Origin: Eledone cirrhosa
Taxonomy: Eukaryota
Assembly (NCBI GenBank): GCA_964016885.1
Contig: OZ024740.1
Coordinates: 173,724,001-173,788,000 of the forward strand
Direction of reading: 5' to 3'
Length of the DNA: 64,000 bases
The notes beneath the pieces were generated by a model that did not search any database, was not told the DNA's origin, and was given only the letters and a program-made list of their open reading frames with translations. Below, piece by piece: positions 1-64,000 of the stretch. How positions within the stretch are numbered: position 1 is the first letter of the stretch; each line of letters begins with the position of its first letter. Made by a program: the position numbers and the translations under genes.

Positions 1-540
1 TGGAAGAGCCAGAAATTTTCTAATTGAAAGTGATGTGTAAACAGGCGCACTATCGTGGTACAGTAACCAATCTCCTGCAATGTCCTTCTGGGCAGGCTGG
101 ACCTGTTTTTGAAGTCGTTCCAAGACATCTTTGTAGAAAGTGCGATTAACTGTTTTTCTTGGAGGTAAAAATTCTTTGTGAACAATACCATGTCTGTCGA
201 AAAAAAAAAAATGCTTATCATCGTTTTCACCCTGGATGTGCTCAGGCGTACTTTCTTCAGACGAGGAGAACATTTTCCTCGTCGAATTTTTCGTGAACTA
301 ACTCCTCACTTTTCCATTTTGTCTCTAGATTGTACTCGAACACCTATGATTCATCTACTGTTATTACTTTATCCAAGAAATTTCGCTCAATTTCGAGTCT
401 TCCTAGCAAATCCTGACAAATTTCCATCCGGTTTGCTTTTTGCTCCACAGACAAATGTTGGGCACTAGTTTTGCTTAAATTGTTCACATGCAGAAATAGC
501 CTGTTAACATTCTGTGAACTGCATTTTTATCGAAGCACAT
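1..540 (-). mobile_element. Degenerate mariner (Tc1/mariner) transposase fragment
   Basis: Manual minus-strand translation gives broken motifs: AKLVPNI, ITVDES.VFEYNLETK, VKTMISIFF.DRHGIVHKEFLPPRKTVNRTFYKDVLERL and WLLYHDSAPVYTSLSIRKFLA. These match the mariner WVP, TGDESW and HDNAPAH regions. Confidence 0.8.
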
Positions 541-565
541 TTCTTCGGCAATCACCCTAAGACTT

Positions 566-1390
566 TGTAGGGCTAGGGAGCCGGAAGAGAAGGGGAAATG
601 TCGCCGGAAGCGAGGTGCCAGTGATGTCACGTCAGAAGTGTGGACCGCGTCTCTCTCTTCATCTGTATGCCGTGGCAGAGTGCGGACGCTTGTTATGACT
701 TGTGTGAATTAGTGTGTGAGTTTTGCTATGTTCTCTGGCCAGAGGAGAAACAGGTGAGCATCCAGGAATGGAGATGCAAAGGTAGGTTCCTTCGCTTCTT
801 ACGACAAGCCATTTCGGTAACGTTTTATTTTTCATTTACTTTCTCCGAATCGCAGAAGATATGCACAACGACAAAATGTCCATGAGCAAACTGATCGCAT
901 AGGCCCGCGTAGTGACACGAGGCGTTGAGCGAAATGTGGTGTTAGCAGCGACTGAAGCTTATAGCAGTCAACAGCGATCAATGAACGATGAGGTGAGAAA
1001 AGCCTGCATGAATGCTCAGCTGTGGGCATTTAAAGGCAAGTTCTTTAGATGTCAGGGTCCGCACATGGCAAGAGACTGCAAGGAGTCGAAGCCTGAAATA
1101 ATTTGCTACCGATGAAAGTGGGCAGGCCACATCGCCAGCAATTGCGACCAGGGAAACGGTCAAAGTGGAGTTACTGCGCCAGTAGTTACCCCTGGAAGCG
1201 AGTAGAGTCGCTCTTGCAGTCGCTGCCCGTAGTGGAGATTCTGGTTGGGGGAAACTCACAACACCCCGAAGGTGGTTATAAAGTGGAGCGGAATGGATGG
1301 AGTAAGGACAATCGACGACAGAGAGATTAGATGCAGAGGTAGCAGTGAGTGAGGTGGAGATAGTGGTAAGAGGAATCTTAAGATTTATTT
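566..1390 (+). mobile_element. Ty3/Gypsy-like LTR retrotransposon remnant (gag zinc knuckles, start of protease)
   Basis: FRCQGPHMARDC and a frameshifted IICYR...GHIASNC are two decayed CCHC knuckles, followed by LPVVEILVGG. A possible TG..CA LTR spans 566-806. Confidence 0.6.
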
Positions 1391-1871
1391 GCAATAACTT
1401 ATAACCGCTTTCACAAGTTTCATGATTTTCAAAAGTTAAATAGATGGATTTTCAATTTTATGAAGAAAGGCGGCTCAAATTGCTATCTGTTTAAAGTATA
1501 ATTTGATTGGCTGAGGATGATCACGTGATTAGGCACCGAATTTGGTGGTACTTCTCCCCCCCCCACCCCCTCAAAAAATCAACAAAAAAAAAAACGGGTG
1601 TGTCATGATTTAGTGAATATGGACAGTGCCAATTCATGTCTGTTTTTCATATGTTCAGTTGTCAAGGAACTTGGTATTGTCTTTGTGGTAATATCCAAAA
1701 TTCCAAAGAACAGGAATTTTCTTTATGTGTGTGTTGTTTGTTTTTTTGTTTCTTGCTATGTCCGAATAATAATAACAATAACAACAACAAAATTATTACC
1801 ATTACCATCACTATGACAATGACAACTATAACAATAATGATCAAATCAGCAAAATGAACAAGAACTGTATG

Positions 1872-1934
<63 letters not shown>

Positions 1935-1959
1935 GTGCATATGTGCGTTGGGTTGTTAT

Positions 1960-3245
1960 GGTTCAGTAAGTAGCCAGGTGTAGAAATATATTTTCTTTAT
2001 TTTGAATAAATATATTTTCTTTTATTTATTTGTGTGTGGTCTGAGTGTTTGTATATTCGTGTGTGTGTAGCAATGACGATTTATTCGGGACTTGTCGTTG
2101 CACACAAGTCTAAATACTCACTAAGTGGTATCTGTCTTGTGGCGGTAATTGTCATTCTGTTTCTGAGAGTGAGTTTGACTTGCCCTATATAGCTCTCTAG
2201 CATTTACATTACTCTGTATTTACTAATTGTATTTTCCCGGTAAACACTTTATTTCACATAATTATCTCACATAATATTGAATTTACGAGATTTTGATATT
2301 ATTTATTTTGAGAACAATACCTTATTTGAACAGAAAGAGGTGGGAAGATTCTGGCCGGATATGGCCTGTTTAAATGCTAAAGGGATAATCTTCGTTACAC
2401 CCTTTTAAAAAAAATTTAATGGCATGTATTAACATTTTTCAATGAGGTTAATGCAAGTTCCGCAATTAGAGTGACTACACTTTTTTACTATTGGTGTTGT
2501 GTTTGTGTTGAGTAATTTGGCGCCGGTGAGTAGTTTTTAAAGCGATTTTGGTTGTCTTTTGCTTTTGATTATTTTATGTGTTTCAAGTGCTATTTTCATT
2601 CTTGGGTCTTGTCTCAATAGTGGGATGTTCTTGTGGATAATATCATTTGCCTCCGTAATTCTTGGATTGTGTGTTGAGATATAGAATATTTGATGTATCT
2701 AAGGTTGTTTTTGTTTGTTGTAATTCTTGAATTCTTGAATGTCTATTGGTTTGGCACGTTCTTGTTCGTTGTCTATCAATAATGATGGATACTGTCTTTG
2801 GAGTAGAATTTCTTTTAGTTCTTGGAGTCTTTTATTCTGAGTTTCATAATTTGAAACATTTGAACAGATTCTTCTTGCTAGATTAAATGGAATGTCTTCA
2901 GATAAAGCCTATCCAGAATGAACTTGAAAACCAACAAAAGCGTCGTGGACTTTAGACAAATTCAAAATGGAAATAGAATTATTACAGCTAAGAGCCAACT
3001 TCAACGAGGAAAAATTAAAATCATTCGACCATAAAAATGGAAGGAGAAATTAAAAAACATTCTGAAGGCCAACTCTATGAAAACTACACAATTTTGAAAA
3101 AAAACATGCTGTTTGGTTCAGTCATTATGAAAGGGAATTCAAATTAATCCATTTCTTAAAAAATGTTATAATTCACAACCAACGAAACCAGGACCAAAAC
3201 GTCAAACCTACACTCACCAAAATTATAGTGAGGATTCCATAACTT
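1960..3245. mobile_element. Penelope-like remnant: 3' part (RT thumb + GIY-YIG) on minus ~1960-2897, joined to an inverted 5' part on plus ~2900-3245
   Basis: The minus strand reads YIGQVKLTLRNR..RQIPLSEYLDLCA, homologous to ORF 7775-8290. 2540-2895 matches 5250-5600. Plus-strand LDKFKMEIELLQLRAN matches ORF 7475-7759. Confidence 0.75.
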
Positions 3246-3272
3246 TTAGACATTTAGACAACAAATCCTATC

Positions 3273-3324
<52 letters not shown>

Positions 3325-3327
<3 letters not shown>

Positions 3328-3611
3328 ATACTGAAATTCTGTGATTGCTTGCTTGCTTGTTTGTAATGTAATACAGCCAAAAGGGCGCATAATGGGAAAA
3401 TACTTTGAAAGAAAGTTGCCCCTGAAATGGGAATACAAATGGAATAAAACAAGTTTCGCGTAAATCGGACCACGGGTTCCCGAGATACGGGGTTTTCTAG
3501 GTACCTTCATAAATAGAGACAGAGATGGATAGAGAGAAAGAGATAGTGGTTGTGAAAGAGTAGATTGAGAAAGAAACATAGAGAGGGAGATAGAAGGAGA
3601 CAGAGAAGGAG

Positions 3612-3643
<32 letters not shown>

Positions 3644-4248
3644 CTGGTGGAGTTGTATATATATATATGTGAGTGTGTGTGTATATATATATGTGTGTGT
3701 CTATGACCAGTGTATATAGATTACAGACACCCACATATATACATATATACACATATATATATGTATGTATGCACACACATTTATATATATACACACACAC
3801 GTATATATATGGGCGTTCCAGTTTCATTTCACATTATATACATGTCTGTGTATATTTTAATTATTCAAAAATTATTTTTAAGTGAACAAGATTAAAAAAA
3901 TATTTTGAAGTGAACGTGGGTGGTCTAGTATAATACTAAAAGTCTGTGATTGCTTGCTTGTCTGTCATGTAATACAGCTAAAAGGGCGCATAATGGGAAA
4001 ATACTTTGAAAGGAAGTTGACCTCGAAATGGAATACAAATGGAATAAAACAAGTTTCTCGTAAATCGGAGAACGGATTCCCGAGATACGGGGTTTTTCCG
4101 AGTACCTTCATAAATAGAGAGAGAGAGAGAGAAGGATAGAGAGAAAGAGAAACATATATATATATATAGAGAGAGAGAGAGAGGGAGAAAAAGAGAGAGA
4201 GAGAGTGCGAGAGAGCGAGAGCGAGAGAGAGAGAGAGAGATATAGCTA
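3325..4248 (+). mobile_element. Two tandem Helitron-like non-autonomous units with microsatellite interiors
   Basis: ~200-bp direct repeat (3330-3540 vs 3935-4150); the junction reads GGGTGGTCTAG|TATAATACT. The Helitron assignment rests only on the CTAG end. Confidence 0.4.
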
Positions 4249-4347
4249 GCTGGTGGTGTTGTTGAATGAAATTATAACCGGTGACTTCAAAGAAACGAAT
4301 ACAACATTACTGTATCCTGCTAAATAGAAAGGATTTCTAAGTGTGTC

Positions 4348-4426
<79 letters not shown>

Positions 4427-4509
4427 CCTTTCTATTTAGCAGGATACAGTAATGTTGTATTCGTTTCTTTGAAGTCACCGGTTATAATTTCATTCAACAA
4501 CACCACCAG

Positions 4510-4510
<1 letters not shown>
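4249..4510. repeat. ~90-bp inverted repeat with a (TA)n spacer
   Basis: 4249-4339 is the reverse complement of 4420-4510. Confidence 0.85.
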
Positions 4511-4559
<49 letters not shown>

Positions 4560-4562
<3 letters not shown>

Positions 4563-5229
4563 TGTATATATAGTGTATTTTGCAATACACTGTATGCTTA
4601 ATTAAAAGCATTTCGAAGACCTTACGCTATTGTTTTAGAGTAGTGACAGTCTCACTTACTTTAAATTTTCAGCAAACGGGGGGAGATAAAGCTGACAGAG
4701 CTCTGTTTCGTACTGATTGGTACTTATCAAAGCCAAGTACTCCACCTGCTTGCTGAAAATCATGAATGTTTGATTCTTATAGAATTCTAGTAATAATCAG
4801 GAACTGATTATACAGAGCGGTTGCCGGTCAAGCAGAAATTGAAAATTAGAATTGGTGCTCTGAAATAGCGATATATATATGAATGTATATATAGTTTATT
4901 TTGCAATACACTGTATGCTTAATTAAAAGCATTTCGAAGACCTTACGCTATTGTTTTAGAGTCGTAACAATCTCACTTACTTTAACTTTTCAGCAAACGG
5001 GGGGGAGATAAAGCTGACAGAGCTCTGATTCGTACTTTTTGGTACTTATCAAAGCTAAGTACTCCACCTGTTTGCTGAAAATCATGAATGTTTGATTCTT
5101 ATAGAATTCTAGTAATAATCAGGAACTGATTATACAGAGCGGTTGCCGGTCAAGCAGAAATTGAAAATTAGCATTGGTGCTCTGAAATAGCGATATATAT
5201 ATGCACCAATTCTAATTTTCAATTTCTGC
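4560..5229 (-). repeat. Tandem 2 x 321-bp units (pseudo-LTR/retrozyme-like), each with a hammerhead motif
   Basis: 4560-4880 and 4881-5201 are near-identical; a short inverted tail at 5202-5229 joins the PLE ORF. Confidence 0.8.
4690..4734 (-). ncRNA. Type I hammerhead ribozyme, U3-A8 core variant
   Basis: GGCU UUGAUAA GUAC caauca GUAC GAA ACAGAGCUCUGU C AGCU; palindromic stem III; predicted GUC cleavage site at 4694. Confidence 0.75.
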
Positions 5230-8200
5230 ATTGGGGAGTAATGTTTTCAGTGATTTCGGCTGTCTTTTGCTTGTGATTATTTTGTGTGTTTCAAGGGCTC
5301 TTTTCATTCTTGGGTCTTGTTTCAATAGTGGGATGTTCTTGTGAATAGTGTTGTAAGCTTCCGCATTTCTTGGGTTGTGTGTTGAGATATATGATAGAAT
5401 ATTGGACGTACCTTGAATTTGTTTCTGTTTTCGTAATTCCTCAATGCCTATTGCTTTAGCCCTTTCTATTCCATTATTTATTAGTAATGGTGGGTACTGT
5501 CTTTCGAGTAGAATTTTCTTTAATTCTTGAAGTCTTTTATTTCGCGTTTCATAATTGGAGACAATTGTGCAAATTCTTCTTGCTAGGTTAAAAGGAATGT
5601 TCGTCTTCGTGTGCTTTGGATGGTTGGAGGTGAATAGCAGGTATTGTTTGGAATCTGTTGGCTTGTAGTGTATGTCAGTTTCAATATTTGTCTTTTTTTA
5701 AAGATTAAGATGTCCAGAAATGGGAGTTGATCTTGGCTGTATTCCATTGTGAATTGGATGTGGTTATTGATGCTGTTAATTAAATTTTTGAAATCATTCA
5801 GTTGGTCGAGTGTGTGGGACCAAAGAATGAGACAATCATCCAAGTAGCGTTTCCAATTCTCTGATAAATATTTGTGGAAGTTCAATCCGTATTTTGATTT
5901 GGACTGTTCATATATCTGGACTTCTAAGTATGCCATGACTAAGTTGGCATAAGTTGGAGAGGCTTTTGTACCCATCGCAGTCTCCGATATTTGCTTGTAA
6001 GTACTGCCATCGAAATCAAAAAAGTTGTTCTATAAAATAAATTTTAATCCCTCGGCGATGAAGCTTTTTTCTATTCTGCCAGGTTTCTCATTGGGATATT
6101 TCTCTAGCCAGCATCCTATTGCTTCTAGTCCATATTGGTTTGGGATCGTTGTGTAGAGATTCACTACATCGAAAGACACAATAATAGTGTTGTTGTTGAC
6201 ATGTTTGGGGAGGTGGTTTAAGAGGGCCAGATCGTCTCTTACAAGGCTTGGTATGTGTTTGAGAATTGGTTTTAGTAGTATGTCTATAAAGTTGCTCAGT
6301 CTGTGTTTCAAATTGTGGGCCCGCTACAATTGGTTTTAATTTAAGGTCTGTGGGGGTATTGTGTGTTCACGCAGGCTGAGGCGGATTGTTTACAGGCATC
6401 GTTAATTATTTTACACTTGTGGATCTTCGGAAGTCCGTAAAGGTTGGTGGTTTTTATTTAAAATGTGTTAAATAATCGCGTTCCTTTTTAGTTAAGTCTT
6501 CCTGGTATCGACAAATCAGTGTGTTTAATCTGGTCATTGTTTTTGATTGCTGGTAGTTTTTTACTCTTTCATAGTAATTAGTATTTTGTAAGAGAGAGAA
6601 CATAGAATTTTTATATTTTTCAGCTTCCATAATGACAACAGTACTTCCCTTGTCCGCTTCCTTAATTATAATGTCTGTTTTTTAGTTCATGGATAATCTC
6701 CCATTCCCTTCGACTCGTGTTGGGTTTGGGTTTAGGTTGCGGTAGTTCATGGTATGGGAAAGTAGCTATGTGGTCACACAATTTGTCCAGAACTCTGTTT
6801 CTACCTTTTGTTGGGTTGTAGCTGCTTTTATTCCGTACAATTGATTGGTCGTTATTCTCCTTGTCAAAGAATTCCTCTGTGAGACGTAATTTTCTACAGA
6901 AGTGTGAGATATTGTCATTTATCTCATTGAGGTTAGAGTATTGTGGTGTTGGTGTGAATTTCAGTCCTTTGGAGAGAATTTTAACTTGTTGGGCTGAGAG
7001 GTTTGTATTTGAAAGGTTGATTATTTTCGGTTTTTCAAAATCGGTTTGTGCCACCGGGTGTCGTGGGTCCTGTAGCCTTGGTCTAAAAAATGATATTTCT
7101 GGAATGTTTTTTCAATGGTATTATTATATCTAATGGCATTTCCCTTGTTGTGTGGTCTTGTATAGAAGTTTCGGACGTATTGAGGTTTAGTTTGTTGATA
7201 GTCCGGGTTGTAGATTTTGTTCCTTTGTGTGGGTTGGGATCTACGATTTTGGAACAGGTTCTGCGTGGGCAGGGGTCTACGGTTTTGGAATAGGTTTTGT
7301 GTGGGTTGTGATCTTCGGATCGGGTCCTGTCTTGTGTTGGGGGATCTTCGGTTTTTGTTAGTAGGGTTATAGTTTTGTCTATGGGTTCTGGGATTATCGT
7401 AATAGTTTTGCTGGGGTTATGTTGGACGTTTTGTTACTTTTTTTGTTATTTGTTGTGCATGTGGTGTGTGAGTTTTAGTTTGTTTTAAAAAATGGGTTAC
7501 CTGTATGTTGTTCATTTTTGAAATCCATTTCGTAGTTATTGAACCAGGTGGCGTTTTTTCCCCATCGCTGGAGGGATGTTAGTTCTTCATCCTCACAGTT
7601 TTCTTTCCAAAGTTTTAATGTTTTTTCATAGAGTAGGCCTTCAGAGTGCCTTGAGATTTCTGTTTCCATCTGTTGGTTGAGTGACTTGAATTTTTCTTCG
7701 TTGGAGTTGGCTCTTAATCGCAACAGTTCTATTTCTATTTTAAATTTTTCTAACGCCATCTTTTCCCTAGGTCTTTGTTGGTTTTCTGGTTCATTCGGGA
7801 TGGGTTTTATTTGGAGTTTTTTTGGAGGATGATTGGGGTAGAATCACTGAAAACATTACTCACCAATACCAAATTACCTACCACAAACCCACAACCAACT
7901 GTCAAAAAATGTGGTCACTCTAATTGTGGAACCTGCACTCACCTTATTGAAGGCAACACGTATACATTTCAATCAGGACAAAATTTTGCTGTAAAAAATC
8001 ACTTCACTTGCTCATCAAAAAATCTAATTTATGCTATTAAATGTAAAGGATGCAATGAAGATTATATAGGACAAATTAAACTCACACTCAGAAACAGAAC
8101 GACAGTTCATCGACAACAATTACGAGATCCAACCACGAGACAGTTACCACTAAGCGCATATCTAGACATATGCGCAAGTAATGAGACATCCAAATTCCAA

Positions 8201-9330
8201 GTCTTTCCATTTTATCTTTGCGCTGACAATACAACAGAACAAATACGAATAAATAAGGAAAATATGTTCATTCAAAAATATTTCTACTAACGGAATCACC
8301 CCCCCCCCCACAAAATATATATTCTCTTCATCTTAACATGCTAACCATACCCCCCACACACATAACACCCATACACACACACATAACACCCCCAACTCCC
8401 TCCCCCATTTCTACTAATAGAATCACTTTCCTACAAACATACACACACACACAAAATATATATATATTCTCTCCATCTTAACATACTCCCACCCACACAC
8501 ACACACATAACACCCATATACACACACAACTCCCTCCCCCATTTCTACTATAGAATCATCTTCCTATACACACACACACACAAGCACACAAATAAAGATA
8601 CATATCTCTATTTTCTTTATTTCAATAAAAAGTCTGAATTCTGACACCCCAGCGAACCAGCCATATTCACGGAACCAGAACAATTCTCCCATCCCATTTC
8701 TCTTGACCATTATCTTTTGTTTGTCATAAAATTCTCTAAAAGGCTACAAAATAAATTCCCAAATACGGGCGCGAATTTTAATGAACTTGTTCACGTGACA
8801 GCCATAATTTCATTTATAACCAATCAAATTACATTTATAAAAAAAAGCCTTCGTGAGCCCCCTTTTTTTAAGTAAAAAGAAATTCAAACAAACTGGCGCG
8901 AAAGCTGATGTGCTTATTCACGTGACTGCATCAACCAACCAAACTTCACTCATATACGAAAAAAAAACCCCTGAGACCCCCCCCCCCTTGTTTGAAGAAC
9001 TTTGTAACGCGAACTGGCGTGATATTTATTATACTTATTGACCAACCAATCAAATTACTTCTCTAAAAACCTGGCGTTTCGAGTCACTTTTTTCCATATA
9101 AAACAAAGTAACATTCTAAGACCAACCAGATGTGAGAAAAACCACAGACCCTCCATCTCAACTCACTTTTTGAAAAGCAGAAGAACTGCGAAACCGGTAA
9201 AGGAACCAAATAAATATATATATATTTTTAAAAATAAGACTCCAGTTGCATTTTCGATTTCATCTTTTTTTCTTTATACTTTCACTCGTGTAGAACACCG
9301 TTTATTTTTCATTTTGTAAAAAAAAAAACT
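5230..9330. mobile_element. Penelope-like retroelement with 5' inversion: N-terminus and RT on minus (5230-7835), GIY-YIG and 3' UTR on plus (7841-9330)
   Basis: LSKGLKFTPTP, VSFDVVNLYTTIP, MGTKASPTYANL, WKRYLDD and FTME..LPFLDILI are PLE RT motifs. CGHSNCGTC..LIYAIKCKGCNEDYIGQ is GIY-YIG. Several stops and frameshifts. Confidence 0.9.
9166..9203 (+). ncRNA. Minimal type I hammerhead ribozyme, U3-A8 core, in the PLE 3' region
   Basis: CUUU UUGAAAA GCAG aagaa CUGC GAA ACCGGU A AAGG; same sense as the GIY-YIG ORF. Confidence 0.65.
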
Positions 9331-9333
9331 CAC

Positions 9334-9396
<63 letters not shown>

Positions 9397-9405
9397 TATA
9401 TATAT

Positions 9406-10027
9406 GGATGTAAATATAATGTATTTTGCAATACACTTTATGCTTAATTAAAAGCATTTTGAAGACCGTAAGCTATTGTTTTAAAGTAGTGACAAATTCA
9501 CTCACTTCGATCTCAGCAAACAGGAGGAGATAAGCCGACATGACATGTTTCGCTTTTGTTGAAGCTTATCAAGGCCAACTACCCCGCCCGTCTGCTGAGA
9601 TCAATGATGTTATATTCTTATAGAAATCTAGTAAATAATCAGGAGCTGATTATGCAGAGCGGTTGTTGGTCAGGCAGAAATTAAAAATTAGAATTGTAGC
9701 TCTGAAATAGCAATATATATATGGATGTAAATATAATGTATTTTGCAATACACTTTATGCTTAATTAAAAGCATTTTGAAGACCGTAAGCTATTGTTTTA
9801 AAGTAGTGACAAATTCACTCACTTCGATCTCAGCAAACAGGAGGAGATAAGCCGACATGACATGTTTCGCTTTTGTTGAAGCTTATCGAAGTGAGTGAAT
9901 TTGTCACTACTTTAAAACAATAGCTTACGGTCTTCAAAATGCTTTTAATTAAGCATAAAGTGTATTGCAAAATACATTATATTTACATCCATATATATAT
10001 TGCTATTTCAGAGCTACAATTCTAATT

Positions 10028-10030
<3 letters not shown>
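9406..10030 (-). repeat. Tandem 317-bp units related to 4560-5201; second unit truncated and folded back
   Basis: 9406-9722 repeats at 9723-9887; 9888-10030 is an inverted copy; flanked by (TA)n on both sides. Confidence 0.8.
9533..9576 (-). ncRNA. Type I hammerhead ribozyme, U3-A8 core variant
   Basis: GGCC UUGAUAA GCUU caacaa AAGC GAA ACAUG U CAUGU C GGCU; all three stems covary relative to 4690-4734. Confidence 0.75.
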
Positions 10031-10099
<69 letters not shown>

Positions 10100-10102
<3 letters not shown>

Positions 10103-10764
10103 ATTTACACATACAAACTAAACAAAGTCACAGATATATATGTGTTTTGGCAACCATTCACGATGTGGCTCAATGAAGAATTAATAAATTAAATAATCAG
10201 AGCAATATACTATAAAGTATGTCCATAGAATCATTTGATAATATATATACACCATTTCCTCTCCCAATTAGCATAATTAACCACACAAAAAAATCAATTA
10301 GACCAGGCTATAAGATTAAAAGGCTCCTATGAAGAAATAGTAAATAAATAAACGATAGCAATCTCTTCGCGGCCAACCGCCATAGAGTTTTTACCCAACA
10401 TTTCAACAGCACGTGGACATTGATTAAATATACGGTCAACCATACACAATTAGGTATACCTAATTGTGTATGGTTGACCGTATATTTAATCAATTTCCAC
10501 GTGCTGTTGAAATACCTAATTGTGTATGGTTGACCGTATATTTAATCAATTTCCACGTGCTGTTGAAATGTTGGGTAAAAAAATCTATAGAGGTTGGCCG
10601 CGAAGAGATTGCTATCGTTTATTTATTTACTATTTCTTCATAGGTGCCTTTTAATCTTATAGCCTGGCCTAATTGATTTTTTGTGTGGTTAATTATGCTA
10701 ATTGGGAGAGGAAATGGTGTATATATATTATCAAATGATTCTATGGACATACTCTATAGTATAT
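10100..10764. repeat. Large fold-back element in (TA)n, same family as 36709-37735
   Basis: 10205-10456 is mirrored by 10457-10764 around the centre ggtatacc, with an internal ~57-bp tandem duplication. Confidence 0.8.
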
Positions 10765-11402
10765 ATATATATATATATATGAATAAAGTTAGTCCTTCAT
10801 CAGTGATCTTCCAACCATAATTGGTATTTCATCACTTTAAAGACCATATACCTCCGGTTGGTGCGAGCAACGGCTAAAAAAAGTCGTTGGGACACATAAA
10901 TAAAGAGGACACGAGAGTGTAAACAAACAAAGATGGTGAAGCAACGAAAAATGAGGAAGAAGGAGTCAAGTCCCAAATTTCCATGAATATAAGTTCGGTG
11001 AAATCGTGAACGAGAGAGAATAAAGACCATCAAACCTGGTTGGAATTTGAGCAAGGAAGGAATTCCGTACAGGTCTAACGGGAGGAGAAGGAATCTAGTC
11101 TGTGAATTCGGTGAACATAAGTTCTGTGAAATCGTAGACGAGAGAGTGAAAAAAAGCGAACCTGCCTGACCAAGGGTGCGAAAGAAAAGAATTACGCACA
11201 GGTCAAACGGGAAGAAGGAGGAGGAGGAGAGGTAGTAACAGAGAGTGAGTGAGTGAGCGGTGACGAAGAGGTTAACAAAGAGAGTGACTGTTAGAGAGGG
11301 TAAAGATACAGAGAAAGAGGAAGCAGTAAGAACGAAATAGACGGGTCACAGCGGGGGAAAAAATATGTGTAAATATGAGAATAAACGTGCTGCGTGGTTG
11401 CT

Positions 11403-11538
<136 letters not shown>

Positions 11539-11629
11539 GTGTAAGAACTGTGAAACCGGTAAAGGAAACAAATAAATATTCTTAAAAAGACTCCAGTTGC
11601 ATTTTCGATTTCTGTCCATATATATATAT

Positions 11630-14120
11630 ATATATCTATCTATCTAAGGCGGGTAAAATTCCCGAGATCCATGGACGAGTTCTCTCCAGCGGTCTCTGTC
11701 CCTCATTATCGCTGCCATGTCCTGCGTCTCCAACAGACCAGTGTCTGTCCTTAGGGCATCAACATACGTTAACCTTGGTCTTCCTCTTCTAGTGTGTCCA
11801 TGTAGGGGCTCCCAAAGGAGCACTGAGTGCAATGTCAACTCTGGATGTCGGTGAGCATGTCCAGCTAACCTCAATCTCCTCTGTGTCACTTTTGAGCTGA
11901 CTTTTGGGATGCTCCCATACAGCTCTGAGTTTTTCATCCTCAGTGTATACTGATTAATGTTCAGAGCCATCCTCAACATTCTCGTGTAGCACCCATCCAC
12001 CATCTGAGTGAGTTTCTTGGTCAGTGTCCAAGTCTCAGACCCATACAGCAGCACAGACTCCACTACAGCAATGAAGAGGCGGACTTTCAGGTCTCTACAA
12101 AGGTCCGACTTCTACACCGATCTCAAGCTGTGGCACGCCGCCCAGGCCTTGCTCTTCCTCTCAACCACATCATCTTCCGTATTCCCAATCTTTTCTCCCA
12201 AATACAGGAAGCCCTCAACCAATTCTAGCGGCTTCCCGCCTACATTAGTGATCCCCTCTGGCTTCTCAACATTCTCTACCAGATATTTTGTTTTAGTCTC
12301 ATTCATTCGCAGCCCCACACTCATCGACACAGTCTCAACCTCCCGCATCAAATCCTCTGCCTCCTTCACTGTATTTGTCACCAAAACTATGTCGTCGGCA
12401 AATTCAGCATCCGATACCTTTTTCGCCCTAACTCTCCTGCTCTGAGCCGGTGCTACAGTAAAGCCAGAGTCCTGGTGTTTCTCCAGTGCAAGGCGCATAC
12501 AATAGTCCACTACGATGATAAAAAGGTAGGAGCCAATGTATCTCCCTGGAGCACTCCAGCCAGTATCTCAAATAACTCTGTCATCCCATCAGGTGTAATG
12601 ACTTGGGCTTTGGTGTTGGTGTAGAGCAGTGATATCAGGTCCACTATCTTCTTGGGGATTCCATAAGCCTGTAAGATCTTCATCAGGCAGTAACGGTCCA
12701 CAGAATCAAAGGCCTTCCTAAAGTCAATGAAAACCATGACCGCAGGAAGGCACTTTGTTCTAGCTCCTTCTAATATCCTCCTCAGCATCAGGATGTGACT
12801 GGTGGTTGATCTTCCCTCTCTGAAGCCGTTCTGGTTGTCCTTGAGCTTCTTCTCCATCTCAGGCTGGATCCTGTTAAGAATAATCCTGTTGAGGGTCTTT
12901 GCCACAAGTGACGTCAGTGAGATCCCCCTGTAGTTGTTGGTGTTAGAGAGATCTCCCTTCTTTGGCACTGGGACAATGTTACTGATCCTCCACTGATTCG
13001 GGGCAACTCCCTTCTCCAGTGCCCCGTAACAGAAGCCCAGGATGATATCATCAAAATCACACCTCCTCATCACCTCTGATGTCACTCCATCTTCTCCATG
13101 AGCCTTGCCCTCCTTGATCCTCTTCTTGGCTCTCTGAAGCTCCTCTCTAGTGAAGGGCTCTGTCTCAACATCCAGTTCCTCAAACAGCCGCCTGATCTCC
13201 CCAGTGCTCTGGGCTGTGGAGGGTGGCTCTCCTAGTAGGGTCCTAAAATGGTCTAGCCATTTCCTCTTCCTATCCTCGGGCCCCGTTCCCTGGATCTGAC
13301 TCGAACACCTTCTCTTCCTCCCTGTGATCTCGTTGATGATCATCCAGCTCTCCTTACATCCAGATCTGTCAACCGCTCTCTCCACACTTCTGATTTTCTC
13401 TATCAGTGCCTCCTCTCTGACCTCAGTGTAAGCGGTACAGAGTTCTTCCCTCATCACCTCCACAGTCTCCATCCCCTCCTCCGTAGGATCAGCATAGAAT
13501 TGGTCCTTGGCAGCCTTCAGGTGTTCTCTGGCTGCACACACTTTTGGGTTTGCAGAGCTGACGTGCTTCCCTTTGTTCTTTTTCCTCGGGTTTCACTTGC
13601 TTCCGCCACTGCATTGGTGAAGTGCCCGTACCTCCTCGTCACACTCTCCTCAGTCCATCCAATCTCTCTCTCCTCTGACTCTTCACACAGAGCACTAAAC
13701 CTGTTTCTCACTTCCACTGTGAACCTCTCCTGTAGCTTATCATCTTCCTTGAAAGCTCCCCAGTCACAGATTGCTCTCCGGGGCCGAGCCTTGCTCTTTC
13801 TTAAGCTCACCCGGACCTCACTCATAACAAGCCGGTGGTCACTACCCAGTGTACTGAAATAACTGTATGGTTCTGTGTTCAGAACACTATTCCGCCACTT
13901 TTTCCTCACCAGAATGAAATCCATCTGGGACTTGGACAGGTGCACATCTAAGATGTAGGTCCACATCTTCCCCAGATTCTTCCTAAACCTTTGGTTGGTC
14001 GCCATCAAGTTCGCCTCCAGCAAGGTGTCTCTCAGTAGTCTTCCATTTCGGTTGGTGTTGTTATGGAAGTACCAGAAAGGATCTTCACTGCCCCCCTTAC
14101 TCAGATGTGCATTGAAGTAA
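11630..14120 (-). mobile_element. RTE-clade LINE, 5'-truncated (partial AP endonuclease + RT), frameshifted
   Basis: DFILV..GSDH (APE); VPKKGDLS..NYRGISL, QNGFREGRST, FIDFRKAFDSV, GVLQGDTLAP, EFADD and LLYGSETWTL (RT). The stop is followed directly by an (ATAG)n tail. Confidence 0.92.
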
Positions 14121-14283
14121 GGGTATGACATTAAACTACATCCAGTGGCAAGGCTCCAGTTCGGGAGTTCAGGAGTTGTGGGGAATGTGGAGTTACCCCT
14201 TAGTTGTCATGACTCCCAGGTCTGCCCTGGCCCGGGGTGGTAGTACCTGTTAGGGCTCCATTTATGGGTTAAATAACTACCTA

Positions 14284-14452
<169 letters not shown>

Positions 14453-14669
14453 CGTAAAATAAGAAAATTAAAAAAAATTAAAAATCAACTTACTTGAGTG
14501 AAAATTTTAGTAAGTAAGTTGATTTTTATTTTTTTAAAATTTTCTTATTTTACGTCTTTCATATAATTGTTCTGCATCCCCCTGCATAGAACCACCTAGG
14601 TCCTATGACATAACTTATGTATTTGCTAGCATTAGTGTACATCTGTACGCATATGTTGGTAAATATACT

Positions 14670-14824
<155 letters not shown>

Positions 14825-14829
14825 GGACT

Positions 14830-16105
14830 CTCCCGTCGTATAACGATGCATGAGGGTTCAACAGTCTTCTCAGTTCATTTTTTATGGTTATGCTTTATAT
14901 ACCACTTCAGTCTACTTGCTGATTTACACATCAAACTGCATTTAGGGCAAAATTCCGGATTTTGAGCGGAGCAGGATGAAAGGTTTCACCGGATATTGGT
15001 GTTAGACCTAAGATCATGGAGTTGGATCAAACGAGATGCTTCAAAGTTCTTTATACCTTCATGGCAGGTATGGTCAACAGCTAGGAGTTCAAAAGAAGTA
15101 AGAGGTATGTTCACAGATTTAAGATTGTACTTCGGTTTGTCTTTATATCTGAGTACTGGTTAGCCTACTTTACGTGCACCATTATGAAGTTGACTGTATA
15201 ACTCCCAACTCATATAGGACGTGACCAACCAATATGAGTTGGGATTGCATCAGAAATGATTCCATCTTACCGATATTGCACCTCGTGAACAGATCGGCAT
15301 TGAAGACTCCGTGAGAAAACGCACAATCACAGATAGAGCGAATACAATGTTTTTGGAAGACATCAAGCTTATAAATCTGGGTGTGATAAAGTGTTCATGG
15401 CTCCTAGCCGTATAAAAGTATTGTCAGTACCACTACTCGACCAACTGCAACTTTTGTTTTCAGGGATATACCTCTGATACTCAATGGACGATGATGTAGT
15501 TTGCCAAAGCAATAGTTGCTTTAGGGGTGAGATTGACGATCTCATAATCCAGGGATGTAGAGGGATTCGCCTAGCTGCCAAGGTAAGTAAAGGAGTTCAC
15601 GTACTTCAGATCTTTGCCATCAACAGTGCCGGGAACACGGGGATATCCATGCTCTGGCTGTCCTTGCCTAACATCTACTTGTTTGGGGGTGGTTAGCCTT
15701 GGTTGATGTACCACCCCAGTCTTCTTAATGCTGAATGTTAAACTAAATGTTAAACTTAATGCTGAATGTTAAACCAAACAGGCAAGCGAGAAGTGGCTCA
15801 TCAATTCTTGTGCCTCTTCGAAGGATGTTGCAACAACTGCAGCATCATCAGCAAACAGTAAATCATGAATAACACTTGTTGTTGTAAGTGTTTTACCCTT
15901 AAAGTGCTGATAGTTGAATAACCCAACTGATGTACGGATTTCAAATCTGATACCGATGTCTAAGTCGCCAAATGCCAAGAGGTATATTTTTGTTTTGTCA
16001 ACTTCGAATGGCGTTGGCGTTCCTCGGGACCTGCTGTGGAAGGTTCTGCAGGTGTATGGGATCGATGGTCATCTTCTTGCTGCCCTGACGTCTCTATACG
16101 AATAC
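14830..16105. mobile_element. Old RTE/BovB-like LINE fragments
   Basis: Minus: DLLFADDAAVVATSFEEAQELMSHFSLAC. Plus: VPRDLLWKVLQVYGIDGHLLAALTSLY. Confidence 0.6.
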
Positions 16106-16548
16106 TCGAGTATTATCAAAATTATAAGGGCGGTTTTTTTTGGTCCAGGGGTTACCACCAAATTCAATTATGGTTATTCGAGATAAGGCTAATTAAAATT
16201 TTACAATTTAATATAAATAGCTACTACTTTACTATTTTTTCTATTCTCTTAACTAACGCTTTAATTATGACTAGTAAACTTACAGACCTTACTAGATTTG
16301 AAATCTCCAAAAGTCTTTGTTTTTTTTTTCCATTAAATAAATATTAATGCTCTGTGATGCCGGTTAATTTTCAGTCTTTCAGATATTTTCTCCCTAACTT
16401 CACATTGGATTTATTTGATCTGCATGATAATCATAATAACACATGCGCTTCTCTGCATCTTGTTTAGTCAAAACTAAGTGGATTTATAAATCTTTGTATA
16501 CATACATACATACACACACACGCACACACACGCACACACACGCACACG

Positions 16549-16662
<114 letters not shown>

Positions 16663-16691
16663 TCCACGCACACACGCACATACACGCACAC

Positions 16692-16727
<36 letters not shown>

Positions 16728-16792
16728 ATGGAAACAAAATAAGAGGCATTGGGAAAATATGAATTTTGAAATTCGTTCTCACACAAATGATA

Positions 16793-16970
16793 ATAATTGT
16801 TTCTACTTTTGGCACAAGGCCAGCAATTATCCCAGTACATTACTGGTACTTTATATTATCGACCCCGTAAGGATGAAAGGCAAAGTAAACCTCGGCGGGA
16901 ATTGAACTCAGATCGTAAATGGACGTAACTATGCTGGAAAGCATATCCTACCCTCTACCGATACTGCCAA
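16793..16970 (-). mobile_element. tRNA-derived SINE
   Basis: Reverse complement of the 41549-41725 family. Confidence 0.75.
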
Positions 16971-19900
16971 TTTAGTTGTTCACCATAGATAATAGTTTAA
17001 GAAAATCATATAAAGTATTCCTGGAGTCGGAAAAAATTAAACGGACTTTATTCCATCTCTTTACCCGATTTTCCGAACACTTATAGTGATCGATTATTAT
17101 TTACTTGCCTGACCTCCTCACCCATTATGATAATCATTCCCTCCCTTTCCCCCAACCTTCCAACATCCCCTCTCTACCAGCTTTACTACTCTTTCCCGAT
17201 GAAGCACTAACGTCCGATATGTTGAGGCATTTCTTTTTCCTTTTCCCACAAGCGTGAAACTAAGACTTTGTGTAATTGTTCTCTCTGTCTTCCTTTTTGA
17301 TTATTTAACCACAAACACATACTAATGCTCACACACATACACAGAAATATACATTGAGATTTAGATACTTAGTAAAATATAATAGTTGCACGCATGAACA
17401 CACATACGCATATACGCCTGCACAAATATATGCGTGTGAATAGACCATCATGTGTTTACATACATACAACTATACACACATAAATACGTACGTACTTACG
17501 TACCTATCTACCTATCTACATACCTACATACCTACCAACCAACCTACCTACATACACATATTCATACATACATACATACATACATACATACATACATACA
17601 TACATACATACATACGTACATACATAATGATGGCTGCAACTCGAGTAATGCCATCGCTTGATACTTAAGTATGAGTATCATGGATGTGGCTTTTTAGTCC
17701 TGCTAGGGACTTGCCTATGGCCAGCAATACCATGCATCACAAAAAATGTCACATATCAAGCGATGCCTGTGCTCGAAGCTTTTTTTAAGTGAGGAAAGGT
17801 TTTGCACGGGGCCAATCCCACTTTTTGAACATCGAATGCATTTACCCAAAAAGAAGAACTGGTCTGCATCATTGGCTGCAAACGAAGTCGCAGGTTTTAT
17901 ATCAGAGTGACCTTCTCCTAGAGAGATGTCTTAATGAACACTAGGAGTCTCTCGCTCCACACACGCACAAAAATATATACTTTATTGGATGGCCGTTGAC
18001 TCTTCTGAGTTCCTCCGCCCTTTGACGAGTTTCGTTTCTTATCCCACAGGGTGTCTAAAATCACCCTCCTCACCAAGCAAGCTTGGTGGGGTTGCCGGTT
18101 TAGTCGCCGACAACCCGATTAGGCACAGGTTGTACTGAGTTACATGTTACATTTTTTGTGGCTTTCATTCAAATTGTATTCATTCGAATTGCTTTCAATT
18201 CATTGTATTAACATTATTGTCTTTACAGTCGATGCATTAATTACTTCTGCGAATTTAGTTCTCAATGAGACTTTGTCTTTAAAAACTTGCAAAATAGTTT
18301 AACTATATTTCTACATTTTATCAATTGTTCTTCCATTTATTGTGATGTTTATTCTCTTTTCTTTGCAATATAGTTAGGCATCATTTTTCATTGAAAAGTT
18401 CTCCATTATCAATAGAAAAGTTATATCTTTATTGCATAACCAAGCAAGTGGATTTATTTGACATAAGTAATTGGCCGAACGGTTAGATCTATTTAAGATA
18501 TCGAAAACTTTAGATACAACGTGGGTTTGTCTAGTTGAATATCATACTATACAATTCGACACGCAATTATTTATCGTGTAGTATGCCTTATCAATATTGC
18601 ATTTTCTTCTATATCTAGTCAGTTCTAAATGCTTGTACGTTCCAGTGATATTCACTGCACGGACAGGCAAGATAGACTTCGTCAGGGCACTGTTTCTCTG
18701 CACTTATTGTTGGTATGTATTTCAGCACAGTCGTTGGTTTAATAAGGTTACATGAAAGAAGAGGTGTTTATCAGCCATCTTTTTATGTCGAGTACGTTGT
18801 TTACATATAAGTTTCAGGGAATGTTGAGATGATTATAATGCTGTGTTTGTTTTCATTTATGTTGTTGTCACACTCATGCATTCTTAGTGTGAGATTTGTG
18901 TGTAGTGTGTGTGTGTGTGGGGCGGGGGGGGGGGGGATTTGAGTATATTGTGTCTTAATCTATGTTATGAGTCGAACAAGTGAATGAGTTGGTTGCTGAT
19001 ATGAAGGATAGATATGTTTATAAGATAATGATATATATGCCTAATGATGAATCGTTTAGAATTTTGTTGAATGTTATATTTGTTATAATTCTCTCTAGTT
19101 TCCAGATTTTGGGAATAGCAATATTATTACAAAGAGTTGAAGATGTTGGTCATTGCAATACATACGCTCTTGAATTTTATTTTCTTATTCATTCCTCTTG
19201 TTTTCAGTTGACCAATGGGTGAAAGGGGTCAAGGTGGTAAGGTGAGGTATATCAGTCATTTTCAGTTTCTGTCTTCTCTGGGTAATACTTGGTGATTGAT
19301 ATAGATAAAAATGTTTGATAAGTGAGTTTGAGTACAGTTAGCACAGTACTGGGTAAAAAGTACCTACTTTGTAAGGATGGGTAATTTTCTCCTCGTGTTG
19401 TAAGCGATAGTTGCCTGCGTAAACTGCTGCAGCGCACTGATAAGAGAATCATTTGCTGGAATTGGGAATATAAAGTATTTTTGTGTGTGGGATGTGATAC
19501 AGCAGGTCTAAGAGGATGATATCACTTCCATCAATAATCTGTCTTAACGTGCCACAAAATTCGGGTGTTGGGAGAGACATTGTAGATTGTTGTGTGGCAT
19601 GTAGTCGCGATAGGGCAGTAGCTGGGCGATATGATAGACGCAGAGATATAGCAGTTTGGTAGAATTTGGGCTTGGGGTTTGAGAAAAAGATAAAAGGTAT
19701 TTGGAATGTCTATATATTGGTCAGGTATGTGCATATAAGAATATAAGATGAAAGAAATTGATGTAGAAAGTTGAGGATTGCAAACGAGTGTGAGATATAG
19801 GGGGAGTGTGAGATACAGAAAGGGTTGTGGGTATTGAATTCATCAAGAACAATGATTTGAGGAGTGAGACGATGTATATGTTCTCGATGCAGAGGGTGAT

Positions 19901-21511
19901 ATGGTCGAAGAATTGTTGTTTGGTTGGAGTAGTTTGGAGAACAGTACAGAAAGTAAGTAACTTTATGAGGTGGGCGCGAGGGAGATTTGAAACAGAATAA
20001 CTAGAAGTCATTTGTCGATATTCTGTTGTGAGAGGTGAGTGGCAGAGAGCATGGGATCTATATATGCGTCAGAATTACTTTTCAGGGTGAAATTTTAATA
20101 TTGCGTATAGCTTGGACAACAGAGATTGGCTATAAATAAACGGCAAAAGATTTGTGTTTTGGAGAAGAATAACATTAGTTGTTCGCTTGTTAGGAAGAAT
20201 TGATGCTTGGGGTCCAGAATAAGATATGTCCAGGATAAAATAGGAGTTGTCCCGCGGATTTGGCATTTAGATAAGTATAGGGTGTTATGGTTAAGCCTCT
20301 AGGGAAATACGGAGAGTGTCAGTGCGCCACAAGGAGACGATAATAACTCGCTACAGGAAACCTGGTTCAAACGACCGAAATAGGGCAAACTGCACTAAGA
20401 GCACCTATGTGCTAGAAGGTGGTATTTAACCAATGGTAGACAGAAAGTTTTTAAAAAAAGTTTTTGAAATACTCTTTAAAAATAGAAGAAAATGATTGTA
20501 GTTACCGATTCCAAAGAAATAGGACGAAGGTAAAAAACACTGTTCTTGAAATATTGTATGGCATTTGACGGATTACCAATGTTACTTTGGTAATGTAGTT
20601 GTGTGTGGATGATGAGAATTGAGTGGAAAGAATTTTGGTTCTCTTGTGTCAACAATAGAAAAGACATATTACCTGTCACAGAGAGAGAAGACTAATGGAT
20701 TCTGAAAATATTTTTAGCATTAAAGATATACTCTGTAGTTTAGACGACCTTAAAATGCTAAACTGACTTTAAAGCAAGTGCAAATAGAGTAAAAAAACGG
20801 CTGAACTATTTTGCTTTGTTTTCTTGAAAAAAATATATAGCTGTATTGGTTAATAGAGTATATATATTTATAAAACAGTCTTAAAAACGAGATTCATCCT
20901 CATAATATATGATCCATTAATTAATAACAACCTATACCGGCTATTTTTGCGCTTTGGCCTTAACAGAACTTTTAAATACTTTTAATAGATTAGATACAAA
21001 TATCCTTTCAGACACAACAAATACCTAAGTAATATATGAGAATCCTTTTGAGATTTTGAATGCTCTTTTAGATATCATAAAAAAAGTGCAGTAAAAGGAA
21101 CATTTTGATTACCTTACACTCAATAACGAATGCTGGGACCAAATCAACATATTCTTCTTTACATTAAACAGACATTGAGGATCTTTTAAATATGATATTT
21201 AGAAAGATGTGAAACACGCAACAGTGCTTGTATATCTAAATTTCTCGCTTCACATCTTTGTGTTCTTAAATATCAATATTTAAAGAGTATAAAACTAAAA
21301 GTAGAACGTTTCGGTTTCAAAACTATATGGAGTAGAAATGGTAAAGATTAAAGATATGTAGTCGTAAAATATAAGAGAGCATTGAGTAACACTATGTCTA
21401 TATTGATGAGAGTTTTAAAAGCTTACACAAAACAACTGAAAGAAATGATAAAACGTTAAATACCGGAACAGAGTAAACATAATAAAACAAAAGTATTAAT
21501 TGCTTCAGATA

Positions 21512-21517
21512 TTTATT
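21512..21517 (-). terminator. Polyadenylation signal AATAAA, copy 1
   Basis: About 97 nt after the stop; retained at the same position in the otherwise diverged copy 2 UTR; followed by T/GT-rich sequence on the minus strand. Confidence 0.75.
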
Positions 21518-21613
21518 GAATGAAAAAGTACAAAGTAAATCAAAATAATTCTTTGTTATCAATGACAAACGTTGTACACATTCATCGTATCATATATATG
21601 TTCCGGAAACATG

Positions 21614-22833
21614 TTAATGTGTTTTGGCCGGAGTAAAGAAAACCGTTGGGGGTGTGAGATAGTGATTGGGCAAGATTTGACCATCAATACCATTAATAGT
21701 AACCTTTATATCGAAATCATCGTGAGCATCTAAACGGAGATGTTTCAGACTTGTGGTGATATCATATTTAAAAAGACGGTCAAATGCCCAAAACATTTCA
21801 TTTTCTCCGCCAAGAATACAGAATGTACCTCCAAATGCACATTCACCATCTTTTCTGCAGACATCAAAGTTAACATCAGCAGATTGACCAATGGTACGAA
21901 GTAAGAAACCAGCAAATACTCTGTCTTCATGTTGTATCTCTTGAAGATGGTCTTCCAACTGAGGAATGGTCATTCCGTGGAAATTAAGATTATCATAATC
22001 ATATTCAAGTGTATGGTAATCGAAAGATGTAATACCAGTAGAATGAGCTCTTGTAACAGCATTAGGATTGCTGTCTAAGTTGAACGGTTTTAATGGTTTA
22101 TTTAGTTTATTGATTTCGCAGTTAGCATCATTGTGAGGTAAGCCACGATACTTCTGTAATGCTTGCCATATAGCCCAAATACGATCAGTGTTGGAGTGAT
22201 GAATGTAAAAGAGAGGATCATAGGAAGTATAGTGAAGGGTTGACATACCATATGGACTACTACCACCAACCCAAGAATGAATAGCGTTGTGGCCTATTTC
22301 ATACTGGATTTCAAAATCACAGAAATCTGTTTGTTCCAGAGCTAATGCTATCTGGCGATAGAAGAATGATTTATCTCCCTTTTCTGGATCATCAAAAAGT
22401 TTTGCTCTGGGTGCTCTGGTTGTGTCAGTATTGGCAACATCAATATGGGCATGGTGGAAGGAGTTGTGTTTCTCTTCAGTGACCAGGATAGGTAAATTAG
22501 CGAAGGTAGTGGTCCAGTCCCAGTAAGGAATACCAACGTGAGATCCCTTAGCAACTAAAGCATCTTCCATTTGTTTAACCAACAATCTGTGCCAGTGGGG
22601 GAATGTTACCATTCCATGTTGGCAACATGCATATGCTGTACCATTTGGATAATGACATTTGAGGGGCATTCCATGATAAGAAGCAATACTCTGGTAACCA
22701 TTGTCTGAAGTATCAGCTTGTACTTTAGCCATGGCATCTCTTAGTTCTTTGATGTCTGTAGGAGTCAAGCTATTGACATTCTTCCTGACAATAACACCTT
22801 TCACGGGTTCTTTGTGTACCTCTTTCTTGAAAT
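21614..22833 (-). CDS. Hc: Hemocyanin copy 1 exon 12, FU-g and stop
   Basis: CCQHGMVTFPHWHR, HNAIH, HHSN; ends PAKTH-TAA. Confidence 0.95.
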
Positions 22834-25800
22834 CTATAGGGGAACAAGTAAAAAGACAAGAAGAAATGAAATGTGTGTTACAAACAAAGGAAGTAAAACG
22901 AATAAGTAAAATTTATAAAAAAATGGAGTGAAAATCAGTAAAAAAAAATACAATTATCGAACAACAACAACAATAAAATAACATTTGAAATAAAGTTGCA
23001 AATATTAGAAAAGCTGATAAAATATTAAACAAACCTTTAGCTGGAACATATATCATTGAAGGAGCTGGCAAGGAGTTAGAATCTAATATTTTTCCATCAA
23101 CGGTTTGGATTTCTACTTCAAGGTGAATAGTGCTTCCATGAACATACAAATCTTCCAAAGGAATGTGCATTTTATGGAGAACATGGGTAATATCAAGCTT
23201 GTAGGTTCTATCGAAATGCCATGGCATTTCATTTTCACCACCAAGTACAAATACTACACCAGCATGTTCACAAACTTTGTCTTTGCAGAGTTTCAAATGG
23301 ACATCAGCTGAGGTTTTGATACCAAAGAGTAAGAAGGAAGCAAAAACTCTGTCTACGTTCTGGTGTTTATGGATAGCCTTTTCCAGTTGATCTATATTCA
23401 TTCCATGGAATTCGAGATTATCATAATCATAACCGAGTTTGTGGTAGTTAAATAGATGTTGTGGTGTTGATGCAGCTCTTGTATGTAGATTTGGATTGGA
23501 TTCCCAAATGAAAGGCTTCATGGGGAATGATAACTGATCTAGAGCACAGTAAGCCTTATCATATGGTAATTTTCTGTGTTCCTGAAGAGCTTGCCAAATA
23601 GCCCAGAGACGATCAACCTGAATTTAAATACAAAGAATAGACAGTAATAAACATGATTTTATAATGGAATAATGGCCTCCGCATAAAGCAAATCACTAAA
23701 ACATTCATCACATCATACGATGAAATAACAAAGTGAACTAAGCAAGATATGTTTGTATAAAGATATTTGTTCTAATCAACAGACATTTATGAATGACTGA
23801 GCGTTGATCTTTTCAGAAATAAATGTTCAAAGTAAGTTCAATTTTATTTTACTAAAATACTGACGTGTTTAAAATATTAGAGTGAAATCAATATAAATGT
23901 AGTTGTATCAATATAAATATAATGTATAAATATTTCGTAATTTACCATTGAATGATGAATGTAGAAGACGGGATCAAAGGAACTATAGACCAAACTGGAC
24001 ATGGCATATTTCTGGTGACCACCAAGGAGGTAGTGAAGAGCATTATGGACTACTTCAAATTGAACTTCGAAGTCACAATAATCTTCTTGTTCAAACATCA
24101 GAAGTACTTGTTGGTAAAGATTAGACCCTTCTCCTTCACCGATTTCAAATAGTTCTGGTTGTACATCTCTAACAGTGTAGGTATCTTCCTGTTTGATGTA
24201 TCCCCTAAGGAATGGATTCTCGATCACGTTATCAGTCCAAGCATCATAGTAGTCAGGATCTGCTATAAGTCTAGGTAATTTTGCAATAGGTAATGTCCAA
24301 TCCCAATAGGGAACGGCAACGTTGGATCCATGTCGGCGCATAGAATCTTCAAAATGTAATAAGTAAACACGGTGCCAATGTGGGAAGACGGACATTCCAT
24401 GTAGACAACAAGCATATTGCGGATCTTCTGGACTAGGACAGATCGTTGAACCATGATAACTAGCAATTGTCTGGAATCCATGGTCACTTTCATCTTCCTT
24501 AACACGAGTAAGAGCTGACATAAGATTTTGAATATCTCTTTCATCCAAAGACGCTACATTTCGTCGGATATGATTTAGTGGGATGTCAATATCGACGCCT
24601 TGGTCTAAAAGAAATTTGAAAAAATGAAAATTAGTTTCAAATATTGACATTTTTATGCATGAATATTTTCATTTATATTACATAGGAACCTAAAACACTT
24701 ACGGATAGGTGGGATCCTTATTACAGTTGCTTCTGGAAGAAGGCCAGCTGGCAATTCAGTTCCATTGTGGGCAACTATTTTTGTTTTAATAGTGAAAGGT
24801 GAATCAAAATGTAACTTCATATCAGAAAGTATATCAGTAATTTCTATCTTGTAAAGACGGTCAAATGCCCATGGCATTTCTGCACTGCCTCCCAACACAG
24901 CAAAATGACTTCCTTCATGACATTCTCCTGCTTCATTACAGATCTAGAATAAATTAATAATGAGAAGAAATATATAATTTAAGGTTCCTCTCTTTGAAAA
25001 GGCACACATGCACTTACATAGACATTGCTTTTTCATGTACTTAACGACACTATCATATTATTCATAAATTTGAAATGTAAAGCTGTTTAAATGTAGTTAG
25101 ATGCATATAGTCGATAAACTGCTTATAGTCTTTGGAATTATTTTCAAAGCAATATGAATGAAAATACTCTTGTTACATCATTCTAGAAACACTTTCTTAT
25201 TTTACATCAAGTTGAAAGATATAATATTTTTGCCTTTTTACTTACATCAAATGTTGCATAAGCTGATGAACCAAATCCACTCAACAAAAAGCCAGCAAAA
25301 ACACGATCGTGCTCTCTTTGGTGTCTGATGTATGACTCTATCTGATTAATAGACATACTGTTAATATCTAGAATGTCGTAATCGTAATGGAAGTTTTCTC
25401 TGTATCTAAACATATCTTCAGGTTTGGATAATTTCGTGGTGAGATCATTCAAATTGTAAGGAGCTCCGAAAGCAAAAGGCTTCAAGGGAACCTTCATCAG
25501 TTCAAGAGCACAATGAGATTCGTAGGCATTAAGACCTCTCAATTTCTGCAATTCTTGCCAAATAACCCACAAACGATCGACACTAGAATGATGTAGGAAG
25601 AATAATGGATCGTAGGCTGCATAATGTAAGTGGTTCAAAGAATACTCTTCTTTTCCACCAATCCACGAGTGAATGGCATTATGAACAATCTCTAATTGTA
25701 TTTCAAAATCACAATAATCGGTCTGTTCCAAAGCTAAAGCGATGTTATCAAAGAGCCATGTTTGTCTTCCCAGTACTGGATGTTCATACAAATATTCGCT

Positions 25801-28800
25801 GATGTCACGTTTAGTCATAGTCTCTTCACTAATGAAAGAAATATGACCATGATTAAACGGGTTATATGCCTCTATTTTAGTGAAAGGATCAGAATACTTT
25901 TCAGAGGTTATAAAATCAGGAATCTTTGAAATAGGACGAGTCCAATCCCAATATGGAACGCCAACCTTAGCTCCATGTCTATGTAAAGCTTGTTCAAACT
26001 GAACAACGTACAACCTATGCCAGTGTGGGAATGTAGCCATACCATGAAGACAACAGGCATGTCTGTGTTTGGCAGTTGGGTTTGGACACAGAGGGGGAAG
26101 AGCATGGAATGAAGCGATTGCTTCGAAACCGTCAGATGATTTGTCCTTCTGCATTCTTCTCAAAGCGTGTACCAAAGAATTCATTTCAGACAGAGAGAGT
26201 CGTTCAACATTCTTTCGTGTTAAAAGTCCATTGCTATCTTCATGCGTTAAATCAATAGAATGATCTGAAAAGATATTAGAATAGAATTACTCTTAGTTGT
26301 TAAATAAAGCTCAATTAATAAATGATGTAGATATCCTCTTTGGTAAGAAATGGGAGTATCCAACAATCAGAGAGTAAATCTGATTGTCGCTATTATCTTA
26401 TTTAGTCATCTAGTCTAATCATAACTTACAACCTACTCAAATATAAATATTGTGCACAGTAAAAGCGAGAAGTGGTTTGATAGCTTACTGGGCTTCTATT
26501 AATGAAAATTGCGATTCTCTTCTTCTAGAAAAAGATGCTAGGATGATGGGTCAACTATTGATTACCTTCAAACAATTAACTGAAAAAACAAACGACATTA
26601 GAAGTGTGCAATGCTGAATGTGTTATAAGAGATTCGAGGGTGGACGTGGAATAAAAACAGAAAGTAAACATTCTTACCTTGTTTTGGAACAAAGATAATA
26701 GTTGGATGTGGGAAAATATCTGAACTGATTGAAGATCCATTAACGGTTGTGATTTCAGTTATGATACGGAAATGGCTGTTTTGGTTAAGGCCTAATAATT
26801 TCAACTGATCAGTTATTTCATATCGGAAGACACGGTCAAATTGCCATGGCATTTCAGACATTCCACCTAATACAGAGAAGACACCGACGTCGTGAGCACA
26901 GTTTTCTTCATGTTTAGAAGTAGGGACACAAATGAATATGTGGACATCAGCCGAAGCCTGTACACCATGAAGTAAGAATCCAGCAAAAACCCTGTCGTGA
27001 GACTTTTTCTCATCAATAAGATGTTCCAATTGAGTTATAGTGAGATCATAGAAGGACAAAGTGTCATATTTATAGTGTAAAACATTTTGGTAATCAAATA
27101 CATCATTTGGTGCACTATGAGTGAGTGTTAAACGATCATGGTTCGCGGTAGTGTTACTGAATGGACGCATGGGTACATTAAGTAGAGGTAATGCACAGTT
27201 GGCTTCATTATAAGGTAACTTTCGGAAACGTTGTAATTCTTGCCAAATCGCCCATAATCTATCAAGATTACTATGATGAAGGAAGAAGACTGGATCATAA
27301 GCTGCAAAATCCAATGATGACATAGAGTGAGGATCACGACCACCGAGCCACGAATGGATAGTGTTGTGAAGTACTTCAAAGTGGACTTCAAACTCACAGA
27401 AATCAGTTTGTTCCAAAACGAAAAGAGTGTGTTCGTAAAGGTATTTGTTACCAAATAATTCTTTTTGTGGATCTCGTTTGGTTTCCGAATTAAGGAACGA
27501 TATCTTTCCTTTGAAGAATGGATTTGGTTCAATGAGAAGTGTTCTTGAATTGTAATATGTGGCATCATTGATTAAAGCTGGAAGGTGATCAAATGGTTGT
27601 ACCCAATCCCAATAAGGTACAGCTACACCGGAACCTCTGGCTAACAATTCGTTCTCTACTAGAGCAACATATAATCTATGCCAGTGGGGAAAAGTTGGCA
27701 TGCCATGAATACAACATGTAAACACTTTGCTACCATCTTTGTTAGGACACTGTGCGGGCAATCCGTGGAATGAAGCAATCTGTTCGTATCTACCATCAGC
27801 TGCCATATCTTTGAAGGCACTTCTGAGTGATTCAATATCACCTCCAGTTAGATCGTGTAGATTTTTCCTAATTCGGTTTGCACTGGTTACAGGTTCGACC
27901 CACACACCCGCCTCGCCGAAATTACCTTAAGAAAAGAAACAAAATTATTGAATTATGAAAACAGTTAAAAAGTTATGTTTCATGTCATATATTAAATTAA
28001 TCCTTACCGAATACATGTGCTTAATTGACAGCGCTGGTCTAAATCAATATATAAGTGAGCGACAATATAATTATTATCTATTTTTAGAATATTTAATTCT
28101 ATTAGTTTTGCAACACAACATTTGCAACACTATTGTACACATTTGTACACATTTTAAATGTACCATTTATGAGATTGATATGATAATGGTTACTTACCAA
28201 GACCTGGTTCGTAGATAATTGCAGGTTCAAGGTTGACATCTGTTATTTCATTTCCAGTCAGGTCTTTCAGGTGGTATTCAATATGATATTTGTCGTTAAA
28301 ATGTAGATGTGCATCCTCCATCTGCTTGGTGATATCAGCTTTGTAAACGTGATCAAATTTCCAAGGCATTTCGTTAGTGCTACCCAGAACGTAAAATTCT
28401 CCAGCTTTCACTTGATCGGTGCTCTCATGAGCTCTGATATAGAATTCTACCAATGCAGACTTTTTAAAACCTTCCACCATAAATGTAGCAAAAATGCGGC
28501 TCGTCGCACGACGCCTGTTAATTTCTCTGTGTAACTGTGGAATAGATAATCCATTCAATTCGAGAATATCATATTCATAATGGAAATTCTTTTTGTAATC
28601 AAATACATCAAAAGGAACTGAATGTTCCCGAGTCATTGAATCAACATTGATGTCACTGGTAAGACTGAAAGGAGACATTGGTTTTCGTAGGGTTTCAATA
28701 GCACAGTTAGCACTGTTGTAACGATGTCCTCGGTACTTCTGTAGAGCTTGCCAAATGGCCCAAATTCGGTCAACATTGGAATGATGAAGTATGAAAATAG

Positions 28801-31800
28801 GATCATAGGCTGTATATTCGAGTGAAGACATAGAATATTGCTCTGTACCTCCAACAAGTGCGTGGATGTGATTATGAGCAATTTCAAATTGTACTTCGAA
28901 CGAACAAAAGTCTTCCTGTTCTAAGGCGTAAAGAACTTCATTTGCTAAGGAAGTGAATTCTCCGAAAGGTGGTTGAAGATATAGGTTTGGACTAGGAGAT
29001 CGGGTGGTATGTTCACCTAGTTCATCGATAACACCGCTAAAGAAAGGATTCGGATGACTTTCACCATTCTCATCAGTATATGTTTCTTCTTTTACCAGAG
29101 TAGGCAGTTCTGAAATCGGACGTGTCCAATCCCAATAAGGAATACCATTAGTGTATCCATTTCGTCGCAAACCATTTTCAAAGTTGATTGTCAGCAATCT
29201 ATGCCAATGAGGGAAAGTTGCCATTCCGTGATGACAACAAGCATATTTAACTTCAGCATCAGGACTAGGACACCATTGCGTGGATCCGTGAAAAGCAGCT
29301 ACTTGTTGATATCCACTGGCAGTTTTATCATCTTCGTAAGCTTGTAAAGCCTTCCTAAGAGCATTCATATCTGCGTGGGTCATTGAAGATACATCATGTC
29401 TGGAACGATACGTTTCGTCAAAGACAACGTCTGATTCATCTGTAAAAATTGATAGAATAAAATATAATTGCCAGTTCTATTTATGAATGGAACTTAAATG
29501 AGAATATAAAAAATAAAATATAATTTTAAAAGAAACTCTCGTAAAAAATATGGAGAGTGTTTCAGATTAATACAGTTTATATTTGCTTTAAAATTTATTA
29601 GAAAATTTGTTGAGTCAAAGATGTGAAGGATATTATATGAGAGTACTTACGTTTCCCTGGAGAGAATATCACAATAGGTTCTGGAATTGCGGTTGCTGGA
29701 AGGGCTGTTCCATTCATATCATTAATTTGTAAGTTTATGTGGTATTCAGCGTGCATATCTACACCAAGCTCAGCCAGTGCTTCAGTAATTTCATATTTAT
29801 AGAGTCTATCAAACCTCCATTCCATCTCTTTGCTGCCTCCAAGGATTGTTATTGAACCAGCCATGTAAGTATTACCGCCACTTTCGACATTGATCACAAC
29901 ATTTGCTGATGTTTTGATACCCATCAAAAGAAAACCAATGAACGCACGATCTTTAGCTTTATGCTCTTCGATATGTCTTTGAAGTTCTCTAACGGACATT
30001 CCTCCGAAGAAGAGCGTATCAAATGTATATTGTAAGTCAGCTTGATAATCATATACATCAGTTGGTACAGCGTGTATATATGTGTGCTTGTTGTTATTCA
30101 GTGGTGCTTCAAAGGCAAATGGTTTCAATGGGCGATGGACCTCTGAAAGAGCACAGTATGGTTTGTAGGGCTTTCCACGATGGATCTGCAATGCTTGCCA
30201 TACTGCCCACATTCTATCAACTTGTGAATGGTGTAGCCAGAAAAGAGGATCAAATGATGTATAATGTAAAGTTGACATTGAGTAAGGCTCATTGCCGCCG
30301 ACCCAAGCGTGAATTGCATTATGGGTAACTTCAAACTGTACTTCGAAATCACAGAAATCTTCTTGTTCAAATGCTAACATCATGCCGTCATAGAGATATC
30401 CGTGATGTCCTTTTGTTGGTTGTTCAAACAATCTAATATATTAGAATAAAAATAAATACGAAATATAGAGTTAACCCTTGTCATATAGATAAATAAATAA
30501 GTTCTAAAATAATTACTTTAAACAATTTCTGATGTGCGAATAAATTAACAGTTTTTAGTGTATTGTAATAGTTCAAACCAAACAAGAATATATATTTGAC
30601 AACAGTATGTATATAGCACTGGTAATAAAAGTCTAGTTTGAAAATGTGGAAATGAAAACAAAGATTCTCATAAGAGTCACTTAATCGAATGTTATAAATT
30701 AGAATGTTTTATCGAAAGTAATTTAAGGACTTTATATTGCTCTAGCGGTTACGTTTGGAATTGTTAAATGTTTTCTAAGTCTTTCAGGTTTTGATTATTG
30801 TCGAATTTCAAACAAAACAGGAGATTTTGCGCATTGCTAAATGTTAATATGAATGTATTCAACGTATTTAAAATGCTATGACATTTACAAACCTGGCATC
30901 AATACTTCTAGCGGTGAAAACATCACTGTGCAAGAATTCAATTGGTGCACGGTAGAAAGGATTTGGTTTTACTTCTTTTGTGTAAGGATCTTCATATGTT
31001 TCAACAGCAACCAGATGGGGCAATGATGTGCTAGGTGTTGTCCAGTCCCAATAAGGAACACCTATCGGAGATCCACGAGCAAGAAGAGCATCCTCAAACT
31101 GTATAACTACAAGCCTGTGCCAGTGTGGAAAAGTGGCCATTCCATGAGTACAACATGCAACACGGTCAGTAGCATCAGGCTCTGGACATTTAGCAGGAAG
31201 ACCATGGAATTCAGCTAAGGCTTGGTAACCGTCGATGGATTTATCATCCATGAATCGTTCCATGGCAACTCTCAGTTCGTATTCTTCCTCTGTTGTCAAA
31301 CTATGAAGATCTTTACGGACAGTTAAACCAGATTTATCCATTATCACCATATCAGCTGAAATAAAGGATAATATTTGAATAACAGAAATCAGATAGAATA
31401 TTTTGCAGAAAAATGAAATTACCGTAATAAATATAACTTTACTTGGTTTAGGTTTGATTATTTGATAATTCAGGCGAGGCAGTTATACAGAAGATATTGT
31501 TTGTATAGTTTAGCTGACCTATCTAGATTTAGATTTTAAATATATTAATTTCCAAAATACTACTTGCTATAGGGTTATTTTCTTGTGGTGCATTTTGGCG
31601 ATAAGTTATTTATCTGTTGCAAAATATAGTCAGATGTAATGGAGAGCATATATGCAAATTAGATTTACATTTCACAATGATTTTCATTATTTTCGAAAAA
31701 AAAAAAATTGGACGAAGATATTTTAGTAAGTAAATATTGTGATTATGAACTACAAATCACGTATTTGATATACACTTCTGTATGAATTATACAATGTTTT

Positions 31801-33981
31801 CTAAAGTTGTCTAAAAGAATTTTTACTCACCATCTTTAAAGTCATGAGCGGGAATATATGTGACTGTCGGTCGTGGTATTGTGCCATCGGGCAAGAGAGT
31901 GCCATTAATTGCCATAATGTCAGCATGGACGTAGTAGTTGCCATCCAAAGGAATACCGAGAGATTTAACAACATCTGTAATCTCAAAGAGGAAAGGATAA
32001 CCAAAGTTCCAAGTCATCTCGTGTATACCACCAAGAATGAAGAAAGAACCGACATGATTGTTACAATTGTCACTGTGTCTTTTGTCTTTACTTGGGACAC
32101 AAACTGCGATACGGACGTTGGCAGAGGTCTTGATACCTCCTAATCTGAAATTAGCAAATGCTCGTGGATGATGTTGTCGTTCTTTTAATACTGTATCTAG
32201 ATGTGGAATGTCCATTCCATTGAGATGAAGATCGTCATAATCATAACCTAGTTCATTGTAGTCAAATAGATCAACTGGTTTGGCGTGTTCCTTAGTAAGA
32301 GCAATAGGATTGGTGTCACGACCGAACGGTTCCATTGGCTTATGGAACATATTCAAGCCACAGTTAGCATTACCATCAAGGCCTCTATGTTTCTGGAGAG
32401 CTTGCCAAACAGTAAACAAACGTTCAACGTTTGAATGATGCAAGAAGAAGAGTGGATCGTAAGAAGTATATTCCAAACTGGACATTGAGTGAGCGAAACG
32501 ACCACCAACAAGATAATGGATTGGGTTGTGAGCAACTTCAAACTGAACTTCAAAATGGCAGTAATCTTCTTGTTCTAAAGCTAAAAGAATACCTTCTAAT
32601 AAGAAGTTATCTCCTCCCTTCGAAGCTTGGAACAAATGGACATCAATGGCTCTAGCAGTGGCTTTGTTCTCAAATTTTATATCTCCAGAGTAGAAGACGT
32701 TCTTTTTAGCTTTGTGAGAAGAAGGATCCATAAAAAGTGGATGACTCACGAGCTCAGGCAGATGACTCAATGGTTGAGTCCAGTCCCAGTAAGGAACACC
32801 AAGAGTTGAACCATGGGCTGCCAATGCTTGCTCAAACTGTACAATGTACAGTCTATGCCAAAGAGGGAACGTTGGCATACCATGCAAACAACAGACCACA
32901 GTACTTCCATCTGGTGCTTTACAATCTGCTGGTTCACCATGGTAGCCTGCGATGGCTTGGTAACCAGTCGGAGATTCATCATCCTGCATGGTACGTAGGG
33001 CTACCTGCAGATTAAGAACTTCCTCTTCAGATAAGCTGTCCACATTTTTACGGAGTAAATTACCTGAAATATATAGAAAGAGAAAATTTCATTAATAATT
33101 GTATTTATCTGACACTGAGGATTCATATATGAAATTTCTAAACATGCAAATTATTGTACATGGAAACTATATTATAATAAATATAGGAGATAATAACAGC
33201 AAAATAAGACGGTCAAATACTTGTTAACTATTTGCTATCGTGTGTTCAACTGAAGTTTGAACTCTTCAAATATTTACGTAAGCCCAGAATTCATTTAAAT
33301 ATGACATTGCATATGTGTTACAGTTGACTTTCCAGAAAAGATTTCTGTTAATTATCAACTGTATCTGGTATCGCTTCTTGTGGCATAAAGTATAACTATT
33401 TCAATAAATAATATATGGTGGATGTCTATCAACCATCTCAATTGTTCTATTATATCATTTGTGGTTTCGTCATAATTATGTGAGATCGAAAGATTTCTTT
33501 TAAAACGTTTCACGCGAATCTCTTTAGGTTCTTATCTGGTCATATAAGGGATACTCGATCTATGAGGAATACACGTTGTAGAATACGTTGTGAGCAACAT
33601 CTTTCTACGCAGCTATTGATAATTCGGTACCAGCATCGACGTTCCCTCGAGTTAGACTTTATATTTAGGGTTACAAAATGTGATGAATCAATGTACATTA
33701 GATGCAGTAATAAGATAAATGTCAGTTTAGAAGAGCGAAGAGAATTATTTTTCGCAATACCAGCACCAAATAATTCAATTTAGCAAGTACGAGCAACATG
33801 ATGGATGTCTAAAATCCACTTTTTCTCTAGTTTACTTTTATAAACGTATTTATCCAAACTAAGCATTAATCATTTTCATAACAGGTGGTTATATGATAAT
33901 TAAAACAAATGAAGGGGAAATATTTATTACCTTCTGCGGTTTGCCCGGATAACCAGAACTGAAAAATAGAAATACACTTTC

Positions 33982-34036
<55 letters not shown>

Positions 34037-34319
34037 CAATGAAAAAGAGTTAGTTGACTTAGAATCAGCTGACTTTTATATAACAGATGTCAAGCACTCA
34101 ACGCTTTATGTTTATAATAATAATAATAATTATAGTTTTATTATAATAATAATAAACGAAAGTTACTTTAGACCATCGCAATTTATTTTATTATACTTAT
34201 TTCGAAGATGCAAGGCTTAAGTATAACATAAGCCAAAACATGTTCTCTTCAGATAAAATCCACGGGAGATGTAGAAATTCTTTGATATGCAGGCAGTCAG
34301 ACGAGCTGTTTAGATCAAA

Positions 34320-34383
<64 letters not shown>

Positions 34384-34657
34384 CATTTAAACATTGCATT
34401 AAATATGAACTTCGAAGAAGAATGATGTAGGGATATAGATGTACATATGATTTCTTGCAGTTACCATTTTGATGATTTTTTTATATGAAATATATCAATA
34501 ATGGTTTCATTTATTGACCACCTCGGCCCTTGTAGCCAATAAATGAAGCTATTATCAGTATATTTCATATAAAAAAATCATTAGAAAAGTTGTTAATATT
34601 GAATTATTTTCAACTTACGGCAAAGACGATCGCAAAAAGACAAAGAATTTTCATCAT
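21614..34657 (-). CDS. Hc: Molluscan (octopod-type) hemocyanin subunit, copy 1; signal peptide + FU-a..g, 2918 aa. join(complement): 34619-34657, 33931-33958, 31831-33063, 30893-31355, 29651-30432, 28198-29439, 26678-27925, 25246-26264, 24703-24943, 23946-24604, 23035-23617, 21614-22833
   Basis: Seven repeats carrying CuA (xHG...CCxHG..FPxWHR) and CuB (HNxxH...HHSx) motifs. All 11 introns are GT..AG and frame-consistent. Exon lengths sum to 8757 nt with no internal stop seen. No FU-h and no duplicated FU-d. Confidence 0.97.
23035..23617 (-). CDS. Hc: Hemocyanin copy 1 exon 11, FU-f C-part
   Basis: ttcag|VDRLWAIWQ...PAK G|gtttgt. Confidence 0.93.
23946..24604 (-). CDS. Hc: Hemocyanin copy 1 exon 10, FU-f N-part
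   Basis: CCLHGMSVFPHWHR, HNALH, HHSM|gtaaat, phase 0. Confidence 0.93.
24703..24943 (-). CDS. Hc: Hemocyanin copy 1 exon 9, FU-e C-terminal beta domain
   Basis: ICNEAGECHEGSHFAVLGGSAEMPWAFDRLY; ag/gt boundaries. Confidence 0.92.
25246..26264 (-). CDS. Hc: Hemocyanin copy 1 exon 8, FU-e main part
   Basis: CCLHGMATFPHWHR, HNAIH, HHSS; donor GAT|gtaagt, phase 0. Confidence 0.94.
26678..27925 (-). CDS. Hc: Hemocyanin copy 1 exon 7, FU-d
   Basis: CCIHGMPTFPHWHR, HNTIH, HHSN; 1248 nt. Confidence 0.95.
28198..29439 (-). CDS. Hc: Hemocyanin copy 1 exon 6, FU-c
   Basis: CCHHGMATFPHWHR, HNHIH, HHSN; 1242 nt. Confidence 0.95.
29651..30432 (-). CDS. Hc: Hemocyanin copy 1 exon 5, FU-b C-part
   Basis: HNAIH, HHSQ; acceptor ttag|A, donor C|gtaagt. 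Confidence 0.93.
30893..31355 (-). CDS. Hc: Hemocyanin copy 1 exon 4, FU-b N-part
   Basis: CCTHGMATFPHWHR; donor AG|gtttgt, phase 2. Confidence 0.93.
31831..33063 (-). CDS. Hc: Hemocyanin copy 1 exon 3, FU-a
   Basis: ORF 31823-33043; CCLHGMPTFPLWHR, HNPIH, HHSN; 1233 nt, phase 1/1. Confidence 0.95.
33931..33958 (-). CDS. Hc: Hemocyanin copy 1 exon 2, 28-nt micro-exon (FWLSGQTAE-G)
   Basis: ttttcag|TTC...GAA G|gtaata. Bridges phase 0 to phase 1 and completes the signal peptide before NLLRKNV. Confidence 0.88.
34472..34580. repeat. ~110-bp imperfect hairpin in copy 1 intron 1
   Basis: tgattttttatatgaaatata..tcatttattg pairs with caataaatga..tatatttcatataaaaaaatca; not seen in copy 2. Confidence 0.65.
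34619..34657 (-). CDS. Hc: Hemocyanin copy 1 exon 1 (signal peptide MMKILCLFAIVFA)
   Basis: ATG ATG downstream of TATA/Inr; donor GCC|gtaagt, phase 0; homologous exon in copy 2. Too short for the ORF track. Confidence 0.9.
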
Positions 34658-34698
34658 GACTCTTTAACGGTAGTGTTGGGTCTTCTGCTGAAGGCCAC

Positions 34699-34825
34699 AC
34701 TGATGAATCCTGTCGAAGGGTCTCTTTTATAATCCATGAAGCAATGTTTTGTTGGCACTGCAGTCAGGAGAGGACACGTATTTCTGCTTTTGATAATACA
34801 TCATAATTATGACATATCGCAATAT
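34699..34825 (-). promoter_or_regulatory. Core promoter of copy 1: Inr TCAGT (34699-34703), TATAAAA (34725-34731), TACGTG (34775-34780), palindrome TCATAATTATGA (34801-34812)
   Basis: The first T of the TATA box lies 30 nt upstream of the Inr A; all motifs recur in the copy 2 promoter. Confidence 0.8.
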
Positions 34826-35471
34826 TTACAGAACCAAAATAGCATATCGTAGTATCTCACTCAAAAAAGATAGATTACTATCTTATAGAATACTAATTAG
34901 AACATTGTTTTTAATACGTTAACTGTAAATCTAGATTGTACAATTGTTGCATAACTGTAACATAACACCTTGCAGCTGTGTTTTATGCATGTTTTCGTAA
35001 TTTTCCATTTCAGTTTTGTCTTTTAATTTTGATACAAATCTAAGATTGCGAAAAAAATAAGAAAGTAAGTTGAGTGCTAAATGCGTGACATGGTTTCAAT
35101 TCCCAGTTGAAACCAATTGCTGTTACGTAAGTCCCTAATATAAGCATATTTGAACAAAGCACTGCAATCTAGCAAAATGGAGAATTTATATTTTGTCTAC
35201 TCTCTCCAGTAGAACATTTTATTTATCAATAAAGATAAACAAATACATCAATTACGACGATTACTATGTTCTGTAGCGCGTTTGGATAATTTTCTTTGAA
35301 TCTTTACACCTATTCTTGTATAATAATATAGCGATTCTCTTAACCCTAATTTAGCAAGTAGGGAGCTTATGCTTCACTATGAAGTCTAATGAGACTGGAA
35401 AAAACATAGAGGAGTTTATAGATTAACCACGAGAAAGTAAAGAATCTAATGTTTAGGACATTTACCCTTAT

Positions 35472-35475
<4 letters not shown>

Positions 35476-35557
<82 letters not shown>
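35476..35557. repeat. (GA)n microsatellite ~0.8 kb upstream of copy 1
   Basis: Direct read. Confidence 0.95.
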
Positions 35558-35560
<3 letters not shown>

Positions 35561-36708
35561 ATGTTATTTACCTTGGTCACAAAACTCTGAATGGAAAATT
35601 GGATATAGTAAAGAAGTGTAGTGAGTGAACTGAGAAATGGGAGAAGAAGCAAGGAATGACAGGGGGAGATTGAGACAAGATTAAGTTGAGTTGAAAATGA
35701 AGGATGATGAAGACCATGGCAAGTAATTCTGGGGATACTATTACGATTGCAAAGCAAAGGAAGACATGGATGAATGGATACACACAGAAGAACATCCAAA
35801 CAAGGCTGGACGGAGGATGAACGTAAAGAAAATAGTCGAAGAAGCTAACAGAGAAAGAATTGCGTATTTGTTCCTGTCTTTTGTACTCTGAGTTCAAATC
35901 ACGCTGAGACCAACGTTGACTTTTGTCCATTCAGTGTCAATAAAATTAAGAACCAGCCCAGTAGGAGAGTGCATTGGTGGAAATGTTAGAGTGTCGAACG
36001 AGATTCATTCTGGTATTTGTTCTGCATTTTCCTGTTCTGAGATCTAATTCTGCTCTGGTCTACTTATGTGGTAGACTTAATTTGTCGCCTGGCTAAGAAA
36101 AACTCCATGTTGGGCGCTTTTAGTAAGGTCCACTCTGTTACAAATACTCCCCTTCATACTTCTCTCCCACCAGTCTTAGCGGCCCTGAAAAAAAGTCACT
36201 ATTAATGCCTTCGCTTCCTTTACTAAACTCTAAAAAACAATATTATCATTCCAATTACAACGACTTCTCAGCCTCCAAGGTCTTTATTCTGAATATGATT
36301 TAATTGTGAGTGTTTCTGTACTATGAATATTTATTTACTGTGTCTTTTACTGTTATTAATGTTTTAGCATTAATATCGTGTTACTGTTAAGGCGTGTTTA
36401 CTTTTGAAAATAAAACCCTTTTTGTACTGTTGACGATGTTATTCTTCACTCTTTCACTATATATATGTATATACACACAAGTATATATATATATAGATTA
36501 GAGCAAACATGACGGGCGCTCTATCTCAAAATTATTTTTGAAAAGCATTAGAAATGCGCAACCGGTAAAACTTAAAACCAAAACTGAATGCTAACCAATA
36601 CTATTACTAATTTTTACTTATTCCTAATTAAACTATTTTTCACTGGGAACAATTTGTCAGCGTTTTCTTTTCCTTTTACCAATATATATATATATATATA
36701 TATATATC

Positions 36709-37731
36709 ATAAATCATGTCCTTAGAATTATTAGATAAAATATATACCATTTTCTCTCCCAATTAGCATAATTAACCATATAAAAAATCAATTAGACCAA
36801 GCTATAAGAATAAAGGCTCCTATGAAGAAACTTCCGACAAATAACCGAAAGCGGCCTCTTCGCGGTGGCCCCGATAGAGTATTTATCCAACATTTCAACA
36901 GCATGTAGAAACTGATAAATATACCGTCAACCATACCGTCAACACGGAAATGGTATATATTTTATCTAATAATTCTAAGGACATGATTTATGATATATTG
37001 CTCTGATTATTTAATTTATTAATTCTTCATTGAGCCACAACGTGACCGGTTGCCACATATATATCTATGACTTTATGTATATGTAAATCTTTATATTTAA
37101 TAATCTCCCGTTAGCTTGAGATACAATTGGGCGATATTGGGCTGCGCTCTCTAGCAACAAGCCTACCCGCCGTAAGCAACTAATCACATTCTTTCTAACT
37201 TGACCACTGCCACGTCACGATTCTTAGCCATTTTTGAATCTATTTTTGGCGCGATCAGTTTGGAAAATTAAATGTCTAATTTTGAGTTTACTCCTGATGA
37301 GTCCGAGACTCTGGATATTTCCCGTTAATAGGATGTCTAAAAATACGGACGAAACCATGGTAGATATATAATTACGGTATGTATACATTTCTTCTAAGTT
37401 TGAATTTACACCTAATTGTGTATGGTTGACGGTATATTTAGTCAGTTTCTACATGGTGTTGAAATGTTGGATAAATGTTGGAGAGGCCGCTTTCGGTTAT
37501 TTGTCGGACATTTCTTCACAGGAGCCTTTATTCTTATAGCTTGGTCTAATTGATTTTTTATATGGTTAATTATGCTAATTGGGAGAGGAAATGGTATATA
37601 TTTTATCTAATAATTCTAAAGACATGTTTTATGATATATTGCTCTGATTATTTAATTTATTAATTCTTCATTGAGCCACAACGTGACCGATTGCAAAACA
37701 TATATATCTATGACTTTATGTATATGTAAAT

Positions 37732-37735
<4 letters not shown>
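36709..37735. mobile_element. PLE pseudo-LTR-like module (inverted + tandem arms) in (TA)n, with a hammerhead
   Basis: 36709-36940 is inverted relative to 37420-37635; 36946-37095 is directly repeated at 37588-37735. Confidence 0.7.
37291..37365 (+). ncRNA. Minimal hammerhead ribozyme motif (canonical CUGAUGA, long stem II loop)
   Basis: CUC CUGAUGA GUCCG...CGGAC GAA ACCAUGGU A GAU; stem I has one mismatch. Confidence 0.6.
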
Positions 37736-37798
<63 letters not shown>

Positions 37799-37935
37799 GG
37801 TTTGTTGGTTCACCACTGGACAGAATTGCTCATTCCGTATGGTCAATCTCGATGTAATATTATGGAGAATACTCAACGTAATGCAGCTCACCCGTCTTCG
37901 TTTGTGTAGTTGGTGGTGCGAGTACGGAGTTAATT

Positions 37936-38461
<526 letters not shown>

Positions 38462-38674
38462 GAAGAGAGAAGAAACATTTAGATATAATTAGTAATAAAA
38501 TGTATCATACCTAAACTGCTCCTAGATTCCTCGACTGGTTCAGTCTAATTCAACCGGATTGGTCTGTCCCAGTCTTTCATTGAGCAACATCGGTAAGGTT
38601 GGCACCATTAACTCACGGTTGGATGTGGATGCATTCATGTATATGTGTGTGTCCGCATGTATCTGTGTTTCTAA

Positions 38675-38750
<76 letters not shown>

Positions 38751-38753
38751 GTC

Positions 38754-38797
<44 letters not shown>

Positions 38798-38805
38798 CAT
38801 ATATC

Positions 38806-38845
<40 letters not shown>

Positions 38846-39463
38846 TACACATTCGTTTCATTCTGACGTCACCAGCCATGTCTCTCCATGTGTGTTTATT
38901 TTTATAATTCCGCACGAGGTGAACTAGCCTGCTTTTAAATTCCCTTTTTGGCATATTCTGGCAGTGGTTTAGGGTTAACGTGTTTGAGCTCTACTGATGA
39001 ACGGCTCCAGCCGTGACCATCCCCACTGAAAAGTTTCGTGAAATAGTCTTTTTAAGACTATATAGAACATTTGTAGATTTTCAAAATTGAAGGATGAGTA
39101 TTTAAGCTTTATTTGATTCTGAGTTAAGACTCTATTGGTTTTTCCCTGGATTTCACAAAATCTGTGGATAAAATCTCTGTCTTGGTTTTTTAAAAATTGA
39201 GTTTGAATTATTTTCCCATATCTTACGTTAATTATTTTCCATTTTGATGTTATAGTCACTTATATATTATGAAATACTGTTGGCTTCTTGCTCACAATAA
39301 TTTCTATATTTTCATTTATATATATATAGCGTGAACTTAATATAACTGTGTAAAAATTGCCTCCTGTGTTTTGTTTGTTTCATACATATATATATACCAG
39401 TATATATATATATATATATATATGGAGGAGGTTATAGTTCACTTGAAGCATTGTGTAATGAGG

Positions 39464-39819
39464 TATAAACGTTTGTATATGTATAATAAAGCCAAAACAA
39501 TGCAGGTATGGACATAGAATAAAGAATGCAAATGCAAAAGATATTGTTGACAATTAGTCTTTTACCTTAGATTTATTTAAATGTCCTTAATTTTCGAGAT
39601 AATATCTCTTCTTCAGAGGGAAGTAAAGCTGTTAATCCAGTGTTCAACACTGGATTAACAGCTTTACTTCCCTCTGAAGAAGAGATATTATCTCGAAAAT
39701 TAAGGACATTTAAATAAATCTAAGGTAAAAGACTAATTGTCAACAATATCTTTTGCATTTGCATTCTTTATTCTATGTCCATACCTGCATTGTTTTGGCT
39801 TTATTATACATATACAAAC

Positions 39820-39826
<7 letters not shown>
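39464..39826. repeat. Near-perfect palindrome, ~180-bp arms, 1-nt centre at 39645
   Basis: ccagtgtt-c-aacactgg centre; a single-arm relative lies at 45878-46080. Confidence 0.9.
39671..39705 (+). ncRNA. Minimal hammerhead motif (mirror copy at 39585-39619, minus)
   Basis: CCU CUGAAGA A GAGAU auu AUCUC GAA AAUU A AGG. Confidence 0.55.
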
Positions 39827-39918
<92 letters not shown>

Positions 39919-41548
39919 AAAGAATAGAGGTGTAACACACAAGTTATTATATATTGGTAAACGGAATAGAAAATGCTGACAAATTGTTCAGTTGAAAAAT
40001 GGTTTAATTAGGAATAAAAGAGTATTAGTGATTGTATGGGTTAGTATTCAGTTGTGGTTTTAAGTTTTTAAGTTTTTACCGGTTGCGCATTTCTAAATGC
40101 TTTTCAAAAATAATTCTGAGATAGAGTGTCCGTGCTGTTTGCTCTGATCTGATTAGTTTTGGGAATTCTATATGTGGTTTAGGGTTAACGTGTTTGAGCT
40201 CTACTGATGTAACGCATGCGCAAACCAGGCACACAACACATAACACACAAAAACAAGATGGTGTAGGACAGAACAAAGGAGACACAAAATAAAAACCCAG
40301 TCACTGAGGTGGTCACAGAATGTGTGACGAAAGAGGTTTGACAATATATAAGCAATCATCCGGTTATCGAACCAACCAACCGGAAATTTATAATAAATTG
40401 AAGTGAAAACCAACAGGTGCGTGTGTTTTTATTGGCAGCATGACCCTCCCAAATTATAACAATATATATGTTATTTTCTAAATAAGTCATGAATATTGAG
40501 TCTTAATACACACTGTGAGTTTTGTAAAATGAACGAATGTGTTGCTTATATAAAGTATAGATATGTTTAAGTATTTGGGGATGTTTATATGACTAGTAGG
40601 GAACCGTTTGGAAACCGTTAAATGTTAGAATTGTTATTATTCCCACCAATTTCCACATTCTAGGAATATTAGTGTTGGTCCAAACAATTCAAGATGCTAG
40701 TCAATACGTTTTGATCAAGTATGTGGTTGACACGATACCTGAGATTTTCTTTAGGTTTTAGTTTTTATTTTTTTCGTTATTTGTTTAATTTTTTGATGTT
40801 GAATTCGATTTTTGTTGTTTATTTTGTTGGCATGTTTGAGGCTGACTTTAGTTTTCATCAAGTCAGCATTTCAGTTGGGTAGTCAGAGTTCTATTTTTTT
40901 AAATATGGTCTTGTAGGATATTTATTGTACGTGTTTTTTTATGTATATTTAAGTGAGTGTGTGTACTGCAATATATACGCTAATATTATTGAATTTTGTT
41001 AACTGGAATATATTGTTTCTTGATGGAAGGGCTTTTATGAGTTTGTTTTTTGTTCATTGATGTGCGAGTGTGTCGTGACGATAATAGACACGAAGTCGAA
41101 ATAGAGCTGGTTTTTTTTTACATGTGGTCGTACGAAGACGGGAATGATGCCTGGAGACAAATTATCTTAACTAGCTTGGGGAGATATGGGAGTTGTTTAA
41201 GATGTAAAGGGAGTTTAGATGAGAAGATAGTGTTCTCGTATAATCTGTATTGTTTCTGTAATAAGGTGTGGTACGTAATATGATGGTAATGTTAATAAGA
41301 TTGTTGACGTTACTGGTTTTAGTCGTTAGACTGTGGCCATGATCGGACATGAAAGGATACTTTGTTTTCAAATCTGGTACTTATTTTATCGATCCTTTTT
41401 TGTCGAACCGCTAGTTTACGGGGAATAAACAAACAATAAACGCAAATATACAAGCACACACATACTCACAAATATGCATGGAGATACAAACATACCCAAG
41501 CACATACACACACATACATATTTACATATATTATTTAATACATAGTAA

Positions 41549-41725
41549 GGGCGGTGGATTGGCAGTATCGGTAGAGGGTCGGACGCCAAGCTTTCCAGCA
41601 TAGTTACATCCCTTTACGATCTGAGTTCAAATCCCGCCAAGGTTGTCTTTGCCTTACGGGGTCGATAAAATAAAGTACCAGTAATGCACTGGATAATTGC
41701 TGGCCTTGTGCCTAAAGTAGAAACA
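41549..41725 (+). mobile_element. Full-length tRNA-derived SINE with a 19-bp target-site duplication
   Basis: A-box-like TGGCAGTATCGG and B-box-like GTTCAAATCC; TSD attatttaatacatagtaa at 41530-41548 and 41726-41744. Confidence 0.85.
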
Positions 41726-42871
41726 ATTATTTAATACATAGTAATTTTCATGGAATTAAGTTTCATAATGAGTTGGTGAACCCATTGTTAGAGAAGACCC
41801 ACTTGTATATATATTAATTATCAGTCATCGGTTGGGTTGAAAGCATATGCTTGTTTACTCCCAGTGTTTAAACAATTGGAAATCATTTTTGCTGTCTGAT
41901 CTATAGGAGGCTACTGATCGAGGGAAATATTTCTTTTAAAACACAGTTCTATTCTGATAAATCATTTTAGTGTGAATCACAGAAAAAAATAGTTTCCTCG
42001 ATATCCAGTGATTTATCAGTATGTGGGCTGGCTGGTGAGTAGGTGTGTTATTGGTATGTGTGTGTGGTGGGGAAGTTTTTGTAATGTTTATCTGTGCATC
42101 TATGAAACATACACTCATTCACACACACCTACACACACATGCAAAATATTGGCCTTAATTTAAAGTGAATTGTCTGTGCAGTCTGGTTTCTTGTTGGAGT
42201 GTTTAGAAAACTGTATCTAGATACACATGTAGTAAAACCATGCGTACACATATACGCATAAGCATTCGTGCGCATATATCCACTCATATTCACGATAGTT
42301 TGCTTGCTTATGTTTAAATCTAGAATTTGGTGTGCCCGGCCTAACAATTCAGTTGATTTTTCTGGCTGTCTGGCGGGGGATCATTCAGTCATACTGCCAG
42401 TGTTGTAGCAGCTATTAGGTGGATATAGGATCGGGCGCTGCTAGCGTACTGTGAGTCTGTGATCCCCACGCGAACAGTAACGAAGGAAAAACTTTACGCT
42501 GTGAAGGAAGTTTTGTATAGTTCACTTTTAGTATTTAGGCAGGGGTTAGGATCTAATGAATCATTCAAAATTAGCTACGTTTTTGAACTGCAAAGTCCTC
42601 GTTTCCTGGTTCCATTGATATATAGTATCCTGTTGATGTAGTCTACAGAATATTGTTTCACTTTCCAAACGTAAGTGGAGCTTTGTATTTCTTTTCTCTA
42701 GGTTGCGGAACGACGCCGGATAATTATTATAACCTTTTGTAAACTACCGTTTCGTAAGTCAGACATATAGCTTGAGGTTGGTGATGCAGTCAGGGCTTGT
42801 TGATTTGACTGTTGGCTCATAGATTCTGTTTTACATCTAGTCAGGATGTATCCCTTTTCCTATACATGCTC

Positions 42872-42934
<63 letters not shown>

Positions 42935-43324
42935 CAACATGACGTCACTTTCGGCCTATATCTGAAGTCCAAAAGACAACCGTACCCTGTATAGGTAACA
43001 CTGGGAGATCCTAGTTAAAGCTAGATCGTATAATGGAAACAAAAGATCATGTGATCTTTGCGCCGCCGAAGCCCTGGAAATACTCTACGTCAATGATCAA
43101 ATCTTAAACAAAAAGTCTGAGACAATTTCGGCTTGTAAACTTAATTGCATAAAACCTTCCTGTATTACAGCCCTACATTATACCCTAACGGATAGTGTGG
43201 ACAATACGCAGATAATATACGTCATGATGTCGTATCTAAGTATACTTTATATTTATACCATTATATTTTGTATAGGTATGTACACCTTATCTGTGTGTTT
43301 GTGCATGTACGTATATTTAACGTT

Positions 43325-43493
43325 ATGTATATATATGCATGTATGTGTTATAGGTGTGTGTATATATATATATATATATGTGTGTGTATGTATGTGTATG
43401 TATGTATGTATGTATGTATGTATGTATGTATGTATGTATGTATGTATGTATGTATGTATGTATGTGTATACGTATATATATATGTATATGTGA

Positions 43494-43533
<40 letters not shown>

Positions 43534-43637
43534 ATGTGTATATGTATGTATGGTGTGTGTATACGCGTATGTATGTGTATGTGTGTGTATATATGTGTAT
43601 ATGTATGTGCGTGTATGATTATATATATGTGTGTATA

Positions 43638-43682
<45 letters not shown>
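43325..43682. repeat. Compound (TA)/(TG)/(TATG)n microsatellite
   Basis: Direct read; many more (TA)n tracts occur, e.g. 3275-3323, 14286-14447, 38365-38458, 38680-38847. Confidence 0.95.
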
Positions 43683-43685
<3 letters not shown>

Positions 43686-43689
43686 AAAA

Positions 43690-44611
43690 TTTGTCCTTCA
43701 TCAGTGATCTTCCAACCATCATAGGCATTTCATCGCTTTAAAGACCATATACCTCCGGTTGGTGCGAGCAACGGCTAAAAAAAGTCGTTGGGACACGTAA
43801 ATAAAGGGGACGCGAGGGTAAACAAACAAAATGGTGAAGCAACAGAAAGTGAGGAAGAAAGAGACAAGTCCCAGATTTCTGAAAGGGAATAATTAGAAAC
43901 TAATTAGTTTGGAGTGAAATTTTAGTAAGTAAGTTAATTTTTATAATTTTCTTATTTTACGTCTTTCATATTATTGTTCTGCATCCCCATGCATTGAACC
44001 ACAAAGTTACTAAGACAAAACCTATATATTTGCTGGCATAGGTATGCATCTGTATATATATGTTAGTAGATATACTAATTCTTTATAATTATCTCCAAAT
44101 TATTTTGTTGAGCCAAAATTTGCCAAAACTGCTACTATAGTTCATAGTAACGGTTCGGCAGCTGTCTTCTTAACAAACCACTCCTCACTGATTAACCCCG
44201 ATGTCACGTGATTGATTCTTTTGAATTTGCCACCGACCCAGTAGGCAGTGATTTTTTCAATGTCTTGGAACTTAGTCCACGCTTTGCTTTTTTCCATCCA
44301 CTGAATTATTTTTGTATAAGTTCCCTGTGTTCACGCATTGCCTGGAAACTTAGCTGAGAATAGACTTCCCTGATGACGAAAGGACTTCTCCGAGCGTTTC
44401 TTCGGAAACCTTGTTTATTCCCTTTCAGAAACTAATTAGTTGGAGTGAAATTTTAGTAAGTAAGTTAATTTTTATAATTTTCTTATTTTACGTCTTTCAT
44501 ATTATTGTTCTGCATCCCCATGCATTGAACCACAAAGTTACTAAGACAAAACCTATATATTTGCTGGCATAGGTATGCATCTGTATATATATGTTAGTAG
44601 ATATACTAATT

Positions 44612-44620
<9 letters not shown>
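43690..44620. mobile_element. Composite of (TA)n-embedded repeat modules
   Basis: 43694-43880 matches 10792-10985. 43895-44090 is directly repeated at 44428-44620 and related to 14495-14675. Confidence 0.7.
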
Positions 44621-44650
<30 letters not shown>

Positions 44651-44855
44651 TATTAAGGTGCAAATTAATTGCGTCCATAGGTGGTATGCCGAATAAGTAC
44701 TCGATGTTCTTGGGGAGCAGAGTATCAATAATATTAATATATAAGGGAACAAAGAATCAGTGTTGCATCATACACATATTTAATTACATATTACATATGT
44801 AATTAAATATTTTATTATATATTTTTCTAGGGTCGTCTCCTACCAGTATTATATT

Positions 44856-45215
44856 GGCAGTATCGGTAGAGGATCGGGCGCCATGCTTTCCAGCATAGTT
44901 ACGTCCCTTTACGGTCTGAGTTCAAATCCCGTCGAGGTTAACTTTGCCTTTCATCCTTCCGGGGTCGATAAAATAAAGTACCAGTAATGCGCTGAGATAA
45001 TTGCTGGCCTTGTGCCAAAAGTAGAAACAATTATTATATAACGGTAGAGGGTCGGACGTCATGCTTTGCAGCATAGAGTTACGGCCCTTTATGGTCTGAG
45101 TTCAAATTCTGCCGAGGTTAACTTTGCCTTTCATCCTTCCGGGGTCGATAAAATAAAGTACCAGTAATGCGCTGAGATAATTGCTGGCCTTGTGCCAAAA
45201 GTAGAAACAATTGTT
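44856..45215 (+). mobile_element. Two tandem SINE copies
   Basis: Same family as 41549-41725 (GCCTTTCATCCTTCCGGGGTCGATAAAATAAAGTACCAG core). Confidence 0.8.
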
Positions 45216-45729
45216 ATATATCCGTAACATCTTTTTATTTATTTTCTTATCGGCTCTGTATCGTAGTTAGGATAGGTTTTTATTTTGTATCTTTATTCTT
45301 TACCTTTTTATATTTATTTATCGTTATATTCTTGTATTGCCTTATCTCCTTAATGCTTACTTCAAACAATATAACAGTGGACGTCAGGCAGACGGTTCGA
45401 CACGTATGGATACGTACGACAACCTGACCGAGATGGCGATAATAGTCGCTAAATTATAGGAAGCTCCCAATTGTGATCTGACTGAAAACAAACCAACAAG
45501 TGAATACGGTGACACACCCCTATGACAGAGTTTGTGGTAGCATATAAGAAGGAATCGGGATAATATTCAACCACTCAGACGCGAGTCTACATGTTAAAAC
45601 ATATCTGAGGATCTTACGAGGAGTCAGGTTCGATCTTTAATAGATCATTCCTCGAGTTTATCGGCAGTGAAACATATGTAATATTTAATTAAATGTGTAT
45701 ATGATGCAACACTGATTCTTTGTTCCCTT

Positions 45730-45818
45730 AACTTTGTCTTTCATCCTTACGGGGTCGATAAAATAAAGTACCAGTAATTCACTGGGATAATTTCTGGCCT
45801 TGTGCCAAAAGTAGAAAC

Positions 45819-45823
<5 letters not shown>
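45730..45823 (+). mobile_element. SINE 3' half
   Basis: Family core and tail present. Confidence 0.7.
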
Positions 45824-45879
<56 letters not shown>

Positions 45880-46115
45880 AGGAATTTGTAGTTTACTTGA
45901 AGCATTTTGTATGGTACATAAAGTTTAAAGTTTGAAAGCCACGACAATGTGAAATGGACGAATACATAAAGAGTGAATGAAAGTGTTGTGTATTTTACCT
46001 TAATTTATTTATGTCATGCTGTATTTCGAGATTAAAATCTTTTCTTCAGTGGAAAATAAAAGGGACTAACCCAGTGTTTGATGTAGTGTGCTATACCATG
46101 CTGCCGAAAGTGGTT

Positions 46116-46292
46116 TGGCAGTATCGATAGAGGGACGGACATGCTTTCCAGCATAGTTACATCCCTTTACGATCTGAGTTCAAATCCTGCCGAGGTTAAA
46201 TTTTGCCTTTCATCCTTACGGGGTCGATAAAATAAAGTACCAGTAATGTACTGGGTAATCGCTGGCCTTGTGCAAAAAGTAGAAACAATTAT
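46116..46292 (+). mobile_element. SINE copy
   Basis: Family head, core and tail present. Confidence 0.8.
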
Positions 46293-46649
46293 TATTTCTT
46301 TTTAATTTGTTTTAAAAATTAAAGGTCTGGAGAAGGAAAAGGGGGCATAGAGTTATTTCTCTTTAAATCTACATAAACACATATATACTAATACGTCCTG
46401 ACACACACGCACATGCATACATGTGTGTGTCAGGACGTATTAGTATATATGTGTTTATGTAGATTTACACACGCACATGCATACATGTGTGTGTGTGTAA
46501 GCACACAAATACGCATGCATGGATATAATCGTGTAAACACATGAATGCATATATACAATTTCTCACAGATAAATTGCACAGATAAATTGCTCGTATGCGG
46601 GCCCATGTGTACCCCTATGGGTAGAGTCCAGTGGCCTTCTAAGTTATGT

Positions 46650-48400
46650 GTTGTGTGTCTAGTTCTATGTTAGGTATTGTGTGCTTAGTTCTAGTCTATT
46701 ATTGATTTGCGGGTGTGTTCTGGATATGATAAATGCTTCCTTAATTCTGAGATTGTCTAGATTCCTTTCTCTTATTTCAACCTTAACTGTTATTTATTTG
46801 GTAGTGTTTTTGCATTCTCTAAGTTTTTCTTGAATGAGGAAGCGTTAGTGTTAATGTGTTCCTTAATTCTGATGTGTAGGTGTCATGTGTATGTGTAGGT
46901 GTTACCTATATAGAAGTTGTTACTTTTATCTCACTGGACTCTACACGACGTATGCTTGATGGCATATGTCTGTGTTATCGATGGGGTAGCTGGCCAGTGT
47001 TCAGCATCTGTCGTGTTCTCTAGGTCGTCTCCTAGATAGTTGTCTGCGTAGTGAGGGCACCGAGTGAGCTAGTTGTGAGTCTAACCCTTCTCTTCGGATG
47101 GCTCTGTGGATGGCTGTTGTGCCATCACTGAAATGTGGAGTTCGTGCTTCGAATGCGGTGTTTCCTATTTCTAACGCAGTTCACGATGGATGTCGGGTAA
47201 CCGTTTATCTTCAGCACTTCCAAGAAGTGTGTGGTATGCGTATCTCGGTCTCCCGTAGTGCTGCATTTACTCCGGACACATATAAGTTCATTCATCATGT
47301 ATCCGGACTTGGCAGCAAGGGGAGGGCCGATTTATAATGGATGTACAGGTCCCTGCTGGCGGCTTTTCTGTAGAAGCTGGTGTGGATGCAGCTTTCTTCC
47401 GTTACCCTGAGCTGGAAGTCGAGCAGGGAAAGGGATCCAGTGTCATGAGGGTGTTCCATGCTGAACCTTATGTTAACATCCATGCTGGAGAATGTTGTAT
47501 ATTTTTGTCTGCTTCTTCACGGGATGATGTAAGGATGAGTATGTCATCTACATATCGGGTGAAGAAGGCACAGGAGCGGCATGTGTTGGGGGCCCGACGT
47601 TCTGGCGGGTTCATATAAGTGATGGCCAACAGACCCGATAGGCTGGATCCCATAGGTAGTCCTGTTGTTTTTCTGTATGTTTGGTGGTGGAAGGTGAAGT
47701 AGGTATTATCCACCGTGATGGTTAGAAGCTGGTGGGTGGATGTCTGGAGGGTGGAGGTCGTAGCAGTATATGTTCTCAGAGACTATGCAGTCAGTCAATA
47801 TGTTGACAGCTGGGTGATCGGAGACTGTAGTGTAGAGGGAGCAAACGTCGCGGCTAAAGGCGTATTTATTGAGACTAAGTTTTGGCCTGGTCTTTGTACA
47901 ACTTGATCGGAGCTACTGACATGCCCGGGGAAGGTGGAGAGTATAGGCTTAAGGATCTGGGCGAGGAGCCAGGAAATTTTATATACGGGTCCTTCTATGC
48001 AGGAAACAATAGGTTTAATTTGGAGTCTGGTATTATTTTTATGGGTCTTAATGAGGTGGTAGAAAGGGGGCAGTCTACTATTTCTAGTGATATAGTTATT
48101 CCTACGTTTGTTTGGGAGTTGTCTTCTGCAGATTTTAGACCAGATAGTGTTGACTATTTCTTCGATCCGGGCTTTAGTTACGCCTGAAACTTCTGTATAT
48201 AGTCCGTCGTCGCTCAGGTGTTCAAAGGCCAGGTCGTCATAGGTGGCTTGGGAGATGGCACAGAATTCCTTCCCTTTGTCGGAGGGAAGGTAGATGAGCT
48301 CGTCTTCTCACAGGTTTTTCAGGGTGAGTTGATGGGTCCTGGAGACTGCCCACTTTCTACCACCTCATTGTTTGTCTACCACAGTTTCCTGAGAAGGCAT
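46650..48400 (-). mobile_element. Degenerate Penelope-like element of a second family (RT + GIY-YIG)
   Basis: NTYFTF..GLPMGSSLSGLLA..RYVDDILIL and FSMEHP..LSLLDFQL..FYRK; decayed FYIG..HIRIKEH near 46850-46920. Confidence 0.8.
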
Positions 48401-50425
48401 TGATCATCCGAGGCTATAGTAAAATATACTTGATCAAGGTGCTAAGCAGTTGAACTGAATCTGAAACCACGTAGTTGCAAAGAGTATTTAACCACACACC
48501 CATGTCATATTTAGGACATTAATATGTTAGTGTTCCTAGTTTCATTTTGAACGCTTGCATTTCTATTGTGTTGTGACACATTTGTATTCAGCTGTTATTT
48601 GTGGTATCTATGTATAGGATATGTGCTACCCCCACCTCCAGATATCTTTGGGGCAAAGGCGACTACTTGTACATTGGATGCATTGGTTGTTACTGAGGAA
48701 ATATTGGTGAAGGTGTTGATATATGGTGAGCTGCTTGTGTTTATTGCCCTTGTTCTAATTGCTCTAAAATCATTGTTAAAGTTAAGGACTTTTAATTCGA
48801 GTTGGTTTTCGATGAGTATTTGTGTTTTGTGCTACATTTTTATGTGAGTATATTCTGCACTGAAGTGATCCTAAAAAATTCTTATTGTCTATTTGTGCAC
48901 TGTCATTGCCTTTGAATTTCGGTTTTTATGAAGAAGTCACTTCAATTGAACATTTTTTTTCAGTAAAAACTTCCCTTAATGAGTCAGTTGTTATAGTGGT
49001 TGATTTCCAACATAACAGTTTTTTCTAGCTTTGCATGCGTATAGTTTAAGAATTTATGGAGCTTTCTCGGTTGAATAGAGTTAATATAATCAGGAAGTAA
49101 TTTCTAAATATTGTACTTATATCAAAAGGAAAGATATGAATTTCTTGTTTCAATTTTCAAAATCCTAATTATGAAATTAGGCTTACAGATTTATTTATTT
49201 ATTTTATTAGTTTGGTTTGGAAGAAGAGACAAGTTCATGGCTTCTACAGACTTCCCCCCTCGAAGACTAGTGAGATGGACGTAGTTAATATTCCGTTTGA
49301 ATAGCTGCATGTTGATGACTGCAGGAAAAGACAGATGGAGGAGAGGAAATTCCAGAATGCCGCCATTCGGGGAAGAAGGGATTGAATGTAGTGGTTAGTG
49401 CAGAGTCTGGTTTGAGTAGATGAGGCGGCAGACACAGTTCGGTGATGAGATAGAAAGACGTATGAAGAGGGAGCGCCTGGTTAGAGGGGGTACGAGGTTT
49501 ACTAGCTCTGAGAAGAAGCCACTGTTTCAGTGGAAAAGCAGGATAGTCAGGAATGAAAGGTGATATAGTCTGTGTAGGAGTATGTTGTTTTGAGAGCCGA
49601 TGACTTGTGAGGCGTTGGTGCGTAGGAGAAAGTGTGTGGGCAAATAAATCAAACCTTGTGGCACTCACAAGAGTTGATAGAACGGGGGTCAAAGAGAGTT
49701 GCCTCAAAACATGTTGCGATGATAGGAACTGAAAAGGAACCATTGTTCCAATAGATGAGGGACAAATGGAACACTACAGGTAAGCAATTTTATTAGATCA
49801 GCGTGGCCAGCATGATTGGATACTTTACTGATGTCAAGCAAACTGCGTTATGTCCACCAGAGATCACAATTATAATATAACAACCAGCATCCTGATATTT
49901 TTGCTCTTTGATATTAACACTTTCAGATGTTGTGAATTGTTTAGATGCAAATATCATTGTAGACATCACCATCATCTAAGCCATTGATAATATTATAATT
50001 CTGATTAACCAGCAATCTTTTAGTTATCATCAGAGACAAAAGAGAAACGTAGAGTAGAAGTAACATCTTTAAGTACCTGCCATTCATTTTCGCATGCAGA
50101 TGAACTAATGATCATAAACAACCGATACACTCATTGAAATTAAACAGACCATAGGGAACATTGAAATGCAGTATTTAACAGAGAAGGAAACTCATAAATA
50201 TACCAGTATATCTAATTTTCTAATTCAACATCTTTGTTTTCTTAAATGTCAAAAATTGTAATTTATGTTTATCTTACTAAAAACATTGTTACACTATGTT
50301 ATGTTGATATCAATTGAAATATAAAGAGCTGCCAAAGTGAAAGAAATGTTAAAAGAATGGTAAAAGATTAAATACTGAAACAGAGCAGTATATAAAAACA
50401 AAAATATTAAGTGCTTAAGATATCG

Positions 50426-50431
50426 TTTATT
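50426..50431 (-). terminator. Polyadenylation signal AATAAA, copy 2
   Basis: Positional homolog of 21512-21517. Confidence 0.75.
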
Positions 50432-50527
50432 GAATGAAAAAGTACAAAATAACTAAAAACAATTCTTCATTATTAATGAACTAAATTGTGTAGGATTATG
50501 AAATCATATAAATGTTCCGGAAACATG

Positions 50528-51747
50528 TTAATGTGTTTTGGCCGGAGTAAAGAAAACCGTTGGGGGTGTGAGATAGTGATTGGGCAAGATTTGACCATCA
50601 ATACCATTAATAGTAACCTTTATATCGAAATCATCGTGAGCATCTAAACGGAGATGTTTCAGACTTGTGGTGATATCATATTTAAAAAGACGGTCAAATG
50701 CCCAAAACATTTCATTTTCTCCGCCAAGAATACAGAATGTACCTCCAAATGCACATTCACCATCTTTTCTGCAGACATCAAAGTTAACATCAGCAGATTG
50801 ACCAATGGTACGAAGTAAGAAACCAGCAAATACTCTGTCTTCATGTTGTATCTCTTGAAGATGGTCTTCCAACTGAGGAATGGTCATTCCGTGGAAATTA
50901 AGATTATCATAATCATATTCAAGTGTATGGTAATCGAAAGATGTAATACCAGTAGAATGAGCTCTTGTAACAGCATTAGGATTGCTGTCTAAGTTGAACG
51001 GTTTTAATGGTTTATTTAGTTTATTGATTTCGCAGTTAGCATCATTGTGAGGTAAGCCACGATACTTCTGTAATGCTTGCCATATAGCCCAAATACGATC
51101 AGTGTTGGAGTGATGAATGTAAAAGAGAGGATCATAGGAAGTATAGTGAAGGGTTGACATACCATATGGACTACTACCACCAACCCAAGAATGAATAGCG
51201 TTGTGGCCTATTTCATACTGGATTTCAAAATCACAGAAATCTGTTTGTTCCAGAGCTAATGCTATCTGGCGATAGAAGAATGATTTATCTCCCTTTTCTG
51301 GATCATCAAAAAGTTTTGCTCTGGGTGCTCTGGTTGTGTCAGTATTGGCAACATCAATATGGGCATGGTGGAAGGAGTTGTGTTTCTCTTCAGTGACCAG
51401 GATAGGTAAATTAGCGAAGGTAGTGGTCCAGTCCCAGTAAGGAATACCAACGTGAGATCCCTTAGCAACTAAAGCATCTTCCATTTGTTTAACCAACAAT
51501 CTGTGCCAGTGGGGGAATGTTACCATTCCATGTTGGCAACATGCATATGCTGTACCATTTGGATAATGACATTTGAGGGGCATTCCATGATAAGAAGCAA
51601 TGCTCTGGTAACCATTGTCTGAAGTATCAGCTTGTACTTTAGCCATGGCATCTCTTAGTTCTTTGATGTCTGTAGGAGTCAAGCTATTGACATTCTTCCT
51701 GACAATAACACCTTTCACGGGTTCTTTGTGTACCTCTTTCTTGAAAT
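50528..51747 (-). CDS. Hc: Hemocyanin copy 2 exon 12, FU-g and stop
   Basis: Translation identical to the copy 1 FU-g ORF. Confidence 0.95.
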
Positions 51748-54700
51748 CTATAGGGGAACAAGTAAAAAGACAAGAAGAAATGAAATGTGTGTTACAAACA
51801 AAGGAAGTAAAACGAATAAGTAAAATTTATAAAAAAATGGAGTGAAAATCAGTAAAAAAAAATACAATTATCGAACAACAACAACAATAAAATAACATTT
51901 GAAATAAAGTTGCAAATATTAGAAAAGCTGATAAAATATTAAACAAACCTTTAGCTGGAACATATATCATTGAAGGAGCTGGCAAGGAGTTAGAATCTAA
52001 TATTTTTCCATCAACGGTTTGGATTTCTACTTCAAGGTGAATAGTGCTTCCATGAACATACAAATCTTCCAAAGGAATGTGCATTTTATGGAGAACATGG
52101 GTAATATCAAGCTTGTAGGTTCTATCGAAATGCCATGGCATTTCATTTTCACCACCAAGTACAAATACTACACCAGCATGTTCACAAACTTTGTCTTTGC
52201 AGAGTTTCAAATGGACATCAGCTGAGGTTTTGATACCAAAGAGTAAGAAGGAAGCAAAAACTCTGTCTACGTTCTGGTGTTTATGGATAGCCTTTTCCAG
52301 TTGATCTATATTCATTCCATGGAATTCGAGATTATCATAATCATAACCGAGTTTGTGGTAGTTAAATAGATGTTGTGGTGTTGATGCAGCTCTTGTATGT
52401 AGATTTGGATTGGATTCCCAAATGAAAGGCTTCATGGGGAATGACAACTGATCCAGAGCACAGTAAGCCTTATCATATGGTAATTTTCTGTGTTCCTGAA
52501 GAGCTTGCCAAATAGCCCAGAGACGATCAACCTGAATTTAAATACAAAGAATAGACAGTAATAAACATGATTTTATAATGGAATAATGGCCTTCGCATAA
52601 AGCAAATCACTAAAACATTCATCACATCATACGATGAAATAACAAAGTGAACTAAGCAAGATATGTTTGTATAAAGATATTTGTTCTAATCAACAGACAT
52701 TTATGAATGACTGAGCGTTGATCTTTTCAGAAATAAATGTTCAAAGTAAGTTCAATTTTATTTTACTAAAATACTGACGTGTTTAAAATATTAGAGTGAA
52801 ATCAATATAAATGTAGTTGTATCAATATAAATATAATGTATAAATATTTCGTAATTTACCATTGAATGATGAATGTAGAAGACGGGATCAAAGGAACTAT
52901 AGACCAAACTGGACATGGCATATTTCTGGTGACCACCAAGGAGGTAGTGAAGAGCATTATGGACTACTTCAAATTGAACTTCGAAGTCACAATAATCTTC
53001 TTGTTCAAACATCAGAAGTACTTGTTGGTAAAGATTAGACCCTTCTCCTTCACCGATTTCAAATAGTTCTGGTTGTACATCTCTAACAGTGTAGGTATCT
53101 TCCTGTTTGATGTATCCCCTAAGGAATGGATTCTCGATCACGTTATCAGTCCAAGCATCATAGTAGTCAGGATCTGCTATAAGTCTAGGTAATTTTGCAA
53201 TAGGTAATGTCCAATCCCAATAGGGAACGGCAACGTTGGATCCATGTCGGCGCATAGAATCTTCAAAATGTAATAAGTAAACACGGTGCCAATGTGGGAA
53301 GACGGACATTCCATGTAGACAACAAGCATATTGCGGATCTTCTGGACTAGGACAGATCGTTGAACCATGATAACTAGCAATTGTCTGGAATCCATGGTCA
53401 CTTTCATCTTCCTTAACACGAGTAAGTGCTGACATAAGATTTTGAATATCTCTTTCATCCAAAGACGCTACATTTCGTCGGATATGATTTAGTGGGATGT
53501 CAATATCGACGCCTTGGTCTAAAAGAAATTTGAAAAAATGAAAATTAGTTTCAAATATTGACATTTTTATGCATGAATATTTTCATTTATATTACATAGG
53601 AACCTAAAACACTTACGGATAGGTGGGATCCTTATTACAGTTGCTTCTGGAAGAAGGCCAGCTGGCAATTCAGTTCCATTGTGGGCAACTATTTTTGTTT
53701 TAATAGTGAAAGGTGAATCAAAATGTAATTTCATATCAAAAAGTATATCAGTAATTTCTATCTTGTAAAGACGGTCGAATGCCCATGGCATTTCTGCACT
53801 GCCTCCCAACACAGCAAAATGACTTCCTTCATGACATTCTCCTGCTTCATTACAGATCTAGAATAAATTAATAATGAGAAGAAATATGTAATTTACGGTA
53901 TCTGTCTTTGAAAAGACACACATGCACATAAACGGTTACACATATCATATTATCCATTTCATCAAGCTGTTAAATAATCATTTGAATTGTTACCTGTACA
54001 TTAAATTATAAATATATACATTAGATGTGGCTAGTTAAATTAAAAATATATTTACATAGCATATCGTTGATAAAATGTTTAATTATTTAAAATTTCTTGA
54101 ACATATTCTTATGACACAATGTTTTAGAAAGGTTCTATTATTTTAGATTGATTTGTTTTAATAATAACTTTTTTGCCTTTTTACTTACATCAAATGTTGC
54201 ATAAGCTGATGAACCAAATCCACTCAACAAAAAGCCAGCAAAAACACGATCGTGCTCTCTTTGGTGTCTGATGTATGACTCTATCTGATTAATAGACATA
54301 CTGTTAATATCTAGAATGTCGTAATCGTAATGGAAGTTTTCTCTGTATCTAAACATATCTTCAGGTTTGGATAATTTCGTGGTGAGATCATTCAAATTGT
54401 AAGGAGCTCCGAAAGCAAAAGGCTTCAAGGGAACCTTCATCAGTTCAAGAGCACAATGAGATTCGTAGGCATTAAGACCTCTCAATTTCTGCAATTCTTG
54501 CCAAATAACCCACAAACGATCGACACTAGAATGATGTAGGAAGAATAATGGATCGTAGGCTGCATAATGTAAGTGGTTCAAAGAATACTCTTCTTTTCCA
54601 CCAATCCACGAGTGAATGGCATTATGAACAATCTCTAATTGTATTTCAAAATCACAATAATCGGTCTGTTCCAAAGCTAAAGCGATGTTATCAAAGAGCC

Positions 54701-57700
54701 ATGTTTGTCTTCCCAGTACTGGATGTTCATACAAATATTCGCTGATGTCACGTTTAGTCATAGTCTCTTCACTAATGAAAGAAATATGACCATGATTAAA
54801 CGGGTTATATGCCTCTATTTTAGTGAAAGGATCAGAATACTTTTCAGAGGTTATAAAATCAGGAATCTTTGAAATAGGACGAGTCCAATCCCAATATGGA
54901 ACGCCAACCTTAGCTCCATGTCTATGTAAAGCTTGTTCAAACTGAACAACGTACAACCTATGCCAGTGTGGGAATGTAGCCATACCATGAAGACAACAGG
55001 CATGTCTGTGTTTGGCAGTTGGGTTTGGACACAGAGGGGGAAGAGCATGGAATGAAGCGATTGCTTCGAAACCGTCAGATGATTTGTCCTTCTGCATTCT
55101 TCTCAAAGCGTATACCAAAGAATTCATTTCAGACAGAGAGAGTCGTTCAACATTCTTTCGTGTTAAAAGTCCATTGCTATCTTCATGCGTTAAATCAATA
55201 GAATGATCTGAAAAGATATTAGAATAGAATTACTCTTAGTTGTTAAATAAAGCTCAATTAATAAATGATGTAGATATCCTCTTTGGTAAGAAATGGGAGT
55301 ATCCAACAATCAGAGAGTAAATCTGATTGTCGCTATTATCTTATTTAGTCATCTAGTCTAATCATAACTTACAACCTACTCAAATATAAATATTGTGCAC
55401 AGTAAAAGCGAGAAGTGGTTTGATAGCTTACTGGGCTTCTATTAATGAAAATTGCGATTCTCTTCTTCTAGAAAAAGATGCTAGGATGATGGGTCAACTA
55501 TTGATTACCTTCAAACAATTAACTGAAGAAACAAATGACATTAGAAGCGTCAATACTGAATGTGTTATAAGAGATTCGAGGGTGGACGTGGAATAAAAAC
55601 AGAAAGTAAACATTCTTACCTTGTTTTGGAACAAAGATAATAGTTGGATGTGGGAAAATATCTGAACTGATTGAAGATCCATTAACGGCTGTGATTTCAG
55701 TTATGACACGGAAATGGCTGTTTTGGTTAAGGCCTAATAATTTCAACTGATCAGTTATTTCATATCGGAAGACACGGTCAAATTGCCATGGCATTTCAGA
55801 CATTCCACCTAATACAGAGAAGACACCGACGTCGTGAGCACAGTTTTCCTCATGTTTAGAAGTAGGGACACAAATGAATATGTGGACATCAGCCGAAGCC
55901 TGTACACCATGAAGTAAGAATCCAGCGAAAACCCTGTCGTGGGACTTTTTCTCCTCAATAAGATGTTCCAAATGAGTTATAGTGAGATCAAAGAAGGATA
56001 AAGTGTCATATTTATAGTGTAAAACATTTTGGTAATCAAATACATCATTTGGTGCACTATGAGTGAGTGTTAAACGATCATGGTTTGCGGTAGTGTTACT
56101 GAATGGACGCATGGGTACATTAAGTAGAGGTAATGCACAGTTGGCTTCATTATAAGGTAACTTTCGGAAACGTTGTAATTCTTGCCAAACCGCCCATAAT
56201 CTATCAAGATTACTATGATGAAGGAAGAAGACTGGATCATAAGCTGCAAAATCCAATGATGACATAGAGTGAGGATCACGACCACCGAGCCACGAATGGA
56301 TAGTGTTGTGAAGTACTTCAAAGTGGACTTCAAACTCACAGAAATCAGTTTGTTCCAAAACGAAAAGAGTGTGTTCGTAAAGGTATTTGTTACCAAATAA
56401 TTCTTTTTGTGGATCTCGTTTGGTTTCCGAATTAAGGAACGATATCTTTCCTTTGAAGAATGGATTTGGTTCAATGAGAAGTGTTCTTGAATTGTAATAT
56501 GTGGCATCATTGATTAAAGCTGGAAGGTGATCAAATGGTTGTACCCAATCCCAATAAGGTACAGCTACACCGGAACCTCTGGCTAACAATTCGTTCTCTA
56601 CTAGAGCAACATATAATCTATGCCAGTGGGGAAAAGTTGGCATGCCATGAATACAACATGTAAACACTTTGCTACCATCTTTGTTAGGACACTGTGCGGG
56701 CAATCCGTGGAATGAAGCAATCTGTTCGTATCTACCATCAGCTGCCATATCTTTGAAGGCACTTCTGAGTGATTCAATATCACCTCCAGTTAGATCGTGT
56801 AGATTTTTCCTAATTCGGTTTGCACTGGTTACAGGTTCGACCCACACACCTGCCTCGCCGAAATTACCTTAAGAAAAGAAACAAAATTATTGAATTATGA
56901 AAACAGTTAAAATGTTATGTTTCATGTCATATATTAAATTAATCCTTACCGAATACATGTGCTTAATTGACAGCGCTGGTCTAAATCAATATATAAGTGA
57001 GCGACAATATAATTATTATCTATTTTTAGAATATTTAATTCTATTAGTTTTGCAACACAACATTTGCAACACTATTGTACACATTTGTACACATTTTAAA
57101 TGTACCATTTATGAGATTGATATGATAATGGTTACTTACCAAGACCTGGTTCGTAGATAATTGCAGGTTCAAGGTTGACATCTGTTATTTCATTTCCAGT
57201 CAGGTCTTTCAGGTGGTATTCAATATGATATTTGTCGTTAAAATGTAGATGTGCATCCTCCATCTGCTTGGTGATATCAGCTTTGTAAACGTGATCAAAT
57301 TTCCAAGGCATTTCGTTAGTGCTACCCAGAACGTAAAATTCTCCAGCTTTCACTTGATCGGTGCTCTCATGAGCTCTGATATAGTATTCTACCAATGCAG
57401 ACTTTTTAAAACCTTCCAGCATAAAGGTAGCAAAAATGCGGCTCGTCGCACGACGCCTGTTAATTTCTCTGTGTAACTGTGGAATAGATAATCCACTTAA
57501 TTCGAGAATATCATATTCGTAATGGAAATTCTTTTTGTAATCAAATACATCAAAAGGAACTGAATGTTCCCGAGTCATTGAATCAACATTGATGTCACTG
57601 GTAAGACTGAAAGGAGACATTGGTTTTCGTAGGGTTTCAATAGCACAGTTAGCACTGTTATAACGATGTCCTCGGTACTTCTGTAGAGCTTGCCAAATGG

Positions 57701-60700
57701 CCCAAATTCGGTCAACATTGGAATGATGAAGTATGAAAATAGGATCATAGGCTGTATATTCAAGTGAAGACATAGAATATTGCTCTGTACCTCCAACAAG
57801 TGCGTGGATGTGATTATGAGCAATTTCAAATTGTACTTCGAACGAACAAAAGTCTTCCTGTTCTAAGGCGTAAAGAACTTCATTTGCTAAGGAAGTGAAT
57901 TCTCCGAAAGGTGGTTGAAGATATAGGTTTGGACTAGGAGATCGTGTAGTATGTTCACCTAGTTCATCGATAACACCGCTAAAGAAAGGATTCGGGTGAC
58001 TTTCACCATTCTCATCAGTATATGTTTCTTCTTTTACCAGAGTAGGCAGTTCTGAAATCGGACGTGTCCAATCCCAATAAGGAATACCATTAGTGTATCC
58101 ATTTCGTCGTAGACCATTTTCAAAGTTGATTGTCAGCAATCTATGCCAATGAGGGAAAGTTGCCATTCCGTGATGACAACAAGCATATTTAACTTCAGCA
58201 TCAGGACTAGGACACCATTGCGTGGATCCGTGAAAAGCAGCTACTTGTTGATATCCACTGGCAGTTTTATCATCTTCGTAAGCTTGTAAAGCCTTCCTAA
58301 GAGCATTCATATCTGCGTGGGTCATTGAAGATACATCATGTCTGGAACGATACGTTTCGTCAAAGACAACGTCTGATTCATCTGTAAAAATTGATAGAAT
58401 AAAATATAATTGCCAGTTCTATTTATGAATGGAACTTAAATGAGAATATAAAAAATAAAATATAATTTTAAAAGAAACTCTCGTAAAAAATATGGAGAGT
58501 GTTTCAGATTAATACAGTTTATATTTGCTTTAAAATTTATTAGAAAATTTGTTGAGTCAAAGATGTGAAGGATATTATATGAGAGTACTTACGTTTCCCT
58601 GGAGAGAATATCACAATAGGTTCTGGAATTGCGGTTGCTGGAAGGGCTGTTCCATTCATATCATTAATTTGTAAGTTTATGTGGTATTCAGCGTGCATAT
58701 CTACACCAAGCTCAGTCAGTGCTTCAGTAATTTCATATTTATAGAGTCTATCAAACCTCCATTCCATCTCTTTGCTGCCTCCAAGGATTGTTATTGAACC
58801 AGCCATGTAAGTATTACCGCCACTTTCGACATTGATCACAACATTTGCTGATGTTTTGATACCCATCAAAAGAAAACCAATGAACGCACGATCTTTAGCT
58901 TTGTCCTCTTCGATATGTCTTTGAAGTTCTCTAACGGACATTCCTCCGAAGAAGAGAGTATCATATGTATATTGTAAGTCAGCTTGATAATCATATACAT
59001 CAGTTGGCACAGCGTGTATATATGTGTGCTTGTTGTTATTCAGTGGTGCTTCAAAGGCAAATGGTTTCAATGGGCGATGGACCTCTGAAAGAGCACAGTA
59101 TGGTTTGTAGGGCTTTCCACGATGGATCTGCAATGCTTGCCATACTGCCCACATTCTATCAACTTGTGAATGGTGTAGCCAGAAAAGAGGATCAAATGAT
59201 GTATAATGCAAAGATGACATTGAGTAAGGCTCATTGCCGCCGACCCAAGCGTGAATTGCATTATGGGTAACTTCAAACTGTACTTCGAAATCACAGAAAT
59301 CTTCTTGTTCAAATGCTAACATCATGCCGTCATAGAGATATCCGTGATGTCCTTTTGTTGGTTGTTCAAACAATCTAATATATTAGAATAAAAATAAATA
59401 CGAAATATAGAGTTAACCCATGTCATATAGATAAATAAATAAGTTCTAAAATAATTACTTTAAACAATTTCTGATGTGCGAATAAATTAACAGTTTTTAG
59501 TGTATTGTAATAGTTCAAACCAAACAAGAATATATATTTGACAACAGTATGTATATAGCACTGGTAATAAAAGTCTAGTTTGAAAATGTGGAAATGAAAA
59601 CAAAGATTCTCATAAGAGTCACTTAATCGAATGTTATAAATTAGAATGTTTTATCGAAAGTAATTTAAGGACTTTATATTGCTCTAGCGGTTACGTTTGG
59701 AATTGTTAAATGTTTTCTAAGTCTTTTAGGTTTTGATTATTGTCGAATTTCAAACAAAACAGGAGATTTTGCGCATTGCTAAATGTTAATATGAATGTAT
59801 TCAACGTATTTAAAATGCTATGACATTTACAAACCTGGCATCAATACTTCTAGCGGTAAAAACATCACTGTGCAAGAATTCAATTGGTGCATGGTAGAAA
59901 GGATTTGGCTTTACTTCTTTTGTGTAAGGATCTTCATAAGTTTCAACAGCAACCAGATGGGGCAAAGATGTGCTAGGTGTTGTCCAGTCCCAATAAGGAA
60001 CACCTATCGGAGATCCACGAGCAAGAAGAGCATCTTCAAACTGTATAACTACAAGTCTGTGCCAGTGTGGAAAAGTAGCCATTCCATGAGTACAACATGC
60101 AACACGATCAGTAGCATCAGGCTCTGGACATTTAGCAGGAAGACCATGGAATTCAGCTAAGGCTTGGTAACCGTCGATGGATTTATCATCCATGAATCGT
60201 TCCATGGCAACTCTCAGTTCGTATTCTTCCTCTGTTGTCAAACTATGAAGTTCTTTACGGACAGTTAAACCAGATTTATCCATTGTCACCATATCAGCTG
60301 AAATAAAGGATAATATTTGAATAACAGAAATCAGATAGAATATTTTTTGCAGGAACATGAAATTTACGGAATAAGTATTACTTTACTTGGTTTAGGTTTG
60401 ATTATTTAATATTTCAGCCGAGGCAGTTATACAGGAGATAGTGTTTGTATAATTTAGGTGCCCTATCTAGATTTCGATGTAAAATATGATAATTTTTAAT
60501 TGCTACTTATTACAAAATTTAAGTGCCGACTTCATAACACATTTTAAAGATAATTTACTTGTCTGTTGTAGAACATCATCAGATGAAATTGGGAACATGT
60601 ATATACATTAAATCTTATCATAGTGGTTTTTATAGTGCTCGAAAAGCAAATGGGACGACGAAAGTTTAGTAAGTAAATATTTTATATATGAATACAACTA

Positions 60701-63353
60701 CAAATAATTATTTGATATACACTTCTATGTAAATCATACAACGTTTTTTAAAATTGCCTAAATAAGAAAAAAATTCTTACTCACCGTCTTTGAAGTCATG
60801 AGCGGGAATATATGTGACTGTCGGTCGTGGTATTGTGCCATCGGGCAAGAGAGTGCCATTAATTGCCATAATGTCAGCATGGACGTAGTAGTTGCCATCC
60901 AAAGGAATACCGAGAGATTTAACAACATCTGTAATCTCAAAGAGGAAAGGATAACCAAAGTTCCAAGTCATCTCGTGTATACCACCAAGAATGAAGAAAG
61001 AACCGACATGATTGTTACAATTGTCACTGTGTCTTTTGTCTTTACTTGGGACACAAACTGCGATACGGACGTTGGCAGAGGTCTTGATACCTCCTAATCT
61101 GAAATTAGCAAATGCTCGTGGATGATGTTGTCGTTCTTTTAATACTGTATCTAGATGTGGAATGTCCATTCCATTGAGATGAAGATCGTCATAATCATAA
61201 CCTAGTTCATTGTAGTCAAATAGATCAACTGGTTTGGCGTGTTCCTTAGTAAGAGCAATAGGATTGGTGTCACGACCGAACGGTTCCATTGGCTTATGGA
61301 ACATATTCAAGCCACAGTTAGCATTACCATCAAGGCCTCTATGTTTCTGGAGAGCTTGCCAAACAGTAAACAAACGTTCAACGTTTGAATGATGCAAGAA
61401 GAAGAGTGGATCGTAAGAAGTATATTCCAAACTGGACATTGAGTGAGCGAAACGACCACCAACAAGATAATGGATTGGGTTGTGAGCAACTTCAAACTGA
61501 ACTTCAAAATGGCAGTAATCTTCTTGTTCTAAAGCTAAAAGAATACCTTCTAATAAGAAGTTATCTCCTCCCTTCGAAGCTTGGAACAAATGGACATCAA
61601 TGGCTCTAGCAGTGGCTTTGTTCTCAAATTTTATATCTCCAGAGTAGAAGACGTTCTTTTTAGCTTTGTGAGAAGAAGGATCCATAAAAAGTGGATGACT
61701 CACGAGCTCAGGCAGATGACTCAATGGTTGAGTCCAGTCCCAGTAAGGAACACCAAGAGTTGAACCATGGGCTGCCAATGCTTGCTCAAACTGTACAATG
61801 TACAGTCTATGCCAAAGAGGGAACGTTGGCATACCATGCAAACAACAGACCACAGTACTTCCATCTGGTGCTTTACAATCTGCTGGTTCACCATGGTAGC
61901 CTGCGATGGCTTGGTAACCAGTCGGAGTTTCATCATCCTGCATGGTACGTAGGGCTACCTGCAGATTAAGAACTTCCTCTTCAGATAAGTTGTCCACATT
62001 CTTACGGAGCAAATTACCTGAAATATAGAAAGAGGAAATTTCATTAATAATTATCTTTTCTGACACTGGTGCTTATTTCAAGAAATCTTTTTCAAAGTGA
62101 ATTATTGAAATGTTTGATTTCTGAAATTTGTTTTTAAGACTTTTTTGCTCGACTGAAATTGAAACCCCTCAAATGCTTACGTATACTTTGACTAAAAAAT
62201 CGTTATATGAAGAGTCAGAAACGATCATAAAGTCGGGATATACTTAAATATTTGGCACTGGTTATTTGATACATTTGACATATCAGTAGTGATTTCTCTT
62301 TGTTGTTAACTGTATCTCGAATAACTTCATGTGGCTTTTGATAACTATTCTGGGATGAAAGGGAATCTGTCATCTCACATGTTCTGTTTTATCGTTTGTA
62401 GTTTTACACATCGCTCGTCATTATTATCCGTGAGATCGAGAGATATCTATTATAACGTTGCAGGCGAATCTCTCTAGCTTCTTACCTGGTGATACAAGGG
62501 ATACTCGATATATGAGGAATAAACGTCGTGGAATATGTGGTGAGGAACATCTTTCTACGCATGTATTGATCGCTCGGTAACAGTATCGAAGTTCTCCCCT
62601 TAATGGAGACAATAATTTGTGATTATAAAATGTAGCCAATGAATGTACAATAGCTTTATTAATATGGACCGGCCTACAAGAACGAAGCGTCTTGTTTTTC
62701 ACACTAGTGATGGTTTTAATTTTAGCAGATGGGAGAAGCAGGATAGATGTCTAAAACCCACTCTCTTGTTTATTTAGATAGACATACTAAACTAATTAAC
62801 CAAACTCGTTTCTAATTAATTTTACACCATGTGGTTATGCGATAATTAAAATAGATAGAAGGAAAATATTCATTACCTTCTGCAATTTGTCCGGATACCC
62901 ATAACTAAAAAAGTAGAAATACATTTTTAATGATATATAAAAATATGACATTTAAATACAGCATTAAATATGAACGTCAAACATGTAGGAAATAAGAATA
63001 GCGATGTGCAAATTAGGATTTTTAGCATTTACCATTTAAATGATTTCCAGTATTAAATGTGTTAATAATATTTCTACTTTTGGTAAAATGCCAGCAATAC
63101 TCCAGCGCATTACTGGTACTTTATTTTATCGACCCCGTTAGGATGAAAGGCAAAGCTAACCTCGATGGGATTTGAGCTCAGAACGCAAAGGGCCATAACT
63201 CTATGCTGCAAAGCATGGTGTCTGATGCTCTACCGATACTGCCAAACTAATAAAATAGAAAAGTTGATGACCTCGATATGTGTGTAGAAAACTAATGAAT
63301 TATTTTCAACTTACGGCAAAGACGATCGCAAAAAGACAAGGAATTTTCATCAT
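50528..63353 (-). CDS. Hc: Molluscan (octopod-type) hemocyanin subunit, copy 2; signal peptide + FU-a..g, 2918 aa. join(complement): 63315-63353, 62877-62904, 60785-62017, 59835-60297, 58593-59374, 57140-58381, 55620-56867, 54189-55207, 53617-53857, 52860-53518, 51949-52531, 50528-51747
   Basis: Same exon lengths, splice sites and copper motifs as copy 1. About 20 aa differences in the mature chain and 4 in the signal peptide, counted by eye. Confidence 0.97.
51949..52531 (-). CDS. Hc: Hemocyanin copy 2 exon 11, FU-f C-part
   Basis: Homologous to 23035-23617. Confidence 0.93.
52860..53518 (-). CDS. Hc: Hemocyanin copy 2 exon 10, FU-f N-part
   Basis: Homologous to 23946-24604. Confidence 0.93.
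53617..53857 (-). CDS. Hc: Hemocyanin copy 2 exon 9, FU-e C-part
   Basis: Homologous to 24703-24943. Confidence 0.92.
54189..55207 (-). CDS. Hc: Hemocyanin copy 2 exon 8, FU-e main part
   Basis: Homologous to 25246-26264. Confidence 0.94.
55620..56867 (-). CDS. Hc: Hemocyanin copy 2 exon 7, FU-d
   Basis: Homologous to 26678-27925. Confidence 0.95.
57140..58381 (-). CDS. Hc: Hemocyanin copy 2 exon 6, FU-c
   Basis: Homologous to 28198-29439. Confidence 0.95.
58593..59374 (-). CDS. Hc: Hemocyanin copy 2 exon 5, FU-b C-part
   Basis: Homologous to 29651-30432. Confidence 0.93.
59835..60297 (-). CDS. Hc: Hemocyanin copy 2 exon 4, FU-b N-part
   Basis: Homologous to 30893-31355. Confidence 0.93.
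60785..62017 (-). CDS. Hc: Hemocyanin copy 2 exon 3, FU-a
   Basis: ORF 60777-62066; 1233 nt. Confidence 0.95.
62877..62904 (-). CDS. Hc: Hemocyanin copy 2 exon 2, 28-nt micro-exon (LWVSGQIAE-G)
   Basis: ttttag|TTA...GAA G|gtaatg. Confidence 0.88.
63065..63246 (-). mobile_element. SINE inserted in copy 2 intron 1
   Basis: Reverse complement of the 41549 family; absent from copy 1 intron 1. Confidence 0.75.
63315..63353 (-). CDS. Hc: Hemocyanin copy 2 exon 1 (MMKIPCLFAIVFA)
   Basis: Homologous to 34619-34657; donor gtaagt. Confidence 0.9.
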
Positions 63354-63394
63354 GGTTCTTCGATGGCAGTGTTGAGTCTTCTGCTGAAGGCCAC

Positions 63395-63521
63395 ACTGAT
63401 GAATCGTGTTGAAGGGTCTCCTTTTATAACCCATGAAACAATGGTTTGTTGGCACTGTAGTCAGGAGAGGACACGTATTTCTGTTTTAGACAATACATCA
63501 TAATTATGACATATCGCAATA
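63395..63521 (-). promoter_or_regulatory. Core promoter of copy 2: Inr (63395-63399), TATAAAA (63422-63428), TACGTG (63472-63477), palindrome (63498-63509)
   Basis: Same motif order as copy 1, with spacing within 1 nt. Confidence 0.8.
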
Positions 63522-64000
63522 TCTAAAGAGCTAAAATAACATTGTAGAATCTCTTTCAATAAAGATAGATTACTATCTTATAGGACCTTGTTTTAATACC
63601 CTAAGTGTAAATTTAGATTGTACAATTGTTGCATAACTGTAACATTAGACATCCCAGCTGTTTTATGGATTTCATTCGCAAATTTTCCGTTTCAGAATTA
63701 TTTTTATTCATTTATAATTTTGATAAAATGCTGAGATTATATTGTAGCTTTAGTATTATTTTGGTTAAGAGTACTACAATGCAAGGAAAAGAAAATAAGT
63801 TTCAGCAAAACTAATCCGCAACATAGTTTCGATTCTACTTTGAAACCAATTAGCTTTTACTTAAGCCACAAGCAAAAACAGTGCATATAATCTGTGAGTC
63901 TACTATTTCTAGTGGAGCATTTTACCTAAACATCTTATATATTTTTATTTAACCAGATGGATCTTTTGAGAGTTATATATTTTTGCTAGAGCCACTGAAC

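Follow-up and report, generated by a model that had tools for sequence, protein, structure and literature searches.

The hemocyanin locus of Eledone cirrhosa on contig OZ024740.1 raises the question of how neighbouring genes can be almost identical over several kilobases, introns included, and strongly diverged between and around these stretches. We analysed a window of 64,000 nucleotides in which the initial annotation had recognised a tandem hemocyanin pair. The two genes, copies A and B, are indeed in tandem, but they belong to a trio of which the third member, copy C, lies outside the window. All three are intact A/G-type genes with 12 coding exons and 2918 aa each, arranged head to tail on one strand with a spacing of 29 kb for A and B and of 124-153 kb from these to C. 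The genes and associated elements are given below (window positions, except for C).

21614..34657, minus strand: hemocyanin copy A, ATG to stop, GT/AG at every junction, open frame
34657-34619, 33958-33931, 33063-31831, 31355-30893, 30432-29651, 29439-28198, minus strand: exons 1-6 of copy A
27925-26678, 26264-25246, 24943-24703, 24604-23946, 23617-23035, 22833-21614, minus strand: exons 7-12 of copy A
50528..63353, minus strand: hemocyanin copy B, 12-exon structure as in A, 2918 aa
G000:C1:173898547-173911736: copy C, 111 kb from the window
34725..34731, minus strand: putative TATA-like box, identified by eye ~70 nt upstream of the ATG of A and also present in B and C
21512..21517, minus strand: AATAAA, 97 nt past the stop of A, in the diverged 3' flank
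63063..63245: dispersed repeat of ~185 nt, inserted in intron 1 of B only

The product of A starts with a signal-peptide-like leader, followed by FU a-g, and the protein of B differs from it at 24 residues; across the copies, 24-54 residues distinguish the proteins. No intron has been lost from A, B or C. The distance from stop to AATAAA is the same in B as in A (97 nt) and 76 nt in C. The family of the ~185-nt repeat is also present in intron 2 of C. Retro-elements lie close by, with RVT_1 frames at 12.1-13.6 kb of the window. A TcpS match in Pfam (E 0.009) was below the cut-off and was taken as chance.

The proteins consist of seven paralogous FUs, a-g, collinear with P0023 and the Enteroctopus dofleini G-type protein; FU-h is absent and FU-d is not duplicated. 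Copy A was 88.9% identical to E. dofleini G-type hemocyanin. Four patterns, which we take to be Type-3 copper-site motifs, matched 7/7 FUs in A, B and C, and a fifth, stricter copper-site pattern (first His) matched 5/7. Tyrosinase (PF00264) and Haemocyan_bet_s (PF14830) were identified by Pfam in the last exon of A (FU-g). Six phase-1 linker introns lie between the FUs, and internal introns are found in FU b, e, f and the leader; four internal introns are described for Octopodoidea hemocyanin in the available part of PMC7931591. The protein tree placed the copies in the A/G clade and not in the R clade, and DPEKG (FU-g) was present in the A/G-type copies and absent in the R-type pair on contig C26. 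With seven FUs, four internal introns and a DPEKG-containing FU-g the genes resemble the octopod A/G-type genes (E. dofleini OdH-A/OdH-G; 'OvH type-A'), and they form one clade with them at 88-89% identity.

Self-BLAST of the window gave one 11.7-kb match (21439-33117 vs 50352-62068, 97%). A two-state HMM was run on the A-B alignment to delimit homogenised and diverged blocks, and the step changes in identity expected from the initial annotation were evident: divergence flips sharply between 0.2-0.8% in the tracts and 22.6-33.9% mismatches, with indels, between and around them. Three near-identity tracts had been described and three were found. The ends of the first two agreed within ~5 nt, whereas those of tract 3 moved from 31831-33063 to 31839-33100; the break 16 nt past the stop was recovered as described.

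21598..24973: homogenised tract 1 in A (partner 50512-53887; 8 mismatches in 3376), with 16 nt of 3'UTR, FU-g, FU-f, FU-e2 and introns 9-11
50512..53887: homogenised tract 1 in B (HMM)
24974..25226: intron 8 core in A, inside FU-e, diverged from B and near-identical to C
53888..54169: intron 8 core in B, unique to this copy
25227..31400: homogenised tract 2 in A (partner 54170-60342; 52 mismatches in 6173), with FU-e1, d, c, b and introns 4-7
54170..60342: homogenised tract 2 in B (HMM)
31401..31838: intron 3 (a/b linker) in A (partner 60343-60792), differing in all three copies
31839..33100: homogenised tract 3 in A, the FU-a exon (partner 60793-62052; 5 mismatches in 1260)
60793..62052: homogenised tract 3 in B (HMM)
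33101..35100: diverged 5' shell of A, with intron 2, exon 2, intron 1, exon 1 and promoter; 24% A-B
62053..63833: diverged 5' shell of B (HMM)

The near-identity extends over whole non-coding introns, as had been claimed: A and B differ at 2/460, 0/211, 1/272 and 4/412 positions in introns 4, 5, 6 and 7, and at 0/98, 1/328 and 0/201 in introns 9, 10 and 11. The counts for introns 1, 2, 3 and 8 were 99/384, 184/773, 80/456 and 54/280. Intron 3 differs by 17.5-19.5% according to the pair (22.6% in the A-B HMM block), and synonymous divergence among the copies was 2.1-2.6% vs 16-27% in introns 1-3. Heavy divergence had been ascribed to all of the surroundings, but the core promoter, 5'UTR and exon 1 do not share it; over the 150 nt upstream of the ATG the divergence is 10.7% (A-B), 16.1% (A-C) and 19.5% (B-C), and in exon 1 the copies differ at 0-1 of 39 positions. 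The longest identical run in the concatenated A-B intron columns was 430 nt, compared with a maximum of 83 in 2000 shuffles, so the identity runs are not due to chance. Tract ends fell within 80 nt of a coding-exon edge in 21 of 22 distinct, though not independent, cases, vs 26% of the gene span.

Comparison with C gave conflicting groupings along the gene. In intron 8, A groups with C (4/302 differences, 1.3%) and not with B (54/280, 19.3%), whereas in introns 6-7 the A-B divergence is 0.4-1.0% and that of A-C 16-17%. Introns 4-7 group A with B; C has the exons in common but not the cores of these introns, and a 297-nt segment of intron 4 is 99% identical across all three copies. For introns 4 and 5 against C, gapped alignment depresses the percent values, and the HMM blocks are more reliable there. 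Within 13 kb the HMM counted 6 state switches for A-B and 14 for each pair with C.

We also compared the locus with a related species in one run (X4), with unphased contigs and for the 8 of 81 pieces and 40 of 350 differences that were listed. Among these pieces, exon contigs were collapsed at 69-82x vs 15-18x for single copy, and differed from A at 12/307, 10/258 and 21/428 positions, where A and B differed at 8/307, 0/258 and 0/428. Exon divergence was 0-2.6% (A-B) and 0-1.6% (A-C) vs 3.9-4.9% between A and X4. Conversely, single-copy X4 contigs matched the intron 2 and promoter of A at ~90% identity (40/401, 48/452 and 85/868 differences among the pieces listed); this counterpart is closer to A (10-11%) than are B (24-27%) and C (29-38%). 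An A-like intron 3 was not found among the X4 pieces listed, where the depth was 2-3. In 27/35 of the exon differences listed A, B and C agreed and X4 differed, and one cluster of six changes was in A and B only.

32639..32648: substitution cluster, 6 in 10 bp, common to A and B, with C and the related species in the other state

The per-segment grouping proposed for other octopods was thus obtained in a second species, with intron 2 and promoter grouping by paralog and exons by species, which points to concerted evolution. From the unconverted blocks (A-like intron 2 and promoter) the duplication appears older than the split from the X4 species.

A pattern of this kind might be an artefact of assembly, with diverged paralogs merged or polished against each other, or with block variants exchanged between copies; near-identical tandem genes are hard to assemble. 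The read contigs X1-X3 come from one sample, which may be the source of the assembly itself, and unitig contigs lose rare variants and give no phase. However, these assembly-independent contigs had ~3x depth in the shared tracts (21687-24973, 25227-26296 and 31839-33035) and 1x, with 0 differences, over the A-private 20500-21627 and 33058-33973; one contig spanned 21687-24973 at 36.6/21.3/25x. Intron 8 was represented by contigs at 2x and 1x, and the B and C intron variants were present at 1x. Depth thus tracks the number of copies having each block in common, and the depth check suggested earlier argues against collapse. Mis-phasing could alter the identity of the odd copy but not the one-, two- or three-variant pattern, and the exon contigs of the related species were collapsed in the same way. 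We therefore regard an artefact as most improbable.

For Enteroctopus the published reading is birth and death, in which duplications are recent and lineage-specific, exons are under purifying selection and some non-coding parts evolve fast, with a duplication ~13 Mya in the available part of PMC3945787. Proteins that group by lineage and a copy number varying between 3 and 4 agree with it, but a single tree with rate variation cannot give the opposite groupings of intron 8 and introns 6-7, selection on the protein accounts neither for 2% divergence at synonymous sites nor for 0-1% over whole introns, and the shell of A is nearer to the second species than to B or C. This reading is very unlikely in E. 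cirrhosa, where recent duplication is already contradicted; for the deeper comparison with Octopus, Argonauta and Enteroctopus it may still hold. Equally unlikely are chimeric copies made by unequal crossing-over without non-crossover conversion. The head-to-tail order and the apparent four or five copies of the X4 species, a sign of changing copy number, would suit crossing-over, yet there are too many switches in 13 kb and the 10-kb flanks matched one another only in short, scattered stretches about as long as dispersed repeats (0-6 per pair). Moreover, the unlinked, inverted R-type pair on C26 is also homogenised, with exon cores at 0-0.6% and a 3' flank at 83.5%. If spliced hemocyanin cDNA had been the template, tract ends close to exon boundaries and a copy C with the exons but not the intron cores in common would be accounted for, and retro-elements are near. 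As the main route, cDNA-templated conversion was rejected and has a negligible probability, being contradicted by the seven whole introns copied from A to B or the reverse, the intron 4 segment common to all three copies and the absence of intron loss.

The three tandem genes form a sharp mosaic, and it is likely that they go back to an old duplication and that ectopic gene conversion, with DNA as template, has overwritten them again and again. The step changes, the read depth and the second-species grouping support the repeated re-homogenisation first suggested from the window. Neutral sites are homogenised in tracts with sharp ends, and concerted evolution by gene conversion is a textbook process. 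Purifying selection on the long exons would keep them alike enough to serve as mutual repair templates, and a non-coding stretch gaining indels or a repeat would fall below the needed homology and be locked out; such a lock-out is our proposed explanation for tracts that stop close to exon boundaries. Now and then a long tract may cross short introns and reset them, which would happen more often between A and B, 29 kb apart, than with C at 124-153 kb. No GC rise was detected in converted introns (20-32% GC, as in diverged introns), nor was GC bias found by other measures (GC3 0.316; odd-copy changes balanced, 56 vs 49), so the locus lacks the GC signature on which Carson and Scherer relied. 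Gene conversion commonly raises GC in the blocks concerned, but need not do so. Extra dosage of one near-uniform subunit of a very abundant blood protein seems a somewhat favoured role for the locus, conversion being a by-product that selection may tolerate or favour, and the diverged flanks could possibly give different expression. The dosage or co-assembly pair under two regulatory shells that was first suggested would in any case be a trio, whose core promoters retain 80-90% identity.

The process is already well known. The HMA4 triplication of Arabidopsis halleri likewise has three head-to-tail copies in which coding exons and short introns are homogenised and long introns escape; the model there, in the part of the preprint available (bioRxiv 10.1101/2025.10.29.685298), combines purifying and dosage selection with conversion that declines as divergence grows. 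The long introns of HMA4 are no more than ~6% apart, whereas the escaped hemocyanin blocks differ by 16-35%, length alone does not decide escape (the 302-nt intron 8 escapes in B, unlike the 328-nt intron 10), and the older shells are present in a second species. BMP8A/B, DDX19A/B and TUBG1/2 also combine >97% exon-intron-exon blocks within species with paralog-grouping blocks, and give trees that mimic independent duplications, as far as the accessible text of PMC2720389 goes; GC is raised in their converted blocks, unlike here, and in hemocyanin nearly the whole coding sequence converts. In dosage-type yeast ribosomal protein duplicates the coding sequence is likewise converted and regulatory regions diverged, and conversion stops once indels or repeats build up; primate opsins are the reverse, with introns converted and an exon protected (PMC3924837, available part). 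FU-g in Octopus may be opsin-like; in E. cirrhosa it is not. For octopods, conversion was likewise proposed for the tandem reflectin and tyrosinase clusters of argonauts, which are other gene families, as 'possible' from trees and dot plots; hemocyanin is absent from the main text of PMC9635652. For molluscan hemocyanin the literature searched held no report of conversion-driven concerted evolution. Such copies are dated there as recent or independent duplications from coding sequence, and the conversion mosaic and three-copy tandem locus do not appear in the available parts of PMC7931591 and PMC3945787.

E. cirrhosa, Octopus and Argonauta each have 3-4 annotated copies on a single contig, and in the protein tree these cluster by lineage. 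The copies of O. vulgaris and O. sinensis sort by paralog rather than by species, and 27-39 residues of FU-g differ between their paralogs, so homogenisation is neither complete nor uniform. Overlap of paralog-variable residues was mostly weak: 5 between E. cirrhosa and Octopus (2.0 expected), 1 with Argonauta (0.4 expected), and 11 between Octopus and Enteroctopus, mainly in one linker and with an expectation that is too low because OdH-A is partial. Tentatively, and with slightly less than even confidence, we suggest that the A/G tandem cluster is ancestral from Argonauta to Octopus and was kept uniform by conversion in each lineage. The published 'recent, independent' duplications and their dates would then be artefacts, and the escaping unit would vary, the collar unit FU-g being free in Octopus and most homogenised in E. 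cirrhosa, with a Met/Ile difference at residue 518 lasting between paralogs in four species. The locus offers a compact three-copy, two-species test of tract ending and of the timing of domain escape. Hemocyanin serves to date cephalopod splits and isoform origins (PMC3945787, available part), and conversion would make these duplications seem much too young; at this locus, the age of the copies as read from synonymous sites is about tenfold too low (2% vs 16-27%). Temperature adaptation has been inferred from cloned hemocyanin fragments in which isoforms are indistinguishable from alleles (PMC4491423), and three genes of one type and two of another feed such clone sets.

Copy A (21614..34657, minus strand) and copy B (50528..63353, minus strand), the two hemocyanin genes of the window, each carry an open frame of 2918 aa over 12 coding exons whose junctions are all GT/AG. 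Self-comparison of the window aligned 11.7 kb of them at 97%. The initial annotation described a sharp mosaic of three near-identical tracts, and windowed identity with a two-state HMM recovered these in copy A:

21598-24973, 0.2% mismatch
25227-31400, 0.8% mismatch
31839-33100, 0.4% mismatch

The blocks between the tracts had 23-34% mismatch plus indels in the HMM, and the identity steps at tract ends were abrupt in the printed alignment. The tandem pair is part of a trio: a genome search located one more copy on this strand, C, which lies 111 kb above the start of B. The search also found two more full-length hemocyanin genes in a head-to-head pair on another contig, C26.

Exons 3-12 differed by 0-3.9% in every pair among A, B and C, with a synonymous divergence of 2.1% (A-B), 2.6% (A-C) and 2.4% (B-C). 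Introns 9-11 were common to all three (0-1.2%), intron 8 to A and C only and introns 4-7 to A and B only; these conflicting groupings ruled out one tree with rate variation. Introns 1-3 and the 3' flank were 16-33% apart in every pair, in agreement with the divergence claimed earlier for introns 1-2, the a/b linker intron and the 3' UTR. The longest identical runs in concatenated intron columns were 430 nt (A-B), 263 nt (A-C) and 216 nt (B-C); 2000 shuffles reached at most 83, 61 and 61 nt. The 34 tract ends over the three pairs merged into 22 distinct, non-independent ends, 21 of which lay no more than 80 nt from the edge of a coding exon, a zone covering 26% of the span and 39% of its non-coding part. 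Since A-B tracts extend beyond exons and cross 7 introns, and all three copies share a 297-nt part of intron 4 at 99% identity, the template was DNA. Several residues private to C were found at exon ends next to escaped, that is non-homogenised, introns (437-439, 843-847, 1240-1251), and repeat insertions private to single copies occurred in escaped introns 1 and 2.

Consensus collapse was examined by contig depth in three runs of one sample, perhaps the assembly's source, with contigs that mask rare variants and give no phase. A's private flank and intron 2 had a depth of 6-12x with 0 differences, shared tracts 19-44x, about 3x the private parts within each run, and contigs broke at or beside tract ends 24973, 25227, 26296, 30729 and 31839. 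Intron 8 had a double-depth form (24.8, 15.3 and 12.3 in the three runs) and a single-depth alternative (16.2, 7.8 and 7.2). Together, the threefold depth and the two intron 8 forms support three real copies with truly shared words.

The converted tracts had been expected to group by species and the diverged introns and promoter by paralog, and for the exons, intron 2 and the promoter this was found with X4, one run of a related species compared over window 30700-35300. X4 contigs of the FU-a and FU-b1 exons (functional unit a and an exon part of unit b) had a depth of 69-82x vs a single-copy depth of 15-18, so that 4 or 5 copies collapse there. They differed from A at 12/307, 10/258 and 21/428 positions, vs 8/307, 0/258 and 0/428 for A-B and 4/307, 0/258 and 7/428 for A-C. 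The shell (promoter and introns 1-2) of A was closer to X4 than to B or C: single-copy X4 contigs differed from it at 40/401 and 48/452 positions in intron 2 and at 85/868 in intron 1-promoter, vs 24-27% for A-B and 29-38% for A-C. Other single-copy contigs omit intron 2 or match the core promoter only, as other paralogs would. Among the 40 of 350 differences listed, 35 were in exons (the 5 outside were left out), and A, B and C agreed against X4 in 27; six, in one 10-bp cluster, had X4 equal to C and two had X4 equal to B. The shells therefore predate the species split, being roughly 2.5-3 times older when corrected distances are compared (0.11 vs 0.29-0.33), and homogenisation of the exons followed it. 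Evidence against this order is that no A-like intron 3 was found among the 8 of 81 X4 pieces listed. All X4 contigs compared and copy C carry a 7-nt insertion at window 31362 that A and B do not have, another change common to A and B only.

The mosaic, the groupings that conflict along the gene and the number of copies were observed, as were, in two species, shells that group by paralog and exons that group by species. We propose that homology-dependent ectopic conversion would rewrite the copies from each other, with selection keeping exons eligible and indels locking introns out. The conversion modelled for HMA4 in 10.1101/2025.10.29.685298 is of the same exon-eligible, indel-lock-out kind, and such conversion is reviewed in PMC3924837. 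Unequal crossing-over explains poorly the 6-14 switches per pair, the flanks of A, B and C without collinear homology, and the same homogenisation in the inverted C26 pair. There was no GC-bias signal. The mosaic is real and well supported, and the process proposed for it is an already known one, here in a hemocyanin locus. No report of gene conversion or concerted evolution in hemocyanin was found by title or abstract start, a scope outside which most subscription papers fall, among them the original gene and dating studies of octopus hemocyanin, so an earlier suggestion may exist; in PMC7931591 the word 'concerted' occurs once. The mosaic is relevant chiefly to how molluscan hemocyanin isoforms are dated and interpreted.

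Hemocyanin is a very abundant protein, and dosage is for this reason the likeliest candidate explanation for the retention of the copies. The divergent promoter claimed initially holds for the shell; the core promoter, however, is 80-90% alike among A, B and C, so divergent regulation is only possible.

A quick-method tree of 25 proteins (partial OdH-A omitted, the O. sinensis record P0067 divided at its annotated fusion, C26 copies as exon cores) gave two old clades, with A, B and C within the A/G type. They share 87-89% identity with the Octopus and Enteroctopus proteins, and 84-85% with those of Argonauta. The 5821-aa P0067 model ('hemocyanin 1-like') merges two tandem genes in its annotation, and a leader peptide begins at the join. 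The C26 pair lacks DPEKG and clusters with proteins named type R in PMC7931591, whose accessions were paired by number offset with hemocyanin protein cluster 5 of this analysis. An A/G trio with an R-type pair would fit the two FU-g isoforms described in PMC4491423. The R-type pair differs at 6 of 2897 compared positions:

C26:21933042-21953659, minus strand, head-to-head with the next
C26:21965511-22016822, plus strand

Its two copies are homogenised through the greater part of the gene: exon cores differ by 0-0.6% and the stretches between exons by 0.2-5.9%, large differences in length not counted, and identity then steps down to ~83% in the 3' flank. The second intron of one copy is 26 kb long, and the intron 4 of that copy is larger by 6 kb; intron minisatellites vary in length, and a 1.1-kb block with the leader and promoter is 94% alike. 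Near the start of a further contig, at C27:60900-70200, is a divergent hemocyanin-like stretch with 32-45% identity to the hemocyanin record P0023, limited to FU a-c in the 50 kb examined; it is possibly a remnant or a short gene of this kind.

At the protein level, A/G-type copies were also multiple in O. vulgaris (a contig encoding three of them), O. sinensis (three gene units) and Argonauta (four accessions), each also with two to four R-type copies; the species of CAI and GAB accessions were assigned from accession series and named neighbours. Identity among copies within a lineage was 96.7-99.6%, and O. vulgaris and O. sinensis copies grouped by paralog in the tree. Their paralogs differ at 27-39 residues in FU-g vs 0-12 in FU a-f; FU-g differs at 0-4 residues between paralogs of the window species. 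One O. sinensis copy had 0/416 differences in FU-d from its neighbour vs 13/416 from its ortholog, through either recent conversion or assembly collapse. At residue 518, a single site, paralogs carry either Met or Ile in the window species, in O. vulgaris and O. sinensis, and in Argonauta. Leader exon 2 (window 33931-33958 and 62877-62904) is unconverted; it ends S-AEG in C, the upstream-most copy, and in the Octopus copy that has PAKGH at its end. B and the other O. sinensis copies have I-AEG, and this single residue hints at positional orthology.

A high-copy repeat (window 34160-34300, contig depth hundreds to thousands) lies in intron 1 of A and is absent from B and C. A dispersed repeat family of 180-190 nt, which is frequent on C26 and C27 too and present in intron 2 of C, occurs in the window at:

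16790-16970
41555-41735
44850-45220
46115-46295
63063-63245

Window 12112-13592 (minus strand) holds a retro-element in pieces, with two reading frames that match reverse transcriptase (RVT_1) inside a GC-rich stretch. The GIY-YIG match at window 7754-8290 (plus strand) is weak, with E 0.0026 falling below cut-off, and possibly marks a Penelope-like remnant.
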